From Vicinamibacterales bacterium (GTDB lineage: Bacteria; Acidobacteriota; Vicinamibacteria; Vicinamibacterales; JAMQPK01), in the NCBI GenBank assembly GCA_963782595.1, contig CAWAKJ010000005.1, positions 149,595-213,594 on the forward strand: a stretch of 64,000 nucleotides of DNA. Direction: 5' to 3'. The position numbers and the translations under genes were made by a program. The notes under the pieces are model-generated. The model saw nothing but the letters and a program-made list of their open reading frames with translations. It made no database searches and was not told where the DNA came from. This document shows, one piece after another, positions 1-64,000 of this stretch. The number at the start of each line of letters is the position of its first letter. Positions within the stretch are counted from its first letter, which is position 1.

Positions 1-1
1 G

Positions 2-775
2 GCGCCCGCCGCGGCCGGCAACGTCAACGCCCGTCGCCCGTACGCGGCCCAGTATCCGCAGATGGCAAACGCGACGGTCCTGAGTAACGTCGCCCGATCG
101 AAGTACGATGCGGCCCAGTTCGTCTTCACACGCCGTTCGCGCGGAGGCCTCACGCTGACCACGCATTACACATTGGCACATGCGACGGAGGTGCGCCGGA
201 CTCTGTGGGACTTCAGTATTGAAGAGACGGGCGATACGCCGAACTTCGACGTCCGTCACCGTTGGGTGCTGACCACGAACTATCAACTGCCCTGGGGCAG
301 CAGCCTCACCGGCGTGGCTCACGGGTTCCTTTCGGCGTGGCAGGTGAATGCCACCATTTACATGCAGTCGGGCGTGGCCTACGCCATCACCAACGCGGCT
401 TCCCGGACCAATACGGGTGGCACCGATCGGCCTATCCTGAACGGCGATCCGAATCTGCCGGGCAGCGAACGCACGATTCAGCGCTGGTTCGATACGTCGA
501 TGTTCTCGGCCGCTCCGCAGTTTCAGGCGGGGAACCTCGGGTTGTCGACCCTGCACGGCCCGGCACAGCGGCGGATGGATTTCTCCCTTTTCAAGGATCT
601 GAATCTGGGCACGAGCCAGAGGCTGCAGCTCCGCGCCGAGATCTACAATCTGACCAATACGCCGAGCTTCGGGCTTCCCGATGCGCAGTTCGGCAGCACG
701 GGATTCGGCAGCATCTCGAGCACGGGCAATTCGATCCCTCGTCAGATGCAGTTTGGCGTGAAGTACCTGTTCTAA
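2..775 (+). CDS. TonB-dependent receptor, C-terminal fragment (5' end upstream of window)
   Basis: Frame open from window edge. Barrel-like sequence ends QMQFGVKYLF, the same terminal motif as the full-length receptor at 8391-11672 (LQFGLKYLF). Confidence 0.8.
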   Translation, partial: APAAAGNVNARRPYAAQYPQMANATVLSNVARSKYDAAQFVFTRRSRGGLTLTTHYTLAHATEVRRTLWDFSIEETGDTPNFDVRHRWVLTTNYQLPWGSSLTGVAHGFLSAWQVNATIYMQSGVAYAITNAASRTNTGGTDRPILNGDPNLPGSERTIQRWFDTSMFSAAPQFQAGNLGLSTLHGPAQRRMDFSLFKDLNLGTSQRLQLRAEIYNLTNTPSFGLPDAQFGSTGFGSISSTGNSIPRQMQFGVKYLF

Positions 776-797
776 GGGTTCGGAGAGATAAGAACGA

Positions 798-842
798 GGT
801 CGGACAGGTGGCCGTGAACGGTCGCCGTCCGACCTTCTGTCT
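798..842 (+). terminator. Hairpin after receptor gene (GGTCGGAC...GTCCGACC)
   Basis: Perfect 8-bp outer stem 798-805/827-834 with partial inner pairing and a T/C-rich tail. No clean U-run. Confidence 0.35.
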
Positions 843-863
843 CTGTGGCGTCCGTCTTCTTCG

Positions 864-1655
864 GTGACAACGTTGAACCAATCAATCCTGTGTGCGGCGG
901 CGGTCCTGCTCGGGTCTGTTGCGCTGGCGGCTGGCCAGAACCCCACGATGTTGGGGCACCCAGAAGACTATCCAAGAGTTGAAGTCGCTCATGGCTCGCG
1001 GCTGTACGCGGAGCATTGCGACCGGTGCCACGGGGCGGATGGCAATGGCGTGGCCGGCGTCGATCTCCGCAGCGGCAAGTTCCGCACGGCGACGACCGAC
1101 AACCAGCTGAGAACCGTCATCACCAACGGCTTTCCGACCTCCGGCATGCCGCCGTTCAAGTTCGATCCCGCCGACCTCGCGGGACTCGTGGCCTATATCC
1201 GAAACATGAATAGCATCGATGCGGGCTCGCTGAAAGTGGGCAGCGCGGTCAACGGGCGGCTGATCGTGGAGACCAAGGGCGCCTGTCTCTCATGCCACCG
1301 GATCAACGACAAGGGGAGCCGCAGCGGTCCGAATCTCAGCGAGATCGGGGCGGGTCGAAGCGCGGGCTCACTCGAGCGCTCGCTGCTCGATCCGACGAGC
1401 CAGATGTGGCCCATCAACCGGCCGGTCCGCATCGTCACCAGGGACGGCAGAGTGATCAACGGCCGGCGGCTGAACGAAGACACTCACACGGTGCAGCTCG
1501 CCGATCAGGAAGGGCGGCTGATCTCGCTGAACAAAGCCGACCTGCGCGAATTTACCGTCTCCACCAAATCGACCATGCCCTCCTATAAAGATGAGCTCAC
1601 CGCTGACGAGCTCGCGGATGTCGTGACGTTCCTCCTGTCGCTGAAGGGCCAATAA
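864..1655 (+). CDS. Periplasmic dihaem c-type cytochrome
   Basis: Signal peptide. Two CxxCH motifs (CDRCH, CLSCH) and a distal S-x-MP Met-ligand motif. Paralogue of 25938-26762. Ends 4 nt before the PQQ dehydrogenase gene. GTG start uncertain. Confidence 0.8.
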   Translation: MTTLNQSILCAAAVLLGSVALAAGQNPTMLGHPEDYPRVEVAHGSRLYAEHCDRCHGADGNGVAGVDLRSGKFRTATTDNQLRTVITNGFPTSGMPPFKFDPADLAGLVAYIRNMNSIDAGSLKVGSAVNGRLIVETKGACLSCHRINDKGSRSGPNLSEIGAGRSAGSLERSLLDPTSQMWPINRPVRIVTRDGRVINGRRLNEDTHTVQLADQEGRLISLNKADLREFTVSTKSTMPSYKDELTADELADVVTFLLSLKGQ

Positions 1656-1659
1656 CGCC

Positions 1660-3378
1660 ATGACGAGATACAAGTCGTTTGCCGTGCTGATGCTCGCGGT
1701 GATCGCCGTCGTGTCGTTCCGTCTGCAGGCTCAGACGCCGCCGACGGCCGAGCGATTGCTCAATGCGACCAAGGAGCCACAGAACTGGCTGATGTACGGC
1801 GCCGACTATTTCAGCCAACGGTACAGCGGTCTCACGCAGATTACTCCCGCCAATGTGAAGAACCTCACGCTGGCCTGGGCGTATCAGTCGCCGAACGCGG
1901 GGAGCTGGCAGTCAACACCGCTCGTCGTCGACGGCATCATGTACTTGACGCAGCGGCCGAACGACGTGGTTGCGCTCGACGCGGTCACCGGTCGGGTCTT
2001 CTGGATCTATCGCTACAACAATTCCGCCGATCTGGCGGTTTGCTGCGGCTCCAACAATCGCGGTCTCGCGATTCTCGGCGACACGCTCTTCATGGGCACG
2101 CTCGACGCCCATCTGGTGGCCATCGACACCAGGAGCGGCATGCCGGTCTGGAAGACGAAGGTTGCGGAGAGCAAGGCGGGCTATTCGCTGACGGTCGCCC
2201 CGATGGCCGTCAAGGACAGAGTGATCGTCGGCGTCGGTGGAGGGGAGTGGGGCATTCGCGGGTTTGTGTCCGCCTACGACGCGCAGAACGGCAAGGAACT
2301 CTGGAAGTTCTATACCATCCCGGGCCCGGGCGAGCCGGGTCACGAAACCTGGGAACCGTGTCCCCCCAGCCCAGCCACCTACTGCGATCCGGAAGGGTGG
2401 AAACACGGCGGCGGATCGGTCTGGGTCACTGGGTCCTACGATCCGGTACTCGACCTGAACTACTGGGGCATCGGCAACGTGGGCCCTGACTACAATCACG
2501 AACAGCGCCCCGGCGACAACCTGTACACGGCATCGGTCGTGGCGCTGGATACGGCGACCGGCAAGCTGAAATGGCACTACCAGTTCACGCCGCACGACCG
2601 CTACGACTACGACTCCGTGCAGGTGCCGGTTCTGGCGGACATCACGTTTCAGGGCGCGCCCGTCAAAGCGATGCTGTGGGCCAATCGCAACGGCAACTTC
2701 TACGTGCTCGATCGGGCAACCGGAAAGTTCCTCCTCGGCAAGCCGTTCGTGAAAGTGAATTGGATGAGTGGCTTCGACGCCAACGGTAAACCGATTCAGA
2801 CGCCGCAGCCGCCTGGCATGCCGACCTATCCAGCCGTGCAGGGCGGCTCCAACTGGTATTCGCCCTCATACAGCCCGCGGACGAAGCTGATGTATGTGTC
2901 CTCGTGGGAAGATCAAGGCATGCTCTTTGGTGGCGTGCCGATCGTCTACCAGGAAGGCCGTGGCTTCGGCGGTGGAAACCTGTCGCCGTTTGTGCCCACC
3001 CCGGGCGCGCCGTCGCGCGGTATTCCCGGTGCGCCAGGTGTGCCGAACCTGCGTCGCGGTCCCATCAACAACTGGACCGATGCGGCTGGCCATGGGTCCG
3101 TGATCGCCTTCGATCCGAGCACGGGCGAGCCGAAATGGAAGTTCCTGATGACCGACGTCACCGACACAGGGATCGTGACGACGGCGACCGATTTGCTGTT
3201 CACCGGCGGACGCGAAGGCTACCTGCAGGCCCTCGATGCGCGGACGGGGACACAGCTCTGGAGGACGAATCTCGGAGCGCAGATGCTGAACAACCCGATT
3301 ACCTATGCAGTGAACGGCAGGCAGTACGTCTCCGCCATGGCTGGGCTGACGCTGTATACATTCGCCCTACCGAACTAG
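1660..3378 (+). CDS. PQQ-dependent alcohol dehydrogenase family protein (methanol/ethanol type) with D-x-D signature
   Basis: Signal peptide and Trp-rich propeller repeats. Vicinal Cys128-Cys129 (AVCCGSNNRG). Active-site block TPHDRYDYDS (D316-Y-D318). Confidence 0.9.
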   Translation: MTRYKSFAVLMLAVIAVVSFRLQAQTPPTAERLLNATKEPQNWLMYGADYFSQRYSGLTQITPANVKNLTLAWAYQSPNAGSWQSTPLVVDGIMYLTQRPNDVVALDAVTGRVFWIYRYNNSADLAVCCGSNNRGLAILGDTLFMGTLDAHLVAIDTRSGMPVWKTKVAESKAGYSLTVAPMAVKDRVIVGVGGGEWGIRGFVSAYDAQNGKELWKFYTIPGPGEPGHETWEPCPPSPATYCDPEGWKHGGGSVWVTGSYDPVLDLNYWGIGNVGPDYNHEQRPGDNLYTASVVALDTATGKLKWHYQFTPHDRYDYDSVQVPVLADITFQGAPVKAMLWANRNGNFYVLDRATGKFLLGKPFVKVNWMSGFDANGKPIQTPQPPGMPTYPAVQGGSNWYSPSYSPRTKLMYVSSWEDQGMLFGGVPIVYQEGRGFGGGNLSPFVPTPGAPSRGIPGAPGVPNLRRGPINNWTDAAGHGSVIAFDPSTGEPKWKFLMTDVTDTGIVTTATDLLFTGGREGYLQALDARTGTQLWRTNLGAQMLNNPITYAVNGRQYVSAMAGLTLYTFALPN

Positions 3379-3403
3379 TCTTCTTGGATGTAACTTATAG
3401 CGC

Positions 3404-4705
3404 ATGTTTCGCAGACACGTTCTCGCGATTGGCTTGACCCTCTTCGGCGTGTTCTATCCCTCGGTTGGAATGGGGATGGAGCGCGCTGCAATGGACCAGA
3501 TCCTCGCCCTTTCCAAGTCGCGTCCCGACTCGCCCGAGTTCCGCGAGGCACTCGTGAAACACCTGGGCGACGCGCCGATCAAGAGCGGCGAAGCGTACAA
3601 CTCGAACGGCCCGGATTTCATCTGGGCCGTTGAATCGGCCACGCAACCATCGATGATCCTCGACGATCAGCCAGCCGGCCCCATGCGGCGGATTGCCGGC
3701 AGCAACCTCTGGTTCTACGTTGCGCAGCTTCGCGTCGGCACCTCACATCGCTTTCACTACATCGTCAACGGCGCAAAGTTCGGCGGATCGTACGATGTGC
3801 CGGCGTACACGCCCAACTCCTACTCGCGGCCGGGCGTTCCTCAGGGCCGCCTGTCGGAGAAGCTGGTCCACACGAGCAAGCTGTACGGCGGCATGGAGAC
3901 CAACTACTGGATCTACGTGCCGGCGCAGTACGATGCGACGGTTCCGGCCGCGTTGATGGTGTGGCAGGACGGAGAGCGCTACATCACACGCAACGTTGAA
4001 GAGCTATGCCGCCTGTGCCCGAGCCTGTACCGCCTGCAGGAAGTCACCGACAACCTGATCCACGACAAGAAAATTCCGGTGATGATCCACGTGTTCGTCT
4101 CGCCGGGCACGCTGAACGGCAAGCCGCTGCGCTCGATCCTCTACGACACGGTGTCTGACAAGTACGGACAATTTCTCCTCGAGGAGCTGCTGCCAGAGGT
4201 GTCCGCGAAATACAACATCCGCAACGATGCCTACAGCCGGGCGATTCAGGGACAGTCGTCCGGTGGCATCGCCGCGTTCACCGTAGCCTTCAATCGTCCG
4301 GAGAGTTTCAGCCGCGTCTACACGGTCGTCGGCAGTTTCACTGCGCTGCAGTGGAAACCCGGCGAGCTCGACGGCGGCAATATTTATCCGTTCAAAGTGC
4401 GGCGCGAGCCCAAGCGCAACCTGCGCGTGTGGATGAACGATGGCTCGGAAGATCAGGAAGCCAACTCGGGAAGCTGGCCGCTGCAGAACATTCAGCTCGC
4501 GAATTCGTTGAAGCTGAAAGGCTACGACTTCCACTTCAGCTTCGGCGGCGGCTCTCATCATGCGGCGCTTGCCGCTTCAGAACTACCGGAATGCCTTACC
4601 TGGCTGTGGCGTGACTACGATCCAGCCAAGACTGCACAGACCTACGAGCAGAGCGCCGAGGAGCAATCGAAGCCACCGTTCCGTGTGCGCATCTACAACC
4701 GCTGA
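3404..4705 (+). CDS. Secreted esterase, enterochelin-esterase-like alpha/beta hydrolase
   Basis: Signal peptide, an N-terminal beta-rich module, then an esterase core with the GQSSGG nucleophile elbow (GxSxG). Confidence 0.7.
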   Translation: MFRRHVLAIGLTLFGVFYPSVGMGMERAAMDQILALSKSRPDSPEFREALVKHLGDAPIKSGEAYNSNGPDFIWAVESATQPSMILDDQPAGPMRRIAGSNLWFYVAQLRVGTSHRFHYIVNGAKFGGSYDVPAYTPNSYSRPGVPQGRLSEKLVHTSKLYGGMETNYWIYVPAQYDATVPAALMVWQDGERYITRNVEELCRLCPSLYRLQEVTDNLIHDKKIPVMIHVFVSPGTLNGKPLRSILYDTVSDKYGQFLLEELLPEVSAKYNIRNDAYSRAIQGQSSGGIAAFTVAFNRPESFSRVYTVVGSFTALQWKPGELDGGNIYPFKVRREPKRNLRVWMNDGSEDQEANSGSWPLQNIQLANSLKLKGYDFHFSFGGGSHHAALAASELPECLTWLWRDYDPAKTAQTYEQSAEEQSKPPFRVRIYNR

Positions 4706-4715
4706 TCATGGCTTC

Positions 4716-4742
4716 GCATTTTTGGATCCTGTCCAAAAATGC
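4716..4742 (+). terminator. Perfect 11-bp inverted repeat GCATTTTTGGA / TCCAAAAATGC
   Basis: Lies 11 nt after the esterase stop, loop TCCTG. AT-rich stem and no trailing U-run, so it could instead be an operator. Confidence 0.35.
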
Positions 4743-4802
4743 GGATGAGAGTTTCACCTGGAGAGATCGGGCCGCGCATGGTGAGACATTCTGAGACAAA
4801 GC

Positions 4803-4831
4803 ATTGACAGTGTGGCGGTCCTAACCTAATC
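4803..4831 (+). promoter_or_regulatory. Sigma-70-like promoter candidate for the receptor gene
   Basis: TTGACA (4803-4808), 17-nt spacer, TAATCT (4826-4831), about 50 nt upstream of the ATG at 4882. Confidence 0.3.
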
Positions 4832-4881
4832 TCGACGGCTCAGACCTTTATCGATCGCAGCGGTCTCATCAGGAGGGTGTC

Positions 4882-7800
4882 ATGAGGAGGAGTTTGTTCG
4901 CGCGTGTCGCGATCGTGGGCGTGGTGTGTGCGTTGGCTGTTACGCAAACGGCGATGGCGCAGAACATCTACGGATCGCTCGTCGGCAACGTTACGGATTC
5001 CAGCGGCGCATCGATTCCGGGTGCAACCGTGACGGCGACGCATACAGGCACGAACCTGACCCGCGAGGTCGTGACGAACGAGACCGGCGCGTATACGATT
5101 CCGAACATCCCCTCCGGCACCTACCAGGTGGTCGTGGCCGTTCCGGGTTTCCAGAATTTCACCGTACGCGACATCGCCGTCACCAATCGTGACGTTCGCG
5201 TGGACGCCCGATTGAGTCTCGGGACGCTCGAAGAAGCGGTCACCGTTACGGCGACGGCGGCGATTCTCCAGACGGAAAATGCCGCGGTCCAGCACATCGC
5301 CAACAGCGAACAGTTGCAGACGCTGCCGACCAGCGGCCGCGCGTTTCAGAGTTTCATGACGCTGATGCCCGGTGTGGCCGATCCCAACTATCAGCAGTCG
5401 GGCGGCATCAACAATCCAGGCCGCACCATGTCGCTGACCATCAACGGTCAGCCGGCCACGAACACCGTCGTGCGGCTCGACGGGATCACGGCGACCAACC
5501 AGTTCTTCGAAAGCATCCAGAGCTACGGGCCCAGCCTCGAGGCCATCGAGACCGTCAACGTCGTCACGAGCAGCTTCGATGCCGACCAGGGCATGGCAGG
5601 TGCGGCGGCCGTGAACGTGCAGGTCAAAACGGGTACGAACAACTTCCGCGGCTCTGCGTTCGAATACGCAGTCGACGCGCGGATGCGCTCGCGAAACTAT
5701 TTCCTGCCGGCCGACCGCGACAAGGGCACCTCGAGCGTCAACGTGTTCGGCGGCACGATCGGTGGCCCGATCGTCAGGAATAAGCTGTTCTTCTTCTTCA
5801 GCGACGAGACGACGGTTCAGCGTACGTTCAACGGCAACGCCCAGGGCCAGACAGGCACGAGCGGATTCGTGTCGATTGCGCCAGCAGATCTGCGCCGGGG
5901 AGATTTCTCACAGTCGGGCACGCCCATTTACGACCCGCTGACGGGCAATCCGACGACGGCCGCGGGGCGTGTGCCGTTTGCCTATGCCAACTGCCCGGGC
6001 GTGACGACCCTGACCGATCCGCGCTTCGCCTCGTGCAACTTCATCCCGCAGAGCCGCATCAACCCGATTGCCGCGGCGATGTTGTCCAAGCTGGTGCTCC
6101 CCTCGCAGCCGGGTTACACGAACAACTATTTCGTGGTGAACGGGTACGACACGACCTACCACAAGATCGACGCGAAGATCACCTATAACCCCGGCCCCAG
6201 GCTGAACCTGAACGGCCGTCTCGGGTTCCTGCCGAGCTGGGAGCGGTCGTTGGGCATTCTGCCATCGGTGGATGGATCGCCGACCAACCCGTTGTCGCAG
6301 GGTCGCGTATGGGATTCGTTCGTGGACAGCCACTCGATCGGTGCGACGTCGATTCTGTCGCAGAGCTTCGTTGTTGACGGATCATTTGGCTACACCAAGC
6401 ACAACGTGCACGTGTTCCCGCCTGTGGACACGTGCTACGGCGATGTGTTCGGTCTAAGAAACGCGTGCCAGGCGCCGTACTCGCTCGACACGAACGTTCC
6501 GGACATGAACGTGCAGGGCTGGACGATGAACGGGCAGAGCCCGATTCGCGACTACGTCGATCCCCAGTGGCAGTTCGTTGCCAATGCCGGATGGACGAAG
6601 GGGTCGCACAACGTCAAGTTCGGGCTCGACTACATCATCCTCTTCCAGGATCACTACGAGACCCAGGCGCAGGCGTTTGCCTTCAACGGCGGTGTGACGA
6701 CGCTGAACGGGGCCGCCAACAACTTCAATAGATTCGCGTCGTTTCTGCTCGGCATGCCCTCGTCGAGAACCGCGCAGGTGATGACGCCGCTGCTTGGCGG
6801 GGATGCCTCCGGCGCGTCGCACCCGAGTACAGGAACGGCGAACGAGTTCCGCCCGAATACGCTGCGGAACAACAACGTCGGCACCTACATCCGGGATCAG
6901 TGGAACATCACGCCGAAGATCACGGCCTCGGTGGGCGTGCGGTGGGAGTACTACTCGCTGCCGCGCCGCTCAGACCACGGCATCGAGGTGTACGACTTCG
7001 CCGCCAACCGGCTGCTCATCTGTGATGTCGGTCCGAATTCGGAAAACTGCGACATCGAGGTCGAGAAGAATCTGTTCACGCCGAGGCTCGGCCTGGCTTA
7101 CCGGCCGACGGAGGACCTTGTCGTTCGCGTCGGCTATTCCCGCAACCCGCAAAGCAACAACCCGGGCCGGCAGCAGATGGTGCCGTCACAGTCGTTCCCA
7201 CAGACGATCGTCATTACTGAAGAGGCGCCGAACAACGTCACGGCCATCGGCAGCCTGAATGACGGATCGACGAGAGTGGTGCCGGCGGATCAGACGAGCG
7301 GCGTGTTGGTGCTGCCACGCGGCGCGGGCGTCAATACCTATCGAGACGAGTACGTGCGCGGCAAGATCTCGTCGTGGAACCTGAGCGTCCAGAAGGCGCT
7401 TGGTACGAGGATGAGTGCAACGTTCGCCTACGTTGCGAATCGCCAGAATGGCATGACGCGGAACCTGAACCTGAACTACGGCGTGCTCGGCGGCGGTTCG
7501 GCGAGCTTGCCGTTCAACCCGCTGGGCATTACGTCGGCGATGAACGTGTTCTCGCCAGAAGGCAAGGTGAAGTACGACTCGCTGCAGTTGAGCATGAACC
7601 GCCGGATGAGCGACGGCATGCAGTTCACCGTCGCGTACACCTATGCCAAGACGATCGACTGGTGGAGGACGGCCATCCCGCAGCCCGAGTACTGGTACCT
7701 GAACAAGGGTGAGACCGGGGCGCCGCACAGGCTGAACGCATCGCTGATTTACGAACTGCCGTTCGGTTCGGGACAGCGCTGGCTGAACAACGAAGGCGTG

Positions 7801-8325
7801 TTCGGCAAAGTCGTAGGCGGCTGGCAGTTGAATACCTTCTTCAGCTATGCGTCGGGGTCGCTGGTGACCGTGAGCGGCAGCACCAATCCGTTGAACGCGC
7901 CGAACGTCGGCACGCAGTTCGCCGACAAGGTGAAAGACGGAGCGGTCGAGATCTTCGGCGATGTCGGCCCCACAGCGCAGTACTTCGACGTGAGCGCGTA
8001 TCGCCCGGTACCGGCCGGAGAGCTTCGATTCGGCAATTCCGGCCATGGTTCGTGGAGAGGCCCGAGTGCGCCGAACGTCGATATGAGCGTGTTCCGTGTC
8101 TTCCGCATCGGCCAGACCAGGACGCTTCAGATTCGCGCCGAGGTCTTCAACGTCTCGAACACGCCGCACTTCAGCAACCCGGCCGCGAATATCTCCAACG
8201 TCGTGTTCGCCGCCAACGGCTCCATCACCAATCTGGGCGGAGTGGGAAGCATTACGTCGACCGATCGCACGGGCCGTCAGTACGACGAGCGCGAGTGGCG
8301 GTTTGGCGCGAGATTCGGATTCTGA
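4882..8325 (+). CDS. TonB-dependent receptor with N-terminal carboxypeptidase-regulatory-like domain
   Basis: AGGAGG RBS and signal peptide. GNVTDSSGASIPGATVT...GTYQV Ig-like module, long barrel, terminal Phe (RFGARFGF). Confidence 0.9.
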   Translation: MRRSLFARVAIVGVVCALAVTQTAMAQNIYGSLVGNVTDSSGASIPGATVTATHTGTNLTREVVTNETGAYTIPNIPSGTYQVVVAVPGFQNFTVRDIAVTNRDVRVDARLSLGTLEEAVTVTATAAILQTENAAVQHIANSEQLQTLPTSGRAFQSFMTLMPGVADPNYQQSGGINNPGRTMSLTINGQPATNTVVRLDGITATNQFFESIQSYGPSLEAIETVNVVTSSFDADQGMAGAAAVNVQVKTGTNNFRGSAFEYAVDARMRSRNYFLPADRDKGTSSVNVFGGTIGGPIVRNKLFFFFSDETTVQRTFNGNAQGQTGTSGFVSIAPADLRRGDFSQSGTPIYDPLTGNPTTAAGRVPFAYANCPGVTTLTDPRFASCNFIPQSRINPIAAAMLSKLVLPSQPGYTNNYFVVNGYDTTYHKIDAKITYNPGPRLNLNGRLGFLPSWERSLGILPSVDGSPTNPLSQGRVWDSFVDSHSIGATSILSQSFVVDGSFGYTKHNVHVFPPVDTCYGDVFGLRNACQAPYSLDTNVPDMNVQGWTMNGQSPIRDYVDPQWQFVANAGWTKGSHNVKFGLDYIILFQDHYETQAQAFAFNGGVTTLNGAANNFNRFASFLLGMPSSRTAQVMTPLLGGDASGASHPSTGTANEFRPNTLRNNNVGTYIRDQWNITPKITASVGVRWEYYSLPRRSDHGIEVYDFAANRLLICDVGPNSENCDIEVEKNLFTPRLGLAYRPTEDLVVRVGYSRNPQSNNPGRQQMVPSQSFPQTIVITEEAPNNVTAIGSLNDGSTRVVPADQTSGVLVLPRGAGVNTYRDEYVRGKISSWNLSVQKALGTRMSATFAYVANRQNGMTRNLNLNYGVLGGGSASLPFNPLGITSAMNVFSPEGKVKYDSLQLSMNRRMSDGMQFTVAYTYAKTIDWWRTAIPQPEYWYLNKGETGAPHRLNASLIYELPFGSGQRWLNNEGVFGKVVGGWQLNTFFSYASGSLVTVSGSTNPLNAPNVGTQFADKVKDGAVEIFGDVGPTAQYFDVSAYRPVPAGELRFGNSGHGSWRGPSAPNVDMSVFRVFRIGQTRTLQIRAEVFNVSNTPHFSNPAANISNVVFAANGSITNLGGVGSITSTDRTGRQYDEREWRFGARFGF

Positions 8326-8332
8326 CACTCTT

Positions 8333-8371
8333 GTAGGGCGGGTCTTGAACTGCAAGACCCGCCCTACTTTT
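8333..8371 (+). terminator. REP-like palindrome GTAGGGCGGGTCTTG/CAAGACCCGCCCTAC plus TTTT
   Basis: 15-bp perfect stem 8333-8347/8353-8367 followed by TTTT. Sits between two receptor genes. Copies at 11682 and 34494. Confidence 0.6.
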
Positions 8372-8390
8372 CGGTCTTTAAGGAGGGGAA

Positions 8391-11300
8391 ATGACGGTAC
8401 GCATGCTCGTTGTCGTTGTGACGGCTCTCGTCACATTCGGCTCACCGGTTTTCGCACAGCTCCAATCGGGCCGCATCGTCGGGACGGTATTCGACACGCA
8501 GAAGGCCGGTATCCCTGGGGCAACCATTACGGTCACCAACATGGCCACTAATGTCTCCAGGACGGCGGTCACCGATGCGGAAGGCAACTACGTTGTCACG
8601 CCGATCGATCCGGGTACATACAACGTGAGCGCCGAGATGTCGGGTTTCCAGACCACACGGCGAGAGGGCCTCATCATGACCGTCGGGCAGGCGGCCCGAG
8701 TGGAGCTGACGCTCAATCTCGGCACGCTGTCAACGGAAGTGCAGGTGACGGCCGAAACGCCGCTGCTCAACACCGAGTCGGCCACGTTGAGCGAGGTCAT
8801 CACGAACGAGCAGATCGTCGATCTGCCCCTCAACGGCCGCGGCTTTCACGAGCTGGCGCGACTGACATCGGGCGTGGCGCTGCTGCCGCCAACCGGCAAC
8901 ACGCAGCCCGTCCGGCCCGAGGTCGTCAACGGCAACGTCATCGGCGGTGTCGCCGGATCGCAAACCCGGTTCCTCCTCGACGGTGTGGACATCACGGAAG
9001 AGCATCAGGGGGGCACCTGGATTCAGACCTCGGTGGACGCGCTTCAGGAGTTCAGCGTTTCGCAGAACGCGTATTCGGCCGAGTTCCATGGCGCAGGCGC
9101 CACGTTCAACGTGACGACCAAGTCGGGCGGCAACGCATTTCACGGCAGCCTGTTCGAGTTCGCACGCAATGACAAGTTCGATTCGAAGAACTTCTTCGCA
9201 GTAAATAAGGAGAAGCTCGAGCGCAATCAGTTCGGCGGCACGCTCGGCGGCCCGGTGATGATCCCCGGCATGTACGACGGCCGGAACAAGACCTTCTTCT
9301 TCGCGAGCTACGAGGGACACCGCCGCCAGCAAGGCGTGGTTGACGTCAGTAACGTGCCGTCGGCGGCGCAACGGTCGGGAGATTTCAGCGGCCTTGCGGC
9401 GATTTTCGACCCGTTGACGACGACGACCGGGACCGTCACGCGCACACAGTTTGCCGACAACAGGATTCCCACGAATCGTATTTCGCCGCAAGCCCAGTTC
9501 TTCATGCAGTACATCCCGTTGCCGAACGCAGCCGGCAATACGTACGTCTCGAACCCGATTACGTCGTTCAATCAGAACCAGGTGACGTTGCGCCTGGATC
9601 AGGAAATCAACTCTCAGCATCGCTTCTTCACGCGCTACAGCCGGCACGTGAACGCGGAAGACAGACAGGATCGGTGGGACACGCTCGGTGCGACTCGGCT
9701 CGAGGGCCCGGCGTACAACCTGGCCATGTCGCTGACGTCGAACTTCGGGTCGTCACTGGTCCACGAAGTTCGCTTCAGCCGGATGTACGGCGAGTACCGT
9801 TCGACGGCCTATTTCCAGGGCCAGGGCGTCAGCCTCGTCCAACAGCAGGCCGGGGTCAGAGGCCTCGCGGGTATTCAGGATCCCAACATCGCCAGCCTGC
9901 CGGCCTTCAGTTTTTCCGGCTACACAGGTTTTTCGGGCAATGCGGGGGACGGCCGTCCAAAATGGCAGGACCGAGGGGAATACGAGCTCACCGATAACCT
10001 CACCTGGATCAAAGGAAGGCACATCCTGAAGTTCGGAGGCAGGATGTACCACCGGAACATTCTGTTTACCGATGCGAGAAGCCACAACGGGGTGTTCAAC
10101 TATACCGGTGTCATGACACAGCGTCCGGGGAATACCGCGGGCACGGGGGTCTCGTTTGCCGACTTCCTGCTCGGATACCCCGCCAGCGTGACCCGATCGA
10201 ACCCCGCGACGTGGTGGGGTGGATCCGGCACGTACTGGCATGGCTTCATCCAGGATGACTTCCGGCTGACGAACAACCTGACCGTCAATCTGGGATTCCG
10301 CTACGAATACACGCCGTGGTTGACGCCGTACCGCAACCAGGGCGCCGTCTTCGATCCGACACGTGCCAAGTCGATCATCGTCTCGAGCGAGAACAACCAG
10401 ATCGATCTCGGTTCGCAGGCGTTGGCGGATATCGGGTACCAGTTGTTTGGAGACTTGATCCAGACCAGCAGTGAAGCGGGCGTTCCGCTTCAGCTGACCG
10501 CGAACGACAACAAGCAGTTGGCGCCCAGGATTGGTTTTGCGTACCGCCTCGGCGATCGCACGGTCGTTCGTGGTGGTTACGGGATGTTCTACGAAGCCGA
10601 GGGCACGAGCGGCCGGCTGAATTTCCACTTCCTGCCGTTCAGTCTGAGCGAAGCGGTGAACGCCACGACCAACGTCGTGCCCAACCGCACGACGGCGGAC
10701 TTCTTCCTCGGCGTGCCGTTTGGCGCGTCGGTTGGAAGCGTTGGCTGGAACCCGCTCACGCTCGATGCGGAGTTCGGATTCGATCAGCGCTGGAACTTCG
10801 GTGTTCAGCGGGAAATCGCCAGCCGGATGAGCCTCGAAGTGAATTACGTGGGGACGAAGGGCAACAACCAGCAGGAGGCGGAGCCGATCAACCTTCCTCC
10901 CGCGGCCGCAGGAAACATACAGCTGCGCCGGCCGTATCCGCGCTTCGGCAACATGAACATTCACAGCCAGGCACGGTCGACCGAGTATCACGCGCTGCAG
11001 ACCAAGCTCCAGAAGCGGACGTCGGGCGGGCTGTGGTACCTCGTCTCGTATTCGTACACCAGCACCCAGACAACGCTGCCGGCGCCGGGCATCGGCGGCA
11101 ACTTCACGTACGACACAGGGCCGGCGGGCTTCGATATTCCACATCTGTTGGCGATGAGCTTCGGTGCCGAGCTGCCGTTCGGCAGCGGCAAGCGGTTCCT
11201 CAGCAACGCGGGCACGCTCGCCAACGGGTTGCTCGGCGGATGGCAGGCGCAGAGCATCGTGAACTACCGCAGCGGTCTTCCGTTTACGCCGAGCGTGTCG

Positions 11301-11672
11301 CGCGACGTGGCGAACACGGGATCGGGCGGGCAGCGGCCCAATCAAATCGGCTCGGGCGAGCTCGCCGACCCGACGATCGAGAAGTGGTTCGATACGGCGG
11401 CGTTCGTCGTGCCGGCCGACTTCACGTACGGAAACACGGCGCGCGGCATTCTGCGCGGCGACCACCAGTGGAACGTGGACTTCTCGCTGTTCAAGAGGTT
11501 CAGTGTCACCAGCTCGCAGACGCTGGAATTCCGGGCAGAGGCGTTCAATCTGCTCAACTCTGTGTATTTCGATCTGCCAAGCACCGCGATCGATACGGCG
11601 ACCGCCGGCCGCATAACCGCCACGTCGAATGCGGCGAGAACACTCCAGTTCGGGTTGAAGTACCTCTTCTAA
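8391..11672 (+). CDS. TonB-dependent receptor with carboxypeptidase-regulatory-like domain
   Basis: AAGGAGG RBS and signal peptide. GTVFDTQKAGIPGATITV...GTYNV module, terminal LQFGLKYLF. Confidence 0.9.
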   Translation: MTVRMLVVVVTALVTFGSPVFAQLQSGRIVGTVFDTQKAGIPGATITVTNMATNVSRTAVTDAEGNYVVTPIDPGTYNVSAEMSGFQTTRREGLIMTVGQAARVELTLNLGTLSTEVQVTAETPLLNTESATLSEVITNEQIVDLPLNGRGFHELARLTSGVALLPPTGNTQPVRPEVVNGNVIGGVAGSQTRFLLDGVDITEEHQGGTWIQTSVDALQEFSVSQNAYSAEFHGAGATFNVTTKSGGNAFHGSLFEFARNDKFDSKNFFAVNKEKLERNQFGGTLGGPVMIPGMYDGRNKTFFFASYEGHRRQQGVVDVSNVPSAAQRSGDFSGLAAIFDPLTTTTGTVTRTQFADNRIPTNRISPQAQFFMQYIPLPNAAGNTYVSNPITSFNQNQVTLRLDQEINSQHRFFTRYSRHVNAEDRQDRWDTLGATRLEGPAYNLAMSLTSNFGSSLVHEVRFSRMYGEYRSTAYFQGQGVSLVQQQAGVRGLAGIQDPNIASLPAFSFSGYTGFSGNAGDGRPKWQDRGEYELTDNLTWIKGRHILKFGGRMYHRNILFTDARSHNGVFNYTGVMTQRPGNTAGTGVSFADFLLGYPASVTRSNPATWWGGSGTYWHGFIQDDFRLTNNLTVNLGFRYEYTPWLTPYRNQGAVFDPTRAKSIIVSSENNQIDLGSQALADIGYQLFGDLIQTSSEAGVPLQLTANDNKQLAPRIGFAYRLGDRTVVRGGYGMFYEAEGTSGRLNFHFLPFSLSEAVNATTNVVPNRTTADFFLGVPFGASVGSVGWNPLTLDAEFGFDQRWNFGVQREIASRMSLEVNYVGTKGNNQQEAEPINLPPAAAGNIQLRRPYPRFGNMNIHSQARSTEYHALQTKLQKRTSGGLWYLVSYSYTSTQTTLPAPGIGGNFTYDTGPAGFDIPHLLAMSFGAELPFGSGKRFLSNAGTLANGLLGGWQAQSIVNYRSGLPFTPSVSRDVANTGSGGQRPNQIGSGELADPTIEKWFDTAAFVVPADFTYGNTARGILRGDHQWNVDFSLFKRFSVTSSQTLEFRAEAFNLLNSVYFDLPSTAIDTATAGRITATSNAARTLQFGLKYLF

Positions 11673-11681
11673 GAATCACAT

Positions 11682-11716
11682 GTAGGGCGGGTCTTGCAGT
11701 CCAAGACCCGCCCTAC
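11682..11716 (+). repeat. REP-like palindrome GTAGGGCGGGTCTTG...CAAGACCCGCCCTAC (copy 2)
   Basis: Same arms as 8333-8367 with a different loop (CAGTC). Lies 10 nt after the receptor stop. Confidence 0.6.
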
Positions 11717-11793
11717 TGACTGGCTGCTGGCTTCGGGCCCGGAGTCCGGAGCCTGTCGCCGATGGGTGTACCAATCCCTGTTATCATCTGCCA

Positions 11794-12666
11794 GTGAATA
11801 AGACTGCTGTCCTCCGCACAAAACCCGTTGAGGCACCGATCTCGCGTTACCGGGTGCAGGTCCTGGACCGCACGATTGCGGTGCTCCAGGCGATCGCCGA
11901 TTCGGAGACGGATTTGGCTGCGGCCGAAATCGCCCGGCAGCTCCGACTGCATAAGAGCACTGTTCACCGCCTGCTCGTCGTGCTCGAGCACTATCGCCTT
12001 ATCAAAAGGGGCCCGGAAGGGACCTACCGGCTCGGTACGCGTCTCATCGAGTTAGGCGAGTCGGCGATCGCGAGGCTCAAGCTGAGCGAACACGCCAAGC
12101 CATTCCTGCGCGAGCTTGCGAATCAGACCGGCGAAGGTGCGCACGTGACGATTTTGAGCGGCGCCGAGATGTTGTCGATTGCCCACGTCGAGGGCCGCTG
12201 GAGCCTGCAGTCGTTGACGAGGACAGGGCAGCGTACCCTGATCCATTGCACCGCGGCGGGCAAGGCCGTGCTCGCGTATCTCTCCCCTGAGGCGTGCGAC
12301 GAGGCGATTGCAAGGCTGCAGTTCGCGCGGCGGACCCGCCGGACCATCGTCAAGCCATCGGCGTACAAGATGGAGCTGATGCGCGTTCGCGAAGCCGGGT
12401 ATGCGGTTGACGATGAGGAGTTCGAAGAAGGACTCCGCTGTGTCGGCGCTCCGGTTTTCGACCATCGGGGGCACGTCGTGGCCTCGATCAGCACGGCCGC
12501 CCCGGTGTTCCGCCTCAGAAAGGATCAACTGCCACACGTCGCCCGCCTGGTCATCGCCGCGGCACAGGGCCTGTCCGAGGACCTGGGTTATCAGGATCCA
12601 ACGGCTTCCAAGCGCGAAACCGCTGCACGACTGGCGGCAGGCCGCGCGAAAGGCCGCCGGTCTTAG
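11794..12666 (+). CDS. IclR-family transcriptional regulator
   Basis: N-terminal wHTH (VQVLDRTIAVLQAIA...AAEIARQLRLHKSTVHRLL) and a C-terminal IclR effector-domain pattern. GTG start. Confidence 0.85.
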   Translation: MNKTAVLRTKPVEAPISRYRVQVLDRTIAVLQAIADSETDLAAAEIARQLRLHKSTVHRLLVVLEHYRLIKRGPEGTYRLGTRLIELGESAIARLKLSEHAKPFLRELANQTGEGAHVTILSGAEMLSIAHVEGRWSLQSLTRTGQRTLIHCTAAGKAVLAYLSPEACDEAIARLQFARRTRRTIVKPSAYKMELMRVREAGYAVDDEEFEEGLRCVGAPVFDHRGHVVASISTAAPVFRLRKDQLPHVARLVIAAAQGLSEDLGYQDPTASKRETAARLAAGRAKGRRS

Positions 12667-12768
12667 CCGGCCTGGCAGGATTTCACAATGTGATATTCCT
12701 GTCGTGGCGGTGAAACCGGTGGATTATAATATTCGGGCGCGTTTCAACAGCATTCAGAGGAGTTCGCT

Positions 12769-14148
12769 ATGCGGCGATTGATCGTCGGGGCCCTCTTCCT
12801 GTTCGTGGCGGCGATGGTAGTGACCCTGCCGCTGTCGACCACGTCCGTTTCGGCGGCGGTTCCCGCCAATCCCACATTCAACAAAGACGTTCTGCCGATT
12901 CTTCAGAAGAATTGTCAGGAGTGCCACCGGCCCGGCGCGATCGCGCCGATGTCGTTCCTCACGTTCACGGACACTCGTCCCTACGCGAGAGCGATCGCGA
13001 AGTCCGTCCTCAACAGGACGATGCCGCCATGGTTCGCCGATCCGGCGGTCGGGCACTTCGAGAACGCCAGATTCCTCAACCGCGAGGAGATCGAGACCCT
13101 CACTGCGTGGGCCGACAAAGGCGCAGTCGAGGGGGACGCCAAAGACAAGCCTGCGCCGGTGGTGTTCGACGATGGATGGACGATCGGCAAGCCGGACATC
13201 ACCGTGACGATGCCGAAAGACATCGAGATCCCGGCCACTGGAATCTTCGATCAGGCGAACGTGCTGGTGACCGCCCATTTTGACAAGGATGTGTGGGTGA
13301 AGGCCGCCGAAGTGCGCCCGGGCAATGCGCGGGTCGTTCACCATATGAAGGCGTGGATCCGCCCGCCGAATTCGACATGGATGAAGGACGCGCCTGAAGG
13401 CGTGATGTACAACCCGCCGCGCGGCGCGCAGGGATTCGATGGTGTCGCGCCCCAGGCGCCACCGTTGTCGGCGACCGGCTACCTTCCCGTGCAGGACATT
13501 CTGGCGAAATACAATCCCGGCGTCGAAGGCCAGGAGTTCGCCACCGGCAATGCGGCGAAGTTCATCGCCGCCGGTTCAGACATCGTGTTCGAGGTGCATT
13601 ACACCGCGACGGGCAAGCCGGAAACCGATCGGTCATCGGTCGGAATCGTCCTTGCTGATGGTCCACCGCGGCAGCGTCATCTCACGACGACGGCGATTAG
13701 CTCGCGCGATTTCGAGATCCCCGCAGGCGCAACGAACCACGTCGTGACCGGCGAGACCGTCGTCAACGAGCCTGCAAAGCTGGTCTGGATACAGCCGCAC
13801 ATGCACTATCGCGCCAAGGACTATGTGCTGACGGTCGTGTATCCGTCGGGCGAGGAGCAGACGATCCTTCGTGTGCCGAATTACCGGTTCGACTGGCAGA
13901 TCGGGTACGAACTCGCCGAGCCGATCGATCTTCCCAAGGGCACGAAGTTCAAGACCGTTGCGCACTACGACAACTCGCCCGCGAACAAGTTCAATCCCGA
14001 CCCGACGAAAAACGTGACATACGGGGCGCAGAGCTGGGACGAGATGCACGTGACGTTTGTCGGAATTCTGATCGACGCCAAGACGAATCCGGCCCGGACG
14101 TTCGGCGGAGGCGCAGGCCGCCGACCGGTCGCACCGGTCCCCGAGTAG
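12769..14148 (+). CDS. Secreted protein: N-terminal CxxCH haem motif fused to a PHM/DBM-like copper monooxygenase fold
   Basis: Signal peptide, CQECH, then VVHHM, QPHMHYR and WDEMH motifs in the order of the CuH/CuM ligand sets of peptidylglycine monooxygenase. Confidence 0.65.
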   Translation: MRRLIVGALFLFVAAMVVTLPLSTTSVSAAVPANPTFNKDVLPILQKNCQECHRPGAIAPMSFLTFTDTRPYARAIAKSVLNRTMPPWFADPAVGHFENARFLNREEIETLTAWADKGAVEGDAKDKPAPVVFDDGWTIGKPDITVTMPKDIEIPATGIFDQANVLVTAHFDKDVWVKAAEVRPGNARVVHHMKAWIRPPNSTWMKDAPEGVMYNPPRGAQGFDGVAPQAPPLSATGYLPVQDILAKYNPGVEGQEFATGNAAKFIAAGSDIVFEVHYTATGKPETDRSSVGIVLADGPPRQRHLTTTAISSRDFEIPAGATNHVVTGETVVNEPAKLVWIQPHMHYRAKDYVLTVVYPSGEEQTILRVPNYRFDWQIGYELAEPIDLPKGTKFKTVAHYDNSPANKFNPDPTKNVTYGAQSWDEMHVTFVGILIDAKTNPARTFGGGAGRRPVAPVPE

Positions 14149-14153
14149 CACGG

Positions 14154-14212
14154 GTTAGTAGTGTCCGGCTTTAGCCGGACCGAGCGTTAGTAGTGTCCGG
14201 CTTTAGCCGGAC
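14154..14212 (+). repeat. Two perfect tandem copies of GTTAGTAGTGTCCGGCTTTAGCCGGAC
   Basis: Identical 27-nt units at 14154-14180 and 14186-14212. Each contains the hairpin GTCCGGCT-TT-AGCCGGAC. Confidence 0.85.
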
Positions 14213-14229
14213 GTGAGGAGCAGATCGCG

Positions 14230-15303
14230 ATGAGGAACGCTTGTCTCGCAGGCGCGGCAATCATCTCTGTGATCGGCGGCATCACCTTCGCGCAAGGCCC
14301 CTCGGCCCTTCGGCCCTTCGAGAGCCTCAGGGTCGTCCCGAGCAGCGTCGAGGGACGGCAGGCTCAGGGCCGTCTCGAGCAGAGTCGAGAGACGGCACCG
14401 CGCGCGTCCGCCGGACCGATTGCCACGCAGCGGCCACTCGCCCAGCGCATCGCTCATTACGATCCGGCGAAAAACCGGCTCTCGCCGTCAGTGCACGCGG
14501 GCGCCGGTCCGCTGAGTTACGGTTCGATGCTCGGCGAAGACGATACCGACACCAACCTCTGGTTCCTGCACCGCGGCTTCATTCATCCCAAAGGCGGCAT
14601 CGGCGGTCATTTCCACAATAACTGCGAAGAGATGTTCGTCATTCTCGACGGAGAAGCGCAGTTCACGATCGATGGCCGTACCTCGCTGCTGAAGGGGCCC
14701 GCCGGCGCACCGGTGCGCATGGGTCACTGGCACGCGATCTACAACCCGACCGACAAGCCTGTCGAGTGGATGAACATCAACGTGACGGCCATCAAGGGAT
14801 GGTACGACGCATTCGATCTCTCCGACTCGCGTGTGAACGCGCCGCTCGATCCGGTTCCGCCGTTCATGACCATGCGGCTAGACCGCACGTTGCTGCGGCC
14901 GTTCAACGCCGTTCAAGGCGGTAAAGGCGAAGTGCAGGCACGGCGCGCCCTGGATGTGCCGGTGTTCCTCGGGCCGTGGGGATATGTCGATCACCTGTTG
15001 ATTCCGGCCGGGTCGTCCATCGGGCCGAGCACCAATGCCGAGATCGGCGGGTTCTACTACGTGCTGGCCGGCGAGGGAACCGTGACGATCGGCTCCGAAA
15101 CGGCGGCGATCAAAGCGCACGACGCGGTGCCGTTGAGGTTCAACGAGACCAAATCGTTTGCCGCGTCGGCTAATGCGCCTCTGGAGTTGATGGCGATCGG
15201 TGTCGTCAAGGACGCTGCCCGCCGGTTCGAGATCGTCGGCCGCAACCCCTTCGTGCCGGCTCGCGGAACGCCGCCGGCGCGCGGCGCGGCGCCGCCGCGC
15301 TAG
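14230..15303 (+). CDS. Periplasmic bicupin protein
   Basis: Signal peptide. Cupin motif 1 [17 protein letters not shown] and motif 2 [14 protein letters not shown]. The second cupin half lacks the His ligands. Paralogue at 20704-21664. Confidence 0.8.
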
Positions 15304-15324
15304 GCGGTTTCCAATGTGCGTAGT

Positions 15325-15391
15325 GTCCGCCTTCAGGCGGACCTCGTGAAGTCCGGCTAAAGCCGGACGCTACGTGCGGCACGCCTTTTTT
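15325..15391 (+). terminator. Three consecutive hairpins, the last followed by a T-run
   Basis: GTCCGCCTTCAGGCGGAC (15325-15342), GTCCGGCTAAAGCCGGAC (15351-15368), CGTGCGGCACG (15373-15383), then TTTTTT (15386-15391). Confidence 0.55.
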
Positions 15392-15511
15392 ACCCACCCC
15401 GGTCAGATCCGCCCTTTTGGATTGTCCAACGAAACCTGATTTCGCATTGCGAGACTATGGTAGGGTTTACCAAATCCATCCGGGAGGTTTCGTCGTTCAG
15501 GAGGTGTAGCC

Positions 15512-15955
15512 GTGAAGCGCTCCGGTTTCCTGATAGTTCTCGCGTTTTTGCTTCTATTGATTGTCACCGGGGTGCCGTCCGCGCAGAGCGCGGACGCGGA
15601 CGTGCGCAAGGCCGAGCGCGATCGGTTCGCCGCCATGGTGAAGAACGATGTGGCCGCTCTCGACAAGCTGCTCGCCCCTGAGCTGATTTACACCCACGGC
15701 GACGGCCGCGTCGTCGACAAGGCCGGCTTCATCGCCGACCTCAAAACCGGCGACTTCAAGTACGTCAGCATCGACGCAGCCGATCCGAAAGTGCGCGTCA
15801 TCGGCGATACGGCGATCGTCGCCGGCGCTGCCGGGATGAGCGTCGTCAACAAAGGCGCCCCGGCCAAGATTCGCATCGTCTACTCGAACACACAACTTCG
15901 TCGCAACGGATCGTGGCAGATGGTTTCCTGGCATGCCACGCGGCTTCCTCAATAG
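15512..15955 (+). CDS. Secreted SnoaL-like / DUF4440-type (NTF2 fold) protein
   Basis: AGGAGG RBS, GTG start, signal peptide. The pattern ELIYTHGDGRV...NGSWQMVSWHAT is typical of DUF4440. Confidence 0.65.
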   Translation: MKRSGFLIVLAFLLLLIVTGVPSAQSADADVRKAERDRFAAMVKNDVAALDKLLAPELIYTHGDGRVVDKAGFIADLKTGDFKYVSIDAADPKVRVIGDTAIVAGAAGMSVVNKGAPAKIRIVYSNTQLRRNGSWQMVSWHATRLPQ

Positions 15956-15973
15956 GGAAGAGGGAGGGGAGCA

Positions 15974-18946
15974 ATGAGACCGACTATTGGCCTGGCAGTT
16001 CTGATCGGGTTGGTCATCGTCGCCACGCCGGCGCGGGTTGAGGCGCAGGGCGCGAGCGGCATGGCCGGCGTGGTTCGCGACACGAACGGCGGGGTCATGC
16101 CCGGCGTCACGGTGGAGGCATCGAGCGATGCGTTGATCGAGAAGGTCCGCACGACCGTGACGGGCGCCGATGGCAGCTACAGAATTCTCGACCTGCGTCC
16201 GGGCGTCTATACCGTGACGTTTGCGCTCAGCGGCTTCCGGACAATTCGCCGCGAAGGCGTCGAGCTTCCTGCAGCCTTTACGGCGACGATCAATGCCGAT
16301 CTGGAGGTTGGGGCCATCGCCGAGACGATTACCGTGAGCGGCGCCGCGCCTCTCGTGGACGTGCAGAACGTCACGTCCAATCAGGTGATGTCCAGAGAGC
16401 TGCTCGATGCCATCCCGGTGACCTCGCGATCTCCGCAAGGCTTCGCTGCGTTGATGCCGGGTGTCATTGGTCAGGGCATCGCCGGTACACCCGGCGGCCG
16501 CGAAGAGATGAACACCGGCAGCCACGGCGCGCAGGCGCGCGATTCGCTCTACCTCATCGACGGCGCGAGCGTTGGCGGCGTGCGCGGTGAAGGAGGAGCG
16601 GCAGCCTTCTTTCGTATCTCTCAGGCCTACGTCGGCGAGATCACCGTCACCCTTGGTGGAGGCACGGCCGAACTCGCCTACAGCGGGACCGTCACCAATG
16701 TGATCCCCAAGGAAGGGGGCAATCGCATCGCGGGCACGGTGTACTTTGACTATGCCGGCAAGAGTTTCTCCGCGAGCAATCTGACGCCGGAGCTCGAAGC
16801 TCAGGGCTTCACAAAGGACAGCCTCAGCAATCTTCGCAAACTGTGGGACGTCAGTCCGTCGGTCGGCGGCCCGATTGCATCGAACAAACTCTGGTTCTTT
16901 ACCTCATTCCGTCATGCCGGCAGCGTGCAGACGCGTGCGGGACTCTTCGAAAACGCAACGCCGCTCGGATGGGTCTACACACCAGACAGAACCAAGCCGG
17001 CCGTCATCAGGCTCGTGGACAAGAGCCAGAACCTGCGGCTCACCTGGCAGGCGACGCAGAAGAACAAGTTCAGCGCGTTTGTCGACAATCAGCCGCACAT
17101 CGTCTATCAGCGCGGTTATCAGAATCAGATCTCGCCAGAGGCGACGGCGTACGCGCCGTTTCCGAATTTCTTCTACGCACTCAACTGGAAATCGACAGTC
17201 AGCAGCCGGCTGCTGGTGGACTCCAGCCTGACATACAACTCGACGGATATTCCACAGTACCCGCACACACCGGAGACCTGCGATTGTGACTCGCCGGCCG
17301 TGACGCCAGACGTGATCTCGGCCCTCGACAGCCAGACTGGCATCATGTTCCGGGCCAACTCGGGCCTGCTGAACGTCGAGCCCTATGGCAACAGCAACAG
17401 CCGGGCGATTCGATACATCTCCAGCCTCTCGTACGTCACCGGCAACCACGCGGCGAAAATCGGGTTCAGGTTGATGCGAGGCCGCGAGTGGTTCGGATGG
17501 GACATCAACGGTGCACGCGGCTACACGTTGCGCAGCGGAGTACCGCAGTCGATTACGCAATGGGCGACGCCGATCCGCTGGCAGAACAACGTGAACGCGG
17601 ATTTTGGACTGTTCGTCCAGGATCAGTGGACGATGAAGAGAGTGACCGTGACCGGCGGCCTCCGCTATGACTATTGGGATGGCGGTGCCGAAGCCACGGA
17701 TCTGGGAGCAGGTCCGTACGTGGGCGCCCGCAGCTTCGCCGGCACGGAACACTACCCGCGCTGGAAGGACTTGTCGCCTCGCATCGGCGTCGCATGGGAC
17801 GTGTTTGGCGATTCGAAGACGGCATTGAAGGCGAGCGCCGGCCGTTTCATCACCACGACATCGAGCTCGGGCGGCTTCGGTGCGCCGTTTGGCGGAGACA
17901 GCCCGAATCCGGTGGTTCGCTCGGTGTTGTCTGTCACTCGCAACTGGACCGACTCGAACAGCAACTACATTCCTGATTGCGATCTGAGGAATCCTCTGAT
18001 AAACGGCGAGTGCCAACAGATCAGCAACCTGAATTTCGGTCAGAACAACCCGAACGCGCTCACGATCTCGCCCGACATCCTCAATGGCAATCGTCAAAAC
18101 AACTGGGACATGTCCGTCGTGCTGCAGCGACAGCTCATGACCGGTGTGTCGGTGTCGGGAGGCTATTACCGGAAGATCTTCCAGAACTTCACGGTGACCG
18201 AGAACGTCCTGTTCCAGCCTTCCGACTACAAGGAGTACTGCGTGACCGCTCCCGTGGATTCGCGTCTGCCCAACGGGGGCGGATATCAGATGTGCGGCCT
18301 CTACGACCTCGACCCGACGCTCTTCGGCCGAGGCACGCAGGCGATTCAGCTCGAGTCGATGTTCGGCGAGCGCAAATCGTCGTACGACGGGTTCGATCTC
18401 ACCGGTCAGGCGCGGTTGCCACGCGGCGTCAACATTTCGGGCGGCATGAACATGGGACGAACCCGCACCAATACGTGCTTTGTCGTCGACTCGCCGCAAG
18501 CGTTGCGCTTCTGCGACACCAGGCCGCCCTTCCAGCCGAACATGGCGTTTGTGGGCGTGCTCCCGCTGCCCTGGTATGGAATCTCGACGGCCTTCACCTA
18601 TCGCGACTATCCCGGGTTCGGGATCACGGCCACGCAGCAGTACACGGCAGCGCAGATTGTTCCATCGCTTGGCCGTCCGTTCTCGAGCGGCGCGAACGGG
18701 ACGGTGAACGTGCCATTAATCGAGCCCGGCACCATGTTCGGGCCGCGCCAGCGACAGTTTGATTTCCGGCTATCGAAGCGATTCCGGTTCGACGCGTTGC
18801 GCTTCGCTGCGAATCTCGATGTGTCGAATCTGATGAACTCGAGCACGGCCACGGGAGCCGTCACCACGTTCGGTTCGAATTGGTTGAGGCCAACGCTCAT
18901 CCAGAAGGGACGCTGGATGAAGATCGGATTGCAGCTGGATTTCTAA
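15974..18946 (+). CDS. TonB-dependent receptor with carboxypeptidase-regulatory-like domain
   Basis: Signal peptide, GVVRDTNGGVMPGVTVEA...GVYTV module, barrel, terminal GLQLDF. Confidence 0.9.
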   Translation: MRPTIGLAVLIGLVIVATPARVEAQGASGMAGVVRDTNGGVMPGVTVEASSDALIEKVRTTVTGADGSYRILDLRPGVYTVTFALSGFRTIRREGVELPAAFTATINADLEVGAIAETITVSGAAPLVDVQNVTSNQVMSRELLDAIPVTSRSPQGFAALMPGVIGQGIAGTPGGREEMNTGSHGAQARDSLYLIDGASVGGVRGEGGAAAFFRISQAYVGEITVTLGGGTAELAYSGTVTNVIPKEGGNRIAGTVYFDYAGKSFSASNLTPELEAQGFTKDSLSNLRKLWDVSPSVGGPIASNKLWFFTSFRHAGSVQTRAGLFENATPLGWVYTPDRTKPAVIRLVDKSQNLRLTWQATQKNKFSAFVDNQPHIVYQRGYQNQISPEATAYAPFPNFFYALNWKSTVSSRLLVDSSLTYNSTDIPQYPHTPETCDCDSPAVTPDVISALDSQTGIMFRANSGLLNVEPYGNSNSRAIRYISSLSYVTGNHAAKIGFRLMRGREWFGWDINGARGYTLRSGVPQSITQWATPIRWQNNVNADFGLFVQDQWTMKRVTVTGGLRYDYWDGGAEATDLGAGPYVGARSFAGTEHYPRWKDLSPRIGVAWDVFGDSKTALKASAGRFITTTSSSGGFGAPFGGDSPNPVVRSVLSVTRNWTDSNSNYIPDCDLRNPLINGECQQISNLNFGQNNPNALTISPDILNGNRQNNWDMSVVLQRQLMTGVSVSGGYYRKIFQNFTVTENVLFQPSDYKEYCVTAPVDSRLPNGGGYQMCGLYDLDPTLFGRGTQAIQLESMFGERKSSYDGFDLTGQARLPRGVNISGGMNMGRTRTNTCFVVDSPQALRFCDTRPPFQPNMAFVGVLPLPWYGISTAFTYRDYPGFGITATQQYTAAQIVPSLGRPFSSGANGTVNVPLIEPGTMFGPRQRQFDFRLSKRFRFDALRFAANLDVSNLMNSSTATGAVTTFGSNWLRPTLIQKGRWMKIGLQLDF

Positions 18947-20707
18947 ATGTCTAAACGGTTCTTGGTTCTCGGTTCTGCGGTGCTGGGGTTCTGGTTCCTC
19001 GTTCTGGGTTCGACGGCTCTCACGCAGCGGGGGGCGTCCCCGCCGTCGCCGATGCGAGCGGCAACCTACGAGTTGACCGACGGCCGCACCATCAGCGGCA
19101 CGGCCCTCAATCAAGAGGGTGCCGACGATGTTCAGTTGCGCACGAACGAGGGCAAAATCCTGCTCCTCAGGAAAACGGGTGCGCGCTACCGCGTCGTCAC
19201 CTCGACTGTTGACTGGCCGAGCTACGACGGTGGGCAAAGCGGCAATCGGTACACGACGCTGACGCAGCTGAACAAGTCGAACGTCGAGCGCCTCGCGCCC
19301 AGGTGGATCTACACAATCCCCACATCGGTGCGTCTGCAAACCACGCCGGTGGTGGCCGGCGGCATCATGTACGTGACGAGCGCCAACGAATGCTACGCAC
19401 TCGATGCGGGCAATGGCCGCGAGATCTGGCGGTTTCAGCGTCCGCGCACGAAAGGGCTCGTCGGCAACGCCGCCGGCGGCATCAATCGCGGCGTTGCGGT
19501 GTCGGGCGATCGCCTGTTCATGGTGACCGACCACGCGCACCTCATTGCGCTGAATCGATTCACCGGTGATCTCCTCTGGGATACCGAGATGGCGGACTGG
19601 CGCCTGAACTACAACGCAACGGCGGCGCCGTTGATTGTGGGCGATCTCGTGATCGCCGGGACAGCCGGCGGAGAGCAGGGCGTGCGCGGATTTCTGGCCG
19701 CTTACAATCAAGCAACCGGCAGCGAGGAGTGGCGGTTCTGGACCGTGCCGAAGCCGGGCGAGCCAGGATCGGAAACATGGGTTGGCACGGGCATCGAACA
19801 TCCGGGCGGTGTTACATGGATGACCGGCGTGTACGACCCGGAGCTGCAGCTGGTGTACTGGACAACCGGCAACCCGAGCCCCGACTACAACGGTGACGAT
19901 CGGATTGGCGACAACCTGTACGCGAGCTCCGTCGTTGCGCTAGAAGCCCGCACAGGTCGGCTCAAATGGCACTTCCAGTTCACACCGCACAACGTGTGGG
20001 ACTGGGATGCGCAGCAGCCAACCGTGCTCGTCGACACGACGTGGGAAGGGCGGCCGCGCAAGCTCCTCGTTCAGGCGAGCCGCAATGGATTTTTCTACGT
20101 GATCGATCGGACGGACGGCAAATTCCTGCTCGGAAAGCCGTTCGTGAAAAACCTGACTTGGGCGAGCGAGATCGGCGCCGATGGACGTCCGGTGCTGGTT
20201 CCGGGGCAAGTGCCGACACCGGAAGGAACGCGGATCTGCCCTTCGGCCCATGGCGCCGCAAATTGGTACTCCACGTCGTTCAGTCCGCAAACCGGGCTCT
20301 ATTACGTGCAGACTCTCGAGAACTGCAACGTCTTCGTCAAGAGCGTCAGCGAGTGGGTTGCCGGAAAGTCCTACTGGGGCGGCTCCACGCGTCAGGCACA
20401 AGATGCGCCCAACCAGAAGATTCTTCGCGCCATCGACGTGAAGACCGGCAAAGTGGCGTGGGAACTGCCACAGGTCGGCCCCGGGGCTGCGCGCGGCGGC
20501 ACGCTCGTGACTGCGAGCGGACTGCTTTTCTTCTGTGACGATCAGGATCGATTCGTGGCCGCCGACGCGTCAACGGGCAAGCTGCTGTGGCAGTTCGGCA
20601 CCAACAGCGTCTGGCGCGCCTCTCCGATGACCTACGAGTTCGATGGGCAGCAGCATGTCGCTATTGCATCCGGGTCGAACATCATCGCATTTGGGCTGGT
20701 GAAATGA
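18947..20707 (+). CDS. PQQ-dependent dehydrogenase family protein, atypical (no vicinal Cys, about 100-aa N-terminal extension)
   Basis: ATG directly follows the receptor stop. Propeller repeats and the TPHNVWDWDAQQ block (D352-W-D354). LVGNAAGGINRG sits where the paralogues have CC. Confidence 0.85.
   Translation: MSKRFLVLGSAVLGFWFLVLGSTALTQRGASPPSPMRAATYELTDGRTISGTALNQEGADDVQLRTNEGKILLLRKTGARYRVVTSTVDWPSYDGGQSGNRYTTLTQLNKSNVERLAPRWIYTIPTSVRLQTTPVVAGGIMYVTSANECYALDAGNGREIWRFQRPRTKGLVGNAAGGINRGVAVSGDRLFMVTDHAHLIALNRFTGDLLWDTEMADWRLNYNATAAPLIVGDLVIAGTAGGEQGVRGFLAAYNQATGSEEWRFWTVPKPGEPGSETWVGTGIEHPGGVTWMTGVYDPELQLVYWTTGNPSPDYNGDDRIGDNLYASSVVALEARTGRLKWHFQFTPHNVWDWDAQQPTVLVDTTWEGRPRKLLVQASRNGFFYVIDRTDGKFLLGKPFVKNLTWASEIGADGRPVLVPGQVPTPEGTRICPSAHGAANWYSTSFSPQTGLYYVQTLENCNVFVKSVSEWVAGKSYWGGSTRQAQDAPNQKILRAIDVKTGKVAWELPQVGPGAARGGTLVTASGLLFFCDDQDRFVAADASTGKLLWQFGTNSVWRASPMTYEFDGQQHVAIASGSNIIAFGLVK
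18957..19012 (+). repeat. Tandem heptamer array GGTTCTN x8 encoding the signal peptide of the dehydrogenase
   Basis: GGTTCTT GGTTCTC GGTTCTG CGGTGCT GGGGTTCT GGTTCCT CGTTCTG GGTTCGA is translated as RFLVLGSAVLGFWFLVLGS. Confidence 0.75.
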
Positions 20708-21664
20708 TCATGACGAAACTGCCGCTGGCATGTGCCACCATCATCTCGCTCGTTGGCGGAGCGGCCCTCGCTCAGAGAGGCACGCCTGCCGCACCGGCCC
20801 CGCACACGCTACCGCTCGCGCAGCGGATCTCGCACTACGATCCGGCGAAAAACCGGAACGTCGCCGTCGGTGCACGCCGGAGCCGGCCCCATGTTCATCG
20901 GATCGATGTTCGAGAACGAGCACACCGATACGAACCTGTGGTTCCTGCATCGCGGAAATATTCCGCCCAAAGCCGGTATCGGCGCCCACTTTCACAACAA
21001 CTGCGAGGAGATGTTCATCATCCTCGACGGGGAAGCCCAGTTCACGATTGACGGCCGCACCAGCGTCCTGAAGGGGCCCGCTGGCGCACCCGTGAGAATG
21101 GGCCACTCGCACGCGATCTACAACCACACGGATAGAACGGTGGAGTGGATGAACATCAACGTGACGGCCATCAAGGGATGGTACGACGCGTTCGATCTCG
21201 GCGACTCGCGTGCCAATGCGCCGCTCGATCCAGTACCGCCGTTCATGACGCTGCGGCTCGACCGCACGCTGCTGCGGCCGGTCAACGCCCTGCACGGCGG
21301 TAAGGGCGAGGTGCAGGTACGGCGCGCGTTGGATGCGCAGGTGTTTCTCGGGCCGTGGGGATATGTCGATCACCTGCTGATTCCGGCCGGGTCGTCCACC
21401 GGACCGAGCACCGATGCGGAAATCGGCGGGTTCTATTACGTGCTGGCCGGCGAGGGTACCGTCAAGGTTGGCTCGGAGACGGCTTCGATCAAGGCGCATG
21501 ACGGCGTGCCCTTGAATTTCAACCAGGCCATCTCATTTGAAGCGACGGGCGCCGTGCCCCTCGAACTGATGGCGATCGGCGTGGTCAAGGATGCCGCCAG
21601 GCGTTTCCAGATTGTCGGACGCAACCCCTACCAGCGGGCGCGCGGCGCTGCGCCCGCCCGATAG
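20704..21664 (+). pseudogene. Bicupin paralogue with a +1 frameshift near 20859-20862
   Basis: Signal peptide through [15 protein letters not shown] is in frame 1; [10 protein letters not shown] onward is in frame 2. Alignment to 14461-14490 shows one extra nt (AACG vs CTC). Length is 961 nt. The ATG overlaps the dehydrogenase stop (ATGA). Confidence 0.6.
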
Positions 21665-21685
21665 AAAGGGTGGGCTTTCCGTCAG

Positions 21686-21740
21686 AGCAGATGGCAGATG
21701 GCAGACGGTACTCTCTGCGATCATCCATCTGCCCTCTGCC
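21686..21740. repeat. GGCAGAT heptamer array plus inverted partner (hairpin between convergent genes)
   Basis: AGCAGATGGCAGATGGCAGACGG (21686-21708) faces CCATCTGCCCTCTGCC (21725-21740). The right arm overlaps the last codons of the MFS gene. Confidence 0.75.
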
Positions 21741-23112
21741 TTGACACGCCCATAGAGCCAACAGCCACCGGCTGTGGCTCCTGACCCTTCGCTGGCATTT
21801 CTCCCGCCGGGCGCGTAATCCGCAGCGAGAGCACCAGAGCGCTCCCGATCAGCCCGCACGTCACGAGGTACATGAGACCGGCCGTGTAGCCGCCCGTGAG
21901 ATCGGCGAGATAGCCGATCAAGTAGGGTCCTGCGAAGCCGCCGAGATTTCCCGTCGCGTTGATGAGCGCGATGCTGGCGGCTGCGGCGGGCCCACTGAGA
22001 AAAATAGTCGGGAGTGTCCAGAAGGGCGACGGAAACGAGTACAACGCCATGGTGGCGGCCGAGAACGCGGTGATGGCGAGCACGAGGTGATTGCCGGAGA
22101 CGATGCTCAACGACAGGGCAACGCCGACCGCGAACAACGGGATCGCGGCATGCCACCTTCGCTCGCGCGTCTTATCAGAGTGCCACGCCGTGATGAGCAT
22201 CATCGGGATAGCGGCAAGCCAGGGAATGCCCGAAATCAGAATCACCTGCGTGGTGCTGAGCCCCGAAATGCGCCGCACGATCGTCGGTAACCACGAGCTC
22301 AGGCCGACGCTATTAGTGATGTAGCAGAAGCACGCGAGGGCCAGGATGATCACCTGAGGATGCCGCAGCGCCTCGAGCGTGCTCAGCTTTTTCGCCGATT
22401 TCTTTCTCTCCTTTTCGCGCTCGAGCTCGCCGGTGATCCACTGGCGCTCGGCTTCGGGCAGCCAGCGCGCGTCGCTCGGCCGATCGGTCAGGTAGAAAAA
22501 CGCGACCACTCCGAAGACGACCGTTGGAAGACCTTCGAGGATGAGCAGCCATCGCCAGCCGTTCCATCCGAGCCAGTCGATGCGGATCAAGGCGGCGGCG
22601 ATCGCGGCCCCCACCATGTTCGACGTGGGAATCGCCATCATGAACATGGCGACGGCTTTGGCTCGATCCTCATATCGAAACCAGTGCGTCAGATAAACGA
22701 GGACGCCGGGGAAGAAGCCGGCCTGGGCGATACCCAGGAAAAAGCGGACCCAGTAGAACTCGCCGGCGGTGTCGACGAGGCCGCACAGCGCAGCAAGTGC
22801 GCCCCACACAATCAGGCTGAGCGTGATGAAATTTCTTGCGCTCCACAATTCGGTCAAGAGCGTCGAAGGAATCTGCAGGAGAAAATAGCCGATGAAGAAA
22901 ATTCCTGCGCCGAACCCGAAGACGGTGTTCGAGAACCCGAGGTCCTCCCTCATCTGCAGGGCGGCATAGCCGACATTGACCCGGTTCATGTAGTTGAACA
23001 CGTACAAAACGAAGAGGAACGGCATGAGTCGCCAGATGATGCGCCGGCGCGCCCGTTCGCCGATATCCCTCGACTCTGCTCGAGACAGCTCGCTGTCGAT
23101 GGCTGTGTTCAT
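21721..23112 (-). CDS. MFS transporter (anion:cation symporter / sugar-acid type)
   Basis: 12-TM pattern. N-terminal RRIIWRLMPFLFVLYVFNYMNRVNVGYA resembles hexuronate/galactonate-type permeases. Confidence 0.85.
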   Translation of the reverse strand: MNTAIDSELSRAESRDIGERARRRIIWRLMPFLFVLYVFNYMNRVNVGYAALQMREDLGFSNTVFGFGAGIFFIGYFLLQIPSTLLTELWSARNFITLSLIVWGALAALCGLVDTAGEFYWVRFFLGIAQAGFFPGVLVYLTHWFRYEDRAKAVAMFMMAIPTSNMVGAAIAAALIRIDWLGWNGWRWLLILEGLPTVVFGVVAFFYLTDRPSDARWLPEAERQWITGELEREKERKKSAKKLSTLEALRHPQVIILALACFCYITNSVGLSSWLPTIVRRISGLSTTQVILISGIPWLAAIPMMLITAWHSDKTRERRWHAAIPLFAVGVALSLSIVSGNHLVLAITAFSAATMALYSFPSPFWTLPTIFLSGPAAAASIALINATGNLGGFAGPYLIGYLADLTGGYTAGLMYLVTCGLIGSALVLSLRITRPAGEMPAKGQEPQPVAVGSMGVSRQRADG

Positions 23113-23135
23113 GGGCCTCTCGTTTCGCCGTGTGG

Positions 23136-23200
23136 GTCCGGCTGAAGCCGGACACTGACGTACTACCGGACACTACGTACTGCGGGACACTGACGTACTG
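23136..23200. repeat. Hairpin GTCCGGCTGAAGCCGGAC followed by three 15-18-nt direct repeats (GGACACTGACGTACT-like)
   Basis: Hairpin at 23136-23153. Units CGGACACTGACGTACTAC, CGGACACTACGTACTG and CGGGACACTGACGTACTG follow, up to 23200. Confidence 0.7.
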
Positions 23201-23207
23201 ATCGTGA

Positions 23208-24152
23208 TCAGGTCGGAAGCAACTGTGCTGCGACAATCGGTCGCGTGATGTCCACGTCCGGCAGCACGCGGGCAAGAAGCACGTCGAGTTGTGCGCTTTG
23301 GGCTGGGGAAATCGTTGCGCCCGGATGACGCACGTGAGCCGACGAGAGAAGTCCGCGCCGGCGCAGAATCTCCTTGCGAATCGCCACGCCTGGCTGCTGC
23401 TCGAACACGATCAACGCGGCGAAGCGCGAGTAGATCTGGTGGACGCGCAGCCAGTCGGCATCGCGACCGGCGGCGATGATTCCCTGCAGCACCTCCGGAA
23501 ACGCGAAGCCGGTGTTGAACCCGTCGCATCCGGCCTCCAGATCGAACGGGGCGTACAGGGCGCCAAGCCCGGACAGAATCGGAACCGGCCGGTCGGCGAA
23601 GGCCTCGCGCAGCTGCCGAATCTTCGGGGCAGTGGGCACAGCCTCTTCCTTTACGCACCCAATCGATGGAAGCGAGCGAACCAGCCGCGCGATGAGGCCG
23701 GCGGGCATGTGCACGTCGGTCGATGCCGGATGGTCCTGCAACACAATCGGAATCGAGATGCTTTCGGCGATTCTCCTGTAGAGCTCGTTGATGCGGTCCT
23801 CGCTGGGAACGGGCTCTTTGGCCGGCGTCACCATCACGGCATCGGCGCCGAGGTCTTCCGCCATCCGCGAAAGATGTTGCGCGGTGCGCGTGCCCGCGGC
23901 ACTCGTCCCGACGACGATCGGCATGCGGCCGCCGACCACCGTGACGGCGGTTTCGATGAGCGTGTGACGCTCTTCGTCGCTCAGGCGGTTCGATTCGCCG
24001 AGCACGCCCAGGATCGTGACGCCGTTGGCCCCGATCGCCAGATTGAACTCGAGAATGCGCTGCCACGAGCGCAGGTCGAGACTCTCGTCGTCGTGAAAGG
24101 GGGTGGCTAGAATGGGGATGACGCCGGCAAACAGCTGGGTCATTGGCTGCAT
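23208..24152 (-). CDS. Dihydrodipicolinate synthase (DapA) family class I aldolase/dehydratase
   Basis: ILATPFHDDESLD, GVLGESNRLSDEER, VGTSA and the Schiff-base Lys context IGCVKEEA. Start ambiguous (ATG at 24152 or 24143, TTG at 24188). Confidence 0.8.
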   Translation of the reverse strand: MQPMTQLFAGVIPILATPFHDDESLDLRSWQRILEFNLAIGANGVTILGVLGESNRLSDEERHTLIETAVTVVGGRMPIVVGTSAAGTRTAQHLSRMAEDLGADAVMVTPAKEPVPSEDRINELYRRIAESISIPIVLQDHPASTDVHMPAGLIARLVRSLPSIGCVKEEAVPTAPKIRQLREAFADRPVPILSGLGALYAPFDLEAGCDGFNTGFAFPEVLQGIIAAGRDADWLRVHQIYSRFAALIVFEQQPGVAIRKEILRRRGLLSSAHVRHPGATISPAQSAQLDVLLARVLPDVDITRPIVAAQLLPT

Positions 24153-24264
24153 GAGTATTCTCGAAGGGTACCCTGCCGACAAGGGCAAAAAAGACCCTCG
24201 ATCTGGACGACGGCCCGTTAGATACTGACCGGCACACCCTGGGCTTTCTCATCGAGGAGGACTC

Positions 24265-25368
24265 ATGAAGCGACGATACTTCACGTTCGCGCTCGGCCTC
24301 GTCTGGCTCGTATCAACGTTTTCGTCGAACGCGCAGACTCCTGCGCCGGCGCCCGGAACAACCGTGGAGAAGCTCTATATCTCACTGGAGACCACCGATA
24401 CGGTCGCTGTCGTCGATCTGAAGGCGTTCAAGCAACTCAAGACGCTCAAAGTGGGCAACCATCCGCACGGGCAGGCGTCGCCGGCCTCGCAGGACAAACT
24501 GTATGTCGCCGCGGAAATCGGCGGAACCGTGACGCTCATCGATACGATCAAGGACGAAGTCATCAAGACCTTCGACGTAGGCTTTGGCGTCGAGCCGCAG
24601 AACGGCGCCATTACGCCGGACGGCCGCTTCCTCTATCAACCGTCGTATGCCGGCTACTACCAGGTGTTCGACACGCAGAAAGAGGCGATCATCGAGTACA
24701 TCCACACGCTCGGCATCGGGCACAACACGGTGATGGCGCCAGACGGACGATTCGTGTATCTGTTACCGATCGCCGGCGGGCCGGGACACTTTGCGCGCGA
24801 GTCGCTGGGGCTGCCCAGAACCCAACCGAAGGAAGTGACGGTCGTCGACGCCCGGACACACAAGGTGGCCGGCACGATCCCGGTCGGCACGGGACCGCGG
24901 CCGGGAACCATCAGCCCCGATGGCCGGCGGCTGTACATGAACGTCGACGACTTGATGGGCTTTCTCATCATCGACACGGCCGCCCGCAAGGTCATCGCGA
25001 AAGCGCAGTACACGCTGACGCCCGATGAACAAGCCGTCAGAAGCCGATCGCATGGCATTGCTGTGGCGAACAACGGCAGGGAGGTCTGGAGCAACGACGT
25101 CGTGCACAACCTGACGTTTGTATTCGACGTCACTGGCGATACGCCGAAGCAGATTGCGCGCTTCCCGGTTGGCCGCCAGCCGTACTGGATTATGCCGTCC
25201 AAAGACAGCAAGACCGTCTACGTCACGTGCCCCAGCAGCGACGAACTGATCGCGTTCGACGTCGATTCGAAGAAAGAGAAGGGGCGTATTCAGTTCCCCA
25301 AGGGATCGCATCCGACGCGCATGCTCACGGTGGCGGCACCGGCCGCTCCGCTGAGAACGTCCCGGTGA
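24265..25368 (+). CDS. Secreted YVTN-type beta-propeller repeat protein
   Basis: GAGGAGG RBS and signal peptide. Repeated motifs of about 40 aa (LYVA.. / G.V.VID... / P.G.A.SPDG..LY). Confidence 0.65.
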   Translation: MKRRYFTFALGLVWLVSTFSSNAQTPAPAPGTTVEKLYISLETTDTVAVVDLKAFKQLKTLKVGNHPHGQASPASQDKLYVAAEIGGTVTLIDTIKDEVIKTFDVGFGVEPQNGAITPDGRFLYQPSYAGYYQVFDTQKEAIIEYIHTLGIGHNTVMAPDGRFVYLLPIAGGPGHFARESLGLPRTQPKEVTVVDARTHKVAGTIPVGTGPRPGTISPDGRRLYMNVDDLMGFLIIDTAARKVIAKAQYTLTPDEQAVRSRSHGIAVANNGREVWSNDVVHNLTFVFDVTGDTPKQIARFPVGRQPYWIMPSKDSKTVYVTCPSSDELIAFDVDSKKEKGRIQFPKGSHPTRMLTVAAPAAPLRTSR

Positions 25369-25369
25369 T

Positions 25370-25888
25370 ATGAACCGACGTCTCTTCCTCGCGACCGGGC
25401 TCGCGCTCGCTGGCTTCGGCCGGCGCGTGTGGGCCCAGTTCGCGGGCGCTCCGATCCGGTACGCCGGGCTCACGCGGCCGGTCAGGATTCCGCTGCGGGA
25501 TGTGGCGACACCATGGCAGCCGGTGGCGTTCGTTGCCGAGGCGATGGCTCCGGCAACGGCGACTGCCCAGCCGAGGCGGGTCCTCATCAATGGCGTGCTC
25601 TTCAGAACCGCAACGAATCTGAGCGCGCTCTGCGTGACCTGTCCGCACGAGCAGTGTCAGGTCGATCTCGTGACCGAGCCGGATCGGCTCAGTCGCATGA
25701 CAGGGGGGACAGCCACTGGTCCCCTGTTCGAGTGCGGCTGCCACTTGAGCATGTTCGACGCAACCGCAGACGGCGTTCGAATCTCCGGCGAAGCGCCGCG
25801 AGGTCTCTATCGCTTTCGTATCGCGGGCACGACGCCGGATGCGGTCGAGATCACAGAAATTGAAGATGTGGCGCTTTCTGAGGTGTAA
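25370..25888 (+). CDS. Tat-exported Rieske [2Fe-2S] protein
   Basis: Twin-arginine signal MNRRLFLATGLA. Rieske boxes CPHEQC (CxHxxC) and CGCHLS (CxCH). Starts 2 nt after the propeller gene. Confidence 0.8.
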   Translation: MNRRLFLATGLALAGFGRRVWAQFAGAPIRYAGLTRPVRIPLRDVATPWQPVAFVAEAMAPATATAQPRRVLINGVLFRTATNLSALCVTCPHEQCQVDLVTEPDRLSRMTGGTATGPLFECGCHLSMFDATADGVRISGEAPRGLYRFRIAGTTPDAVEITEIEDVALSEV

Positions 25889-25937
25889 CTGAGCGATACT
25901 AGGCCTCGCAACCCATTATTAGCTGGAGGAATGCCGG

Positions 25938-26762
25938 ATGCGCCGGATTCTATTGCTTTGCTTCTGCCTGGGCGTGGTGACGGTCGCCCCAGCGGCGCAA
26001 GCGCCGCAAAATCCCGCCCTGGCGGGGACGGGGGCGGCGGCCGAACCCACGGCGCCAATTCCCGAGACCAACCCGTTTTCATCCGCGGCCGACATTCAGG
26101 CCGGTGAAGCGCTGTTTCAAACGCACTGCTCGTACTGCCACGGCTCGTTCGGCGAGGGCGGACGAGGCGCGGATCTTACAGCCGGCATCTATCGGCGCGG
26201 CGGCCGCGATCCGGAGCTGTACGCGTCGATTCGCAACGGCATTCCCGGCAGCGAGATGGCGCCGGTTCGCGTGACAGACGACGAAGTGTGGAAGATGGTG
26301 GCGTTCGTGAAACGGCTCGGATCGCAGGGGCTGCTGGAAAAGGCGCCGGGCGATGCGACGGCCGGGCGACTTCTGTATCAGAAGCGGGGATGCGCGACGT
26401 GCCATAGCATCGGGCGCGACGGGGGCAGCCTTGGACCGGACCTCTCCGACATCGGACGACGTCGCGGTCTGACGTTCCTGACCGAATCGCTGGTCACTCC
26501 CGAATCGGATGTGCCGATCAGATATCGCGGCCTGCAGGTCGTGCTGAAGTCGGGTCAGACGGTCACAGGTGTTCGCCTGAATCGCGACGACCTCTCCATT
26601 CAACTGCGTGATGCACGCGACAACCTGCGATCCTTTCTGATGGACAACGTTAAGGAAGTCCGGTACGACAAGCCCTCGTTGATGCCGTCCTACAGCACGA
26701 TGGAGCGCAAGGACCTGCAAGATCTGGTGGCGTACCTGAACTCCTTGAAGGGGGAGCAATGA
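25938..26762 (+). CDS. Periplasmic dihaem c-type cytochrome (paralogue of 864-1655)
   Basis: Signal peptide, CSYCH and CATCH motifs, distal SLMPSY motif. The stop overlaps the next ATG (ATGA). Confidence 0.85.
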   Translation: MRRILLLCFCLGVVTVAPAAQAPQNPALAGTGAAAEPTAPIPETNPFSSAADIQAGEALFQTHCSYCHGSFGEGGRGADLTAGIYRRGGRDPELYASIRNGIPGSEMAPVRVTDDEVWKMVAFVKRLGSQGLLEKAPGDATAGRLLYQKRGCATCHSIGRDGGSLGPDLSDIGRRRGLTFLTESLVTPESDVPIRYRGLQVVLKSGQTVTGVRLNRDDLSIQLRDARDNLRSFLMDNVKEVRYDKPSLMPSYSTMERKDLQDLVAYLNSLKGEQ

Positions 26763-28417
26763 TCTCGAAGCGAGCCGGTGCATGGACGGTTGCGGCCATT
26801 CTGGTCACTACGGTGTCCTGGACGCTCAGCGGCCAGAGCGGGCCACTGACATCCGAGCGGCTGTTGCGGGCGGATCAGGAGCCAGGAAACTGGCTCATGT
26901 ATTCCGGTACGTACAACGGATGGCGTTTCAGCAGGCTGAACCAGATCACGTCGCAGAATGTGAAAAACCTGCGCGTGAAATGGCTCTTCCAGGGACGCCA
27001 CCTCGAGAAGTTCGAAACGACGCCGCTCGTCGTCGATGGGATCATGTACCTGACGCGCCCCGAGAATGCGATTTATGCGCTCGATGCGGTCACCGGGCGG
27101 CAGCTGTGGATGTACGAACATCGCAATCCCGAGCGGACGTTCAACTGCTGTGGCCGCGTGAATCGCGGCCTGGCCATGCTCGGCACGACGCTGTTCATGA
27201 ACACGCTCGACATGCATGTGATTGCCATCGACGCGAAGTCGGGACGCGAGATCTGGAAGACGGTGATGTTCGATCACACCGCCGCGGGTGGCTACGCCGC
27301 CCCGGGGGCGCCCTTGATCGTGAAAGACAAGCTGATTGTCGGCATGGCGGGCGGCGAGCGCGGCGTGAGCGGATTCCTCGACGCGTACGACCCGAAGACC
27401 GGGCAGCGGCTGTGGCGCTTCAACACGATTCCGCAGCCCGGCGAGCCGAACTTCGGCACCTGGGCCGGCGATTCGTGGAAGACCGGCGGTGCGTCTACGT
27501 GGAATACGGGGTCATACGATCCGGACACGAACACGCTCTTCTGGGGCACCAGCAACCCGTGGCCCGACTATTACGACGACATGCGCGCGGGCGACAATTT
27601 GTATTCGGCCTCTGTGCTCGCCCTCGATCCGGACACCGGAAAGCTGAAGTGGTACTACCAGTTCACGCCTCACGATGTGCACGACTGGGACGCGACGCAG
27701 AATCCGGTGCTCGTCGACGCGGAATATCTGGGACAAACGCGCAAGGTGCTGGCCTGGCCAAACCGGAACGGGTTCTTCTATCTGATCGATCGCACCAACG
27801 GAAAATTTCTCTCGGCCAAGGCGTTCGTGAAGCAGACGTGGAACGACGGGTTCGACTTCGAGCAGAACGGGCGGCCGATCGTCAGGCCGGGCAACGAGCC
27901 GACGCCGGAAGGCAACGACAAGGTGTGGCCCGGCATCGACGGCGGGTCGAACTGGATGGCGCACAGCTACAGTCCGCTCACGAAGCTGCTCTATGTCTTC
28001 GCACGGGAAGAACGCCGTGTGTACACGAAGAACGAAGTGCGCCACCCCACGACGGAACCGAACGCCGAGCCGCCGAATCGGATGCAGGCGTTCAACCGCG
28101 GGCGCGGTCCCAGATTCGCGCCCGAAGAAAGCTGGGGGAAAGCGATTGCCATCGATCCGCCCACCGGCAATATCAAGTGGGAGCATCGCGTGGTGTCCCC
28201 TCCCTGGGGAGGGTTGATGAGCACCGCCGGCAACGTCGTGTTCGGCGGCACGATGGAAGGTGTCATTTTCGCGCTGGACGCGACCACGGGCGAACGTCTG
28301 TGGACGTTCGCCAGCAACGGCGCGGTCTATGGTTCCGCGATTAGCTACCTTGCCGACGGGAAGCAGTTTGTCTCGATCCCGGCCGGCGACCTCCTGGTGA
28401 CCTTCGGGCTCGACTGA
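26759..28417 (+). CDS. PQQ-dependent alcohol dehydrogenase family protein with D-x-D signature
   Basis: Signal peptide, vicinal Cys (FNCCGRVNRG), TPHDVHDWDATQ block (D309-W-D311). Confidence 0.9.
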   Translation: MISKRAGAWTVAAILVTTVSWTLSGQSGPLTSERLLRADQEPGNWLMYSGTYNGWRFSRLNQITSQNVKNLRVKWLFQGRHLEKFETTPLVVDGIMYLTRPENAIYALDAVTGRQLWMYEHRNPERTFNCCGRVNRGLAMLGTTLFMNTLDMHVIAIDAKSGREIWKTVMFDHTAAGGYAAPGAPLIVKDKLIVGMAGGERGVSGFLDAYDPKTGQRLWRFNTIPQPGEPNFGTWAGDSWKTGGASTWNTGSYDPDTNTLFWGTSNPWPDYYDDMRAGDNLYSASVLALDPDTGKLKWYYQFTPHDVHDWDATQNPVLVDAEYLGQTRKVLAWPNRNGFFYLIDRTNGKFLSAKAFVKQTWNDGFDFEQNGRPIVRPGNEPTPEGNDKVWPGIDGGSNWMAHSYSPLTKLLYVFAREERRVYTKNEVRHPTTEPNAEPPNRMQAFNRGRGPRFAPEESWGKAIAIDPPTGNIKWEHRVVSPPWGGLMSTAGNVVFGGTMEGVIFALDATTGERLWTFASNGAVYGSAISYLADGKQFVSIPAGDLLVTFGLD

Positions 28418-28600
28418 CGTGTCTGTATAACGTACACGAACGCCCTTCCCTTTCGTCCGGCGTCCATTCCGCGCTCGAACGGCGACGTGCGCGTCGCCAA
28501 TAACCTCGTGAGCGCGCGAACTTTTCCGCATCTCGTGGCGTCTAAGGCTACGAAACGATAACCCCCAGGCCAGATCTCCGTCTTTACTATCTGGAGTCGC

Positions 28601-29647
28601 ATGATCTCAGGAAGGCGGGCTGTCATCTTTTGTCTGTCAGTGCTCACGGGCGTAGCAGCAGCCGCGCCCACCTTCGGGCTGCGCGCCGCGGCGGGCAAGC
28701 AGGTGCCGGACTCCACGAGCGGCGAGGCCGCGGCGGTCCTGAATGCCACCCGGCAGACCCTTGGCGGCGAGAAGCGCCTCGCGTCGATCAAGACCATCGT
28801 GGCGAGCGGCCAAACCCGACAATTACAAGGGGACAACCTCGTTCCCATCCTCTTCGAAATCAACATCGAGCTTCCCGATAAGTACGTCCGCACCGACGAA
28901 ATCCCGGCGCGCGAAAGTGGCCCGAGCAGCCGCGGGTTCAACGGCGACGGCCTCATTCAGTCTGGTGACGTACCGATGGGCGGACCGAGAAGGGGTGGAC
29001 CGCCACCCGGCCCGGCTGCAGCCCCATCGCGCGGACCAGATCGGGGGGCTGCCGCTGGTGACAAGGGCGCGCCTTCCGGTCCGCCAAATCCCTCCTTGGC
29101 CGTCAAGCAGGATTTTGCCCGACTGACGCTCGGCATGTTCGCGACGTCGTTCAGCGGATACCCGCTTTCGTTCGGTCACGCGGGACAGGCTGAAGCACCC
29201 GAAGGCAAGGCCGATGTGCTCGACGTGAAAGGCGCCGGCAATTTTGCGGCGCGACTCTTCATCGACAGCAAAACGCATTTACCCCTAATGCTGAGCTGGA
29301 CGACCCCGCCGAATCTCGTGCCGGTGGTGGCGGGACAGAAGCCGCCGGCAACCCTGCCTCCCGGTTCGGTCGTCTTCGAGACGCCGATGCCGCCGTCCGA
29401 GTCGGCCAGCGCGGAAGAGAAGAAAAAGTTCGAAGACGAAGCGCTCGCCTTGCGGAAGAAGGCGATGGCCTCGACGCGGCCGACGGAGAACCGCATCTAC
29501 TATGCCGATTACCGCGAGGTCGACGGCTTGCAGCTGCCGTTCCGACTCCGTCGAGCAGTCGGCGCCACGACGGTGGAGGAGACCGTCTTCGATCGGTATC
29601 GCATCAACGCGCGAGTGGATTCCAGGAAGTTCGAGGTTCGCAAGTGA
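28601..29647 (+). CDS. Secreted hypothetical protein with Pro/Gly-rich insert
   Basis: Signal peptide and low-complexity GGPRRGGPPPGPAAAPSRGP. The stop overlaps the next gene's GTG (GTGA). Confidence 0.55.
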   Translation: MISGRRAVIFCLSVLTGVAAAAPTFGLRAAAGKQVPDSTSGEAAAVLNATRQTLGGEKRLASIKTIVASGQTRQLQGDNLVPILFEINIELPDKYVRTDEIPARESGPSSRGFNGDGLIQSGDVPMGGPRRGGPPPGPAAAPSRGPDRGAAAGDKGAPSGPPNPSLAVKQDFARLTLGMFATSFSGYPLSFGHAGQAEAPEGKADVLDVKGAGNFAARLFIDSKTHLPLMLSWTTPPNLVPVVAGQKPPATLPPGSVVFETPMPPSESASAEEKKKFEDEALALRKKAMASTRPTENRIYYADYREVDGLQLPFRLRRAVGATTVEETVFDRYRINARVDSRKFEVRK

Positions 29648-32289
29648 AGTGGGTCTCGCAGGCGCTTGCCGTTGCCGCGGCGCTCGTCGTGGTGAGTCCC
29701 GCGTCAGCGCAGCAGCCACGCGAGACGCGCATGCTCATCACGGTGATCGATCAGACGAACGCGATCATTCCTGACGCGACGGTCACGGTGACGGGGACGG
29801 AGCCGGCCACGCAGAAACTCGAGCCGGCGCCCGTCAAGACAGCGCCGAACGGCCAGGCGGCCATCGGCGGCCTGACTCCGGGGCGCTATACGGCGCGTGC
29901 GGAGTTCCAGGGGTTCTATCCGGGTGTGTTGAAAGAGGTTCGGCTCCGGCCGGGCGACAACCGGCACATCATCGTGCTGCTCGTCGAAAATTTCCAGGAG
30001 ACCGTGGAGGTCAAGCAGGACGCCCAAGCGGGCGCCGCCGATCGCCGCAGCGATGCCTTCGGCTCGGTGCTCACACGAGAGCAGATGGATGCGTTGTCTG
30101 ACGACCCGGATGAGATGCAGCGGCAGTTGATGGATATGGCCGGCCCCGGCGCGGTGATGCGGATCGACAGCTTCGAGGGAGGACGCCTGCCGCCGAAGTC
30201 ACAGATCAAGTCGATTCGCGTGACGCGCGACCAGTTCGCCGCCGAGAACCACAGCGCCGACTCATTTTTCGTCGAGGTCATTACGCAGCCCGGCATCGGG
30301 CCGATTCGAACCGGCTTCAACTACGGTCTGCGCAACAGCGCGATGAGCGCGCGCAACGCGTTTCACACGACCAAAGGCGAGGAACAGGACCAGTACTACG
30401 GTTTGAACATCGGCGGCGGCCTCATCCAGAACAAGGCGTCGTTCTTCCTCCGGGTGTTCGGCAACTCGGCGTACGACACGCCGAACTCGAGCATCGCGCG
30501 CTCGACAGGTACGCGCATCGAAACGCTCAAGCAGCGGGTGCCCCGCGAGAACATGTTCGTCAACGGCAACTTCGACTGGGCCGTGACGCGCGACCAGACG
30601 CTCAGGTTCAGCTACAACCGCAACGCGTTCGTGAACAAGAACCAGGGTATCGGTGGATACGACGAGCCAGAGCGCGCGTTCCTGTTGAAGAACTACACGA
30701 ACACATTCCGCGCCCAGGAAGTGGGGCCGCTGGGCCGCCGCTTCTTCATCAATACACGGTTGAATGTGGGGTGGAGCGATTCGGAGCGCACGTCCAGCGT
30801 AGAGGCGCCGACCGTGCGCATCATCGACGCCCAGACCTTCGGCGGTGCCCAGAAGGCCGGCGGGCGGCATTCGCGCGACGTCAATTTCGCGAGCGACCTC
30901 GACTACGTCCGCGGCATGCATTCACTGCGGGTAGGAGCGGCCATCGACGTCAACTGGTTCAGGTCGGACGAATCCGACAACTACCTGGGAACCTACACGT
31001 TCGAGAACGTCGCCGCGTTTGACGCGGAACGCCCGCGTAGCTACACCCGCCGCGTTGGTGTGCCCCAGGTCGATTATTCCAACGTACAGACCGCGCTGTA
31101 TGTGCAGGACGACATTCGAATCAGGAAGAGTCTGTCGGTGACGCCAGGCGTGCGCCTCGAAAAGCAGGCGCACATGCACGGGCTGACCGTCGGGCCGCGG
31201 CTCGGTGCCACGTGGGCGCCGTTCGCGAACGGCAAGACGACACTGCGGGCGAGCTGGGGGATTTTCTACGACTGGCTGCAGACCAACACCTACGAGCAGA
31301 CGATTCGCATCGACGGCTCCCAGCAGCGCGAGATCAATATCGCGAACCCGACCTACCCGGTGCCACCGATCGACCTGGATGGCACGGCACCCGCAGATCG
31401 CTACCTGCTCGGTTCAAATCTCGAGCACCCGAAAAACTCCCGCGTCAGTGGGGGCGTCGACTACGTGTTCTCTCCGCGGTATCGGGTGAACGCGACATAT
31501 CGCTATGTGCGCGGCGCGGGATTGTTCCGCGGCCTCAACCTGAACGCGCCGGAGAACGGGATTCGGCCGAACTCGAAATTCGGCAACGTCGTCCAGGTCG
31601 TTAGCGACGGCGCGCTGCGACAGCACGTGTGGAACTTTGGCGGTCAGACCAATTTCCCACAGGAATTGGGGAGGGCGGCGCGCAAGTGGGACTTCAGACG
31701 CTTCAATTTCTTCGGCAACTACTTTCTGGCGTCGAGCGAAAACAACACCGACGGCCCGTTCAGCGTGCCGGCCACGGGCGATCTCGACCTGGAGTGGGGG
31801 AATGCGGCCCAACACGCCAGGCATCGCTTCAACGGCGGGTTCCTTACCCAGGCATACAGAGATCTGTCGGTGCAGGTGAACGTCAACGGCAATCTCGGCA
31901 CAGCCTACGGTATTCAGACGGGTTTCGACAGTAACGGAGACCTGATCTTCAACGACAGACCTGCCAGCGTGTCCAGGAACACGCTGGTGACCGATCCGAA
32001 CTGGATGCTGAACATGTTCGTCGGCTATGCGTTTACCTTCGGTCCCTCGATTCAGCTGCCGCCGGGGATTCAGTTCGGGCCCGGGGCAGGCGGGACGCTC
32101 ACCGTGACGACGGTGACGCGCCCCGATCAGGGCCGTTATCGGATGGCGGTGAACGTGTTCATCAACAACCTGACCAACCGCGCGAATCTGACGGGTTATA
32201 GCGGCGTGGAAACGTCGGAGTTTTACCGACGGCCGACCAGAGCCGACGGTGCGCGACGGATTCAGGTGAGCACGAACCTGACGTTCTAG
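29644..32289 (+). CDS. TonB-dependent-receptor-like outer-membrane barrel with carboxypeptidase-regulatory-like domain
   Basis: Signal peptide, ITVIDQTNAIIPDATVTV...GRYTA module, long barrel, terminal Phe (STNLTF). Confidence 0.75.
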   Translation: MKWVSQALAVAAALVVVSPASAQQPRETRMLITVIDQTNAIIPDATVTVTGTEPATQKLEPAPVKTAPNGQAAIGGLTPGRYTARAEFQGFYPGVLKEVRLRPGDNRHIIVLLVENFQETVEVKQDAQAGAADRRSDAFGSVLTREQMDALSDDPDEMQRQLMDMAGPGAVMRIDSFEGGRLPPKSQIKSIRVTRDQFAAENHSADSFFVEVITQPGIGPIRTGFNYGLRNSAMSARNAFHTTKGEEQDQYYGLNIGGGLIQNKASFFLRVFGNSAYDTPNSSIARSTGTRIETLKQRVPRENMFVNGNFDWAVTRDQTLRFSYNRNAFVNKNQGIGGYDEPERAFLLKNYTNTFRAQEVGPLGRRFFINTRLNVGWSDSERTSSVEAPTVRIIDAQTFGGAQKAGGRHSRDVNFASDLDYVRGMHSLRVGAAIDVNWFRSDESDNYLGTYTFENVAAFDAERPRSYTRRVGVPQVDYSNVQTALYVQDDIRIRKSLSVTPGVRLEKQAHMHGLTVGPRLGATWAPFANGKTTLRASWGIFYDWLQTNTYEQTIRIDGSQQREINIANPTYPVPPIDLDGTAPADRYLLGSNLEHPKNSRVSGGVDYVFSPRYRVNATYRYVRGAGLFRGLNLNAPENGIRPNSKFGNVVQVVSDGALRQHVWNFGGQTNFPQELGRAARKWDFRRFNFFGNYFLASSENNTDGPFSVPATGDLDLEWGNAAQHARHRFNGGFLTQAYRDLSVQVNVNGNLGTAYGIQTGFDSNGDLIFNDRPASVSRNTLVTDPNWMLNMFVGYAFTFGPSIQLPPGIQFGPGAGGTLTVTTVTRPDQGRYRMAVNVFINNLTNRANLTGYSGVETSEFYRRPTRADGARRIQVSTNLTF

Positions 32290-32380
32290 GACACAGAGGC
32301 CACAGAGACAAACGGAGGCCGCAGAGGAATTAGATCAAAATTCTCTGTGCTCTCCGTTCTACTCTGTGCTCTCTGTGTCC
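32289..32380. repeat. 92-bp composite palindrome of the CACAGAG/AACGGAGG family
   Basis: Left arm GGACACAGAGGCCACAGAGACAAACGGAGGCCGCAGAGGAATT. The right arm is its imperfect reverse complement (...CTCTGTGCTCTCTGTGTCC). Lies between convergent genes. Confidence 0.8.
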
Positions 32381-32385
32381 GGTCT

Positions 32386-33747
32386 TTATCTGACCACCAA
32401 GGGCTTCAGCGTCGTCGGCGATCCGTTGTTCTCGAACCAGTCAATCCCTTCGCTGACCAGATCGAACTTCAGCATGTAGTTGCCGGGCGTTTTCGGCGCG
32501 ACAATCTCGATGGGGACGTCGACGGTGGCGCCGGGCTTGAGCGTTTCGGGTAGCCAGGCGCGCGCGTAGTCCCGCTCGAGCAGGGTGCCGTGCTCGTCGC
32601 AGAGCTGCGCACCCAGCCTGACCAGACGCCGGCCGTACGAGGCTTTGGCGGGAAACGGGCGGCCGCAGAGGTTCTGCACCCGCGTCCTGATCTTCAGCTT
32701 CTTCGCCGCGCGCGTCTTCAGCGGGCGTGTGGGGAAGAACCGCTTTCTGACCTCGATCGTCGCCTTCGGCGTGGCGCCCGGGATGGCGTTGCCGAGGCCG
32801 GTCATGTCCCAGATCTCGTTGCGGATCGTGTCGAAATCGGGTGTACCCGGTACGAAGCGCCGTGAGAATGCGCCTTCGGGATGGTCGGTAATTTCCCATG
32901 AGAGGCGGTCGACGCCGATATCCGTGGCCACTTCGCGCGCACGATTCATCTCTTCGTCGCTGTCGTTCCATTTGAACAGAATGTAGCGCCAGTTCAGATG
33001 CGGCACGTCGCGCCGCGCCTTCCGCTTTTCTTCCGCCATCGCGCGCAGGTTCCGGATGGCGAGATCGAACTTGCCACGCTGCCGGTACTGCACGTAGGTA
33101 TCCTGCGACGCGCCGTCGATCGAAAACGTCACTTCGTCGATGCCCGAGTGCACGAGCCGGCGGGCCGATTCTTCGGTGAACATCAGGCCGTTCGTGCTGG
33201 TGTAAAGGTAGATGTGCGGAAAACGTCCCTTGATGTACTCGCACATTTCGATCGCGCGCTTGTGCAGGAACGCTTCGCCGTAATTGAAGAAATCGATGCG
33301 CACGAGCCCCGGGCCGGCTTCGTCCACGACGTTGCGGAAGAGATCGAAGTCGAGCATGCCGGCATTGCGCGTCTTGGTGATGCCCGTTTCCGGCGCGCAG
33401 CACGCTTCGGCGCACGAAATGTTGCACGCCGCCGTGCACTCGATATACAGGCGGTTTGGCAGCCGGCCGACGTCGAGCGACCGCTCCTTCGGCGTCTCGC
33501 CCCGGAGCGGCAGTTTCAGCGGGCAATCGCCGCAGAAGGCCGATCCGCCGGCGTTCAGGTCGCGGCGCAGGGTGCTGAGGCGCGTGTCATTCCAGATTTC
33601 GGAGATACTCGCGGTCCGGGCATCGCCGAGCACACGCTTGCCGTACGGGTCGGCGCAGCCGCAGACGATACGGCCGTCGCAGAGCATGACGAGCGTGCTC
33701 CACGGCCACGTGCACTGGAATCGGGTTGCCAGGTAATTCAGCGACAC
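32386..33747 (-). CDS. Radical SAM superfamily protein: N-terminal SPASM-like Cys domain, C-terminal Ig-like domain
   Basis: Core motifs YGEAFL, STNGLMF and FSIDGAS. Cys cluster ECTAACNISCAEACC. N-terminal CDGRIVCGC...FCGDCPL. GTG start. Confidence 0.75.
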   Translation of the reverse strand: MSLNYLATRFQCTWPWSTLVMLCDGRIVCGCADPYGKRVLGDARTASISEIWNDTRLSTLRRDLNAGGSAFCGDCPLKLPLRGETPKERSLDVGRLPNRLYIECTAACNISCAEACCAPETGITKTRNAGMLDFDLFRNVVDEAGPGLVRIDFFNYGEAFLHKRAIEMCEYIKGRFPHIYLYTSTNGLMFTEESARRLVHSGIDEVTFSIDGASQDTYVQYRQRGKFDLAIRNLRAMAEEKRKARRDVPHLNWRYILFKWNDSDEEMNRAREVATDIGVDRLSWEITDHPEGAFSRRFVPGTPDFDTIRNEIWDMTGLGNAIPGATPKATIEVRKRFFPTRPLKTRAAKKLKIRTRVQNLCGRPFPAKASYGRRLVRLGAQLCDEHGTLLERDYARAWLPETLKPGATVDVPIEIVAPKTPGNYMLKFDLVSEGIDWFENNGSPTTLKPLVVR

Positions 33748-33849
33748 AGAACCGTATCCTTTACCACAGAGGAGATCCTCGAACGGAGGAAATACAAAGA
33801 GGAATGTGCCTCTTCTTTTTCCTCAGGTCTGAAATGGCGGCCTCTGTGG
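33743..33849. repeat. Degenerate second copy of the CACAGAG/AACGGAGG element
   Basis: GACACAGA, CCACAGAGG, AACGGAGG and AGAGGAAT occur in the same order as in 32289-32330. The right end is CCTCTGTGG. It overlaps the radical SAM start codon. Confidence 0.6.
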
Positions 33850-33862
33850 TGAATGACAAGCA

Positions 33863-34129
33863 TCATTTTTTCGTTAATTTCCTCATAAGCGCCTCAGCCC
33901 GGTCGTTTTCGTACTTGACCGAGTTCAGGAACAGGCTTTCGGCCAGGTAGGCACGGCGCTCGTCGTCGGTCATCTGCTCGATGAGCAGTTTGATCTCCTG
34001 AATCATATCCTCGAACGATCGCTCGAAGTTCCGCTTGACGGTAATCTCCCGGTACAGCGTTTCGAGGACGGCCAGCAGATCGCCGTCCAGGGGGATGCTC
34101 GCGCCGGTGGTGGTCTTTATGCTGCGCAT
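33863..34129 (-). CDS. Hypothetical 88-aa helical protein
   Basis: ORF starts 10 nt after the STAS stop. Visibly lower GC than its neighbours. No Cys, TM segment or recognisable motif. Confidence 0.45.
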   Translation of the reverse strand: MRSIKTTTGASIPLDGDLLAVLETLYREITVKRNFERSFEDMIQEIKLLIEQMTDDERRAYLAESLFLNSVKYENDRAEALMRKLTKK

Positions 34130-34139
34130 GATCGGCCTC

Positions 34140-34475
34140 TCAGAAGCTGCTCACGGCTGCGGCGGCGTCTGGGTGGATCTCCATGAACTGGTTCGCGCCC
34201 GTCAGCGTCAGCATCGTCTCGACCCGGCGCTGCACGCCGGCGAGCTTCAGCGTGGCGCCGGCGGCCGTGGCCTGCCGGTACAGGTCCATCAGGCAGCCAA
34301 TCGCCGCACTGTCGAGATACTCGACCCCCCCGAGGTTGATGACGATCTTGCGCGAGCCTTTGGCGATTTCGCCCGTCACCGTCGTCGAAAACTGGGACAG
34401 GGACGGATGCACGAGCCGCGCAGGCCCTGCGTGCACGACGACGACGTCTCCGGATTGCTCGCTGGTCACGCTCAT
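34140..34475 (-). CDS. STAS-domain anti-sigma-factor antagonist (SpoIIAA/RsbV-like)
   Basis: INLGGVEYLDSAAIGCL and LKLAGVQRRVETMLTLTG patterns. Confidence 0.8.
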   Translation of the reverse strand: MSVTSEQSGDVVVVHAGPARLVHPSLSQFSTTVTGEIAKGSRKIVINLGGVEYLDSAAIGCLMDLYRQATAAGATLKLAGVQRRVETMLTLTGANQFMEIHPDAAAAVSSF

Positions 34476-34493
34476 GAGTGCTCCCGCGTATGG

Positions 34494-34523
34494 GTAGGGC
34501 GGGTCTTATAAAACCCGCCCTAC
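34494..34523. repeat. REP-like palindrome GTAGGGCGGGT / ACCCGCCCTAC (copy 3)
   Basis: 11-bp stem with loop CTTATAAA. Overlaps the sigma-factor stop codon at 34520-34522. Confidence 0.6.
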
Positions 34524-35086
34524 GTGTATCCCTTTTCTCTCCGCAGCGCTTCGATTTGTCTCGCCAGCTCGGCGCGTCCCCGATTGATGCGCGATTTCAC
34601 GGTCCCTTCCGCCACGCCGAGCTCGTCTGCGATTTCCTGGTATGACAGCTCGTGGATGTCGCGCAGGAGCACCGCTGCGCGGAGAGGCGGCGAGAGGGCC
34701 CGCAGCGCCTCGCGCAGCAACGCGACACGATCCTGCAGCTCGACGCGCGCGTGCGCGTTCGGCCCAGGCGCTTCGGCCGGCACCGTCGACGCGTCGACGT
34801 CGCGCGCGAACACCTCACGATCGCGCCTGCCGCTGCGGTAGCGATCGATGCAGAAGTTCCGGCTCACGCTGATGAGCCAGGTCTGAAAATTCGCGCGACG
34901 GTCGAACGTATTGAGCGAGCGGAAGACCTTGAGGAAGATCTCCTGCGTCAGATCTTCCGCTTCTTCGTAGGTGCCGACGAACCGGTATGCGACGTTGAAC
35001 ACCTTCCGCCGGTAGGTCCTCACGATCGTTTCCCACGCGGCTTGGTCTCCCTCAGCCGCGCGCTGGATGGTCGCTTCGATGGACAC
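34520..35086 (-). CDS. ECF-type RNA polymerase sigma factor
   Basis: Region 2 (DLTQEIFLKVFRSL) and region 4 (LSYQEIADELGVAEGTVKSRINRG). Start set at GTG 35086. The longer ORF to 35317 is Arg-rich and overlaps lysA on the other strand. Confidence 0.75.
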   Translation of the reverse strand: MSIEATIQRAAEGDQAAWETIVRTYRRKVFNVAYRFVGTYEEAEDLTQEIFLKVFRSLNTFDRRANFQTWLISVSRNFCIDRYRSGRRDREVFARDVDASTVPAEAPGPNAHARVELQDRVALLREALRALSPPLRAAVLLRDIHELSYQEIADELGVAEGTVKSRINRGRAELARQIEALRREKGYT

Positions 35087-35160
35087 CGGCGACCCTGATG
35101 ATAGCTGATTCTGGCTGGGCGGAGGGCGGCGGCCCTGCCGCGTGATGTAAGATCGTCGCC

Positions 35161-36402
35161 GTGTTCGGCTTCTTTCGCGAAGGAAATACCCTGGTCTGCG
35201 ATGGTGTGTCACTCGAGAACGTCGCCCGCGACTACGGCACACCCCTCTACGTGTACAGCGCCGGGGCGATTCGGAAGTCGTACCGCGATCTGGACGAGGC
35301 CTTCGGCTCTCATCCACACCGCATCCACTATGCGCTGAAGGCGAACTCGTCGTTGGCGATCGTCCGGCTGCTGCGGGACGCCGGCAGCGCCGTGGACGCC
35401 AATTCGATTGGCGAGGTCTATCTCGCGATGCGGGCGGGCGTTGCTCCGTCCGACATCGTGTTCAGCGGAGTCGGCAAGTCGCCGGATGAGATTGAGCGGG
35501 CCGTTCCGCTCGGCCTCAAGGCCATCAACGCGGAATCCGCGGGCGAGCTCGAGCGAATCGACCGTGCGGCTCGAGCGCGGGGTGTGCGCGCCCGGGTCGC
35601 GATACGGGTCAATCCCGACATAGACGCGGGCACCCATCCCCACATCTCCACTGGCCTTCACATCAATAAGTTCGGTGTCCCGCTCGAACACGCCGGCGCG
35701 CTGTACCGCAGAATGTCCGAGCAGCCCGGACTGCAGCCGGTCGGCATTCACGTTCATCTTGGCTCGCAGATCATCAGCACAGAGCCGATTCAGCGCGCGG
35801 CGCTCGAAGTGGTGAGGCTCGCGCGGGAGCTGCGTGACGGGGGCATCGAGCTGGAGCACATCGATGTCGGCGGCGGACTTGGCATCTCCTACGACGGTTC
35901 CCGTGTGCCGACCGCGGCCGAATACGCCGCCGCCGTTCTTGCCATCGTGAAGCCATCGGGGCTCGCCGTTGCGCTGGAGCCGGGCAGGGCTATCGTGGGT
36001 GCCGCCGCTGTGCTGCTTGCGCGCGTGGTTGATCTGAAGCCGGCGGCCGCCGGGCACCATTTTGCGGTGCTCGACGCCGGTATGACCGAGCTGATGCGCC
36101 CCGCCCTGTACGGTTCGTTCCACCGCATCGAACCGGTGACGCCGCGCCCCGGGCGCGAGCTTTGCTACGACATCGTCGGGCCCGTATGCGAGAGCACCGA
36201 CATGCTCGGCCACGACCGGCGTCTGCCCCCGCTTGACGTCGGCGACCTCCTCGCCATTCTCGATGCAGGCGCGTATGGATCGGCGATGTCCTCGAACTAC
36301 AACCGGCGGCCGTTGCCAGTCGAGGTCCTGATCGATGCCGGAACAGCGACGTTGATTCGACGCCGGCAGACTATCGAGGATCAGCTGGCGCTGGAAAACT
36401 AG
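35161..36402 (+). CDS. lysA: Diaminopimelate decarboxylase
   Basis: PLP-Lys motif HYALKANS, GTPLYVYS, and the CESTD/ILDAGAYG C-terminal motifs. GTG start. Confidence 0.9.
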   Translation: MFGFFREGNTLVCDGVSLENVARDYGTPLYVYSAGAIRKSYRDLDEAFGSHPHRIHYALKANSSLAIVRLLRDAGSAVDANSIGEVYLAMRAGVAPSDIVFSGVGKSPDEIERAVPLGLKAINAESAGELERIDRAARARGVRARVAIRVNPDIDAGTHPHISTGLHINKFGVPLEHAGALYRRMSEQPGLQPVGIHVHLGSQIISTEPIQRAALEVVRLARELRDGGIELEHIDVGGGLGISYDGSRVPTAAEYAAAVLAIVKPSGLAVALEPGRAIVGAAAVLLARVVDLKPAAAGHHFAVLDAGMTELMRPALYGSFHRIEPVTPRPGRELCYDIVGPVCESTDMLGHDRRLPPLDVGDLLAILDAGAYGSAMSSNYNRRPLPVEVLIDAGTATLIRRRQTIEDQLALEN

Positions 36403-36424
36403 GGATTGGGGATTGGGGATTGGG
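36400..36424 (+). repeat. G-rich heptamer array TAGGGATTGGGGATTGGGGATTGGG
   Basis: Starts with the lysA TAG stop. Four G3-4 tracts separated by ATT. Confidence 0.85.
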
Positions 36425-36427
36425 CGA

Positions 36428-37033
36428 ATGCCGGGGATGCTGATTGCGTTCGAGGGGCTCGACCAGAGCGGCAAGGAAACACAGGCGCAGCAACTGCGCG
36501 AGCGGCTCCGCGAGTCGGGACACAAGGTGCGCCTTCTCTCGTTTCCGGACTACGGGACGTCGATCGGCGAGGAGATCGCGCGCGCATTGCAGGGCGAGCG
36601 CGAGTACGGCGCCGACGTGATGCAGTTGCTGTTTGTGGCCAACCGCCACGAGCGTCGCGAGGCGATTGTCGAATGGATTGCCGGCGGGTTGATTCTGCTG
36701 TGCGATCGCTATCGCGCCTCGAGCATCGCGTATGGCGAGGCACAGGGGCTGGATCCCCTATGGCTGGAAGACATCCAGCGGTTCCTGCCGGCGGCCGACC
36801 TGACCATCTATGTCGACATTGCACCTGAAACGGCAGCGAAGCGCAAAGCCACCGATCGGGACCGTTACGAGCGCGACCTCGCGCTGCTCGGGCGCGTGCG
36901 AGAAAGCTACCGCCATCAGGCGGCACAGCCGGACTGGGTGCTGATAGACGGAGAGCAGACGAAAGACGCGATCGCGGAACAGGTGCTCGCCGCTGTGGTC
37001 GAGCGGCTGGCCAGCAGCCCCACCAGGGGTTAG
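36428..37033 (+). CDS. tmk: Thymidylate kinase
   Basis: FEGLDQSGKETQ P-loop and the CDRYRASSIAYG motif. ATG at 36428 or 36437. Confidence 0.9.
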   Translation: MPGMLIAFEGLDQSGKETQAQQLRERLRESGHKVRLLSFPDYGTSIGEEIARALQGEREYGADVMQLLFVANRHERREAIVEWIAGGLILLCDRYRASSIAYGEAQGLDPLWLEDIQRFLPAADLTIYVDIAPETAAKRKATDRDRYERDLALLGRVRESYRHQAAQPDWVLIDGEQTKDAIAEQVLAAVVERLASSPTRG

Positions 37034-37057
37034 GCCTGCTCGGGGATGAGGCCGCTC

Positions 37058-37088
37058 AGGGATTAGCGACTAGGGACTAGGGATTGGG
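37058..37088 (+). repeat. G-rich heptamer array AGGGATTAGCGACTAGGGACTAGGGATTGGG
   Basis: Lies between tmk and comF. Contains the comF stop and its last codons on the opposite strand. Confidence 0.8.
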
Positions 37089-37878
37089 AACGCCGCTTTG
37101 TGATGACCCGTGCGGCGGTGAGCGCGAAGACGTCTGACGCGCCGGATTCTTTCAGCACGCGAGCGCACGATTCCAGCGTCGCACCCGTTGTGCTGACATC
37201 GTCTATCAGCAGCACCTTCATGCCCCGTACGCTCGCCTTGCCCAACCAATCCCGCCGGAGACCAAACGCATCAGCGACGTTGGCCTGACGTCGGTCTGCC
37301 GCCAATTCCACTTGCGCTCGTGTATGGCGCCGACGAGCCAGTGCGTGGACGACAGGAAGACCGAGATGCCGGGCGAGCTCGCGGGCCTGATTGAATCCTC
37401 GAGAGTATTCCCGGCGCCGGTGAAGAGGGACAGGCACGACGCAATCCGCCGCGGTCAACAACTCCGCACCACGCACACGCATCAGCGCGGCGAGTGGTTT
37501 TGCCAGCGAGCGGCGGCCGCTGTACTTCAGCGCGTGAATAATCTCTCTCAGCGTGCCGTCGTACTCGCCGATGGCGCGCGCCCGATCGACTGTGGCCCGA
37601 TGCTGGAGACAGAGCGCGCACAGGGATTGAGGATTAGGGAGTGGGGATTGGGGCTGTCGTGCGAGCGGGTCGCCGCAGACGTCGCAGACCGGCGGTGTGA
37701 TCGGCCGGATCGAGGCCCAGCAGGCGCCGCACACGCAGCCGGACAGCGGCTCTGCAAGGATGCTTCCGCACACGGCGCAGCCTGGCGCAAGGACGGCTGT
37801 GGCCAGCGCGTTGGCAGCGAACCGCAGTCCAGGGATTAGGGATTGGGGACTAGGGATTAGAACTGTCACGCGTGTCAT
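37063..37878 (-). CDS. comF: ComF-family phosphoribosyltransferase-domain protein
   Basis: N-terminal CxxC pairs (CAVCGS, CDVCGD, CALC) and the PRT motif VLLIDDVSTTGATL. Both ends and one internal segment are repeat-derived. Confidence 0.8.
   Translation of the reverse strand: MTRVTVLIPSPQSLIPGLRFAANALATAVLAPGCAVCGSILAEPLSGCVCGACWASIRPITPPVCDVCGDPLARQPQSPLPNPQSLCALCLQHRATVDRARAIGEYDGTLREIIHALKYSGRRSLAKPLAALMRVRGAELLTAADCVVPVPLHRRREYSRGFNQARELARHLGLPVVHALARRRHTRAQVELAADRRQANVADAFGLRRDWLGKASVRGMKVLLIDDVSTTGATLESCARVLKESGASDVFALTAARVITKRRSQSLVPSR
37622..37653 (+). repeat. G-rich heptamer array inside comF
   Basis: AGGGATTGAGGATTAGGGAGTGGGGATTGGGG is read in frame on the minus strand as QPQSPLPNPQSL. 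Confidence 0.8.
37831..37860 (+). repeat. G-rich heptamer array AGGGATTAGGGATTGGGGACTAGGGATTAG
   Basis: Encodes the comF N-terminal LIPSPQSLIP. Lies immediately downstream of the four-helix-bundle gene. Confidence 0.85.
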
Positions 37879-38261
37879 GCCCCTGCGCGCCCGTGGTGAT
37901 CCCGCGCCTCTAGTGATTCGACAAGGCCGTGCAACATGTTTCCGATTGGATCGATGTATTGCATTCCCTTCATGAGGAGCGGTCCAGGGACGAGCTTTCG
38001 CCGCCGGATCAATTCGAAGAGCGTTTCAACCTCTCGATGGGAACCCAGCGAGTAGGAGAGATGATTTAGATACGCCTTCGTCGGGCGGCGACTTCCTTCC
38101 GCGATGTTGGAAGGGATTGAAATGCCGGCCGGTATCAGTTGGTCGGCAAAGGTGAATCGGTAAGGATGCGGAATGGCCTCGACGATGTCGAAACACACCT
38201 CGGCCAGATCCATGCTGGTTTGCCAAACGACGAGATCTTTGAAGGAGTTAATTTGCGTCAT
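37875..38261 (-). CDS. Four-helix-bundle protein (23S rRNA intervening-sequence protein family)
   Basis: FKDLVVWQ...IPSNIAEG...YL..S.GS..E family pattern. Lower GC than its neighbours. The stop overlaps the comF start (ATGA). Confidence 0.8.
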   Translation of the reverse strand: MTQINSFKDLVVWQTSMDLAEVCFDIVEAIPHPYRFTFADQLIPAGISIPSNIAEGSRRPTKAYLNHLSYSLGSHREVETLFELIRRRKLVPGPLLMKGMQYIDPIGNMLHGLVESLEARDHHGRAGA

Positions 38262-38298
38262 GCAGCTTGAGGGGCAAGCTGCGTGCCGTCGAAAAATC

Positions 38299-38320
38299 AG
38301 GGATTGTGATTAAGGATTGG
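38299..38320 (+). repeat. Degenerate G-rich heptamer array AGGGATTGTGATTAAGGATTGG
   Basis: Upstream of the four-helix-bundle gene. Confidence 0.6.
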
Positions 38321-38396
38321 TGAGTAGTGCAGAAACTGCCGCGCTGCGGGGTGCGACGGATCGCAGAAAACGAAAAACGCGCGCCTCGGCTGAACG

Positions 38397-38424
38397 AATC
38401 CCTTATCCCCAAACCCTAGTCCCT
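38397..38424 (-). repeat. G-rich heptamer array in inverted orientation (AATCCCTTATCCCCAAACCCTAGTCCCT on + strand)
   Basis: The only copy that is C-rich on the + strand. Contains the rsfS stop codon. Confidence 0.75.
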
Positions 38425-38817
38425 GGAGTGGGTGTGAGGCGGCGCAGGTTCAGGCACCTCTATCCGGTCCGCCGAGCCCCATAGTCGTTCGAGCGAATAA
38501 AAGGCTCGTGTGTCCGGGCTGAAGATGTGCACGATGAAGTCGAAGTAGTCGAGCAGAATCCAACCGGCGCGGTCGCCCCCTTCGATATGTGCGGGCTTGA
38601 CGCCTTTCGAACTCAGTGACTCCTGAATGGCGTCGGAAATGGCCTGGATCTGCCGCGTGTTCTGGCCGGTCATGATGACGAAGTAGTCCGTGAAGCCTTC
38701 AGCCGGGCGGAGATCGAGCACGACAACGTCGGCGGCCTTGCGATCGTGCGCCGCGTCGATGGCGCGCTGGACCTGTGCGGGGAACTTCGTCGATGGCCGT
38801 TTGCGTGGAGGAGTCAC
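38416..38817 (-). CDS. rsfS: Ribosome silencing factor
   Basis: DVVVLDLRPAEGFTDYFVIMTGQNTRQ...WILLDYFDFIVHIF...YSLERLW (iojap/RsfS pattern). Confidence 0.9.
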   Translation of the reverse strand: MTPPRKRPSTKFPAQVQRAIDAAHDRKAADVVVLDLRPAEGFTDYFVIMTGQNTRQIQAISDAIQESLSSKGVKPAHIEGGDRAGWILLDYFDFIVHIFSPDTRAFYSLERLWGSADRIEVPEPAPPHTHSRD

Positions 38818-39461
38818 AACACCGCCGCTATGGGCGCCGGCACGTACAGGTGATGTCGGCGGATATGGCCGGCGACGCTTGGCGGCACGAGACCGTCGAT
38901 CGACTCGCCGGCGCCGACGCGGCGACGGATCTCCGTGGCCGAGACGTCGGGTGTGATCGCCTCCACCGAAAACACCGTCGGCGCAGTCGGATTGACTGCA
39001 GGGATTAGGGATTGGGGATGAGGGATGAGTTCAGACACGCGCGGCGCGCCTGGGCGCGAGACGACCACGAAGTTCGCGAGGCTCATGATTCGCGGATAGT
39101 CGTACCACGTGGCCACCTCGGCGAAGGCATCGCTGCCCGTGACGAAATAGAGCTCCGACGACGAAAACCCTTCGCGGTGCAGCGCTTCGAGCGTCAACGC
39201 GGTGTACGAGGGCCCCTCGCGTCGCAGCTCGAGATCGGAAACAGCCATGTCGTAGTCCGCACCGGCCAGGGCGGCCATCGCGAACCGATGAAACGCAGAT
39301 GCGCGAGGCTCGGTGCTGCGATGCGGCGGCGTGCGCGCAGGCAGAAGCAGAACACGATCGAGCGACAGCACGCGCCGAGCCGCAGATGCGGCTTCGAGAT
39401 GGCCGAGATGGATAGGATCGAACGTGCCGCCGAGAATCCCGACGCGCAGGTGAGGGCTCAT
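38814..39461 (-). CDS. nadD: Nicotinate-nucleotide adenylyltransferase
   Basis: GILGGTFDPIHLGHL motif and the late SATEIRRR motif. Overlaps rsfS and obg by 4 nt each. Confidence 0.9.
   Translation of the reverse strand: MSPHLRVGILGGTFDPIHLGHLEAASAARRVLSLDRVLLLPARTPPHRSTEPRASAFHRFAMAALAGADYDMAVSDLELRREGPSYTALTLEALHREGFSSSELYFVTGSDAFAEVATWYDYPRIMSLANFVVVSRPGAPRVSELIPHPQSLIPAVNPTAPTVFSVEAITPDVSATEIRRRVGAGESIDGLVPPSVAGHIRRHHLYVPAPIAAVL
39000..39030 (+). repeat. G-rich heptamer array inside nadD
   Basis: AGGGATTAGGGATTGGGGATGAGGGATGAG is read in frame on the minus strand as LIPHPQSLIP. Confidence 0.8.
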
Positions 39462-40552
39462 TTTTTCTGATCTCGGCGCGCTCCCCCGCGCCGAGCAACC
39501 ACCGCCGGTGCGTCTGCGCGAGGCTGGTCTTCGGCGCCTTCAGGCTGGCTGAGATACTTCCAGACAGCCTCCTGCAGCGTGTCGAGCCCCTGGCCCGTGA
39601 CCGCGGAAATCCGGACGAAGGGAAGGTCGTGCGACCTCACGTGCGCCTCGAGGGCATCGACGGCCGACGGCTCGGTCACCGTGTCCATCTTTGTTGCCGC
39701 CACGATCTGCGGCTTCGACGCAAGCTCGTCGTTGAAGTGCGAAAGCTCGCGCTGGATCGTGTCGAAATCTTCCACCGGATCCCTGCCCGAGGCGCCCGAC
39801 ACGTCCACGAGGTGGATCAGCACCTTCGTGCGATCGAGATGCTTCAGAAAGCGATCGCCCAGTCCTCGGCCTTCGTGGGCGCCCGCGATGAGCCCAGGCA
39901 CGTCGGCGACGACGAAGCTGCGATTTCCGGTGAGGGAGACGACACCAAGATTCGGTATCAGCGTCGTGAACGGGTAGTCGGCGATCTTGGGTCTTGCGGC
40001 GGAAATCCGCGAAATCAGCGTCGATTTCCCTGCGTTCGGAAACCCCACGAGGCCCACGTCGGCCAGAAGCTTGAGCTGCAGCTGCAGCTGCTTGGTTTCC
40101 CCTGGTGTGCCTTCCTCGAACCGCCGCGGTGCCCGGTTGGTCGAGCTGACGAAGCGCGCGTTACCCCGTCCGCCGATGCCGCCCTTCGCGAGCAGCACGC
40201 GCTGTCCGGATTCGACGAGATCGCCCATGAGAATCGGGTCGTCGCCGGGCTCCGCCGGCTTCTCGTAGATCAGCGTGCCGACCGGTACTTCCAGTTCGAG
40301 GTCGTCCGCGTTACGGCCCGTGCGGTTCGAGCCTTCGCCGTGCCCGCCGCGTCTGGCGTGGAACTCGCGATTGAAGCGATAGGAAATGAGCGTATTGAGA
40401 TGGGGACTGGCAACGGCGTAGACCGATCCGCCCTTGCCTCCGTCGCCGCCGTCGGGGCCGCCCCGAGGAACGAACTTCTCGCGCCGGAAGCTGAGGCTGC
40501 CGGCGCCGCCGGCACCGGACTCTACGAGGATGTCGACTTCGTCGACGAACAT
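39458..40552 (-). CDS. obg: GTPase Obg/CgtA
   Basis: MFVDEVDI...GGPDGGDGGKGGSVY Obg fold. G domain has GFPNAGKST and DVPGLI. Confidence 0.95.
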   Translation of the reverse strand: MFVDEVDILVESGAGGAGSLSFRREKFVPRGGPDGGDGGKGGSVYAVASPHLNTLISYRFNREFHARRGGHGEGSNRTGRNADDLELEVPVGTLIYEKPAEPGDDPILMGDLVESGQRVLLAKGGIGGRGNARFVSSTNRAPRRFEEGTPGETKQLQLQLKLLADVGLVGFPNAGKSTLISRISAARPKIADYPFTTLIPNLGVVSLTGNRSFVVADVPGLIAGAHEGRGLGDRFLKHLDRTKVLIHLVDVSGASGRDPVEDFDTIQRELSHFNDELASKPQIVAATKMDTVTEPSAVDALEAHVRSHDLPFVRISAVTGQGLDTLQEAVWKYLSQPEGAEDQPRADAPAVVARRGGARRDQKK

Positions 40553-40563
40553 GGGAGTTGGCT

Positions 40564-40636
40564 GAATCTGAAACTAAAATCTGAAAACTAGAATCTGGAA
40601 TCTCCCAGATTCTAGATTATAGATTTTAGATTCTAG
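40564..40636. repeat. AT-rich heptamer array (GAATCTG/AAATCTG) with inverted partner
   Basis: Direct units lie on the left and AGATTCT/AGATTTT units on the right. Central 9-bp stem AGAATCTGG (40590-40598) / CCAGATTCT (40605-40613). Confidence 0.8.
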
Positions 40637-40644
40637 TTCCAGCT

Positions 40645-40902
40645 TCACTCGACTGGCAGCACGCTGATTTTGCGGCCACGGGCGCCGTGGTCTTCAAACC
40701 GTACACGGCCGGCGACTTTGGCAAACAGCGTGTCGTCTTTCCCGAGTCCGACGTTGATGCCGGGCTGGAACCGGCGTCCACGCTGACGGACCAGGATGGA
40801 TCCGCCCGAGACGATGTTGCCGTCGTGCCGCTTGACGCCCAGCCGCTGCGAATTGCTGTCGCGGCCGTTGCGTGAGCTGCCTTGTCCTTTTTTATGAGCC
40901 AT
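40645..40902 (-). CDS. rpmA: 50S ribosomal protein L27
   Basis: [25 protein letters not shown]. Confidence 0.95.
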
Positions 40903-40910
40903 GGGTGGTG

Positions 40911-40958
40911 GTGAAAGTAAAAAGTAAAAAGTGAAACGTAGAAGTAAAAAGTAAGAGG
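40911..40958. repeat. A-rich tandem array (AGTAAAA/AGTGAAA units)
   Basis: GTGAAAGTAAAAAGTAAAAAGTGAAACGTAGAAGTAAAAAGTAAGAGG fills the entire rplU-rpmA spacer. Confidence 0.8.
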
Positions 40959-41273
40959 TCAGCCCACGATGTCCGTAATCCGGACACGCGTGAAGAACGC
41001 GCGGTGGCCGGCCTGTTTGCGGAAGCCCTTGCGGCGCTTCTTCTTGAACACGCGCACCTTCGGGCCTCGGGCCTCGCCGTCGACGACGCCGAGCACCTTG
41101 ACGCCGCTCACGAAGGGGGCGCCGGCGGTGATTTCGCCGCCGTCCCGCGCGAGAAACAGAACCTCCTCGAAGGTCACCTCTTTACCAGCCTCGGCAGCCT
41201 TTCCGTCGAGCTCGACGGTGGCACCCGGCGTAACCTTGACCTGACGACCCCCGGCTTGAATGATGGCGTACAC
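40959..41273 (-). CDS. rplU: 50S ribosomal protein L21
   Basis: [14 protein letters not shown].... Confidence 0.95.
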
Positions 41274-41357
41274 GGACAGTCCTCCTGCAGAAAGAACTTA
41301 AAAGTATAGCACAGAGCCGTTTACTGGGCAGGGATGAGGGGGTGAGCCTCAACGAAC

Positions 41358-42140
41358 CTATTTGATGAGCACCCTCGATCCGCGGACACGCTGTGTGCTC
41401 AACGTGCTGAGGAAGCGCGGAATGATCTCGTCCATCAGCTCGAAATAGGACGACAGCGCCGGGGTGTTGTCGTTCTGGTTGTACAGCCGCTCCTCGCGCA
41501 GTGCCTCGGAGTAGATCTGTGCGCCCGAACGGCCGTCGATAAAGATGAACTTCTCCTGCAGGATGAAGCCTTTGCGCTCCATGTATTCACGTACCGGCTC
41601 AATGTAGCGGCGCCCGAGCCGATCGAAGACCTCGCGCTCGCGTTGCACCATCCCCGACTGCGAATGTGGCGTGAAGAGGACCGTGCCGGTCACGATGAGA
41701 GGGTTCTGATATTCCTCGCCGATCCGCTTCCAGTAATCGGCGTCGGCGAAGATGTGCTCGTACGGCTGGAGATCCTTTTCGTTCTTGATCGCGGTCTGCT
41801 CGTCGGTCTGCGCCGCCGGCTCTGCGGCGGGCCCCGCGGCCTGTCCTTCGGGCCCGCGGCCCGCGGCGACCTCCATCAGCGGCAGCACGTCGGCGTCGAT
41901 GACACGAAGGCTCGATTTCATCCGGAGCTGGCTGCGCAGCAGCCGGACCGTCTCGAGATTGCCGTCCACATCGTCTGTCCCACCGGAGATGAACCCGGCA
42001 ATGAAGACGCGCTGGAATGCCGACACGTCGAGCTTGGCCGCGATCGGCGTCTCGATCGGAATCTCGTAAAAGCTGGCGCAACCAACCACGCCCACGGCGA
42101 GCACGCAGCTAAGGAGTTTGAGACTGATTCGTCCGGTCAT
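41358..42140 (-). CDS. Hypothetical lipoprotein
   Basis: MTGRISLKLLSCVLAVGVVGC lipobox-like signal. Start set at ATG 42140, because the longer ORF to 42410 is out-of-frame overlap with the TPR gene. Confidence 0.55.
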   Translation of the reverse strand: MTGRISLKLLSCVLAVGVVGCASFYEIPIETPIAAKLDVSAFQRVFIAGFISGGTDDVDGNLETVRLLRSQLRMKSSLRVIDADVLPLMEVAAGRGPEGQAAGPAAEPAAQTDEQTAIKNEKDLQPYEHIFADADYWKRIGEEYQNPLIVTGTVLFTPHSQSGMVQREREVFDRLGRRYIEPVREYMERKGFILQEKFIFIDGRSGAQIYSEALREERLYNQNDNTPALSSYFELMDEIIPRFLSTLSTQRVRGSRVLIK

Positions 42141-42462
42141 GGATTTCCTTGAACAGCTCGAAATTCTGCCGCACCAGAGCGTTATCGGGCTCCAGCTTGA
42201 GCGCCCGCTCATAGGCTTCTGCCGCCTTGTCGAGCATGCCCTCGTGTTCGTAGGCGACCGCCAGATTGTTGAACCCGGCCGCATAGGTCGGATCGATCTG
42301 GGTGGCCCGCTCCCATCGGTAGATGGCTTCCTTCCACAGGCCGCGCTGCGCCACAGAGATCCCGAATTCCACCTGCGCTTTTGCGTCCGACCGCGCATCG
42401 GCGTATGCAACGCCGGCGAAGGCCGTCAAAAGCACCACAACGGAGAAGACACGCATTGGCAT
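42109..42462 (-). CDS. Secreted TPR-repeat protein
   Basis: Signal peptide MPMRVFSVVVLLTAFAGVAYA. TPR consensus (AIYRWERATQIDPTYAAGFNNLAVAYE..., AYERALKLEPDN). Confidence 0.7.
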   Translation of the reverse strand: MPMRVFSVVVLLTAFAGVAYADARSDAKAQVEFGISVAQRGLWKEAIYRWERATQIDPTYAAGFNNLAVAYEHEGMLDKAAEAYERALKLEPDNALVRQNFELFKEIHDRTNQSQTP

Positions 42463-42525
42463 AGAGACAATCCCAACTATAGCAGGGCCGGCCCCAAGGG
42501 GTAAGCGGAAAGCGGACACTCCAGC

Positions 42526-42572
42526 GGTTGGGGATTGGGGATTAGGGATTGGGGACTGGGGGTTGGGGATTA
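42526..42572 (+). repeat. Longest G-rich heptamer array (six G4-5 tracts)
   Basis: GGTTGGGGATTGGGGATTAGGGATTGGGGACTGGGGGTTGGGGATTA lies in the divergent spacer between the TPR gene and dprA. Confidence 0.85.
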
Positions 42573-42623
42573 CAATCGAGACAAGGTCAGGCACTTGGCT
42601 CACGCTGCGCGACAGGAGCAGTC

Positions 42624-43544
42624 GTGAGTACCAACATTATTGCAATATCGGCGGGCGACGTTCGGTATCCCACTGCGCTTGCCGCCATCTACGATCCTCC
42701 AGCCGTCCTCTGGGTAAGAGGCCATCTCGACGGGCTGCGCGCGCCGGCCGTGGCCATTGTCGGGTCGCGCCGGGCCTCGCCGTACGGTCTGGAAGTGGCG
42801 AGACGGCTCGGCGCCGATCTCGCGCGCCGGCACGTGACGATTGTCAGCGGCATGGCGCGCGGCATCGATTCGGCCGCGCATCGCGGCGCCCTGGAAGCCG
42901 ACGGCGTCACGGTCGCCGTGTTCGGCTGCGGCGTCGACGTCATCTACCCGCCCGAACACCGCGCGCTCGCCGATCGCATCTGCGAGCGCGGCGCCCTTGT
43001 CAGCGAGTGCGATCCCGGCATGCCTCCTTTGAAGTCCAACTTTCCGCGCAGAAATCGCATCATCTCCGGGCTCTCGCTGGCGGTCGTCATCGTCGAGGCG
43101 GCCGAAAAGAGCGGTTCGCTCATCACGGCGGACTGTGCGCTCGAGCAGGGGCGCGCCGTACTGGCGGTGCCGGGCAACGTCCTCGGAGGCCGCAACTTCG
43201 GGGCGCACGCGCTTCTGCGCGATGGTGCAAAGCTGGTCGAGTGTGCGGACGATATCTTGGAGGAGATCTCTCCAGGATTGACACGGCCGGGAGCCGGAAG
43301 CCGGCAGCCGCAGGGCGATGGCGATGAACCCGCGAGCCGCACAAACGCGTCTCAGGATGCAGTGCTGCTGTCGATGGTCGAGGGCGATTCGTACGATCTC
43401 GACGAGATCTCCGAGCGCTCGGGAGTCGATCGCGTGAAGTTGCTGCCGCGGTTGCTCGAGCTGGAGCTTGCGGGTGCGCTGCGCCGTGTCGAAGGCGGCC
43501 GATTCGTGCGGTTTCGCGGTCCTTCGGCGCCGTTCGTTCCGTGA
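42624..43544 (+). CDS. dprA: DNA-processing protein DprA (Smf)
   Basis: AIVGSRRASPYG, GMARGIDSAAHRGAL and SGSLITA motifs. GTG 42624 follows AGGAG. Confidence 0.85.
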   Translation: MSTNIIAISAGDVRYPTALAAIYDPPAVLWVRGHLDGLRAPAVAIVGSRRASPYGLEVARRLGADLARRHVTIVSGMARGIDSAAHRGALEADGVTVAVFGCGVDVIYPPEHRALADRICERGALVSECDPGMPPLKSNFPRRNRIISGLSLAVVIVEAAEKSGSLITADCALEQGRAVLAVPGNVLGGRNFGAHALLRDGAKLVECADDILEEISPGLTRPGAGSRQPQGDGDEPASRTNASQDAVLLSMVEGDSYDLDEISERSGVDRVKLLPRLLELELAGALRRVEGGRFVRFRGPSAPFVP

Positions 43545-43638
43545 CCGCATTCGGGACGAGCTCCAGAGCTTCGTGGACGGCCGCGACGCCGTGCGCAGGG
43601 TCGAAGTGCGGACCGTGCTAAGGTATTTGAAAGGTTTC

Positions 43639-46095
43639 ATGGCAAAAGCGCTCGTCGTGGTCGAGTCGCCGGCGAAGGCAAAGACAATCAACAAGTATCT
43701 CGGACGCGATTACAAGGTGCTCGCGTCGATGGGACACGTGCGCGATCTGCCCAAGAGCAAGCTCGGTGTCGACGTCGATGAAGGCTTTGCGCCTGTTTAC
43801 GAACCGATCGCCGCTCGCAAGAAAGTGATAGCCGAGCTGAAGAGCGCGGCCAAGGACGCGACCGACATCTACATCGCCACCGACCCCGATCGCGAAGGCG
43901 AAGCGATCGGCTGGCATCTCGCCGAAGAGCTGGGCACGAAGAAAAAGAAGATTCACCGCCTGATGTTCAACGAGATCACGAAGAAGGCGGTGCAGGAAGC
44001 GCTGAATCATCCCGGCGCGATCGACATGAAGATGGTGGACGCGCAGCAGGCGCGCCGCGTCCTCGATCGGCTGGTTGGCTACAAGATCAGTCCCATCCTG
44101 TGGGACAAGGTGCGACGCGGCTTGAGCGCCGGACGTGTCCAGTCGGTCGCGCTGAAATTGATCTGCGAGCGCGAGCAGGCGATCGCGAAGTTCGTGCCGG
44201 ATGAGTACTGGCACCTTTTCGCGTCGCTCGCCGGCCCGCTGCCGCCGGAGTTCGAAGCCAAACTCGTCAAGCACCTGGACGAGAACCTCAAAATCACCAA
44301 CGAGCAGCAGTCGAAGGACGTGTTGCGCGACCTCGACGGCGCTTCGTATGTGGTCTCCTCGGTGGCCACCAAAGAGCGCAAGCGCAATGCCGCGCCGCCG
44401 TTCATTACCAGCAAGTTGCAACAGACGGCGCGCTACCCGGTAAAACGTACGATGCAGATCGCGCAGCAGCTCTACGAGGGCATCGAGCTGCCGGGGTTGG
44501 GAGTCGAAGGGCCGGTCGGCCTCATTACTTATATGCGCACCGACTCGACCCGCGTCTCGGACGACGCGTTGACGGCCGTACGGGTCCACATCGGCGAGAC
44601 ATTCGGGCAGGAGTACGTGCCCGAGAAGCCGAACGCGTTCAAAGCCAAGGCCGATGCGCAGGACGCGCACGAAGCCATCCGGCCCACCTCCATGGAGTAC
44701 GACCCGGAGAAGGTTCGGCCGTTTCTGACGGCGGAGCAGTACTCGATCTACCGGCTCATCTGGAACCGGTTCGTGGCCTCGCAGATGCCGCCCGCGACGT
44801 TTGACGAGACGACGGTCGACATCACCGCGCCGAGTTCCTCGGGGGCCGGCAGCTACCTGTTCCGGGTCAAGGGGACGGTGCCGAAGTTCCCAGGCTGGCA
44901 GGCCGCCTACGGCATGCAGACGTCGGCCGAGGACAAGCCCGAGACCGAGAAAGACAAAGACGAGGAAGATGGCGTCAGCCCGGCGGGCGTCCTGCCGCCG
45001 CTCGCCGAAGGCGACAGGCTCGAGCTGAAGGCGCTTCGTCCCGAGCAGAAGTTCACGCAGCCCCCGCCGCGGTTCACCGAAGCGACGCTCGTGAAAGAGC
45101 TCGAAGAGAACGGTATCGGCCGCCCGAGCACCTACGCGTCGATCATCGGCGTGCTGCAGGATCGCGAATATGCCAACAAGGTGGAAGGCAAGTTCAAGCC
45201 GACCGCGCTGGGCCTGATCATCACCGACCTCCTCGTCAAGAGCTTCGACGATATCCTCGACGTCGAGTACACGCGCAGCCTCGAGGAGGATCTCGACCGC
45301 ATCGAGCAGGGCAAGGCCGATTACAAAGGGACGCTCACGAGCTTCTACAAGAAGTTCAAGAAAGACCTCGCCAAAGCCGGCAAGGAAATGCAGAACCTCA
45401 AGGAAGGCATCAAGACCGAGGAAGTCTGCGATCGCTGCGGCAAAGGGATGGTCATCAAGGTCGGCAAGTTCGGTCCGTTCGTGGCGTGCAGCGGCTATCC
45501 CGACTGCACGAACACGCGCGAGCTCGAAAAGAGCGAGCCCAATGCGGACGTCGACGAGACGCAGGACGAGACGTGCGAGAACTGCGGCAAGTCGATGGTC
45601 GTCAAGCGCGGCCGATTCGGTCAGTTCCTCGCCTGCACGGGCTATCCCGATTGCAAGACGACGAGAAAGATCATTTCGGCGGGCGGCGCGATGAAAGCCG
45701 CCAAGCCGGATCAGATCCTCGACGAGAAGTGCCCGAAGTGCACGTCGAATCTCGTCATCAAGCAGGGGCGCTTCGGCGAGTTCACGGCGTGCACGAACTA
45801 TCCGAACTGCAAGTACGTGAAGATGAAGTCCACGGGCGTCGCGTGTCCAAAGGACGCCGGCGACATCGTCGAGCGCAAGTCGCGGCGCGGCAAAGTCTTC
45901 TACGGATGCGCGAACTACCCGGACTGTGACTTCACGCTCTGGAAGAGGCCCGTCACGGAAGCGTGCCCCGATTGCGGCACGCCGTTCCTGCTCGAGAAGA
46001 TCACCAAGAAGGCCGGGCGCCAGCTCGTGTGCAGCAAAGACGATTGCTCATTCGTCAAGGATGCGCCGCTCGAAGAAGAGCCCGTCCCGGCATAA
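43639..46095 (+). CDS. topA: DNA topoisomerase I
   Basis: Toprim VVVESPAKAKTINKYLG, active-site region, four C-terminal C4 zinc-ribbon repeats (CDRCG...CSGYPDC etc.). ATG at 43639. Confidence 0.95.
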   Translation: MAKALVVVESPAKAKTINKYLGRDYKVLASMGHVRDLPKSKLGVDVDEGFAPVYEPIAARKKVIAELKSAAKDATDIYIATDPDREGEAIGWHLAEELGTKKKKIHRLMFNEITKKAVQEALNHPGAIDMKMVDAQQARRVLDRLVGYKISPILWDKVRRGLSAGRVQSVALKLICEREQAIAKFVPDEYWHLFASLAGPLPPEFEAKLVKHLDENLKITNEQQSKDVLRDLDGASYVVSSVATKERKRNAAPPFITSKLQQTARYPVKRTMQIAQQLYEGIELPGLGVEGPVGLITYMRTDSTRVSDDALTAVRVHIGETFGQEYVPEKPNAFKAKADAQDAHEAIRPTSMEYDPEKVRPFLTAEQYSIYRLIWNRFVASQMPPATFDETTVDITAPSSSGAGSYLFRVKGTVPKFPGWQAAYGMQTSAEDKPETEKDKDEEDGVSPAGVLPPLAEGDRLELKALRPEQKFTQPPPRFTEATLVKELEENGIGRPSTYASIIGVLQDREYANKVEGKFKPTALGLIITDLLVKSFDDILDVEYTRSLEEDLDRIEQGKADYKGTLTSFYKKFKKDLAKAGKEMQNLKEGIKTEEVCDRCGKGMVIKVGKFGPFVACSGYPDCTNTRELEKSEPNADVDETQDETCENCGKSMVVKRGRFGQFLACTGYPDCKTTRKIISAGGAMKAAKPDQILDEKCPKCTSNLVIKQGRFGEFTACTNYPNCKYVKMKSTGVACPKDAGDIVERKSRRGKVFYGCANYPDCDFTLWKRPVTEACPDCGTPFLLEKITKKAGRQLVCSKDDCSFVKDAPLEEEPVPA

Positions 46096-46103
46096 AGATC
46101 GGC

Positions 46104-46168
46104 GATCGTCCATCGTCCATCGTCTGGAGATCCACGTCATTGCCATCTGCCATTTGCCCTCTGCCCTG
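46104..46168. repeat. CATCGTC x3 array followed by a CATCTGC-type array (inverted GGCAGAT family)
   Basis: GATCGTCCATCGTCCATCGTC (46104-46124) and CATTGCCATCTGCCATTTGCCCTCTGCCCTG (46138-46168), directly upstream of trmFO. Confidence 0.8.
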
Positions 46169-46170
46169 AC

Positions 46171-47607
46171 ATGATTCATGTAATTGGCGGCGGTCTAGCC
46201 GGTTGTGAGGCTGCGTGGCAAGCGGCATCGCGCGGTGTTCCCGTCACCATCCACGAAATGCGGCCCGTGCGTCCGACCGAGGTGCACAAGACCGATCGGC
46301 TCGCCGAGCTCGTCTGCAGCAATTCGTTCCGCGGCGACAAGCTGGACAACGCCGTCGGCCTTCTGAAAGAGGAAATGCGCCGGCTCGACTCGCTCGTGAT
46401 GCGCGCCGCCGAAACCGCGCGCGTGCCGGCGGGCGCCGCGCTGGCCGTCGATCGCGACCTGTTCGCCCGATCCGTCACGCGGGCGATCCACGAGCATCCG
46501 CTCATCACGCTCGCGCGCGAAGAGGTCACCGCGATTCCAGTCGCTTCGCGCGAGTCGCCAGTGATCATCGCGACCGGGCCACTGACGTCGCCCGCCCTCT
46601 CCGCCGCTGTGGTGCACCTGGTCGGCAACGACCATCTGTATTTCTACGATGCGATTAGTCCGATCGTGCTCGCAGAGACCATCGACATGAAGGTGGTCTT
46701 CCGCGCCTCGCGTTGGAATCGGAACGTTCGTCCCAAGCCCGGGATTGGTTCTGAGCCGCTGAACGCGCCCAAGACGTGCGGAATAGACGATGGTGAAGGG
46801 GACTATCTGAACTGCCCGATGACGGCGGACGAATATCGGGCGTTTTACGCGGCCCTCTCGACGGCCGAATCGGCGACCGTCCATGATTTCGACAAAGAGA
46901 AGTTCTTCGAGGGCTGCCTGCCGATCGAAGTGATGGCGCATCGCGGCGAAGACACGCTGCGATTCGGGCCCATGAAGCCGGTGGGGTTGACCGATCCGAG
47001 AACGGGCCGCCAGCCATACGCCGCCGTTCAGCTGCGTCAGGACAACCTGGCCGGCGATCACTACAGCCTGGTGGGATTTCAGACGCAGCTGAAGTGGGGA
47101 GAGCAGGCGCGCGTGCTGCGCATGATTCCGGGTCTCGAGCAGGCCGAGTTCGTGCGGTTCGGCATGGTCCATCGCAACACGTACATCAACGGGCCGACGG
47201 TGCTGCACGAGACGTGGCAGACGCGTGCGAACCCGTCGTTGTTCTTCGCGGGCCAGATCTCCGGTGTTGAGGGCTATGTGGAATCTGCGGCATCCGGCCT
47301 GATCGCCGGAAGAAACGCGGCGGCACTGGCGCGGGGCGAGGCACTTTGCGTACCACCACGTACGACCGCCATCGGCGCGCTCGCCTTCTACGTGTCGCAC
47401 GCCAATCCGCACGGCTACCAGCCGACGAACATCACCTTCGGCATTATGGAGCCGCCCCCGGCCGGCATCCGCGACAAGCAAAAGAGGAAGCTGTCGATTT
47501 CCGAGCGTGCCCTCGCGGACCTGGATGCTTGGAAGGAGGCGGAAAGCGGACGGGATAGGGCAGATGGCAGATGGCAGAAGGCAAAGGACGGAGCGCAGAC
47601 GGCATGA
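46171..47607 (+). CDS. trmFO: Methylenetetrahydrofolate--tRNA-(uracil-5-)-methyltransferase
   Basis: VIGGGLAGCEAAWQ FAD motif and LVCSNSFR. The C-terminal ~16 aa (ADGRWQKAKDGAQTA) are encoded by the repeat. Confidence 0.95.
   Translation: MIHVIGGGLAGCEAAWQAASRGVPVTIHEMRPVRPTEVHKTDRLAELVCSNSFRGDKLDNAVGLLKEEMRRLDSLVMRAAETARVPAGAALAVDRDLFARSVTRAIHEHPLITLAREEVTAIPVASRESPVIIATGPLTSPALSAAVVHLVGNDHLYFYDAISPIVLAETIDMKVVFRASRWNRNVRPKPGIGSEPLNAPKTCGIDDGEGDYLNCPMTADEYRAFYAALSTAESATVHDFDKEKFFEGCLPIEVMAHRGEDTLRFGPMKPVGLTDPRTGRQPYAAVQLRQDNLAGDHYSLVGFQTQLKWGEQARVLRMIPGLEQAEFVRFGMVHRNTYINGPTVLHETWQTRANPSLFFAGQISGVEGYVESAASGLIAGRNAAALARGEALCVPPRTTAIGALAFYVSHANPHGYQPTNITFGIMEPPPAGIRDKQKRKLSISERALADLDAWKEAESGRDRADGRWQKAKDGAQTA
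47558..47587 (+). repeat. GGCAGAT heptamer array at the trmFO 3' end
   Basis: GGGCAGATGGCAGATGGCAGAAGGCAAAGG, inverted relative to 46138-46168. Confidence 0.85.
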
Positions 47608-48536
47608 GGGAGACGCTCAGAGACTTCCTTCAACATCTCCGGCGGCGCGACGTTTCACCGCATACGCTCGCGGCGTATGAAAACGACGTGTCCACGTTTC
47701 TCCGGCACACGGCGCACCTCAGGCAACGGCAGGTCGACGCGCTGACCCCATCGGACGTCGACGCGTTTGCGATCCGCGCGTTTCTCGGCGAGCTGCACAA
47801 GCAGCGCCTGTCCGCGTCCTCGTCTGCGCGAAAGCTCTCGGCGATTCATACCTTCGTGAAGTTTCTGCGGCGCGAGGATTTGATCGAAAACGATCCCGCC
47901 GCGCTCGTCGCGGCGCCGAAGAAGCCCGAGACGATCCCGGCTCATCTGACAGTGGACGAAATGAGCCGACTGCTCGAGATGCCGGACTGTTCGAGTCCCC
48001 TGGGTCGCCGCGATCGCGCCATCCTGGAGCTGTTCTACGCGTCGGGTCTTCGCCTCAGCGAGCTCGTCGGTCTTGACATGGAGGATGTGAACCTGTCGGG
48101 ACGGATGGTGCGCGTGATGGGGAAGGGTCGGAGAGAGCGGCTCGTGCCCTTCAACAGCGCGACAGCTGACGCTCTTCGCGCGTGCATGAAGGATCGAAGC
48201 CTGTCAGGGCAGATGGCAGATGGCAGAGGGCAGACCAAGCGAGGACGTGGTGGCGTGCAGGCGCCGCTGTTTCTCAACTACCGCGGCGGGCGACTGTCCG
48301 CGCGCAGCGTCGATCGTCTGGTGCGTCGCTACGTCGCCGAGTGCGGCGCGAAGTTCGGCATCAGCCCGCACGCATTGCGGCATTCATTCGCCACACACCT
48401 GCTTGCCAATGGGGCAGACCTTCGAGCCATTCAGGAGCTGCTCGGGCACGCCCGCCTCAGCACGACCCAGCGCTACACGCACGTCAACGCGAAACAGCTG
48501 ATCGACGTCTACAAGAAGTCGCACCCCCGCGCGTAG
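47604..48536 (+). CDS. xerC: Tyrosine recombinase XerC/XerD family
   Basis: HALRHSFATHLL and ARLSTTQRYTHV (catalytic Tyr). ATG overlaps the trmFO stop (ATGA). Whether it is xerC or xerD cannot be resolved. Confidence 0.85.
   Translation: MRETLRDFLQHLRRRDVSPHTLAAYENDVSTFLRHTAHLRQRQVDALTPSDVDAFAIRAFLGELHKQRLSASSSARKLSAIHTFVKFLRREDLIENDPAALVAAPKKPETIPAHLTVDEMSRLLEMPDCSSPLGRRDRAILELFYASGLRLSELVGLDMEDVNLSGRMVRVMGKGRRERLVPFNSATADALRACMKDRSLSGQMADGRGQTKRGRGGVQAPLFLNYRGGRLSARSVDRLVRRYVAECGAKFGISPHALRHSFATHLLANGADLRAIQELLGHARLSTTQRYTHVNAKQLIDVYKKSHPRA
48207..48234 (+). repeat. GGCAGAT heptamer array inside xerC
   Basis: GGGCAGATGGCAGATGGCAGAGGGCAGA is read in frame as GQMADGRGQ. Confidence 0.85.
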
Positions 48537-48566
48537 CCGCTTCGCGTTAGGCGATGGGCCATGGGT

Positions 48567-48716
48567 CTACTCTGGCCTGGCCATCGCGAGCGCCTGCTCG
48601 CGGGTCAGATCCATCTGGTGCACCTGCTTTGCGTGCTCCTGCGCCTTCGCCACCAGCTGCTCGTCGTTTTCTGCCTTCACGATGTAGCCGCACGGACAAT
48701 TAATGACTTTCTGCAT
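48567..48716 (-). CDS. DUF1059-type small protein
   Basis: The 49-aa product MQKVINCPCGYIVKAENDEQLVAKAQEHAKQVHQMDLTREQALAMARPE matches the DUF1059 pattern. ATG at 48716. Confidence 0.65.
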   Translation of the reverse strand: MQKVINCPCGYIVKAENDEQLVAKAQEHAKQVHQMDLTREQALAMARPE

Positions 48717-48789
48717 GGCAACTCCTTTGTGTAGTCCGTAATATAGGCGCACTCTATTTCCGAAACATTGCGCGGAGATTGGAAAAAGC

Positions 48790-49557
48790 TTGGCCACGCT
48801 GCGTATCTACCTCACCGGGCGGGTCTCGATCGAGTATGGCGAGAAGCTGGTCGAGGAGCGGGATCTGTCCGGCCGACAGGGACGCCTCGCGTTCGCATTT
48901 CTCTCAAGCGAACGTCAACGACCGGTGGCGAAGGAGGAATTGATTTCCGTCGTGTGGGCGGACAAACCCCCAAACGAAATCGAGACCGCTCTTGGCGCGA
49001 TTCTCAGCAAGCTGCGCGCTGCCGTGAAACAGGTCGCCCCATCGGTAGCGGGTGCCGTCGATGTCCGATCGGGCACTGTGCAGATGCGGCTGCCCCGGGA
49101 TGTCTGGATCGATCTCGAGTACGCCGCAAACGCGATAGACGAGGCCGAGGGCGCACTTCGCTCGGGCGATACCCGATCCGCCTGGAGCCACGCGATGGCG
49201 CTCGCCGTGATCGCCAGGCGTCCTTTTCTGCCAGGCGAGGACGCGGCGTGGATCGAAGCCCGACGCACCAGGCTGCGCGCGCTGCTCGTTCGCGGCCTGC
49301 ACATTCTCTCGCGTATCACGGCGACCAACGGCGAACCCGCTCTCGCCGTGCAATATGCCGCTGAAATCATCGAGCTCGAGCCGTTTCAGGAGACGGGGTA
49401 CCGCCACCTGATGCAGATGCACTCCCAGATGGGCAACCGAGGCGAAGCCCTGCGCGTGTTCGGGAAATGCCGCGAGCTCTTCCGCGACGAGCTCGGCGCA
49501 GATCCCTCTCAGGAGACCGAACGAGTGTTCCTGGAGATTCTCAGGGCGGGACAGTAA
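48790..49557 (+). CDS. SARP-like transcriptional activator (winged helix plus BTAD)
   Basis: N-terminal OmpR-like wHTH and a C-terminal BTAD pattern (GYRHLMQMHSQMGNRGEALRVFGKCRELFRDELGADPSQET). TTG start uncertain. Confidence 0.7.
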   Translation: MATLRIYLTGRVSIEYGEKLVEERDLSGRQGRLAFAFLSSERQRPVAKEELISVVWADKPPNEIETALGAILSKLRAAVKQVAPSVAGAVDVRSGTVQMRLPRDVWIDLEYAANAIDEAEGALRSGDTRSAWSHAMALAVIARRPFLPGEDAAWIEARRTRLRALLVRGLHILSRITATNGEPALAVQYAAEIIELEPFQETGYRHLMQMHSQMGNRGEALRVFGKCRELFRDELGADPSQETERVFLEILRAGQ

Positions 49558-49565
49558 CAAAAAAA

Positions 49566-49674
49566 GGGCGACCCGCCTTCGCGCTGCGCGCTACGGCGCG
49601 GCAGGCGGAATGCGCGGTCGCCCGACCAGACTGTCAACTGACTGTCGACTTTCGACTTGCGACTGTCGACTTGC
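49566..49674. repeat. Long GC hairpin followed by a GACTGTC/GACTTGC heptamer array
   Basis: GGGCGACC (49566-49573) pairs with GGTCGCCC (49616-49623). Six heptamers occupy 49629-49674. Lies between convergent genes. Confidence 0.75.
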
Positions 49675-49683
49675 GCCTTAAGA

Positions 49684-51090
49684 CTAGCTGGCTGCCGCCA
49701 CCATCGGCCGTCGTCCCCGTGGAAACTCGATGCCCAGCGTCTTGATCTTGTAGTTCATCACCCTCGGGCTGATGCCAAGCAGCTCGGCCGCGTCCTTCTG
49801 CACCCAGTTGGACATCTTCAGCGCTTCCATCAGCGCGCTCCGCTCGATCTCTTCGAGCGGTACGCCTGACGGCGGAATCTTCACGAGCGCCGACGCCTCG
49901 CGCGGGCCGGTCGAGCCCGCGGTCGCCGCTTCGCCGAGGCGCAGATCGTCGGAGGCGATGAACTGCCCCTCGGTCATCAGAATCGCCCGTTCGACCGAGT
50001 TTTCGAGCTCGCGGATGTTGCCCGGCCAGTTGTAGCGCAGCAGCATCTTCTGCGCTTCCTGATCGATGCCGTCGATCTTCTTCTTGAGCTCGCCGGCGAA
50101 CTTCTTCACGAAGAACATCGCAAGCGGCGTGATGTCTTCCTTGCGCTCGCGCAGCGGCGGCATTTCGACAGAGACGACGTTGAGACGGTAGTACAGGTCT
50201 TCGCGGAATGCCCCGGTCGCCACCATCGAGGCCAGGTCGCGGTTGGTGGCCGCGATGAGCCGCACATCCACCTTCTGCGTACGCGTCCCGCCCAGGCGTT
50301 CGAACTCGTGCTCCTGCAGCACGCGGAGAATCTTCGCCTGAATCGCCGCGCTCATGTCGCCGACTTCGTCGAGGAACAGGCTGCCGCCGTCGGCCTGCTC
50401 GAAACGGCCGATGCGCTGGCGGTCGGCGCCCGTAAACGCCCCCTTCTCGTGCCCGAACAGTTCCGACTCGAGCAGGGTCTCGGGCAGCGCCGCGCAGTTC
50501 ACCTTCACGAAGTTCCGTCCTGCCCGGTGCGAATTGTGGTGAATCGCGCCGGCGATGAGCTCCTTGCCCGTGCCCGTTTCGCCCCGGATGAGCACGGTCG
50601 TGTTGCTCTTGGCCACCTTGCGCACCACGCTGAGCACGCGTTTCAGCGGCTCGCTCTGGCCGACGATGCGGTCGAAGTCGTAGATGTCGTTCTGGGTATG
50701 CCGGAGGTAGTCGAGCTCGTGCCGCATACGGCGCATCTCGAGCGCCTTCTCGATCTTCACTTCCATTTCTTCGATCTCGAAGGGCTTCTGCACGTAGTCG
50801 AACGCGCCGCTCTTCATTGCTTCGACGGCCGTGTGCACCGATCCGAATGCGGTCATGAGGATGACCGCCGTCGACGGATGCAGCGTCTTGGTCGTACGAA
50901 GGACATCGAGGCCGTCGCTGCCACCCATCTTCAGGTCGCTCAGCACGACGTCGAAGTGGCCGTCGTGCAGGCGCTCGATCGCCTGGTTCCCGTTCGGCGC
51001 CTCTTCCACCTCGTGATTGGCGGCCGTGAGCGCCCGTGCAAGCCCACGCCGGAGGGCGTCGTGATCGTCAGCGATGAGAATGCGACCCAT
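49684..51090 (-). CDS. Sigma-54-dependent response regulator (NtrC family)
   Basis: REC domain (ILIADDHD...DLKMGG), AAA+ domain (GETGTGKE, ESELFGHEKGAFTGA), C-terminal Fis HTH. ATG at 51090 follows a GGAG-containing RBS. Confidence 0.9.
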   Translation of the reverse strand: MGRILIADDHDALRRGLARALTAANHEVEEAPNGNQAIERLHDGHFDVVLSDLKMGGSDGLDVLRTTKTLHPSTAVILMTAFGSVHTAVEAMKSGAFDYVQKPFEIEEMEVKIEKALEMRRMRHELDYLRHTQNDIYDFDRIVGQSEPLKRVLSVVRKVAKSNTTVLIRGETGTGKELIAGAIHHNSHRAGRNFVKVNCAALPETLLESELFGHEKGAFTGADRQRIGRFEQADGGSLFLDEVGDMSAAIQAKILRVLQEHEFERLGGTRTQKVDVRLIAATNRDLASMVATGAFREDLYYRLNVVSVEMPPLRERKEDITPLAMFFVKKFAGELKKKIDGIDQEAQKMLLRYNWPGNIRELENSVERAILMTEGQFIASDDLRLGEAATAGSTGPREASALVKIPPSGVPLEEIERSALMEALKMSNWVQKDAAELLGISPRVMNYKIKTLGIEFPRGRRPMVAAAS

Positions 51091-51097
51091 ATCTCTC

Positions 51098-52345
51098 CTA
51101 ATCGTCCGTTGAGGTTCGTGCCGGCCCCGCCGGCCGCGGCACGAACCAGTCGTTTGCACCCGACACTGGCAACGTCACCTGAAAGCACGTGCCATGCGCA
51201 CCAGTCTGAATGTCGATGCGTCCGTCGTGCGCGTCCACGACCTTGCGGACGATGGCAAGGCCGAGGCCCGAACCCTGGGGCTTGGTCGTGAAGAACGCAT
51301 TGAAAATCCGGTCGCGCAGCTCGCGCGGGACGCCCGGCCCGTCGTCGGCCACGTTCACGACGACCGAGCGCGTCGCGTGCGCCTCGCCGAGGGCCGCATG
51401 GACGTCTTCCTCGAGCACGCCTTCGCGCACCGAAACCCGGACCGTGCCCTTGCCTTCGAGCGCCTCGAAGGCGTTGATCAGCAGGTTCGTGAACAGCTGG
51501 CAGAGTTGATGGTGATCGCCCTGAATGGGCGGCAGACCCTCCTCCACCTTCATCTCGAGCGTGATGTCGCGGCGCGGCACTTTCGTCTCGGCCAGCGCTA
51601 TGGCGCTCTGCAACACGTCGGCGACCGCCGTATGCTCGACCTGGAGCCGGATGGGCCGCACGAACTCCAGCGCCTCGTGAACGATCTGGTTGGCCATCTT
51701 CGCCTCGCTGATGATGTCGTTCAGCAGCGACTGCGCGTCGCGCGAGTCGGACACCGAAGGCTGGCGCTTGAGCAGGCCGGCCATCACTTCGATGCCGGCG
51801 AGCGGGTTCTTGACTTCGTGCGCAATGGCCGCGGCCATCTCGCCGAGCGCCACCAGACGATCGCGCAGGCGCTCGCGTTCCTCGAGCTGCTCGACTTTCG
51901 TGAGGTCCTTGAAAAACAGCGCGACGCCGGTCGATCGGCCGCGCTCGTCGCGCACATGCGAAAGCGTGTAGCCGATGACCTTGCCCGTGGTCTTCAGGCG
52001 CAGTTCGGCGCGGTTGGGAAGGTGGCTCAACTCAAACGCGCTGTGGAGCACGCGCACGATGTCCGGATGTTTTGCGAGCACGACGGAGAAGTGACGGCCG
52101 ATGGCGTTCAGCGAGCGTTTGAGCTGGAAGATGCGCAGCGCTTCGGCGTTGATTTCCGCGACATTCCCGTCGCGGGTAATCGCGAGCACGCCGTTGCGCA
52201 TACCGGCGACGAGACGGCGGAAGAAGCGATCAGACTCGCGACGCTGCCGAGCGGGGGCGCTCCGCTGGCGGGGCCGCCGACGGGTCTTAGGTGGCATCTG
52301 GGGCTCAATCACGAACGGCAATCGGGCGTACTGCGGGTTCTCCAT
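51098..52345 (-). CDS. PAS-domain sensor histidine kinase (NtrB-like)
   Basis: PAS segment, H-box AHEVKNPLAGI, G-boxes DDGPGVP and GSGLGLAIV. Lies 7 nt upstream of the regulator gene. Confidence 0.85.
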   Translation of the reverse strand: MENPQYARLPFVIEPQMPPKTRRRPRQRSAPARQRRESDRFFRRLVAGMRNGVLAITRDGNVAEINAEALRIFQLKRSLNAIGRHFSVVLAKHPDIVRVLHSAFELSHLPNRAELRLKTTGKVIGYTLSHVRDERGRSTGVALFFKDLTKVEQLEERERLRDRLVALGEMAAAIAHEVKNPLAGIEVMAGLLKRQPSVSDSRDAQSLLNDIISEAKMANQIVHEALEFVRPIRLQVEHTAVADVLQSAIALAETKVPRRDITLEMKVEEGLPPIQGDHHQLCQLFTNLLINAFEALEGKGTVRVSVREGVLEEDVHAALGEAHATRSVVVNVADDGPGVPRELRDRIFNAFFTTKPQGSGLGLAIVRKVVDAHDGRIDIQTGAHGTCFQVTLPVSGANDWFVPRPAGPARTSTDD

Positions 52346-52490
52346 GGGTTTATCAAGCGCCTGAGGGGCAAACGCCGTACCCGGCGCTAACCGCCAAAAA
52401 CGCGGCTAAACCCTTGAACCGTAAGGATTCGCGTGCAACTTTGTCACGTGCTGATTACATTATCGTCAGTAGGGGGGCGTTACTGTAACC

Positions 52491-52550
52491 GGAATCTTAA
52501 ATCTGGAATCGGAAATCTGAAATCTGGAATCCGGGTCCAGACGCCAGATT
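52491..52550. repeat. AT-rich GGAATCT/AAATCTG heptamer array (second locus)
   Basis: GGAATCTTAAATCTGGAATCGGAAATCTGAAATCTGGAATCC plus an inverted CCAGATT that overlaps the ABC-F stop. Confidence 0.8.
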
Positions 52551-54528
52551 ATTTCTGCAGCTCTTCCCACTGGTGCATCAGGTCGCCGAGCTCCCACATG
52601 AGCGCCTGATGGCGCTCGCCAAGGAGCCGGACCTGGTCGCGGTTGTCGTAAAAGCCGGGGGCCGACATCGCCGCCTCGATCTCCTTCATCGCCTGCTCGC
52701 GATCGGCAATCCGCACCTCGAGATCGGAAATCCTCGACTCCAGTTTCTTCGCCGCCTGATCGCGCTTGCGTTGCACGGCGGCTTGCTGTTTGCGCGCCTC
52801 ATGATCGGCAGCTGGAGTTTTTTTGACCGGACCCGCCTTCGCGCCAGGCGCTCCGGCGGGTGAACCCGACGAACCCGACGAACTCGACGAACTTGACGAA
52901 CCCAACGAACCCGTCGAACCAACCCTGTGTTCCTTACTCCACAAGAACTCCGTGTAGCTCCCAGGAAACACCACAGCCTCGCCATGTCCGATTTCAATGA
53001 TCCTGGTGGCCAGCTTCTCGACGAAGTACCGATCGTGCGAGACGAAGACCAGCGTGCCGCCGTAGTCTTCGAGCGCATCCAGCAGGATGTCTTTCGAATC
53101 GAGGTCGAGATGGTTCGTTGGCTCGTCGAGCAGCAATGTGTTGGAGGGCCGGAGCAGCATGCGTGCAACGGCGAGCCGCGTGCGTTCGCCGCCAGAGAGC
53201 ACGCCGGCTTTCTTGTAGATGTCGTCTCCCGAGAACAGGAAGCCGCCGAGAATATTGCGGATGGCCGGCACCATGTCCATCGGCGATCCGGACGAGAGCG
53301 TCTCGTAGACGGTCAGTTTCGGGTCGAGCTTGACCGCTTCATCCTGCGCGAAGTACTGCATCACGACCTGATGGCCTTCGCGCCGGGTGCCCGTGTCGGG
53401 CGCTTCCACGCCCGACAGCATGCGCATCATCGTGCTCTTGCCCGCGCCGTTCGGACCGACGAGCGCGATGCGATCGCCCCGTTCGATCAGCAGATTGAGC
53501 TTCGAGAAAATCACGTGGCTGCCGTACGCCTTGTGGGCGTGGTGGAGCTCGAGCACCGATCGGCCGCTTTTCGCACAGACAGGAAAGGTGAAATGAATGC
53601 GCTTCCGCTCGGGCGGCGCTTCGATCGGCACCACCTTTTCGAGCATCTTGATTCGGCTCTGCACCTGCGACGCTTTGGTGGCCTGGTAGCGGAACCGATC
53701 GATGAACATCTTCACGCGCGCGACCTCTTCGTCCTGCTCGCGCTTCGCCTTGCGCAGCTGTTCCATCCGCGCATCACGCTCGGCGATGTAATGCGTGTAG
53801 GTGCCCGGATAGTCGGTCAGCTGGCGAAGGGTCAGATCGGTGATGCGGGTCACCACGGCGTCCAGGAAGAAGCGGTCGTGCGAGACCAGAATCACCGCGT
53901 ACGGGTACTCGACGAGGTACGTCTCGAGCCAGTTCCGCGCTTCGAGGTCCAGATGGTTCGTCGGTTCGTCGAGCAGCAGCAGCGTCGGGCGGCCGAGCAG
54001 CAGCTTGGCGAGGGCAAGCCGCATCTGCCATCCGCCAGACAGCGAATCGGTGGGCTGCCCGAACGTCTCGTCAGTGAAGCCGAGCCCGCGAAGCACCGTG
54101 GCCACCTTGAGATCGATGCCGTAACCCTCTTCGATGCGGAAGCGATCCTGCAGCGCGCTGTAGCGCTCGAGCATCGCATCGTGCTCTTCCTGCGGCAGCG
54201 ATGCATCGCCGAGACGATTTTCGATGACGTGCATCTCGTGCTTCACGTTGAGCAGATCGGCGAAAGCCGAGCACGCTTCGTCCAGAATCGAGCGGCCCGT
54301 GTGCGACAGTCCGTCCTGCGGCAAATACCCGACGGTCAACGAACCCGGCTTGATGATGCTGCCCGTATCAGGTTCGTCGAACCCCGCGAGCATTTTCAGC
54401 AGCGTGGTCTTGCCGGCGCCATTCGGTCCGCACAAGCCGACGCGCTCGCCCGCGCTGATCTGCCAGGTGACGTCTTCGAGTAGTACGCGCTCGCCGAATG
54501 ACTTGGTGATGCTTGAGAGCTGTAACAC
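52549..54528 (-). CDS. ABC-F family ATPase
   Basis: Two Walker A motifs (GPNGAGKTT, GPNGAGKST), two signatures (LSGGWQMR, LSGGERTR), no TM segments, C-terminal coiled coil. GTG start. Confidence 0.9.
   Translation of the reverse strand: MLQLSSITKSFGERVLLEDVTWQISAGERVGLCGPNGAGKTTLLKMLAGFDEPDTGSIIKPGSLTVGYLPQDGLSHTGRSILDEACSAFADLLNVKHEMHVIENRLGDASLPQEEHDAMLERYSALQDRFRIEEGYGIDLKVATVLRGLGFTDETFGQPTDSLSGGWQMRLALAKLLLGRPTLLLLDEPTNHLDLEARNWLETYLVEYPYAVILVSHDRFFLDAVVTRITDLTLRQLTDYPGTYTHYIAERDARMEQLRKAKREQDEEVARVKMFIDRFRYQATKASQVQSRIKMLEKVVPIEAPPERKRIHFTFPVCAKSGRSVLELHHAHKAYGSHVIFSKLNLLIERGDRIALVGPNGAGKSTMMRMLSGVEAPDTGTRREGHQVVMQYFAQDEAVKLDPKLTVYETLSSGSPMDMVPAIRNILGGFLFSGDDIYKKAGVLSGGERTRLAVARMLLRPSNTLLLDEPTNHLDLDSKDILLDALEDYGGTLVFVSHDRYFVEKLATRIIEIGHGEAVVFPGSYTEFLWSKEHRVGSTGSLGSSSSSSSSGSSGSPAGAPGAKAGPVKKTPAADHEARKQQAAVQRKRDQAAKKLESRISDLEVRIADREQAMKEIEAAMSAPGFYDNRDQVRLLGERHQALMWELGDLMHQWEELQK
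52862..52920 (-). repeat. Tandem 9-nt repeat (GGGTTCGTC x about 6.5) inside ABC-F
   Basis: Encodes GSTGSLGSSSSSSSSGSSGS in the linker before the C-terminal coiled coil. Confidence 0.85.
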
Positions 54529-54533
54529 TGAAA

Positions 54534-54553
54534 CTAGGGGGATTGGGGATTAG
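54534..54553 (+). repeat. Short G-rich heptamer array CTAGGGGGATTGGGGATTAG
   Basis: Lies between the ABC-F start and the response-regulator stop, and contains that stop. Confidence 0.7.
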
Positions 54554-55152
54554 CCAGGTTCACCGATGGCTTTCGCCGCCGCCGCCAGCACTTGCGGCAC
54601 TCTGAACGGCTTGGTCAGATAGCCGGAGACACCGAGATTCACCGCCTCAATGGCGGCTACTTCGGTGGAATAGCCCGTGATGATGATCACGGGGAGGTCG
54701 GTTTTCAGCCTCTTGGCCTCTCGAATCACGCTCAACCCGTCGATTCCCGGCATCCTCAGGTCGGCAATCAGCAGATCGTACGGATACAGGCGTAAACGCT
54801 CGAGCGCCGATCGACCGTCGGCAGCGGTATCCACATCGTACTCGGCCAGCGCGAGCGTCTTCGACAGCAAATCACGGATGCTCGATTCGTCATCGACGAC
54901 GAGAATGCGCGGCCGTTCGGTGGCCTGGCGGGGCGCCGGCGCCGGGGTCGCGGCTGAAGCGGCGCCGTCGCGCGCCCCGCCGCGCGGCCGCTGGCTGTCG
55001 AGCCATGCGTCGATGTCGCGCTTGCGGAAACGCCACTGGCGTCCCACGCGCACGGCTGGAATCTTGCCGGCTTTGATCAGCCGGTACACCGTGCGCAGAT
55101 TGACCTGGAGGTACTCGAGCACCTCTTCAGTCGTGAGAAACGTCTCTTCCAT
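54550..55152 (-). CDS. Response regulator with N-terminal excisionase/MerR-type HTH and C-terminal receiver
   Basis: LTTEEVLEYLQVNLRTVYRLIKAGKIPAVRVGRQWRFRKRDIDAWL, then the REC domain (ILVVDDE...DLLIADLRMPGIDG...K). Confidence 0.8.
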   Translation of the reverse strand: MEETFLTTEEVLEYLQVNLRTVYRLIKAGKIPAVRVGRQWRFRKRDIDAWLDSQRPRGGARDGAASAATPAPAPRQATERPRILVVDDESSIRDLLSKTLALAEYDVDTAADGRSALERLRLYPYDLLIADLRMPGIDGLSVIREAKRLKTDLPVIIITGYSTEVAAIEAVNLGVSGYLTKPFRVPQVLAAAAKAIGEPG

Positions 55153-55163
55153 TTATTAGTCGC

Positions 55164-55320
55164 GCCCCTCGACGGGCTCGGGGCGCCCTGAGCTTGCCGA
55201 AGGGCGGGGGCCCCTCGCCCCGCTCCGCCGCTCCGCTTGCGGGGGCCCTTGCGCCCCGCCCCGCTTCGCGGCAAGGCCAACACCTTGGCCCCTCACCCCG
55301 CTCCGCCCGCCGTCGCTCCG
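55164..55320. repeat. GC-rich structured spacer with an internal 20-nt direct repeat
   Basis: GCCCCTCGCCCCGCTCCGCC (55210-55229) and GCCCCTCACCCCGCTCCGCC (55288-55307) match at 19 of 20 nt. Several short hairpins, e.g. GCGCCCC...GGGGCGC at 55162-55186. Confidence 0.6.
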
Positions 55321-55359
55321 CTTTGGCGCCGCAAATGACACGCTGCTCGCGGCACCATG

Positions 55360-57384
55360 CTACTCGTTTTCAACAGGCAGGTGTACCGTGAACACGGCGC
55401 CACCGTCAGGGTGATTCGATGCGACGATTTGTCCACCGTGCTCCTGAATGATGCCATAGGTTATCGCCAGGCCGAGGCCGGTGCCCTTCCCGACTTCTTT
55501 TGTTGTGTAAAACGGTTCGAACAGGCGCGGCATCGCCGCCGCCGAAATGCCCGGGCCCGTATCGCGGATTTCCACGGCGATCTGCCGTGCGCCGCTCTGA
55601 TCGCGAACCGACGTCCGCGATTCGATACGTCCGCCGCCGTCGGCTATGGCCTGTTCGGCGTTGAGCACGATGTTCAACAGGGCCTGTTGAATCAGCAACG
55701 GGTCGGCTTTCACCCGCGGCAGCCCCTCTTCATGCCGCCGGATGACGTCGATGCCGGCCGCGCGGAACGCGGGCGCCCGGAGCGCGAGCACGCGCGACAA
55801 CGTCGCGTTGATGCTCGTGCGGCGTCGCACGAGCCGCCGCGACCCGGCAAAGACGAGCAGATTGCGGACGATCTTCGCGGCACGATCGGCCTCGCGGTAG
55901 ATTCGCTGCATGTCGCGCCGCAGCCCCTTCGGAAAGGCGCCGGTTGCGCGCAACAGCTCCAGATGGCCGAGGACGCCCTGAAGCGGGTTGTTCAGCTCGT
56001 GTGCGATGCCGGCGACGAACTGACCGAGTGCGGCAAGTTTTTCTGACTGTCCGAGCCGGTTGCGCAGTTCGGCATGCTCCGCCTCGAGCTGCGCCTGCGC
56101 CGTTGTGTCGCGCGCCACGAGCACGACGCCCATCGGCTCGCGGCCATCGCCCACGAGCGGTGTCAGCGTGACGTGAAACGTGCCTCGAAGGATCGTGTCG
56201 TCGACTTCGGCCGAGACGATGCCCGGGGTCTGACCCCCGTGAAGCGCGAGGGGGTCAGACCCCAATTGGCCGAGCCCCATTGTGCGAGCGATCAACTGTT
56301 TGGTGGCCTGCCCCACGATTTCCGCCATTGGGCGATCGATCAATTCGTCGCGCGGCCGTCCAATACGCTCGAGGAACGCGAGGTTCATGTAGACGAGCCG
56401 GCCCTCTTCGTCGGAAACCGCCACGAGATCGGCGAGCGAGTTGAACGTATTCTCGAGCTCGCGGCGCGAGCGCAGGACCGCATCGAACAACAGGACGTTT
56501 TCGATCGCGCTCGACAGCTGCCGCCCCAACTCGTCCGCACGGTCCACGAGCTCCATCTGCGCGCCAGGCTCGATGCGCACGCCCTCCATCACCAGCGTGC
56601 CGAGTGCGCGGCGCTTGCCCTTCAGAGGAATCGCCGCTATGCCGTTTGCCGCGATGTCGGCGCGCTCGCGGCGCAGCCCGAGCGCAGCCGGCTCGAGCTG
56701 GTCCGATGCCGGAATGCGCCGTTCCTGAGCGAGGAACACGACATCAGACGAGGCCGCAAGGACGAGGGCGCGGGCGTGTCGATCGTGGAGCCACACCGAT
56801 GTGCGGTCTGCGCCGAAGAGGCGATTTGCGCCGCCGCACAAGGCCTCGAGCCCGGCCGAAAGTGTCGTGCTCGACATGTCACGCGCAAACGTCTGCAGCA
56901 GCTCCCGCAGCTGCCGTTGGAGGTCGATTTCGCCTGCCGCGCGCGCCCGCTCGAGTGCCATGACGAAGGCGTGTCCGACCGAGGCCGCGTCAGTCAGCCG
57001 GTGGGGAGAGGGAAGCGTGTCGCAGCCAATCACCAGCAGGCCAATCGACTGCTGCCCTTGTGCGAGAGGCACCAGCACGGCCGGTGTGTGGCCGAGCACC
57101 TCGGACAGGGCCGGGACGACACGCGAGATGTCGTTGACCACCTGCGGCGTTCCGTTTCGGAACAGCCCTTCGGGAACCATTCGCCCCGGCCACCCTTCGT
57201 GCGGCAGGTGATCGAGACCAAACGCCGAGGTGGCGTGCAGGAAGTCGCCCTGGCGGTTGAATTGAAAGAGGATTGAGCTCCGGCCGCTTACGGCGGATAC
57301 GGCGTGATTGTGGAGCGCCGGAAGCAGGTCGCTCAGCCGTTCGGTGGCCGTCAGCGCCTGGAACAGGCCGGCCTCACGTGACAC
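55360..57384 (-). CDS. GAF/PAS sensor histidine kinase
   Basis: Long N-terminal GAF-like and PAS-like regions. H-box AHELNNPLQGV. G-boxes DTGPGI and GTGLGLAITYG. Confidence 0.85.
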   Translation of the reverse strand: MSREAGLFQALTATERLSDLLPALHNHAVSAVSGRSSILFQFNRQGDFLHATSAFGLDHLPHEGWPGRMVPEGLFRNGTPQVVNDISRVVPALSEVLGHTPAVLVPLAQGQQSIGLLVIGCDTLPSPHRLTDAASVGHAFVMALERARAAGEIDLQRQLRELLQTFARDMSSTTLSAGLEALCGGANRLFGADRTSVWLHDRHARALVLAASSDVVFLAQERRIPASDQLEPAALGLRRERADIAANGIAAIPLKGKRRALGTLVMEGVRIEPGAQMELVDRADELGRQLSSAIENVLLFDAVLRSRRELENTFNSLADLVAVSDEEGRLVYMNLAFLERIGRPRDELIDRPMAEIVGQATKQLIARTMGLGQLGSDPLALHGGQTPGIVSAEVDDTILRGTFHVTLTPLVGDGREPMGVVLVARDTTAQAQLEAEHAELRNRLGQSEKLAALGQFVAGIAHELNNPLQGVLGHLELLRATGAFPKGLRRDMQRIYREADRAAKIVRNLLVFAGSRRLVRRRTSINATLSRVLALRAPAFRAAGIDVIRRHEEGLPRVKADPLLIQQALLNIVLNAEQAIADGGGRIESRTSVRDQSGARQIAVEIRDTGPGISAAAMPRLFEPFYTTKEVGKGTGLGLAITYGIIQEHGGQIVASNHPDGGAVFTVHLPVENE

Positions 57385-57502
57385 GACAGATAGTCTAATT
57401 GGTTGGCGGTATGATCAGAAAAGCCGCCTGGAGCGTAGAAAAGCGGCCGAAACGGGTCCCTGACCGTCTAAGGAGAATGACGATCTGGGTGGCCACAAGA
57501 GC

Positions 57503-58111
57503 ATGAACACGCTGGCAGCAGCACTCCCCATGACGCCGTGGACCGACGAGGAGCTGGTCGCGCGATCGAAGACCGGCGACATCGATAGTTTCAATCAGCT
57601 GGTAAAGCGGTGGGAGCGCCCGATTTTCGCCCTGGCGTATCGCACGCTCGGCCGCGAGGAAGACGCGCGCGACATCACCCAGGAAACATTCCTGCGCGCC
57701 TTCCGGGCGCTGGCGGGCTTCAAGGGGGACGCAAAATTTTCGTCATGGCTTTACCGGATTGCACTGAACCTCTGTCGGGACTGGATGCGCCGGGAGCGCC
57801 GGGCGCCGATCGTCGCCGTGCCGGAAGGGGTCGAAGTCGAGCAGCTCGCGGCCGACCGGGGACCGATGGAAACGGTCGAAGATCTGGCGGCGCGGGCCGA
57901 GTTGAGCCGCGAGGTGGCCCGGGCCATGGAGCATTTGCCTGCCGAACAGCGTCAGGCGATTATCCTGAAGGAGTACCACGGGCTGACGTTTCAGGAAATC
58001 GCGAATTTGATGAAGTGTCCGCTCAGCACGGTGAAGACGCGCGTCTACCAGGGCCTGGCGACGTTGAGAAAACAGCTCGGGGCGCAGATGACGCCCCGGC
58101 GCGAGAGTTGA
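57503..58111 (+). CDS. ECF-type RNA polymerase sigma factor
   Basis: Region 2 (DITQETFLRAFRAL) and region 4 (LTFQEIANLMKCPLSTVKTRVYQG). Confidence 0.9.
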   Translation: MNTLAAALPMTPWTDEELVARSKTGDIDSFNQLVKRWERPIFALAYRTLGREEDARDITQETFLRAFRALAGFKGDAKFSSWLYRIALNLCRDWMRRERRAPIVAVPEGVEVEQLAADRGPMETVEDLAARAELSREVARAMEHLPAEQRQAIILKEYHGLTFQEIANLMKCPLSTVKTRVYQGLATLRKQLGAQMTPRRES

Positions 58112-58118
58112 AGAGACG

Positions 58119-58844
58119 GTGAGCATGTCGCACATAGCTGACAACCACGATGCCTTGCTGGATTACCTCTACGAGGAAGGCAGTCCGGCCGATCGGCTGA
58201 AGATCGCCAAACACTTGCAGGAGTGCGCCGCATGCTCGGTCGCGGTGCTCGAGTTTCAAAATGTCCGCGGCATGTTGCGCGACTGGACGCCGCCGGCCTC
58301 GGAGCTCGGGTTCCGCCTCGTGCAGGATGGACAGGCCGCACCTGTGGCGCCGCCCGCCGTCTGGACGTCACGGTTCGCGGGCTGGTCTCAAGCGGCCGCA
58401 GCAGTGGTATTGTTCGCAGCCGGCATGGCCGTATCCCAGCTGAGTGTGGATTACAGTGATGGCGCGGTGAGAGTGCAGATGAGGCCGGGCGCATCGGACG
58501 CAAGCCTGCAGCCGGTGAGCGCGCGCGCGAGAACCTCGTCGATTCTGCTGCCCGCGGAAACCGCCGGTCCCATTGGCGCCGATGCGATGTACCGCGAACT
58601 TCGCGACAGAGTCGCATCGTCGACTGCTTCGTCAACCGACACCGAACAGCTCCTGCAGCGTGTGCGCGCGATGATCGATCAGAGCGAGCAGCGGCAGCAG
58701 CGCGAGCTGGCGCTGCGCCTGTCGCAGGTGGCGTCCGAAGTCGACACGCAGCACCAGGCCGATCTGTTGAGCATCCAGCAGAACATGGGACAGCAGCAGG
58801 ACGATTTCATGAACTACCTTGTAAGAACTGGGAGTACGAAGTGA
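58119..58844 (+). CDS. Anti-sigma factor (zf-HC2, single TM)
   Basis: The motif H-x3-C-x2-C (HLQECAACS), TM segment AAAVVLFAAGMAV, C-terminal coiled coil. Lies 7 nt after the sigma gene. Confidence 0.7.
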   Translation: MSMSHIADNHDALLDYLYEEGSPADRLKIAKHLQECAACSVAVLEFQNVRGMLRDWTPPASELGFRLVQDGQAAPVAPPAVWTSRFAGWSQAAAAVVLFAAGMAVSQLSVDYSDGAVRVQMRPGASDASLQPVSARARTSSILLPAETAGPIGADAMYRELRDRVASSTASSTDTEQLLQRVRAMIDQSEQRQQRELALRLSQVASEVDTQHQADLLSIQQNMGQQQDDFMNYLVRTGSTK

Positions 58845-59497
58845 ACGTAGTTGTCAGGGCGCTCGCCGCGGGTGCCATGTTGACGGTGGCCGGTTCGGTC
58901 GCCGCTCAGAATACTCAGCGGCCTGCGCAGACGACGGCCGCGCAGATGCAGGCCCGCCAGCAGATTGCCGCCTTCGAAGCGGCGCTCGAGAACGCCGTCC
59001 GGTATGGGGCTCAGATGCTCGATCAGCGCCTGCAGGCGTCGAGCGCGGCGAACATGGTGATGCTCGCCGGGATGCCGCGTGCCCGCGGTTTCCGTCTCGA
59101 CGATTACGGCGTCATGTTCGACGTGGAGTTCCCGTCGATGCGCAAGAGCATGGTGTGGAGCCTGCAGGAACTGGAGCGTGCGAATCTCGGGGCCGCCGTG
59201 CGCACGGCCGAATCGACCAACGCCGTCCAGCCGCGCGAAATCTATCAGAACGAAATCACCAGCGCGCTCCTCAGCGTCGTCCTCAACTACACCGGGGCGA
59301 TCGGGATTGCGCCAGCCGAATGGCTGACGGTCGCGGCGCGCGAGAGCGTCGTCGACAGACGATTCGTCAACGGGGGCGTGAGCGAGGCGCCGATGACGGT
59401 GATCATCCGGATGAAGGGCGGCGACCTTCAGGCTCTGCGCGAAGGCAAATTGTCGCGCGAAGAGGCGCGGCAGCGCGTGGACGTGAAACACTACTGA
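58841..59497 (+). CDS. Secreted hypothetical protein
   Basis: GTG overlaps the anti-sigma stop (GTGA). Signal peptide MNVVVRALAAGAMLTVAGSVAAQ. Confidence 0.55.
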   Translation: MNVVVRALAAGAMLTVAGSVAAQNTQRPAQTTAAQMQARQQIAAFEAALENAVRYGAQMLDQRLQASSAANMVMLAGMPRARGFRLDDYGVMFDVEFPSMRKSMVWSLQELERANLGAAVRTAESTNAVQPREIYQNEITSALLSVVLNYTGAIGIAPAEWLTVAARESVVDRRFVNGGVSEAPMTVIIRMKGGDLQALREGKLSREEARQRVDVKHY

Positions 59498-59575
59498 CTT
59501 CAGACTTCGGGCTTCTGGCTCCGGCTTGCCCGCCGTAGCGCTTCGCGAAGGCGGGAGCCTGAAGCCCGGAGCCGG
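59496..59575. repeat. GACTTCN/GGCTTCN heptamer array with inverted partner around a GC core
   Basis: GACTTCA GACTTCG GGCTTCT GGCTCCG GCTTGCC, then the core CGCCGTAGCGCTTCGCGAAGGCG, then the inverted GCCTGAAGCCCGGAGCC. Confidence 0.7.
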
Positions 59576-59588
59576 TGTCAAATACCAT

Positions 59589-60086
59589 ATGCACATCCGT
59601 CGAACATCGAAGGCTCTGCTGATTGGCCTGTTCTGCGTCGCTGGTATGTCCTGCTCGGGAAGCGCGCGCGAGCCCATCAACAAGCTCATCGCGCCAGTCG
59701 AGGTGAAGACCGGGTGGTTTGACGCCGGTGTCGAGGACGGCAAGAACAAGCTGGTGCCCGCAGTCATGCTCACCCTCAAGAACATGAGCGGCGATCATGT
59801 GGCCAACGTGCAGTTGAACGCCGTCATCCGGCGCGTGGGCGAGTCCGACGAGTGGGGCGGCGCGTACCAGAAGGTCATCGGCACCGAGGGCATCGCCCCG
59901 GGCGCCAGCACCAAACCCATCGTCCTCCGGTCGAACCTCGGATACACTGGCATCGAACCGCGCGTGCAGATGCTGAAGAACAGTCAGTTCGTCGACGCTC
60001 AGGTCCAGTTGTTCGCCAAACATGGCGGCAACCAGTGGACGAAGCTGGGCGAGTGGCAGATCGCGCGAGAGTTGCTCACTCAATAG
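59589..60086 (+). CDS. Hypothetical lipoprotein
   Basis: MHIRRTSKALLIGLFCVAGMSC lipobox. ATG at 59589. Confidence 0.55.
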   Translation: MHIRRTSKALLIGLFCVAGMSCSGSAREPINKLIAPVEVKTGWFDAGVEDGKNKLVPAVMLTLKNMSGDHVANVQLNAVIRRVGESDEWGGAYQKVIGTEGIAPGASTKPIVLRSNLGYTGIEPRVQMLKNSQFVDAQVQLFAKHGGNQWTKLGEWQIARELLTQ

Positions 60087-60092
60087 CGCTGC

Positions 60093-61460
60093 GTGCCTTC
60101 TCCGACCCCAATTTCTCTCGAACGGCGGCTGGGTCCCCTCGACGCAGCCGCCATCATCGTGGCCAATGTCATCGGCGGCGGCATCCTTTTTACGCCGCCG
60201 CAGGTTGCGGCATCCGTTCCGCGCCCCATCTGGTTTCTCAGCGCATGGCTCGCGGGCGGCGCGCTCGCGTTTGCCGGCGCCATGGCGTACGCCGAACTGG
60301 CCGCACTGCGGCCGCATGCGGGCGGTGAGTACGTCTATCTGCGCGACGCATACGGCAGGCTGGCCGCCTTTCTGACGGGCTGGACCTCGTTTGTCGCCGG
60401 CTTCACCGGGGCGATCGCGGCCAGCGCCATCGTGACCACCTTCTACCTCGAGCGGTTCATCCCAGGCTCGTCGAGCAGCACACCGTGGTTCGTCGTGCCG
60501 CTGCCTCTGGTACCGCTGACGTTTTCGACACAGACGCTCGTGGCGATTGCGCTGATCGCGCTGATGGGGTGGGTGCACATCCGCGGAGTCGGGCCTGGCC
60601 GCATCATGGGCAACGTGCTGGCGGCGCTGAAGGTGTCGGCGCTCCTGATGTTCATCGCGATCGGGTTTTCCGTCGGCGCCGGATCGACCGCGAACATCAC
60701 CAGCGGGAGCAGCGGACCGGTGGTGGGGAGCGCATGGCTGCTCGCCCTCATCCCGGTGATGTTCACCTACTCTGGCTGGAACGCGGCCGGCTATATCGCC
60801 GAGGAGATACACAATCCCGGTCGCAACGTGCCGCGCGCGTTCGCGCTCGGCACTGCCGCAGTCATTGTCATCTATCTGGCATTGAATACGCTGTATCTGT
60901 ACGTTCTGCCTGTCGGCGAGCTCGCGAAAGTGCAGGGCAGCGTGCTCGACGTGATTGCCGATCGTCTGCTCGGCGCGCGTGCGGGCGACATCATGGGCAT
61001 CGTCTCGATCATCAGCCTTGCGGCCAGCATCAGCGCGATGACCTTCGCCGGACCGCGCGTGTACTACGCGATGGCACGCGACGGTCTGTTCTTCCACGCG
61101 GCGGCGCAGGTGCATCCAACCTACAAGACCCCGGCGGTGGCTATCGCGGCGCAGTCGGTTTGGGCGAGCCTGCTCGTGCTCTCAGGGAGCGCCGATGCGC
61201 TGACCAACTACACCGGCTTTGCCATCGTCCTGTTTGCGGGCGTTGCGGTGACGGCAGTTTTCGTACTGCGCAGTCGCGAGCCGGTTGCGCCGCGGCCGTT
61301 CAAGGCCATTGGGTACCCCGTGGCGCCGGCGATCTTCGTTCTCGCGTGTGCGCTCATCGTGGTGAACGGCATCTACAGCCGGCCTGGTCCGACCGGCGCC
61401 GGCCTGCTCGTGATGGGAGCGGGTATTCCGTTATATATCTGGCTGAAGCGACGACGTTGA
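60093..61460 (+). CDS. APC-family amino acid permease
   Basis: 12-TM pattern. N-terminal AAAIIVANVIGGGILFTPP is typical of APC transporters. GTG start. Confidence 0.85.
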   Translation: MPSPTPISLERRLGPLDAAAIIVANVIGGGILFTPPQVAASVPRPIWFLSAWLAGGALAFAGAMAYAELAALRPHAGGEYVYLRDAYGRLAAFLTGWTSFVAGFTGAIAASAIVTTFYLERFIPGSSSSTPWFVVPLPLVPLTFSTQTLVAIALIALMGWVHIRGVGPGRIMGNVLAALKVSALLMFIAIGFSVGAGSTANITSGSSGPVVGSAWLLALIPVMFTYSGWNAAGYIAEEIHNPGRNVPRAFALGTAAVIVIYLALNTLYLYVLPVGELAKVQGSVLDVIADRLLGARAGDIMGIVSIISLAASISAMTFAGPRVYYAMARDGLFFHAAAQVHPTYKTPAVAIAAQSVWASLLVLSGSADALTNYTGFAIVLFAGVAVTAVFVLRSREPVAPRPFKAIGYPVAPAIFVLACALIVVNGIYSRPGPTGAGLLVMGAGIPLYIWLKRRR

Positions 61461-61540
61461 GGTACGCGCTACGCGACCATCGCCCAATCGATCTGCATGG
61501 CGGTTGACCCTCATTTCATGCGTAGATAGACTGCGACTTA

Positions 61541-62068
61541 GTGATCCACGCCACCACCATTCTTGCTGTTCGTCATAAAGACCGCGCCGTACTCGCCGGA
61601 GACGGGCAGGTGACGCTCGGCGACACCATCGTGAAACAGCACGCAAAAAAGGTCCGGCGCCTCTACAACGACAAAATCCTCGCAGGGTTCGCGGGCTCTG
61701 CCGCCGACTCCTTTGCGCTGTTTTCGCGCTTCGAGTCGAAGCTGGAGCAATACCGTGGCAACCTCGAGCGATCGTCGGTGGAGCTGGCGAAGGACTGGCG
61801 CACCGATCGCGCGCTGCGGCGCCTCGAGGCGATGCTCGTGGTCCTCGACAAGTCCTCGATGTTTCTGCTGTCGGGCACCGGCGACCTGATTGAGCCCGAC
61901 GAAGGCGTCATCGGCATCGGCTCGGGCGGCGCCTACGCGCTGGCGGCGGCCAAGGCGCTCGTCCGACACACAGACCTCGACGCGCGCGCCATCGCAGAGC
62001 ACGCCATGAACGTGGCTGCGTCGATTTGCATCTACACCAACAGCAATCTGGCGATTGAAGAACTGTGA
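61541..62068 (+). CDS. hslV: ATP-dependent protease subunit HslV
   Basis: [23 protein letters not shown] and GSGG motifs. GTG start leaves four residues (MIHA) ahead of the conserved Thr-Thr. Confidence 0.9.
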
Positions 62069-63486
62069 TGGCTATTTCGCTTCCTGAGACATTCGCTCCG
62101 GCACTCGACACGCTGACGCCGCGCCAGATCGTCGTGGAGCTCGACAAGTACGTCATCGGTCAGAAGGAGGCCAAGCGCGCCGTCGCCATTGCGCTGCGCA
62201 ACCGCATGCGTCGCCAGAAGCTCGCGCCCGAGATGGCCGAAGACGTGGTGCCGAAGAACATCCTCATGATCGGCCCGACCGGAGTGGGCAAAACCGAGAT
62301 CGCGCGGCGTCTCGCGCGGCTGGCGCAATCGCCGTTCATCAAGGTCGAGGCGTCGAAGTTCACCGAGGTCGGGTATGTCGGCCGCGACGTGGAGTCGATG
62401 GTGCGCGATCTCGTCGAGCTGGCCGTCGACATGGTGCGCGAAGAGCGCCTCGAGGAAGTCCATGGCAAGGCAGAGCAGAATGCCGAAGAGCGGCTGCTGG
62501 ATCTGCTGCTGCCGCCGCCTCGCGCGGCGCTCGAGCCGGATGATGCCGCGGCCGGCCGCACGAGCGAGTACATGCCCAACGTGACGCCGCAGGATTCGTG
62601 GCATCAGACACGCGAGAAGTTCCGCGAGCAGCTGCGCGACGGCCGCCTCGATCAGCGCTCGGTAGAAATCGACGTGCGCGAGCGCGCGTTCCCGTCGTTC
62701 GAAGTGATTACCGGATCGTCCATCGAAGAGATCGACATCAACATCAAGGACATGCTGCCGGGCCTGATTCAAGGGCGGACGCGCAAGCGCCGCTTGAAGG
62801 TTCCAGAGGCGTTCGACTTTCTGGTACAGGAAGAGGAAGGCAAGCTGGTCGACATGGACAGCGTCGCGCGCGTGGCCGTCGAGCGTGTCGAACAAAGCGG
62901 CATCATTTTCGTGGACGAGATCGACAAGATCGCGGGGCGCGAAGGCGGAGGACAGGGTGGTCCCGACGTGAGCCGCGAGGGCGTGCAGCGCGACATCCTG
63001 CCCATCATCGAGGGCACCACGGTCAACTCGAAGTACGGGATGGTGCGCACCGATCACATCCTCTTCATCGCGGCCGGCGCGTTCCACGTATCGAAGCCGT
63101 CGGATCTGATCCCGGAGCTGCAGGGACGCTTTCCGATTCGCGTCGAGCTCGAGCCGCTCGGCAAGGACGATTTCGTGCGCATTCTCACCGAGCCGAAAAA
63201 CGCGCTCGTGAAGCAGTACATCGCCCTGATGGAAACCGAAGGCATTACGCTGCGTTTCCTCGACGACGCCATCGATCGCATCGCCGATTTCGCGACGAGG
63301 GTGAACGAGCGCACCGAGAATATCGGCGCCCGCCGTCTGCACACCGTGATGGAGCGCCTGCTCGACGAAATTTCTTTCGAAGGTCCCGATCTGCGGGACA
63401 AGGTCATTACGATTGACGCCGCCTACGTTGACCTGATGCTCGCGGCCATCGTCAAGAACGAAGATCTTTCACGTTACATCCTGTGA
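62065..63486 (+). CDS. hslU: ATP-dependent protease ATPase subunit HslU
   Basis: [17 protein letters not shown], Walker [16 protein letters not shown], Walker [10 protein letters not shown]. Overlaps hslV by 4 nt. Confidence 0.95.
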
Positions 63487-63504
63487 CACGAACGGGCGGA
63501 CGTA

Positions 63505-63617
63505 GGACACAGAGGCCACAGAGGTCGGCTTCGCACCCCCGAGAGCACAGAGAACTCTTTTTTCTTTTGACATGAAATACTCCGTGCCCTCCGTTTTTCT
63601 CTGTGTCCTCTGTGTCC
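63505..63617. repeat. Third copy of the CACAGAG/AACGGAGG composite palindrome
   Basis: Left arm GGACACAGAGGCCACAGAGG (63505-63524). Right arm ...CCCTCCGTTTTTCTCTGTGTCCTCTGTGTCC ends at 63617. Confidence 0.8.
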
Positions 63618-64000
63618 TGAGCACGATCGCGTGCGGGCGGAAAGGGCCGCCGCTTGCGCCGATCGTGTATCTGCCACGGCCGGTCGCCGATCTCGCGGCG
63701 AAGCGAGTCGAGAACGAAGTCGTCCTTCAATTCACCGTTCCGACGGTGAACACAGATGGATCGGGTCCCGCAGATCTCCGCCGCATGGAGGTGTACGCCC
63801 ATACCGGACCGCTGCCGGCGCCCGCCGATTTCCTGAAATACGGAACGCTGGTGTCGTCGATCGACATCGAGGAGCCGCCAGAACCGAAACCGGCAGGGGA
63901 GCAGGAGGCCGAAACGGTTCGCGTCACGGAGCCAGGTGCTGAGGACCCCGCGCAGCAGGTTGCGCAGGCGGTCCCGGCGAAGAGTGGCCTGAAGGGGCTG
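63572..64000 (+). CDS. Putative lipoprotein, 3' end beyond window
   Basis: The frame is open from ATG 63572 to the window end. MKYSVPSVFLCVLCVLSTIAC is followed by GRKGPPLAP. Not in the ORF track because no stop lies in the window. The signal peptide is encoded by the repeat arm. Confidence 0.5.
   Translation, partial: MKYSVPSVFLCVLCVLSTIACGRKGPPLAPIVYLPRPVADLAAKRVENEVVLQFTVPTVNTDGSGPADLRRMEVYAHTGPLPAPADFLKYGTLVSSIDIEEPPEPKPAGEQEAETVRVTEPGAEDPAQQVAQAVPAKSGLKGL

Follow-up and report, generated by a model that had tools for sequence, protein, structure and literature searches.

The window, by which is meant the whole 64,000-nucleotide stretch of DNA analysed, encodes three PQQ-dependent dehydrogenases (W1, W2 and W3) that are likely to be PQQ-scavenging quinoproteins of the lanthanide type, drawn from a lineage-specific expansion and located in an ordinary stretch of the genome. 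They are predicted to be functional, Sec-exported periplasmic enzymes of two uncharacterised clades of the methanol/ethanol family, with alcohols, aldehydes or sugars as candidate substrates. The host is a soil Vicinamibacterales bacterium, with a genome of 6.3 Mb that is 100% complete. The genes concerned are listed below (coordinates within the window).

2-775, strand not given: TonB-type barrel, partial
864..1655, + strand: di-haem cytochrome c, 263 aa (PF00034/PF13442, TIGR02603 haem-binding domain, two CxxCH), presumed electron acceptor of W1
1660..3378, + strand: W1, PQQ dehydrogenase, 572 aa, signal peptide (TIGR03075, 523 bits)
3404..4705, + strand: esterase, 433 aa (profile match to PF00756)
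4882..11672, + strand: two TonB-type outer-membrane barrels, 1147 and 1093 aa (4882-8325 and 8391-11672), with N-terminal CarboxypepD_reg (PF25183, 534 and 745 bits; PF13620); the former also weakly matches Plug and TonB_dep_Rec
11794..12666, + strand: IclR-family regulator (PF01614, PF09339)
12769..14148, + strand: hypothetical protein, 459 aa, whose place between the IclR and W2 genes is conserved in close relatives (synteny)
14230..15303, + strand: bicupin A, 357 aa (PF07883, two stretches)
15974..18946, + strand: TonB-type barrel, 990 aa (PF25183, 99.6 bits; PF13620)
18947..20707, + strand: W2, PQQ dehydrogenase without Cys-Cys, 586 aa, with signal peptide, five-stranded beta linker domain (residues 38-84) and propeller
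20732..21664, + strand: bicupin B, 310 aa (PF07883), directly downstream of W2 orthologues (synteny)
21721..23112, - strand: MFS transporter (PF07690), adjoining the W2-bicupin pair in close relatives (synteny)
24265..25888, + strand: feature preceding the cytochrome c gene of W3
25938..26762, + strand: di-haem cytochrome c, 274 aa (PF13442, PF00034, TIGR02603, two CxxCH), presumed electron acceptor of W3
26759..28417, + strand: W3, PQQ dehydrogenase, 552 aa, signal peptide (TIGR03075, 535 bits)
29644..32289, + strand: TonB-type barrel, 881 aa (PF25183, 88 bits; PF13620)

Family assignment and active sites

Judged by sequence, W1, W2 and W3 are full-length, eight-bladed quinoproteins of the methanol/ethanol family, with a complete set of metal and PQQ ligands. 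All three align over their full length to solved quinoproteins (E-values of 1e-86 to 1e-98), the best PDB matches of W1 being 1kv9 and PedH, at about 1e-98; the alignments of W3 likewise reach about 1e-98. The curated cut-off of the family profile TIGR03075 (480.05 bits) is passed by W1 (523.2 bits) and W3 (534.9 bits), with W2 (461.3 bits) just under it. An AF2 model of W2 (pLDDT 85.2, pTM 0.87) predicts an eight-bladed beta-propeller, with TM-scores of 0.78-0.84 against PedH, XoxF, quinohaemoprotein ADHs and MxaF; the modelled fold superposes most closely on the lanthanide-dependent PedH (TM 0.81/0.84, rmsd 2.1 Å).

Comparison with the solved enzymes gave the following site residues.

W1: Cys128-Cys129 ring, Glu196, Asn273, Asp316-Tyr-Asp318, Arg134, Arg343, Trp255
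W2: Ala175-Ala176, Glu243, Asn309, Asp352-Trp-Asp354, Arg181, Arg379, Trp291
W3: Cys130-Cys131 ring, Glu200, Asn266, Asp309-Trp-Asp311, Arg136, Arg336, Trp248

Glu, Asn, two Asp, both Arg and Trp are, thus, present in each protein. PQQ would be held over the stacking Trp and by the two Arg, those of the NRG and RNG motifs; the metal would be bound by Glu and Asn together with the catalytic Asp and, at position +2, the additional Asp. The earlier note had assigned a lanthanide-type D-x-D signature to all three genes, and this is borne out to the letter: translation yields FTPHDRYDYD (W1), FTPHNVWDWD (W2) and FTPHDVHDWD (W3), the names D316-Y-D318, D352-W-D354 and D309-W-D311 stand, and the numbering is exact (D316 = nt 2605-2607, D352 = nt 20000-20002, D309 = nt 27683-27685). 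In the alignment to six solved enzymes, the first Asp coincides with the catalytic/metal Asp, and the second with the Asp that marks the lanthanide enzymes PedH, XoxF2 and XoxF5. At +2, the three Ca quinohaemoproteins carry Thr, and the second Arg, which W1-W3 share with PedH and XoxF, is Lys in them.

The best NCBIfam match of W2 is TIGR04528, 'acido-empty-quinoprotein group A', which likewise comprises acidobacterial paralogs from genomes without PQQ synthesis; the host, a Vicinamibacterales acidobacterium without PQQ biosynthesis, is of this kind. Membership was rejected, as W2 (518.8 bits), W1 (484.7 bits) and W3 (470.0 bits) all score below the cut-off of 650 bits. So do the three W2 relatives that were scored, namely paralogs and a Solibacter homologue, at 515-535 bits. 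By these scores, W1-W3 represent sister groups of TIGR04528, not members.

Genomic context, native metal and PQQ supply

The genome encodes 47 PQQ propellers (32 ADH-type and 15 GDH-like), and W1-W3 would be part of this lineage-specific expansion. The D-x-D motif occurs in 46 of them; because all 32 ADH-type and 14 of the 15 GDH-like paralogs carry it, three motifs out of three in the window are no more than the background rate. It is also found in 27 of 27 W1/W3-like homologues from relatives in the class, at least 13 of which have a di-haem cytochrome upstream. Most members of 14 of the 17 PQQ-dehydrogenase families carry D-x-D (PMC11996626), and survey-level predictions give dozens of eight-bladed D-x-D PQQ dehydrogenases, including GDH-like ones, per acidobacterial genome, many of these genomes being devoid of PQQ synthesis (PMC11996626; bioRxiv 10.64898/2026.07.10.737718). 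Large repertoires of this type in Acidobacteria are, then, already published, and W1-W3 add members to them.

This bears on the dedicated rare-earth locus that the earlier note had proposed. A 27-kb oxidation locus, whose TonB receptors and esterase would import and release a lanthanophore for W1-W3, is quite improbable, although its parts were correctly recognised. Five TonB-type barrels and the PF00756 esterase (3404-4705) are indeed interspersed in the window, and the stop codon of the barrel gene 15974..18946 abuts the ATG of W2. Of the 47 quinoprotein genes, 15 have a barrel nearby, roughly double the 6.7 expected by chance, and the barrel density of the contig is twice that of the remaining contigs. 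Nevertheless, the genome has about 80 such barrels, two thirds of the paralogs have none nearby, and the barrel beside W2 is missing from most close relatives (among these, it occurs only here and in locus L059). By type (CarboxypepD_reg/OMP_b-brl_4), the barrels differ from the lanthanide transporters known to date, which are PqqU-like. The esterase shows weak similarity to enterochelin esterase (45.6 bits, where the cut-off is 222) and resembles feruloyl esterases too, no chelator-biosynthesis gene was found within the window, and the IclR regulator, bicupins and MFS transporter suggest ordinary catabolism of a substrate. W1, W2 and W3 also lie in three separate modules. The window is best read as an unremarkable part of a genome rich in quinoprotein genes and TonB-type barrels, and not as a dedicated rare-earth locus.

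The native metal of W1-W3 is probably a light lanthanide, since the predicted site geometry is that used by lanthanide enzymes. The earlier designation as lanthanide-type enzymes holds insofar as the proteins are intact, exported and matched to lanthanide enzymes in their ligands, but all three lie outside the clades in which the D-x-D rule has been put to the test. In a quick LG+G4 tree with six reference anchors only, these solved enzymes, both lanthanide- and calcium-dependent, form one clade (SH-aLRT 100) that excludes W1-W3; W1 and W3 form a separate clade (95) and W2 another (98). All three, thus, fall outside the XoxF and ExaF/PedH clades, and calling them lanthanide-dependent is an extrapolation of the rule beyond its validated range, as neither XoxF nor PedH nor any other solved enzyme clusters with them. 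It is conceivable, if rather unlikely, that they use Ca2+ or are metal-promiscuous, the second Asp being ancestral instead of a lanthanide determinant. E. coli m-GDH, characterised with Ca/Mg, carries D466-M-D468 in the same alignment columns, the spread of the motif over 46 of 47 paralogs, GDH-like ones included, fits an ancestral state, and no known lanthanide-uptake gene was found in the genome. Yet the tested D-x-D enzymes of the methanol/ethanol family (XoxF1, 2, 4, 5, ExaF and PedH) are all lanthanide-dependent, with Ala, Ser or Thr in the Ca enzymes; PedH and XoxF also agree with W1-W3 in the remaining three ligands and in both Arg, the second of which is Lys in the Ca quinohaemoproteins; and PedH is the best match of the W2 model.

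As the earlier note had observed, the window holds no pqq genes, and none was found elsewhere in the complete genome: PqqC and PqqD are absent, and PqqB and PqqE have only weak look-alikes. PqqC is also absent from two genomes of the same genus, while the same search detected it in 9 of 151 genomes of the phylum. Neither does the genome contain a PqqU/LutH-like transporter, the PqqU search giving matches of 197-243 bits in relatives; the absence of a PqqU-type importer from this genus was not found described in the literature searched. As genome and genus lack both pqqB-E and such an importer, the holoenzymes would depend on PQQ scavenged from neighbours. That the propellers are instead 'empty quinoproteins', having no PQQ and serving another cofactor or a binding role, is very improbable. 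In its favour are the strong similarity to TIGR04528 and the lack of pqqB-E and PqqU from all three genomes examined in the genus, but no variation occurs at the catalytic and PQQ-contacting residues in 81 W2-family sequences or among the paralogs, a constancy difficult to account for if PQQ were not bound, and W1 and W3 have kept dedicated cytochrome c partners. Moreover, it is well established that non-producers scavenge PQQ, which is abundant in soil (PMC12124388), and a sister family of the same order has PqqC, with one of its genomes encoding 36 methanol/ethanol-family paralogs, including the W1 type.

Electron transfer and known enzymes

The W1 module reads cytochrome c-W1-esterase and the W3 module propeller-Rieske-cytochrome c-W3. 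The di-haem cytochrome c gene of W1 stops 4 nt before the W1 start, and the one paired with W3 shares its last 4 nt with the beginning of the W3 gene. The Cys-Cys ring is missing from 21 of the 32 ADH-type paralogs, and each of the 11 that have it lies within 3 kb of a same-strand cytochrome c gene, a correlation of which no description was found in the literature searched. Because of this coupling, W1 and W3 probably hand their electrons to the di-haem cytochrome c whose gene lies immediately upstream in the same operon.

Among known systems, PedH/ExaF, the lanthanide-dependent type I PQQ ethanol dehydrogenases (PDB 6ZCW; about 33% identity), share with W1-W3 the periplasmic eight-bladed propeller, the same metal ligands (Glu, Asn, Asp-x-Asp) and, around PQQ, two arginines and a stacking Trp, and with W1 and W3 the Cys-Cys ring and a separate cytochrome c. 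However, they are not orthologous, as PedH groups with XoxF and the quinohaemoproteins; W2 differs further by its lack of the ring and its extra N-terminal beta domain. The partners of W1 and W3, being di-haem proteins of 263 and 274 aa, also differ from PedF-type c550 (TIGR04494, 16-24 bits against a cut-off of 122).

The lanthanide methanol dehydrogenases XoxF1-5 (PDB 4MAE, 6DAM, 6OC5), of which XoxF3 is common in Acidobacteria (PMC10875860), have the same D-x-D and ligand set, as well as the ring and adjoining c-type cytochrome of W1 and W3, whereas W1-W3 lie outside their clade, at about 26-31% identity. No XoxJ was recognised, and nothing points to methanol as a substrate.

The top PDB sequence matches of W1-W3, at about 34% identity, are type II quinohaemoprotein ADHs (1KV9, 1KB0, 1YIQ), which are Ca-dependent (Thr at +2, Lys for the second Arg) and have a Cys-Cys ring and a C-terminal haem domain. 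This identity was rejected for W1-W3, which have neither a C-terminal cytochrome c domain nor any CxxCH.

The W2 family and its module

W2 would be part of a conserved IclR-hypothetical-W2-bicupin-MFS catabolic module, the order here being IclR-hypothetical-bicupin-barrel-W2-bicupin. The IclR regulator is kept upstream of W2 orthologues (loci L049-L060 and L074), and no fewer than 14 further loci have genes resembling bicupin A beside a member of the W2 family. Bicupin B is weakly similar to quercetin 2,3-dioxygenase and oxalate decarboxylase; the hypothetical protein has no match in Pfam, NCBIfam or PDB.

In the W2 family, as in the type II enzymes, propeller and cytochrome c domain form one polypeptide, but the haem domain is N-terminal and Cys-Cys is replaced by Ala-Ala across the 81 sequences. 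The N-terminal CxxCH occurs in 64 of these and in four paralogs of W2's clade (with PF13442 in paralog C1:390390), and is absent from W2 itself. In the literature searched, no description was found of such an N-terminal-haem family or a haem-less derivative. W2 probably descends from quinohaemoproteins that lacked the Cys-Cys ring and carried a mono-haem cytochrome c domain at the N-terminus, the haem domain having been lost in W2 and its close orthologues, with the linker and whole active site retained. D352, D354, N309, R181, R379 and W291 are invariant throughout the family, down to about 61% identity. The position of Glu243 is occupied by Glu in 27 and by Asp in 54 of the 81 members, and Asp as first metal ligand constitutes a site variant absent from solved enzymes.

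The D-x-D signature in W1, W2 and W3

W1, W2 and W3, the three PQQ dehydrogenases of the window, are probably lanthanide-type quinoproteins and belong to a kind that has already been published. For Acidobacteria, as many as 70 lanthanide-PQQ dehydrogenases have been predicted in a single genome, the D-x-D motif has been reported for most members of 14 out of 17 families (PMC11996626), XoxF3 systems are found across Acidobacteria (PMC10875860), and a 2026 preprint distinguishes 15 clades of eight-bladed lanthanide-type enzymes, the GDH-like ones all being D-x-D (bioRxiv 10.64898/2026.07.10.737718). If the assignment is true, the phylum, one of the most abundant in soil, would provide further rare-earth enzymes outside methylotrophy, supporting lanthanide-PQQ chemistry as a mainstream route of periplasmic alcohol/sugar oxidation by soil bacteria. 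The value added here is modest: a correlation between the Cys-Cys ring and cytochromes, an N-terminal-haem family of which one derivative is haem-less, and the reliance of a whole genus on external PQQ in spite of lacking the known importer.

Translation of the stretches quoted in the earlier note reproduced the open reading frames and the D-x-D positions, with exact residue and nucleotide numbering.

Genes and site residues of the three dehydrogenases (joint alignment of W1-W3, six solved anchors and E. coli Gcd)
1660-3378, + strand: W1, 572 aa; motif stretch FTPHDRYDYD; C128-C129, R134, E196, W255, N273, D316, D318, R343
18947-20707, + strand: W2, 586 aa; motif stretch FTPHNVWDWD; A175-A176, R181, E243, W291, N309, D352, D354, R379
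26759-28417, + strand: W3, 552 aa; motif stretch FTPHDVHDWD; C130-C131, R136, E200, W248, N266, D309, D311, R336

Each protein opens with a hydrophobic signal sequence, carries the PF01011 quinoprotein propeller domain (282-289 bits by profile search), and aligns over its full length with solved enzymes (E 1e-86 to 1e-98), among them the quinohaemoprotein ADHs 1KV9, 1KB0, and 1YIQ, lanthanide-dependent PedH (6ZCW), and XoxF (4MAE, 6DAM). W1 (523 bits) and W3 (535) exceed the cut-off of 480 for TIGR03075, the methanol/ethanol family, and W2 (461) falls slightly under it. Membership of TIGR04528 ('acido-empty-quinoprotein') was discarded, its cut-off being missed by W1-W3, two paralogs, and a Solibacter homologue. 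W1 shares 41% identity with W2 and 48% with W3, so the three are old paralogs rather than recent duplicates.

As a sanity check, the joint alignment correctly picked out Asp466 and Lys493, the textbook residues of E. coli m-GDH, and the proposed rule held among the anchors, the residue at +2 from the catalytic Asp being Asp in PedH, XoxF2, and XoxF5, and Thr in the three Ca enzymes. At the first metal-ligand position (W2 residue 243), Asp is seen in none of the six anchors. An AlphaFold2 model was built for W2 from a 53-sequence alignment (pLDDT 85.2, pTM 0.87), and its best structural match is PedH (TM 0.81/0.84, rmsd 2.1 A), followed by XoxF.

By phylogeny, none of W1-W3 is orthologous to XoxF, ExaF, or PedH. 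The maximum likelihood tree (IQ-TREE, LG+G4, quick search, SH-aLRT, rooted on the GDH-like group) comprised the 47 paralogs of the host genome and the six solved anchors, the anchor sequences being taken from HMMER alignments, with MxaF and ExaA absent. XoxF2, XoxF5, PedH, and the three Ca quinohaemoproteins form a single clade (support 100), which includes nine host paralogs; in this six-anchor quick tree, W1 and W3 fall in a separate eight-member clade (SH-aLRT 95), and W2 in a seven-member clade (SH-aLRT 98). All three being outside the solved-enzyme clade, the D-x-D rule is therefore applied beyond the clade of its validation. The same alignment columns read D466-M-D468 in E. coli m-GDH, an enzyme characterised with Ca/Mg. 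D-x-D is necessary for lanthanide use but may not be sufficient, and lanthanide use by W1-W3 is rated as more likely than not. As the clades seen here have no characterised member, W1 or W3 together with its cytochrome makes a good first biochemical target for the rule outside the XoxF/PedH clade.

Inside the solved-enzyme clade, four host paralogs, at C3:701562, C1:1115003 (-), C2:1295955 (-), and C2:169589, form a clade of their own, with the top TIGR03075 scores of the genome (534-561 bits). They are devoid of the Cys-Cys ring (VLLHPTSRG), read YNPNESWDWDEVS, and share a conserved C-terminal tail ending in ...PEVPEGGAIWVFAL.

Cytochrome partners and the W2 family

Di-haem cytochrome c genes lie directly upstream of W1 (263 aa, gap of 4 nt) and W3 (274 aa, overlap of 4 nt), and the two cytochromes are paralogous. 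Of the 32 ADH-type paralogs in the genome, just 11 have the Cys-Cys ring, a vicinal disulfide over PQQ, and all 11 have a same-strand c-type cytochrome gene within 3 kb. In one tandem array (C2:697092-702089), three D-W-D dehydrogenases with the ring appear to have one upstream di-haem cytochrome c gene in common. The role of the ring in electron transfer has long been debated, and its perfect tracking with a separate cytochrome c in the host genome bears on this question. A sample of 60 genomes of the class supplied W1/W3-like homologues (28 loci, with flanks of about 1.5 kb): D-x-D is found in 27/27, and at least 13 of the 27 are directly preceded by a di-haem cytochrome gene, even within flanks of just that length. 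Another host member of the W1/W3 clade (C7:177897-179454; RPCCGRVNRG, D-H-D), with a di-haem cytochrome c directly upstream, is broken by a single in-frame TGA, after which the second piece continues; the gene could be a pseudogene, or the TGA could be a recoded stop or an error of sequencing.

W2 has Ala-Ala in place of the Cys-Cys ring, and no cytochrome gene was found among its neighbours. Across 81 members of its family (61-92% identity), D352, D354, N309, R181, R379, and W291 are invariant, and the Cys-Cys position is likewise Ala-Ala (78/81 and 70/81). The first metal ligand, Glu in W2, is Asp in 54 members and Glu in 27, a variation that could alter metal preference.

The N-terminal region of W2 points to its origin. 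Residues 38-84 form a five-stranded beta domain without a Pfam match (model and profile search). A CxxCH motif occurs in the N-terminal extension of 64/81 family members and of four host paralogs of the W2 clade. In one of these paralogs, C1:390390, the extension is a PF13442 cytochrome c domain (residues 25-95, 43 bits), and the linker behind it shows clear homology to W2 residues 36-88. The ancestor of W2 and of its close orthologues in Vicinamibacterales was therefore a quinohaemoprotein with an N-terminal haem, and the haem domain has since been lost. In the literature, a search for bacterial quinohaemoproteins with an N-terminal cytochrome led to fungal six-bladed enzymes only.

Public relatives of W2 at 83-92% identity come from soil MAGs labelled Vicinamibacterales, an order of Acidobacteriota, and close relatives conserve the gene order IclR-hypothetical-W2-bicupin-MFS. 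No relative of the 459-aa hypothetical protein was found in Pfam, NCBIfam, or the PDB, and bicupin B gives weak matches only, to quercetin dioxygenase and oxalate decarboxylase. In the window, an insertion of bicupin A and a gene for a 990-aa TonB-type outer-membrane barrel (14230-18946) separates the hypothetical gene from W2, and among the loci compared (L049-L060 and L074, from other genomes) L059 alone has it too; in the others, the hypothetical gene is directly followed by W2. A conserved barrel-W2 unit was thus rejected, the coupling being present in only one of about 12 close orthologous loci, and the TAA-ATG junction between barrel and W2 is recent, because the upstream pair is shared with L059 only. 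Two loci carry unexpected labels: L051, on a contig titled 'uncultured Bifidobacteriaceae bacterium', holds an 85%-identical W2 orthologue whose gene neighbourhood is that of Vicinamibacterales, pointing to a mislabelled bin, and L100, on a 'Dehalococcoidia' MAG contig, holds a 59%-identical homologue.

Genome-wide repertoire, cofactor supply and the rare-earth locus

The host genome (6.31 Mb, 8 contigs, scored 100% complete) encodes 47 PQQ-type propellers. Propeller matches number 23 and 30 in two genomes of the same genus and 36 in one from a sister family, against 0-12 in most others of the order; the expansion is lineage-specific. In a common alignment, D-x-D is carried by 32/32 ADH-type and 14/15 GDH-like host paralogs, so the presence of the motif in all of W1-W3 is no more than the background rate.

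The absence of pqq genes noted for the window holds for the genome. Profile searches gave zero matches to PqqC and PqqD, and PqqB (41 bits, cut-off 245) and PqqE (52 bits, cut-off 381) gave weak, generic look-alikes. Across 151 genomes of the phylum, the PqqC search scored above the cut-off nine times, twice within the order of the host, which validates the search; PqqC is likewise missing from both other genomes of the genus. Without synthesis genes, PQQ must therefore be scavenged, as is documented for many non-producers (PMC12124388), and the whole genus relies on community-supplied PQQ while lacking the known importer. With E. coli PqqU as query, the host genome gave only fragmentary matches (up to 34 bits); four genomes of the order were matched over the full length, at 197-243 bits. 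The search for lanthanide uptake covered the TonB component, through this PqqU query; because the lanthanide TonB transporters described to date resemble PqqU, they appear absent too.

The earlier note had taken the three enzymes within 27 kb to suggest a rare-earth-dependent periplasmic oxidation locus. The lanthanide-type enzymes of that reading stand as probable; the dedicated locus does not, D-x-D being at its background rate and the five window barrels (CarboxypepD_reg + OMP_b-brl_4 type) belonging to a family of about 80 in the genome. The neighbouring esterase is only weakly similar to enterochelin esterases (45.6 bits, cut-off 222), which does not support a role as a chelator esterase. 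Barrels occur within 5 kb of 15 of the 47 quinoprotein genes, versus 6.7 +/- 2.4 expected (P about 0.0015), and contig C5, which holds the window at 149595-213594, has twice the mean barrel density, with 2.45 barrels per 100 kb versus about 1 elsewhere. The association is real but partial, and agrees better with loci for substrate import than with a rare-earth island.

By a further reading, rated as improbable, the genus, with about 47 PQQ propellers and neither PQQ synthesis nor a PqqU/LutH-type transporter, would have an undescribed import route of its own for PQQ and/or lanthanides. A candidate importer would be one of the CarboxypepD_reg TonB-type barrels, which show a roughly two-fold co-location with quinoprotein genes and of which one adjoins W2. 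In the same reading, the W2 family would form a new architectural class of quinohaemoproteins (N-terminal haem, no Cys-Cys ring), and W2, its haem-less derivative, would have a new electron acceptor. On contig C5, a segment of about 120 kb (~60-182 kb, covering window positions 1-32289) is unusually dense in barrels, with at least 10, and contains six PQQ propellers.

Follow-up and report, generated by a model that had tools for sequence, protein, structure and literature searches.

Heptanucleotide repeats of several unit families, probably hypermutable, in a Vicinamibacterales genome

The window (the whole 64,000-nucleotide stretch of DNA analysed) carries a strong excess of tandem arrays at period 7 that no other period approaches, irrespective of unit sequence, and one common generating process fits this pattern. 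We hold, with rather more belief than doubt, that these arrays are hypermutable STRR-type heptanucleotide simple-sequence repeats (SSRs), produced by slippage and local template switching, tolerated under weak constraint and in some cases co-opted as stem-loops.

Period-7 excess

Period-7 runs were called at a score of at least 10 in a period scan, Tandem Repeats Finder (TRF) was run in parallel, and 20 dinucleotide-preserving shuffles served as the null model for the window. The scan of the 64-kb window returned 18 period-7 runs, where the shuffles averaged 0.45 and never gave more than 3, and both methods recovered period-7 arrays at the coordinates of the original prediction. Periods 4–6, 8–13 and 15 gave 0–3 runs each, while the seven runs at period 14 were mostly period-7 arrays seen at double period. 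The scan of relatives that the prediction had called for yielded 74 period-7 runs in 329 kb and 0 in a shuffle, with 1–4 runs at periods 5, 6, 8 and 10. The same excess extends to further Acidobacteriota, to a small number of additional phyla and to one high-GC phage. Because period 7 alone is strongly enriched, whatever the unit, the earlier proposal of one mechanism is consistent with these data. The host had been described as Acidobacteria-like, and the best match of Obg from the window is indeed a Vicinamibacterales MAG (84%). Rfam 15 at the gathering threshold gave no match over the whole window.

Inventory and placement of the arrays

The arrays and hairpins of the window are as follows (strand given where one applies).

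18957..19011, + strand: weak GGTTCTN array (TRF: about 7.7 copies, 74% matches, 8% indels), codons 4–22 of a PQQ-dehydrogenase ORF (Pfam), signal peptide
21687..21742: GGCAGAT array facing its inverse (ATCTGCC) across a spacer, a hairpin (TRF, period scan) between convergent cupin (+) and MFS (-) genes
32288..32377: NNCACAGAG array hairpin of period 9, not 7 (TRF), taking up the whole gap where an outer-membrane barrel gene and a radical-SAM gene converge; missing in relative L001
36402..36424, + strand: (GGGGATT)x3.3 with four G-tracts, in the spacer that separates the stop of lysA from the start of tmk; replaced by a GAATCTA-type array in L001
37058..37083, + strand: AGGGAYT array over the last comF (-) codons, at the convergent junction with tmk; missing in L001
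37622..37653, + strand: AGGGATT-type array within the comF zinc-ribbon loop, encoding QPQSPLPNPQSL in frame; longer in L001, missing in L090 and L095
37831..37860, + strand: AGGGATT/GGGGACT array near the N-terminus of comF, encoding LIPSPQSLIP in frame; retained in translated form in Illumina contigs L083, L085, L086, L090 and L095
38300..38425: weak array pair in the rsfS-IVP/comF spacer, on either side of a conserved GCAGTTTCTGCAC core, G-rich at 38398–38425 (read on the - strand) and C-rich at 38300–38330; not in the earlier list
39000..39029, + strand: AGGGATK array within a variable NadD loop, encoding LIPHPQSLIP in frame
40565..40636: GAATCTG array and inverted array, a hairpin in the rpmA/obg gap of a co-directional (-) operon (the coordinate "40564-36" given earlier stands for 40564–40636); hairpins of at least five other unit families in orthologous spacers
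40914..40954, - strand: AT-rich array, ACUUUUU in mRNA, occupying the entire rplU-rpmA spacer
42528..42571, + strand: (TTGGGGA)x6.3 in the geneX/dprA divergent region, upstream of a conserved TGCTATAGT; missing or swapped for other units in relatives
46097..46167, + strand: CCATCGT array grading into CCATCTG (inverse of GGCAGAT) in the topA-trmFO spacer; AATCCCY units in L001
47559..47583, + strand: (GGCAGAT)x3.6 in the non-conserved TrmFO C-terminal tail, including the predicted xerC ATG
48208..48234, + strand: (GGCAGAT)x3.9 within a variable XerC loop, encoding GQMADGRGQ in frame
49640..49685, + strand: GACTGTC/GACTTGC array between the sigma-54 activator (-) stop codon and a terminator hairpin (49566–49625); a REP-like element instead in L001
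52493..52531, + strand: (AATCTGA)x5.6 in the gap between ABC-F and histidine-kinase genes, both on -
59490..59575: GGCTTCN array and inverted array around a GC-rich core, a hairpin (period scan) flanked by two co-directional ORFs, neither with a Pfam match
63504..63618: second NNCACAGAG hairpin, period 9, downstream of an AAA+ (HslU-like) gene

At least nine units had been counted originally; since the CACAGAG arrays (32288–32377, 63504–63618) have period 9, the heptamer families number eight, at about 18 loci. The figure of more than 20 places is reached if hairpin arms are counted separately, but not otherwise. The GGTTCTN unit was detected as an array, although a weak one within coding sequence.

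Of the non-coding bases in the window, about 17% belong to arrays. Non-coding DNA, which is 6% of the window, holds 66% of array bases, an 11-fold enrichment. The position at gene boundaries noted earlier applies to 17 of 20 loci, for which a start or stop codon is no more than 25 nt away, but the arrays at 37622, 39000 and 48208 lie deep in genes. At least five arrays are in frame within genes (nadD, comF twice, xerC and the PQQ-dehydrogenase signal peptide), and those of NadD, ComF and XerC occupy length-variable loops. Arrays were found in both orientations relative to transcription. Each of the six GGGGAYT-type arrays (36402, 37058, 37622, 37831, 39000 and 42528) contains at least four tracts of at least three G, as read directly from the sequence, and four of the six lie in coding sequence.

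Variation among relatives

Arrays gain and lose length in steps of entire 7-nt units. In the strain pairs L083/L084, L085/L086 and L091/L092 (98.7–100% identity), within-array indels measured 7, 7, 7 and 21 nt, with a further one of 19 nt, which is not a multiple of 7. Such whole-unit copy-number polymorphism among close strains, together with above-chance head-to-tail 7-nt units in several dispersed, mostly non-coding families, characterizes the arrays as heptanucleotide SSRs that are STRR-like in the broad sense.

The comparison of orthologous spacers, also called for originally, revealed different unit families or no array in relatives. At the rplU-rpmA, rpmA-obg and geneX-dprA spacers the unit family varies between relatives, and some close relatives have spacers of 5–27 nt without any array at orthologous sites. 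Across many relatives, arrays persist at two ribosomal-operon spacers despite unit replacement, and several relatives have rplU-rpmA arrays that are U-rich in mRNA sense.

Units are also shared locally. Among arrays 60–3000 nt apart, 11 of 36 have a unit family in common (baseline 11%, p=0.001), and the window contains six neighbouring same-family pairs (p=0.015). Drift is seen inside one array (CCATCGT to CCATCTG at 46097–46167), and CTCTCCC and CTCTGCC arrays both adjoin one conserved CTCTTCCCTGCTATAGT.

Hairpin arrays

All five hairpins cited in the original prediction fold strongly (z -3.2 to -9.3, equalled by 0–1 of 200 shuffles), but with CACAGAG at period 9 only three are true heptamer hairpins. 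The fold at 21687..21742 reaches -34 kcal/mol (z -5.6 and -4.7, one per strand), and z is -7.8 at 40565..40636, -3.2 at 59490..59575 and -9.3 for the period-9 hairpin at 32288..32377. Unit variants are mirrored from one arm to the other. The two period-9 hairpins, 31 kb apart, have 19-nt termini in common (32289 and 63504).

A role at transcript ends had been implied, and it is not supported in the form of termination: no U-tract follows any hairpin array in the window on the transcribed strand, for which reason the identity of intrinsic (Rho-independent) terminators was rejected. Of the hairpin arrays, the terminator scan flags only 40592–40618, in the orientation that is not transcribed, and terminator-like sites in the window show no excess over shuffles. 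A canonical A/T-flanked, GC-rich terminator hairpin is present at 49566–49625.

Among orthologous rpmA-obg spacers with arrays or repeats, 9 of 10 form long hairpins, with z ranging from -2.8 to -6.8 and at least five unit families represented in the stems; in more distant relatives, GC-rich hairpins take this position. Palindromic arrays stand where relatives have other stem-loops. Judged from such folds, the palindromic copies probably serve as RNA 3'-end or processing/stability hairpins rather than as classical intrinsic terminators.

Relation to known repeats

STRR heptanucleotides are reportedly found in heterocystous cyanobacteria (Calothrix PCC 7601, Nostoc/Anabaena), in work attributed to Mazel et al. 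in 1990 and cited in PMC4692102. The window has in common with them few head-to-tail 7-nt copies, several units per genome and many dispersed, mostly intergenic sites. GGGGACT, a variant in the arrays at 37831 and 42528, corresponds to STRR1 (CCCCAGT) in reverse complement and rotated. Unlike the STRR hosts, the window comes from a high-GC soil acidobacterium with a mostly different unit repertoire, many pairs of array and inverted copy and several in-frame arrays in housekeeping genes. STRR in the strict sense was rejected, as the host is Vicinamibacterales rather than a heterocystous cyanobacterium and, of the units STRR1–3, GGGGACT (STRR1) alone appears, as a minor variant.

The resemblance to STRR pointed out originally is borne out by the main family GGGGAYT, identical to the Nostoc PCC 7120 unit GGGGA(C/T)T that was described beside a Xanthomonas unit GGGAATC (Rehm et al., 2015, PMC4692102). 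Those repeats and the arrays of the window have in common about four G-tracts, positions near ORF ends, some inverted pairs and no link to gene function. In Xanthomonas the heptamers occur at the same gene pairs with variable length and sequence, a behaviour paralleled in the window (PMC4692102). Nevertheless, Rehm et al. dealt with a single G-rich family as a quadruplex element, whereas here the G-rich family is one of eight, most of which are not G4-capable, and, unlike their repeats, four of six G-rich copies are in coding sequence.

Marine Beggiatoaceae, Cyanobacteria and Bacteroidetes carry TAACTGA as direct repeats between genes (MacGregor, 2015, PMC4679880). These repeats are likewise 2–6 direct heptamer copies directly upstream of start codons, phylogenetically scattered and in some genomes intermixed with other heptamer repeats. 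Beggiatoaceae, however, have one dominant unit per genome, in contrast to the many units of the window, where TAACTGA is absent; TAACTGA arrays are present in a Pyrinomonadaceae locus (L016). As summarized in these two papers (PMC4679880, PMC4692102), Mrazek, Guo and Shah (2007) found heptamers to be the most over-represented among long simple-sequence repeats of 5–11 nt in many prokaryotes, with an intergenic bias, and proposed an origin by polymerase slippage. The prominence of period 7 and the intergenic bias recur in the window. That work is a statistical survey, and its summaries in the two papers do not mention hairpins, local family clustering or in-frame copies.

Palindromic arrays at 3' ends and in intercistronic gaps, with similar RNA stem-loops, also recall REP/BIME elements. 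In contrast to these, there is no conserved family sequence, stems consist of tandem 7-nt units and copy number changes unit by unit; REP/BIME identity was rejected, the arms being tandem units of many families rather than a conserved imperfect palindrome of 20–40 nt. No RAYT-type transposase was seen in the window. True REP-like hairpins (GTCCGGC-N4-GCCGGAC) occur elsewhere in it.

The original prediction knew of no described equivalent for such a genome. No paper on heptamer repeats in Acidobacteria was found in the literature searched, but heptamers have been published for Xanthomonas, Beggiatoaceae, Bacteroidetes and many other bacteria, so only the lineage is new; the phenomenon was already known outside cyanobacteria.

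Origin of the arrays

Slipped-strand mispairing would be the process that changes the arrays, with a cell factor strongly favouring the 7-nt step; the evidence for slippage is its footprint in population variants of a handful of strain pairs. Point mutations within an array would create new unit variants that are then amplified, and units would spread to neighbouring spacers and be copied into inverted arms, for which template switching is the simplest route. Because the process would be fast and unselective, arrays would accumulate under weak constraint, be it between cistrons, at 3' ends, in promoter-distal DNA or in variable loops of proteins. In such loops a version would survive only if it stays in frame, as a P/Q/S-rich linker, and the majority of copies would be dispensable filler. 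Several points speak against this reading: plain slippage leaves unexplained both the sharp preference for 7 over 6 or 8 nt and the occurrence of identical units (GGGGAYT, TAACTGA) in distant phyla, and one within-array indel has 19 nt. In addition, array persistence at the two ribosomal-operon spacers and a phage head module with a heptamer hairpin in almost all intergenic gaps hint at selection for the arrays themselves.

Such selection would be expected if arrays were multivalent platforms for a protein that binds single-stranded nucleic acid and covers about 7 nt, so that the period is a protein ruler and not mutational. An OB-fold such as ribosomal protein S1, a cold-shock-domain protein or another factor might tune translation initiation, coupling or mRNA stability in this way. 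A period strictly of 7 regardless of unit, intercistronic arrays 4–18 nt from start codons, the U-rich rplU-rpmA arrays, operon positions conserved through unit turnover and the array density in the phage structural operon agree with this view, as do the proposal of S1 or cold-shock proteins for TAACTGA repeats (MacGregor, 2015, PMC4679880) and the binding of CspB to heptamer repeats, one protein per unit (noted in PMC4679880). Nevertheless, close relatives are array-free at the same sites (5–9 nt spacers), the units have no common motif, arrays run in either orientation and also occupy promoter-distal DNA and coding loops, and many are sequestered in hairpins and so not single-stranded. We consider the platform unlikely, but a serious candidate.

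It is more doubtful still that a dedicated machine lays down or moves the arrays, either as a MITE-like mobile hairpin or as a telomerase-like polymerase/reverse transcriptase with lineage-specific templates. Reuse of units at many, locally clustered loci, the identical 19-nt termini of the period-9 hairpins, unit identity between distant phyla (GGGGAYT also in Nostoc, TAACTGA also in the Pyrinomonadaceae locus L016) and the repeated rise of palindromic arrays at the same sites would suit it. Filled and empty sites, however, differ without target-site duplications or conserved element ends, unit variants grade into each other, copy number changes in situ by single units, no reverse transcriptase or transposase adjoins arrays in the window, and a nearby inserted gene (PF05635) occurs in only 3–4 of the array-bearing related loci. 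A MITE or mobile hairpin was rejected on the ragged boundaries, unit gradients and lack of duplications in orthologous comparisons, shared termini being confined to the two period-9 hairpins.

It is very improbable that the GGGGAYT family regulates transcription or translation through a G-quadruplex (or i-motif), a role that has been suggested in Nostoc and Xanthomonas, with the remaining families then unrelated: all six arrays have at least four G-tracts (at least 3 G), the minimum for an intramolecular quadruplex, and GGGGAYT units form G4 and i-motif in vitro with four units preferred, but Rehm et al. (2015, PMC4692102) found no regulatory effect, four of the six arrays lie within coding sequence, arrays are missing or replaced in close relatives, and only one of eight families is accounted for, since GAATCTG, AAAGTAA, GACTGTC and GGCAGAT cannot form G4, yet match in period and position.

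Finally, a dedicated 7-nt "ruler" may operate across several soil-bacterial phyla and their phages. It might lie in a replication/repair enzyme, in a polymerase directed by a template or in a nucleic-acid-binding protein that forms filaments; we offer this as a tentative idea that is probably wrong as it stands. If true, up to a sixth of intergenic DNA would be written or rewritten into heptamer arrays and palindromes, unrelated lineages would have arrived independently at GGGGAYT and TAACTGA, and the process would be a source of interchangeable stem-loops and protein linkers.

Period-7 arrays in the window

The population of tandem arrays with a 7-nt unit in the window is real and highly non-random. 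Tandem Repeats Finder returned 19 period-7 rows from 18957 to 52531, and these heptamer arrays also came up at periods 14 and 21. In our own period scan, which records stretches in which base i and base i+7 are identical and accepts runs scoring at least 10, the window gave 18 period-7 runs versus a mean of 0.45 and a maximum of 3 in 20 dinucleotide-preserving shuffles, in line with the original prediction; periods 4-6, 8-13 and 15 yielded 0-3 runs each. Direct reading of the window recovered the array sequences as predicted for all units except CACAGAG, whose arrays exist at 32288-32377 and 63504-63618 but have a period of 9 nt, not 7.

Tandem arrays in the window and their gene context
18957, GGTTCTN array, weak
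21687, GGCAGAT array with inverted arm, convergent 3' ends
32288, array predicted as CACAGAG, convergent 3' ends
36402, array of the GGGGATT/AGGGATT/GGGGACT family, co-directional intercistronic gap
37058, same family, convergent 3' ends
37622, 37831 and 39000, same family
38300-38425, additional weak G-rich/C-rich array pair, absent from the original list
40565, GAATCTG array, co-directional intercistronic gap
40607, inverted GAATCTG array
40914, AAAGTAA array, co-directional intercistronic gap
42528, array of the GGGGATT/AGGGATT/GGGGACT family, divergent promoter region
46097-46167, CATCGTC array (46097) and inverted GGCAGAT array (46141), co-directional intercistronic gap
47559 and 48208, GGCAGAT arrays
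49640, GACTGTC array, convergent 3' ends
52493, GAATCTG array, co-directional intercistronic gap
59490, GGCTTCN array with inverted arm, co-directional intercistronic gap

Placement relative to genes

On a gene map built from ORFs, third-position GC and Pfam, only 6% of the window is non-coding, and this share holds 66% of array bases, an 11-fold enrichment; arrays occupy 668 of 3853 non-coding bases (17%). A start or stop codon lies within 25 nt of 17 of the 20 array loci. The earlier statement that almost all arrays sit at gene boundaries is only partly right: several lie within coding sequence. Five arrays are translated in frame. In a test for replication-strand bias across loci, the orientation of G-rich arrays agreed with local GC skew 23 times and disagreed 14 times (p=0.19), and the skew of the window is too small for this comparison.

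The in-frame arrays encode LIPHPQSLIP in NadD, the N-terminus and the zinc-ribbon loop of ComF, a loop of XerC and part of a signal peptide, and alignments with relatives place them in length-variable loops or termini. In L001, the locus of a Vicinamibacterales metagenome-assembled genome (MAG), frameshifts were found in obg, nadD and comF (L001 10001-13700), several at or near heptamer arrays, which are probably long-read indel errors at repeats. Because of these many frameshifts L001 is unfit for judging frame preservation, and Illumina contigs were used instead; there the frame is kept at those sites (LIPNPKSLIP, IPNPQSLIP and ELIPDPQSPVP). When the GGCAGAT unit is followed by G, an ATG arises every 7 nt (47564-47573), and the predicted xerC start codon (47571) falls within this array, so that changes in array length could shift or create start codons. 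Separately, a period-9 array, GAACCCGAC x6.6 (52862-52920), lies within the ABC-F ATPase gene (52549-54528, minus strand) as an in-frame tripeptide repeat, and period-9 runs are elevated in relatives too (35 in 329 kb). Annotators should be aware that arrays here generate start codons, tails at the C-terminus and low-complexity inserts in proteins, and that they coincide with frameshifts in the long-read MAG.

Hairpins

The five hairpins named in the original prediction, one of whose coordinates ('40564-36') was read as 40564-40636, were borne out by folding energies of -34 to -57 kcal/mol with z-scores of -3.2 to -9.3. A unit variant present in one arm has its mirror image in the other, indicating that the arms are mutual copies and not independent expansions. 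No T-run was found 3' of any hairpin array on the transcribed strand in the window. A consensus terminator scan gave no support for a terminator role of the hairpin arrays; a canonical GC-rich, A/T-flanked terminator is present at 49566-49625. Rfam returned zero family matches in the entire window.

A second class of intergenic repeat consists of REP-like GC-rich hairpins, GTAGTGTCCGGC-TTTA-GCCGGAC, in tandem pairs, and also includes an 18-nt tandem array (14157-14212, 15321-15368, 23136-23200 and 11685-11715). In the first third of the window, which lacks heptamer arrays, it is these repeats that fill the spacers. A GGGCGGGTCTTG...CAAGACCCGCCC hairpin in the window resembles the GGCGGGTCTnnAGACCCGCC hairpins of rpmA-obg spacers in metagenome contigs L133-L160.

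Distribution among relatives and phages

The best Obg relative is the Vicinamibacterales MAG (84% identity), followed by other Acidobacteriota; its locus L001 is syntenic with 27-51 kb of the window at ~80% nucleotide identity. With the lineage-specific protein (41358-42410) as query, 80 soil-metagenome contigs were collected at 55-96% identity. The scan of relatives proposed with the original prediction was positive in both sets. The metagenome contigs (L081-L160, 329 kb) contained 74 period-7 runs versus 0 in one shuffle, with 1-4 runs for periods 5, 6, 8 and 10; the genome loci (L001-L080, 1.38 Mb) contained 76 versus 3 in one shuffle, with 59 runs for period 9 and 29 for period 6. In the genome loci the units vary by lineage, and the period-7 runs fall chiefly in Vicinamibacterales, Pyrinomonadaceae (10 per 21 kb), Terriglobia, one Gemmatimonadaceae MAG, one Nitrospirae MAG and a few more. 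A hairpin made of TAACTGA/TCAGTTA arrays occurs in L016 12200-12322 (Pyrinomonadaceae chromosome OZ252004.1), extending to Acidobacteriota the range of a unit described in marine Beggiatoaceae, Cyanobacteria and Bacteroidetes (PMC4679880).

Scanning viral contigs for (GGGGATT)3 revealed contigs of high GC in which heptamer arrays are extremely frequent. One of them, L177 (IMGVR_UViG_3300037843_000663, 1-14211), is a phage head module with terminase (TerL), portal, S49 protease and major capsid genes; its 14 kb carry 26 heptamer arrays, with heptamer hairpins in nearly all intergenic gaps, mostly AGGAGTT/AACTCCT or GGATTTT/AAAATCC; array density is similar in L184, L163, L174, L176, L181 and L182. 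Three other IMG/VR contigs (L170, L178 and L175) are 2-3 kb long with 21-28% GC. CCCCAAT/GGGGATT arrays stand at both ends of L170 and L178, joined head to head; in L175 an inverted pair lies internally. The first two, L170 and L178, resemble ciliate-type nanochromosomes with a 7-nt telomere that have been placed among viral contigs, and they are unrelated to the bacterial arrays. A plasmid collection searched with 36-43 kb of the window gave only distant obg matches.

Turnover and local sharing of units

The arrays are period-7-specific and lineage-wide, and they turn over rapidly. In strain pairs at 98.7-100% identity, within-array differences are exactly 7, 7, 7 and 21 nt; copy number thus changes by whole units, which is simple-sequence-repeat behaviour. 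From one relative to the next, orthologous spacers have been refilled with other units. The rplU-rpmA gap holds ACTTTTT in the window and ACTTTCN, AGTTTCT/AGATTCT, GGTAGCT, GCATTCG, palindromic CAGCTNN or CAGTTCT arrays, or an array-free 5-9 nt, in relatives. In the rpmA-obg gap, hairpins are built of GAATCTA, GAAAGTA, CCAGCTN, AAAGTGA, GAGTCGG or GCTTTCG, and some relatives have 5-27 nt free of arrays. Nine of ten array-type rpmA-obg spacers fold well beyond shuffles, and more distant relatives carry GC-rich hairpins at this site. Comparison with L001 gave a mixed answer on the presence or absence of arrays in orthologous spacers: three are shared (40565, 40914 and 39000), two replaced by other families (36402 and 46097-46167) and three without counterpart (42528, 37058 and 32288). 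Arrays are dispensable at any given site, and they concentrate in low-constraint sequence.

Units also drift within an array, CCATCGT grading into CCATCTG, and both CTCTCCC and CTCTGCC arrays adjoin CTCTTCC. In the window, six adjacent pairs share a family (p=0.015), but the mean nearest same-family distance was not significant (p=0.34), and sharing was therefore re-tested across loci. Among arrays 60-3000 nt apart, 11 of 36 neighbours share a family versus an 11% baseline (p=0.001); unit families are shared locally.

Upstream of the gene at 41358-42446, a variable region lies 5' of conserved TGCTATAGT, a putative extended -10 element; depending on the relative, it is empty or contains arrays of AATCCCY, CTCTCCC, CTCTGCC or palindromic GGGGAGA. 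The sequence CCCTGCTATAGTGGAG (42446-42480, minus strand; orthologs in L081-L129), strongly conserved upstream of this gene, resembles an extended -10 promoter (TGnTATAGT) with GGAG after it, and heptamer arrays adjoin it at the usual position of a -35 box. Between rsfS and comF, the short motif GCAGTTTCTGCAC (about 38335-38350, minus strand) is conserved across distant Acidobacteriota, being found also in L090, L095, L086, L006 and L009, and in this clade it is flanked by G-rich and C-rich arrays.

A gene for a PF05635 '23S rRNA intervening-sequence protein' (37875-38261, minus strand; L001 12269-12658; L086 about 4847-5119) has its insertion point precisely at the start codon of comF, with an ATGA stop/start overlap with comF and a GCATGAC(G/A)C motif repeated at both ends. 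It is absent in L083, L090 and L095, has a degraded remnant in L085 that came to light solely when rsfS-comF spacers were compared, and resembles a small mobile cassette. As a general companion of the arrays it was discarded, since an iterated HMM search of all loci recovered it from none but the window, L001 and L086.

Possible origin of the arrays

The arrays may grow by slipped-strand mispairing that favours 7-nt steps, and template switching may seed nearby sites and inverted arms. Palindromic copies would be co-opted as RNA stem-loops where relatives keep other hairpins, and in-frame copies would survive as P/Q/S-rich linkers. Taken as a whole, we regard this reading as somewhat probable. 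Binding platforms on which an OB-fold or other protein acts as a ruler are an unlikely alternative, and a dedicated mobile or template-directed machine that lays down the arrays is more doubtful still. A role as G-quadruplexes, which would concern the GGGGAYT family only, is very improbable. What keeps the alternatives in play is that identical units recur in distant phyla and that heptamers are dense in a phage. The MITE hypothesis was rejected, as orthologous comparisons revealed neither target duplications nor fixed ends.

Relation to known heptamer repeats and significance

Heptamer repeats of cyanobacteria have been on record for decades. Rehm et al. described GGGGA(C/T)T repeats in Nostoc and GGGAATC repeats in Xanthomonas, near ORF ends, in inverted pairs and of about four units, conserved in position, variable in length and with no demonstrated function (PMC4692102). 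Earlier cyanobacterial reports, and a 2007 survey in which heptamers were the most over-represented repeat class in bacteria, are known here as cited in PMC4692102 and PMC4679880; neither of these two papers reports a demonstrated cause of the 7-nt period or a function. These systems, namely cyanobacterial STRR (short tandemly repeated repetitive heptanucleotides), the Nostoc, Xanthomonas and TAACTGA repeats and the general heptamer excess, are the closest known. The window shows the defining features of heptanucleotide simple-sequence repeats, so the proposed likeness to STRR holds in the broad sense but not in the strict, cyanobacterial one; tested as intrinsic terminators, MITEs, REP/BIME elements or members of Rfam families, its arrays do not qualify. 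No description of heptamer repeats in Acidobacteria was found in the literature searched, which agrees with the original prediction. The arrays are biologically coherent, not categorically new.

This clade is a favourable system, with dense arrays, many unit families, the same operon spacers repeatedly refilled and abundant closely related metagenome variants with unit-step changes. How fast arrays slip, how they spread locally and whether they affect fitness can therefore be measured directly, and the value of the finding lies in a tractable system for an old question, why bacteria make 7-nt repeats.

Follow-up and report, generated by a model that had tools for sequence, protein, structure and literature searches.

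The stretch of DNA analyzed here, called the window, is 64,000 nt of one strand from a Vicinamibacterales bacterium (Acidobacteriota), and it contains short tandem arrays of a G-rich heptamer that are found in spacers, across stop codons and within coding sequence. The locus raises the question of what these arrays are and why so many of them lie around a single gene. An earlier reading made from the sequence alone had described them as telomere-like, strand-biased elements with quadruplex potential.

Nine G-rich heptamer arrays in the window

Nine (GGGATTN)n arrays, built from the units GGGATTA, GGGATTG, and GGGACTA, were identified. All nine copies listed in the sequence-only reading were found at their positions, and its count of eight that are G-rich on the + strand was borne out by an array scan. 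A two-unit pattern, GGGRNTDGGGRNTD, has 19 matches in the window, all on the + strand, compared with 0.07 expected from shuffles. The nine arrays are as follows:

36402-36424, + strand: array A, (GGGATTG)3GGG, which starts at the last base of the lysA-like stop codon TAG (36400-36402)
37058-37090, + strand: array B, in which the C-terminal residues of comF, SQSLVPSR*, are encoded and its stop codon (37063-37065) is located
37622-37656, + strand: array C, within comF
37831-37860, + strand: array D, C-rich on the gene strand, directly 3' of the PF05635 gene and within comF
38299-38330, + strand: array E, degenerate (G4Hunter 0.8), in the 5' leader of the PF05635 gene
38396-38425, - strand: array F, C-rich on the + strand and G-rich on the gene strand, which holds the rsfS stop codon (38416-38418)
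39000-39030, + strand: array G, within nadD
42528-42572, + strand: array H, 6.3 units, in the spacer that separates the divergent TPR lipoprotein gene and dprA
54534-54552, + strand: array I, 2.7 units, which holds the stop codon of a response-regulator gene and has its 3' end 6 nt upstream of an ABC-F gene start

The arrays comprise 2.7-6.3 units (about 3-6) and 19-47 nt, and all are internal, with genes on either side. Four arrays (A, B, F, and I) include or touch a stop codon, that of lysA, comF, rsfS, and the response-regulator gene, respectively; arrays C, D, and G are in coding sequence, and arrays E and H are intergenic. As the sequence-only reading had noted, the block that runs from comF through the TPR lipoprotein gene (37063-42459) consists entirely of - strand genes.

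The 3' end of array A is 6 nt upstream of the tmk ATG, and this array is one of several that stop 6-13 nt short of a start codon, the others being array I, upstream of the ABC-F gene, and the G-arrays that precede PF05635 genes. Such spacing would be consistent with an effect of the arrays on translation of the downstream genes, exerted by a protein bound to the array RNA, for which published precedent exists. We nevertheless consider this quite unlikely: either strand of an array may be the transcribed one, several arrays are within coding sequence or past stop codons, and no candidate regulator was found.

Array-derived segments of ComF and NadD

The in-frame peptides that had been proposed for comF and nadD, QPQSPLPNPQSL and ELIPHPQSLIPA, are both translated, but comF contains three array-derived segments rather than one: the N-terminal VLIPSPQSLIPG, read from array D, QPQSPLPNPQSL, read from array C, and the C-terminal SQSLVPSR*. 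Array C takes the place of the loop that separates the two CxxC pairs in the comF zinc ribbon, and array G is found in a variable surface loop of nadD, after the VVVSRPG motif, where it is read as ELIPHPQSLIPA. Alignments showed the segments to be lineage-specific, as they are absent from comF and nadD orthologs in other Acidobacteriota.

The comF and nadD alignments also show the coding arrays to be in frame in every relative compared. Simple sequence repeats of the phase-variation (contingency) type were ruled out, given this constant frame and the housekeeping nature of the host genes.

Quadruplex potential and orientation of the arrays

Strict G3+N1-7 x4 motifs are present on the + strand at 36402-24, 37832-55, 39001-24, and 42530-68, in the four arrays where the sequence-only reading had placed them, and there is a fifth, on the - strand at 38400-23, that it did not list. 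All five motifs of the window lie within the nine arrays, compared with about 2 expected by chance. Array A is exactly the oligonucleotide (GGGATTG)3GGG of Rehm et al. 2015, which, together with (GGGGATT)4 and (GGGGACT)4, forms K+-dependent quadruplexes as determined by CD and melting; oligonucleotides identical to the arrays exhibit T1/2 values >74 C in vitro (Rehm et al. 2015, PMC4692102). The quadruplex potential itself was therefore corroborated, in silico for five arrays and by the published CD and melting data for the array A oligonucleotide.

A view along the lines of the sequence-only reading would regard the arrays as quadruplex elements whose placement on the template strand, or on a given replication strand, is maintained and which regulate transcription or replication. 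The predicted folding of five arrays, the thermal stability of the identical oligonucleotides, and the shared orientation of eight of the nine arrays on a + strand with positive GC skew agree with that view. However, the + strand bias appears to be local, with the same absolute orientation seen in the + strand genes dprA and trmFO of the syntenic loci L001 and L002. A tie of the G-rich strand to the template strand did not survive a census of 76 independent metagenomic arrays, in which the G-rich strand coincides with the coding strand in 32 cases and with the template strand in 27, i.e., without transcription bias. Published analysis of three genomes found no leading/lagging or plus/minus array bias, and the repeats of Xanthomonas and Nostoc were without strand or replication bias or a regulatory role (Rehm et al. 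2015, PMC4692102). In silico, arrays B, E, and I are unable to form a three-tetrad quadruplex, and non-G arrays share the size, location, and inverted-pair layout of the G-rich ones. Selection of the arrays as regulatory quadruplexes is thus unlikely. Across 173 arrays counted, the mode is four units, and this mode and the median length of 30 nt are equal for G-rich and non-G heptamer arrays, so that a quadruplex is not needed to account for array size or layout. Quadruplex folding of the G-rich arm of a pair is possible, although the layout does not require it.

The G-rich arrays belong to a wider heptamer population

Period-7 arrays number 15 in the window compared with 0.57 expected, a 26-fold excess, while there is 1 period-8 array compared with 0.55 expected. 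The nine G-rich arrays are one family among many heptamer arrays with many unrelated units. Neither this wider population nor the central PF05635 gene was mentioned in the earlier reading. Other arrays and array remnants in the window are as follows:

40565-40636, no strand assigned: inverted non-G pair, (AATCTGA)n then (AGATTCT)n, in the rpmA/obg spacer
about 43270-43310, + strand: dprA linker array, (GCCGGAA)n, an array remnant
about 46741-46755, + strand: array remnant GGGATTGGTTCTGAG inside trmFO
47559-47583, + strand: (GGCAGAT)n at the trmFO/xerC junction
48208-48234, + strand: (GGCAGAT)n within xerC

The inverted pair in the rpmA/obg spacer forms a near-perfect predicted hairpin (-39 kcal/mol, z -7.3), and a complementary copy of (GGCAGAT)n is present at 46141-46165. 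No RNA family was detected by Rfam anywhere in the window. Conserved termini or target-site duplications were not found in 96 arrays, where the only enriched position was an A at -1, which is a repeat-unit base.

The arrays could be plain heptamer microsatellites born by replication slippage with a preference for 7-base units, tolerated at harmless sites and without function, with the PF05635 gene inserted into a spacer that already possessed a hairpin. A period-7 excess that spans many unrelated units, a size distribution equal for G and non-G units, and the lack of conserved termini are all in keeping with such an origin, and Rehm et al. 2015 (PMC4692102) cite the idea of polymerase slippage in their discussion.

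Array turnover between related loci

Array dynamics were followed in alignments with four syntenic loci, L001-L004. The spacer of array A contains (AGATTCT)n in L001 and L002 and no array in L003 and L004. Array C is longer in L001 and far longer in L002, and array G is confined to the window, L001, and L002, with an extra nested insert in L001 that keeps the frame. Array H is absent from all four loci and is therefore a recent gain. The dprA linker site is occupied by (GGGATTG)4 in L001, (AGGGCTG)n in L002, and a degenerate (GGGATYG)n in L003; the trmFO site by (GGGATTG)4 in L001, (GGGGATC)3 in L002, and (AGGGGCA)n in L004; and the rpmA/obg site in L003 by an inverted pair made from another unit, AAAAGTG. 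All arrays of L001 have four units, and L001 has kept arrays D and F although the PF05635 gene is missing from the interval, which counts against a link of the arrays to that gene. A 1.3-kb inversion in the related genome L203 has its breakpoints within arrays B and F, which are inverted relative to each other.

The arrays are lineage-specific and length-variable, with unit turnover at fixed sites, and they persist at permissive sites: spacers abutting stop or start codons, protein loops, and linkers. Turnover of the unit at a fixed site is compatible with slippage, and it argues against selection for quadruplexes where the new unit is unable to form one. The arms of inverted pairs remain complementary as their unit sequence turns over, and this speaks against slippage as the whole explanation.

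A PF05635 gene is bracketed by complementary arrays

The gene around which the G-rich arrays cluster is:

37875-38261, - strand: PF05635 gene (Pfam E 8e-21; NCBIfam TIGR02436)

Its names are 23S rRNA intervening-sequence protein and four-helix-bundle protein, the bundle being Avd-like. The encoded protein matches PDB 2GSC (XCC0516) with an E value of 5e-11, and the same protein sequence is recorded (P0001) from an 897-kb contig. The element is sited between rsfS and comF in an mRNA operon, and the stop codon of the PF05635 gene overlaps the start codon of comF. Of the nine arrays, seven are at most 1.5 kb from the PF05635 gene (p ~4e-8, assuming uniform placement and for a test picked post hoc). 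In the reading direction of the gene, the G-rich array F is on the 5' side and the C-rich array D on the 3' side, and the two constitute an inverted pair around the gene; arrays E and F constitute a weak, close inverted pair. In a 611-nt predicted transcript, the F/D stem encloses the ORF in both the minimum-energy and the centroid structures (z -5.85).

PF05635 brackets in other phyla

The same bracket, G-rich 5' and C-rich 3', was found around PF05635 genes of Planctomycetota, Gemmatimonadota, Cyanobacteriota, and Bacteroidota. Nine Planctomycetota loci were sampled by protein homology, and each shows a G-array, the PF05635 gene, and then a C-array (9/9), compared with only about 2/9 cassette-free spacers that carry any array, which is a small count. 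In some of the Planctomycetota cassettes, PF05635 is accompanied by an HNH, T5orf172, or PD-(D/E)XK-like gene, and the cassettes occupy five different sites in operons: pheS/pheT, hom/apgM, gatC/gatA, ntrC/mutL, and DUF58/batA. Eight plasmid or megaplasmid PF05635 loci were chosen by tblastn alone. In seven of them (Gemmatirosa, Calothrix, three Nostocaceae, Geminocystis, and Riemerella), the arrays on the two sides of the gene are complementary and the G-rich one is upstream. At the PCC 7120 gamma-plasmid locus, arrays are present on both sides, and complementarity between them was not found. The bracket layout also occurs in L193, built from GAAGAGT and CTCTTCA; L193 and L115 were obtained by a scan for the repeat itself and are therefore not independent samples. 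The XCC0516 gene of Xanthomonas campestris, which encodes the PF05635 protein of PDB 2GSC, has a repeat directly next to it on one side only (no. 15 of Rehm et al.). In total, the layout was recorded at PF05635 genes of five other phyla. GGG runs occur in the majority of upstream cassette arms, as a quadruplex role would also have it.

Close pairs of G-family arrays in metagenome loci are G-then-C in 16 cases and C-then-G in 0, and among 38 inverted heptamer pairs of all families, the 5' arm has G>C in 32 and G<C in 2. Independent slippage does not predict such strict polarity. Two further observations weigh against it: complementary arrays of constant polarity flank the PF05635 gene in 16/17 of the loci picked by homology, and all Planctomycetota cassettes use the GGGATTA family despite the presence of other heptamer families in the same loci. 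An origin by slippage without function is possible but, in our judgment, doubtful.

A model for the arrays and the PF05635 element

The explanation that we prefer, and to which as a whole we assign roughly an even chance, is that the arrays belong to a heptamer repeat class of which some members form the repeat arms of an intervening-sequence-like PF05635 element. Arrays F and D would be the arms of an element similar to a 23S intervening sequence, consisting of an inverted-repeat stem with the PF05635 ORF in the loop. The stem would form in the transcript and would probably be cut by a double-strand-specific RNase, as are rRNA intervening sequences. We infer a mechanistic link between the arrays and the gene, in which the PF05635 protein probably recognizes its own heptamer arrays. 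Local spread would have produced the solo arrays (A, C, G, H, and I) as derivatives, and replication slippage and recombination would maintain them.

A more general proposal is put forward only tentatively: PF05635 proteins would be the partners of the arrays, and array-bounded cassettes would be mobile intervening-sequence-like elements that reside in operon spacers of at least six phyla and seed STRR-type repeats. Some of these mobile cassettes may carry an HNH, GIY-YIG-like, or PD-(D/E)XK nuclease gene. If this is true, the cassettes would explain the origin of STRR-type heptamers, unexplained since 1990, and the solo arrays and empty hairpins would be cassette derivatives or landing sites.

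Most heptamer arrays, including 5/9 in the window, have no PF05635 gene adjacent to them, which counts against the PF05635 link and in favor of slippage; the link may therefore explain only some arrays. In array-rich genomes, any gene that inserts into spacers could land beside arrays. Two orders of events are possible, with the cassette either carrying its arrays or inserting into pre-existing hairpins, and an empty-versus-filled site pair with clean boundaries was not found.

Comparison with known repeat systems

REP/REPIN sequences and MITEs (PMC3116915) are likewise short, abundant, and mostly intergenic; many of them form hairpins, and they can serve as substrates for recombination. The arrays here differ in being tandem 7-base units of many sequences, without conserved termini or target-site duplication, and no RAYT or transposase gene is associated with them. 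A MITE/REPIN identity was ruled out on the basis of the 96 arrays. The TAACTGA heptamer repeats of Beggiatoaceae, Cyanobacteria, and Bacteroidetes (MacGregor 2015, PMC4679880) are also tandem heptamers of 2-6 copies, mostly intergenic, near start codons, and patchily distributed across phyla. Their unit is different, and they are almost always direct repeats, whereas inverted pairs are common here.

The unit GGGGATT is identical to the 7-base telomere repeat of rumen ciliates, (CCCCAAT)n in Entodinium caudatum (PMC6211341), and the description of the arrays as telomere-like holds for the repeat sequence only. Ciliate telomeres are terminal on linear AT-rich nanochromosomes (L172); the arrays here are short (3-6 units), internal, and flanked by genes, in the operons and coding sequence of a bacterial chromosome. 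Both orientations are present, many other heptamer units have the same layout, and no reverse transcriptase gene was detected among the gene products scanned with Pfam. That the arrays are telomere relics or products of a telomerase-like enzyme is extremely improbable, and telomere identity is effectively ruled out by their position and context, with no long terminal array.

Intervening sequences with a PF05635 ORF are present in the 23S rRNA of Leptospira and Coxiella. The element described here resembles them in having an inverted-repeat stem around a PF05635-family ORF within a transcribed unit. It differs in its host site, which is a protein-coding operon spacer rather than an rRNA helix, in stem arms that are tandem heptamer arrays, and in the nuclease genes also carried by the Planctomycetota cassettes. 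According to two publications, rRNA intervening sequences encode proteins of the PF05635 family, to which no function has been assigned (PMC10053308; bioRxiv 10.1101/2024.02.27.582315).

Judged by their sequence and other features, the nine arrays are members of the G-rich heptamer repeat class of Nostoc and Xanthomonas, in a new host phylum. The cyanobacterial STRR1 repeat, CCCCA(A/G)T, reportedly described by Mazel et al. in 1990, corresponds to the Nostoc heptamer type. The published unit of Xanthomonas is GGGAATC, and that of Nostoc PCC 7120 is GGGGA(C/T)T (Rehm et al. 2015, PMC4692102). Shared features are a G3-4 tract plus A/T bases in two or more tandem units, perfect or heterogeneous, (GGGANTN)n, with GGGGATT and GGGGACT identical; the four-unit mode; a mostly intergenic location at most 50 bp from ORF ends, with overlap of stop codons; convergent inverted pairs (here E/F and F/D); variation of length and sequence between relatives at the same site; and quadruplex formation in vitro by the published oligonucleotides. 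In contrast to the repeats of Rehm et al., those described here are found in Acidobacteriota (Vicinamibacterales) and also in Planctomycetota, a larger share of them is in frame in housekeeping genes, with more coding arrays (C, D, and G) than in Xanthomonas, and their orientation is locally biased. They also cluster around and bracket a PF05635 gene, which is unmentioned there, and it is this link between heptamer arrays and a PF05635 gene, in the form of a bracket or inverted pair, that is new here.

Heptamer arrays of the window and their use in coding sequence

All nine (GGGATTN)n arrays of the sequence-only reading, here named A to I, were found in their places, and eight of the nine have the same orientation, as it had claimed. 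Dinucleotide shuffles predict 0.07 copies of the two-unit pattern GGGRNTDGGGRNTD; the window has 19, all of them on the + strand. The PF05635 gene, which encodes a four-helix-bundle/23S rRNA intervening-sequence protein, has seven of the nine arrays within 1.5 kb.

Arrays and genes of the window
ending at 36402, + strand: lysA-like gene
36402-36424: array A
36431-37033, + strand: tmk
37058-37090: array B
37063-37878, - strand: comF
37622-37656: array C
37831-37860: array D
37875-38261, - strand: PF05635 gene, between comF and rsfS
38299-38330: array E
38396-38425: array F, C-rich on the + strand
39000-39030: array G
42528-42572: array H
54534-54552: array I
after the PF05635 gene, - strand: rsfS, nadD, obg, rpmA, rplU, two lipoprotein-like genes
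after the lipoprotein-like genes, + strand: dprA, topA, trmFO, xerC-like gene

The four + strand sites said to carry a strict quadruplex motif were recovered, together with an additional motif on the - strand within array F (38400-38423); the whole 64 kb holds five such motifs, all within arrays, for a chance expectation of about 2. ViennaRNA with its quadruplex term predicted a quadruplex fold for arrays A, C, D, G, and H, and none for B, E, F, and I.

The arrays are used in frame within proteins. Translation gave the array peptides that had been read in comF (QPQSPLPNPQSL) and nadD (ELIPHPQSLIPA), and two further segments of comF derive from arrays: VLIPSPQSLIPG, close to the N-terminus, and the C-terminal SQSLVPSR*. 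Protein alignments bear out the suggestion that the comF and nadD segments are lineage-specific: they occur only in the window and in the syntenic relatives L001 and L002, taking the place of variable loops or lengthening them. Four genes, namely the lysA-like gene, comF, rsfS, and one for a response regulator, have their stop codons within arrays, because units ending in TTA supply TAG or TAA in all frames within 21 nt on both strands; a gene acquiring an array at its 3′ end would thus lose only a few residues.

Relationship to published repeats and to telomeres

The arrays belong to the repeat class described by Rehm et al. 2015 (PMC4692102), exemplified by GGGAATC in Xanthomonas and GGGGA(C/T)T in Nostoc PCC 7120. 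Those repeats are chiefly intergenic, have a mode of four units, frequently overlap stop codons, form 70 to 75 convergent inverted pairs in Xanthomonas, show neither plus-versus-minus nor leading-versus-lagging bias, and, where related species share a site, differ between them in both length and sequence (PMC4692102). CD spectra and melting curves showed K+-dependent quadruplexes with T1/2 above 74 °C for (GGGATTG)3GGG, (GGGGATT)4, and (GGGGACT)4 (PMC4692102). Array A is exactly (GGGATTG)3GGG, so the biophysical test proposed by the sequence-only reading is already published for that sequence, with a positive outcome. No function was found by Rehm et al., who cite polymerase slippage as an idea for the heptamer excess (PMC4692102). 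As first described, the finding adds one member to a published repeat class and extends that class to a new phylum. Heptamer repeats of another unit, TAACTGA, are known from other phyla (MacGregor 2015, PMC4679880).

The heptamer unit is also the true telomere repeat of rumen ciliates (PMC6211341). In an 18-mer scan of metagenomes, the low-GC matches were ciliate nanochromosomes capped by the same heptamer. These contigs (L100, L103, L112, L117, L119, L122, L125, L130, L134, L172, and L174) have 17-33% GC and lengths of 1-4 kb, and several are from rumen; several, including L172 and L130, carry (CCCCAAT)n at their 5′ and (GGGGATT)n at their 3′ end, and the full sequence of L172 is a single-gene ciliate nanochromosome.

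Turnover of arrays in related genomes

A nadD-based scan of species genomes assigned the window to Vicinamibacterales (Acidobacteriota). Comparison was made with four syntenic loci, whose nucleotide identity to the window is about 80% for L001 and L002 and about 73% for L003 and L004. The array dynamics are lineage-specific. Array H is present in the window only and absent from L001-L004 in the alignment, indicating a gain, and the array internal to comF measures 32 nt in the window, is longer in L001, and is much longer in L002. At other sites, units were replaced. The arms of the hairpin between rpmA and obg co-evolve, being AATCTGA in the window and AAAAGTG in L003 and complementary in both.

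Array content of orthologous sites in the window and syntenic relatives
lysA/tmk spacer: window (GGGATTG)3; L001 and L002 (AGATTCT)n; L003 and L004 none
dprA linker: window (GCCGGAA)n; L001 (GGGATTG)4; L002 (AGGGCTG)n; L003 degenerate (GGGATYG)n; L004 none
topA/trmFO spacer: window ATCGTCC and TGCCATC arrays; L001 and L002 a different unit; L003 and L004 none
trmFO internal site: window a remnant; L001 (GGGATTG)4; L002 (GGGGATC)3; L003 another unit; L004 (AGGGGCA)n

The arrays also served as sites of rearrangement. In L203, a related Vicinamibacterales contig, the 1.3-kb comF-PF05635 segment (2745-4240) is inverted relative to window 37058-38424. By blastn, one breakpoint lies within array B (37058-37085) and the other within array F (38397-38424); these arrays have 11 and 7 units in that contig.

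A MITE-like element with fixed ends does not describe the arrays, since the left boundary seen in the window, CA followed by GGGATT, fails across 96 arrays. Two GC-rich segments were considered as repeated elements and rejected, as neither has a second copy among all sequences compared: one at window 49567-49632, and a 73-nt insert with inverted-repeat ends nested in the nadD heptamer array of L001 (10433-10505), which preserves the frame while lengthening the protein by about 22 residues. In L001 (12369-12940) and another relative, L202 (4272-4843), comF and tmk are separated by an inserted vapB/vapC (PIN) toxin-antitoxin pair, which the window lacks. The comF gene of L002 (11637-12493) matches in three reading frames and is either a pseudogene or affected by long-read indel errors near its long arrays.

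A PF05635 gene bracketed by inverted arrays

On the strand of the PF05635 gene, array F is G-rich and lies upstream, and array D is C-rich and lies directly downstream. In the predicted fold of the 611-nt transcript, F and D form a long stem around the ORF in both the minimum-energy and the centroid structure (z -5.85). Arrays E and F were considered as a strong hairpin, but this pairing is weak (z -1.05) and F pairs with D instead. Homologs 74-89% identical to the PF05635 protein occupy the same site between rsfS and comF, with the same arrays, in related genomes. PADLOC has no model for the protein and returned no match. Members of PF05635, a large family, occur in rRNA intervening sequences and are relatives of Avd, the accessory protein of diversity-generating retroelements.

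An initial tblastn search with the protein gave matches limited to the window and L002. The first independent case, found later, is L115 (Thermoguttaceae), with the order hom, G-rich array, PF05635 gene, C-rich array, apgM. Homologs of the L115 protein were then picked in Planctomycetota by sequence similarity alone, and all nine loci sampled have the order upstream gene, (AGGGATT)4-8, PF05635 gene, (AATCCCT)4-15, downstream gene. By our own count, of nine other spacers in these loci only about two hold an array. Some cassettes hold, between the PF05635 gene and the (AATCCCT) array, (TAGGGAT)3-4 and a second gene encoding an HNH, T5orf172/MUG113, PD-(D/E)XK-like, or unknown protein; in a PADLOC search for known defence systems, the HNH partner gave weak generic nuclease matches only. 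The sites are pheS/pheT, hom/apgM, gatC/gatA, ntrC/mutL, and DUF58/batA. Within conserved operons, PF05635 genes were seen in L204-L208 and L210-L215 (Planctomycetota), where an HNH, T5orf172/MUG113, or PD-(D/E)XK-like gene often comes next, and in L216-L223 (plasmids of named organisms).

Among all collected loci, a profile search added a single PF05635 gene: that of L193, which lies between (GAAGAGT)4 and (CTCTTCA)7, a repeat family incapable of forming quadruplexes. Plasmid records searched by tblastn contain PF05635 genes mainly in heterocystous cyanobacteria, as well as in Riemerella and Gemmatirosa. In seven of the eight plasmid loci retrieved, the arrays on the two sides of the gene are complementary and the upstream arm is the G-rich one; in the eighth, on the PCC 7120 gamma plasmid (L222), arrays are present on both sides and are non-complementary.

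Complementary arrays flanking plasmid PF05635 genes
Calothrix: upstream AGGGTGT, downstream CTACACC; after an integrase gene
Nostoc edaphicum: upstream AGTAGGG, downstream TCCCTAC; between nrdB and nrdA
Nostoc punctiforme: upstream GGGTGTG, downstream ACACCCT; after an integrase gene
Anabaena sp. 90: upstream a long GGTGACAGGGAACAG-type array, downstream CTGTCAC; between cas6 and cas4
Geminocystis: upstream AAAAGGG, downstream CTTTTCC; between parA and parB
Riemerella: upstream GGTTTAA, downstream TAAACCT; after an iron-sulfur cluster assembly accessory gene
Gemmatirosa: upstream GAGGGCAG then CTGCCCTC, downstream CTCCTGCC; site without annotation

The Gemmatirosa repeats have a period of 8, and their order of G-rich array, C-rich array, gene, C-rich array is that of F, E, gene, and D in the window. 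In X. campestris, published repeat no. 15 follows accB (bccP, XCC0517) at a distance of 6 nt and reaches into the start region of XCC0516 (PMC4692102). XCC0516 is the PF05635 protein of PDB 2GSC and matches the window protein with an E value of 5e-11. The bracket around PF05635 genes is present in many lineages, and its polarity, with the G-rich arm 5′ and the C-rich arm 3′, holds over six phyla and many unit sequences. In the papers found by a limited literature search the family is uncharacterized and none links it to the repeats, which does not prove that the association is new.

Polarity of inverted pairs and tests of quadruplex selection

Close pairs of G-family arrays comprise 16 G-then-C and no C-then-G arrangements, and in a set of 38 close inverted heptamer pairs covering many unit sequences, G outnumbers C in the 5′ arm of 32 pairs and is outnumbered by C in that of two. 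An inverted pair is identical when read on either strand, so this polarity is real. It agrees with the bracket polarity around PF05635 genes, and is consistent with gene-free hairpins being related to PF05635 cassettes.

The four-unit preference might be taken as a sign of selection for quadruplexes. We divided arrays by unit, into 173 with a GGG or CCC run in the unit and 159 with none. The two sets agree in mode (4 units), median (4.3 units), and median length (30 nt). Heptamers without the run are distributed identically, and the preference is therefore not evidence for quadruplex selection.

The sequence-only reading had also suggested a strand logic relative to transcription, which found no support in a census of 76 arrays on independent metagenomic contigs of high GC. 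Of the arrays between co-directional genes, 27 are G-rich on the coding strand and 19 on the template strand, and of those inside genes, 5 on the coding and 8 on the template strand; a further 10 arrays lie between convergent and 7 between divergent genes. A general transcription-related bias is thus absent. Arrays within the + strand genes dprA and trmFO of L001 and L002 keep the same absolute orientation, suggesting that the orientation bias either is local or follows the replication strand. Cumulative GC skew is positive on the + strand of the window; the replication origin lies outside the window.

The wider heptamer population

In the window, Tandem Repeats Finder detected 15 arrays with a period of 7 and 2.8 or more copies, against 0.57 expected from second-order Markov simulations, showing a heptamer excess; for period 8, one array was found and 0.55 expected. 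Other units in the window include AATCTGA/AGATTCT, AAAGTAA, GGCAGAT, GACTGTC, and GGTTCTT. L001 and L002 equal the window in array richness, and several other Acidobacteriota loci and a few from other phyla are also array-rich; the majority of loci have no arrays. Several families (AGTGACT, CATTTCT, AATGAGA, and TAGGGAT) are extremely abundant in metagenomic contigs of one taxon with 45-55% GC (L081, L083, L095, L107, L108, L142, L162, L168, and L181; one human-gut), and L095 has 12 arrays within 13 kb.

Further repeats were observed in the window. In the gene of a PQQ-dependent dehydrogenase, a (GGTTCTN)n array of about 7.7 units (18957-19011) codes for the hydrophobic segment at the N-terminus (MSKRFLVLGSAVLGFWFLVLGS...), probably a signal peptide. 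Arrays of (GGCAGAT)n are in frame at the trmFO C-terminus/xerC start (47559-47583) and inside xerC (48208-48234, SGQMADGRGQT), with their complement in the topA/trmFO spacer (46141-46165); at the xerC site the units differ in L001-L003. A second family of palindromes made of repeats consists of intergenic hairpins of 9-base units, (GGMCACAGA)n then (TCTCTGTGY)n, at 32288-32377 (-56 kcal/mol, z -8.0) and 63504-63618 (-50 kcal/mol, z -4.2). The 64-kb window contains no known RNA families.

Implications and comparison with intervening sequences

The STRRs of cyanobacteria have been fingerprinting targets for decades, and the origin and role of the excess of 7-base tandem repeats in many bacteria, including these STRRs and the G-rich repeats of Xanthomonas, are a long-standing puzzle. 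The function of PF05635 is a second such puzzle, and a constant physical link joins the family to the heptamer repeats. We infer a model in which the array stem would form and undergo processing in vivo, the PF05635 protein would recognize the arrays, and the cassettes may be mobile and seed solo arrays. If the link between arrays and PF05635 is passive, what is left is an ordinary new instance of the published repeat class. For annotation, the arrays add new peptide segments to housekeeping proteins, provide stop codons, and serve as inverted repeats in chromosomal inversions.

An intervening-sequence-like element with a PF05635 gene and heptamer-array arms in mRNA operons is a variant that we did not find described, and it deserves a genome-wide test. 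The window cassette resembles the 23S rRNA intervening sequences that contain a PF05635 ORF in having the same stem-around-ORF architecture, the window stem being a predicted one, but differs from them in its location inside an mRNA operon.
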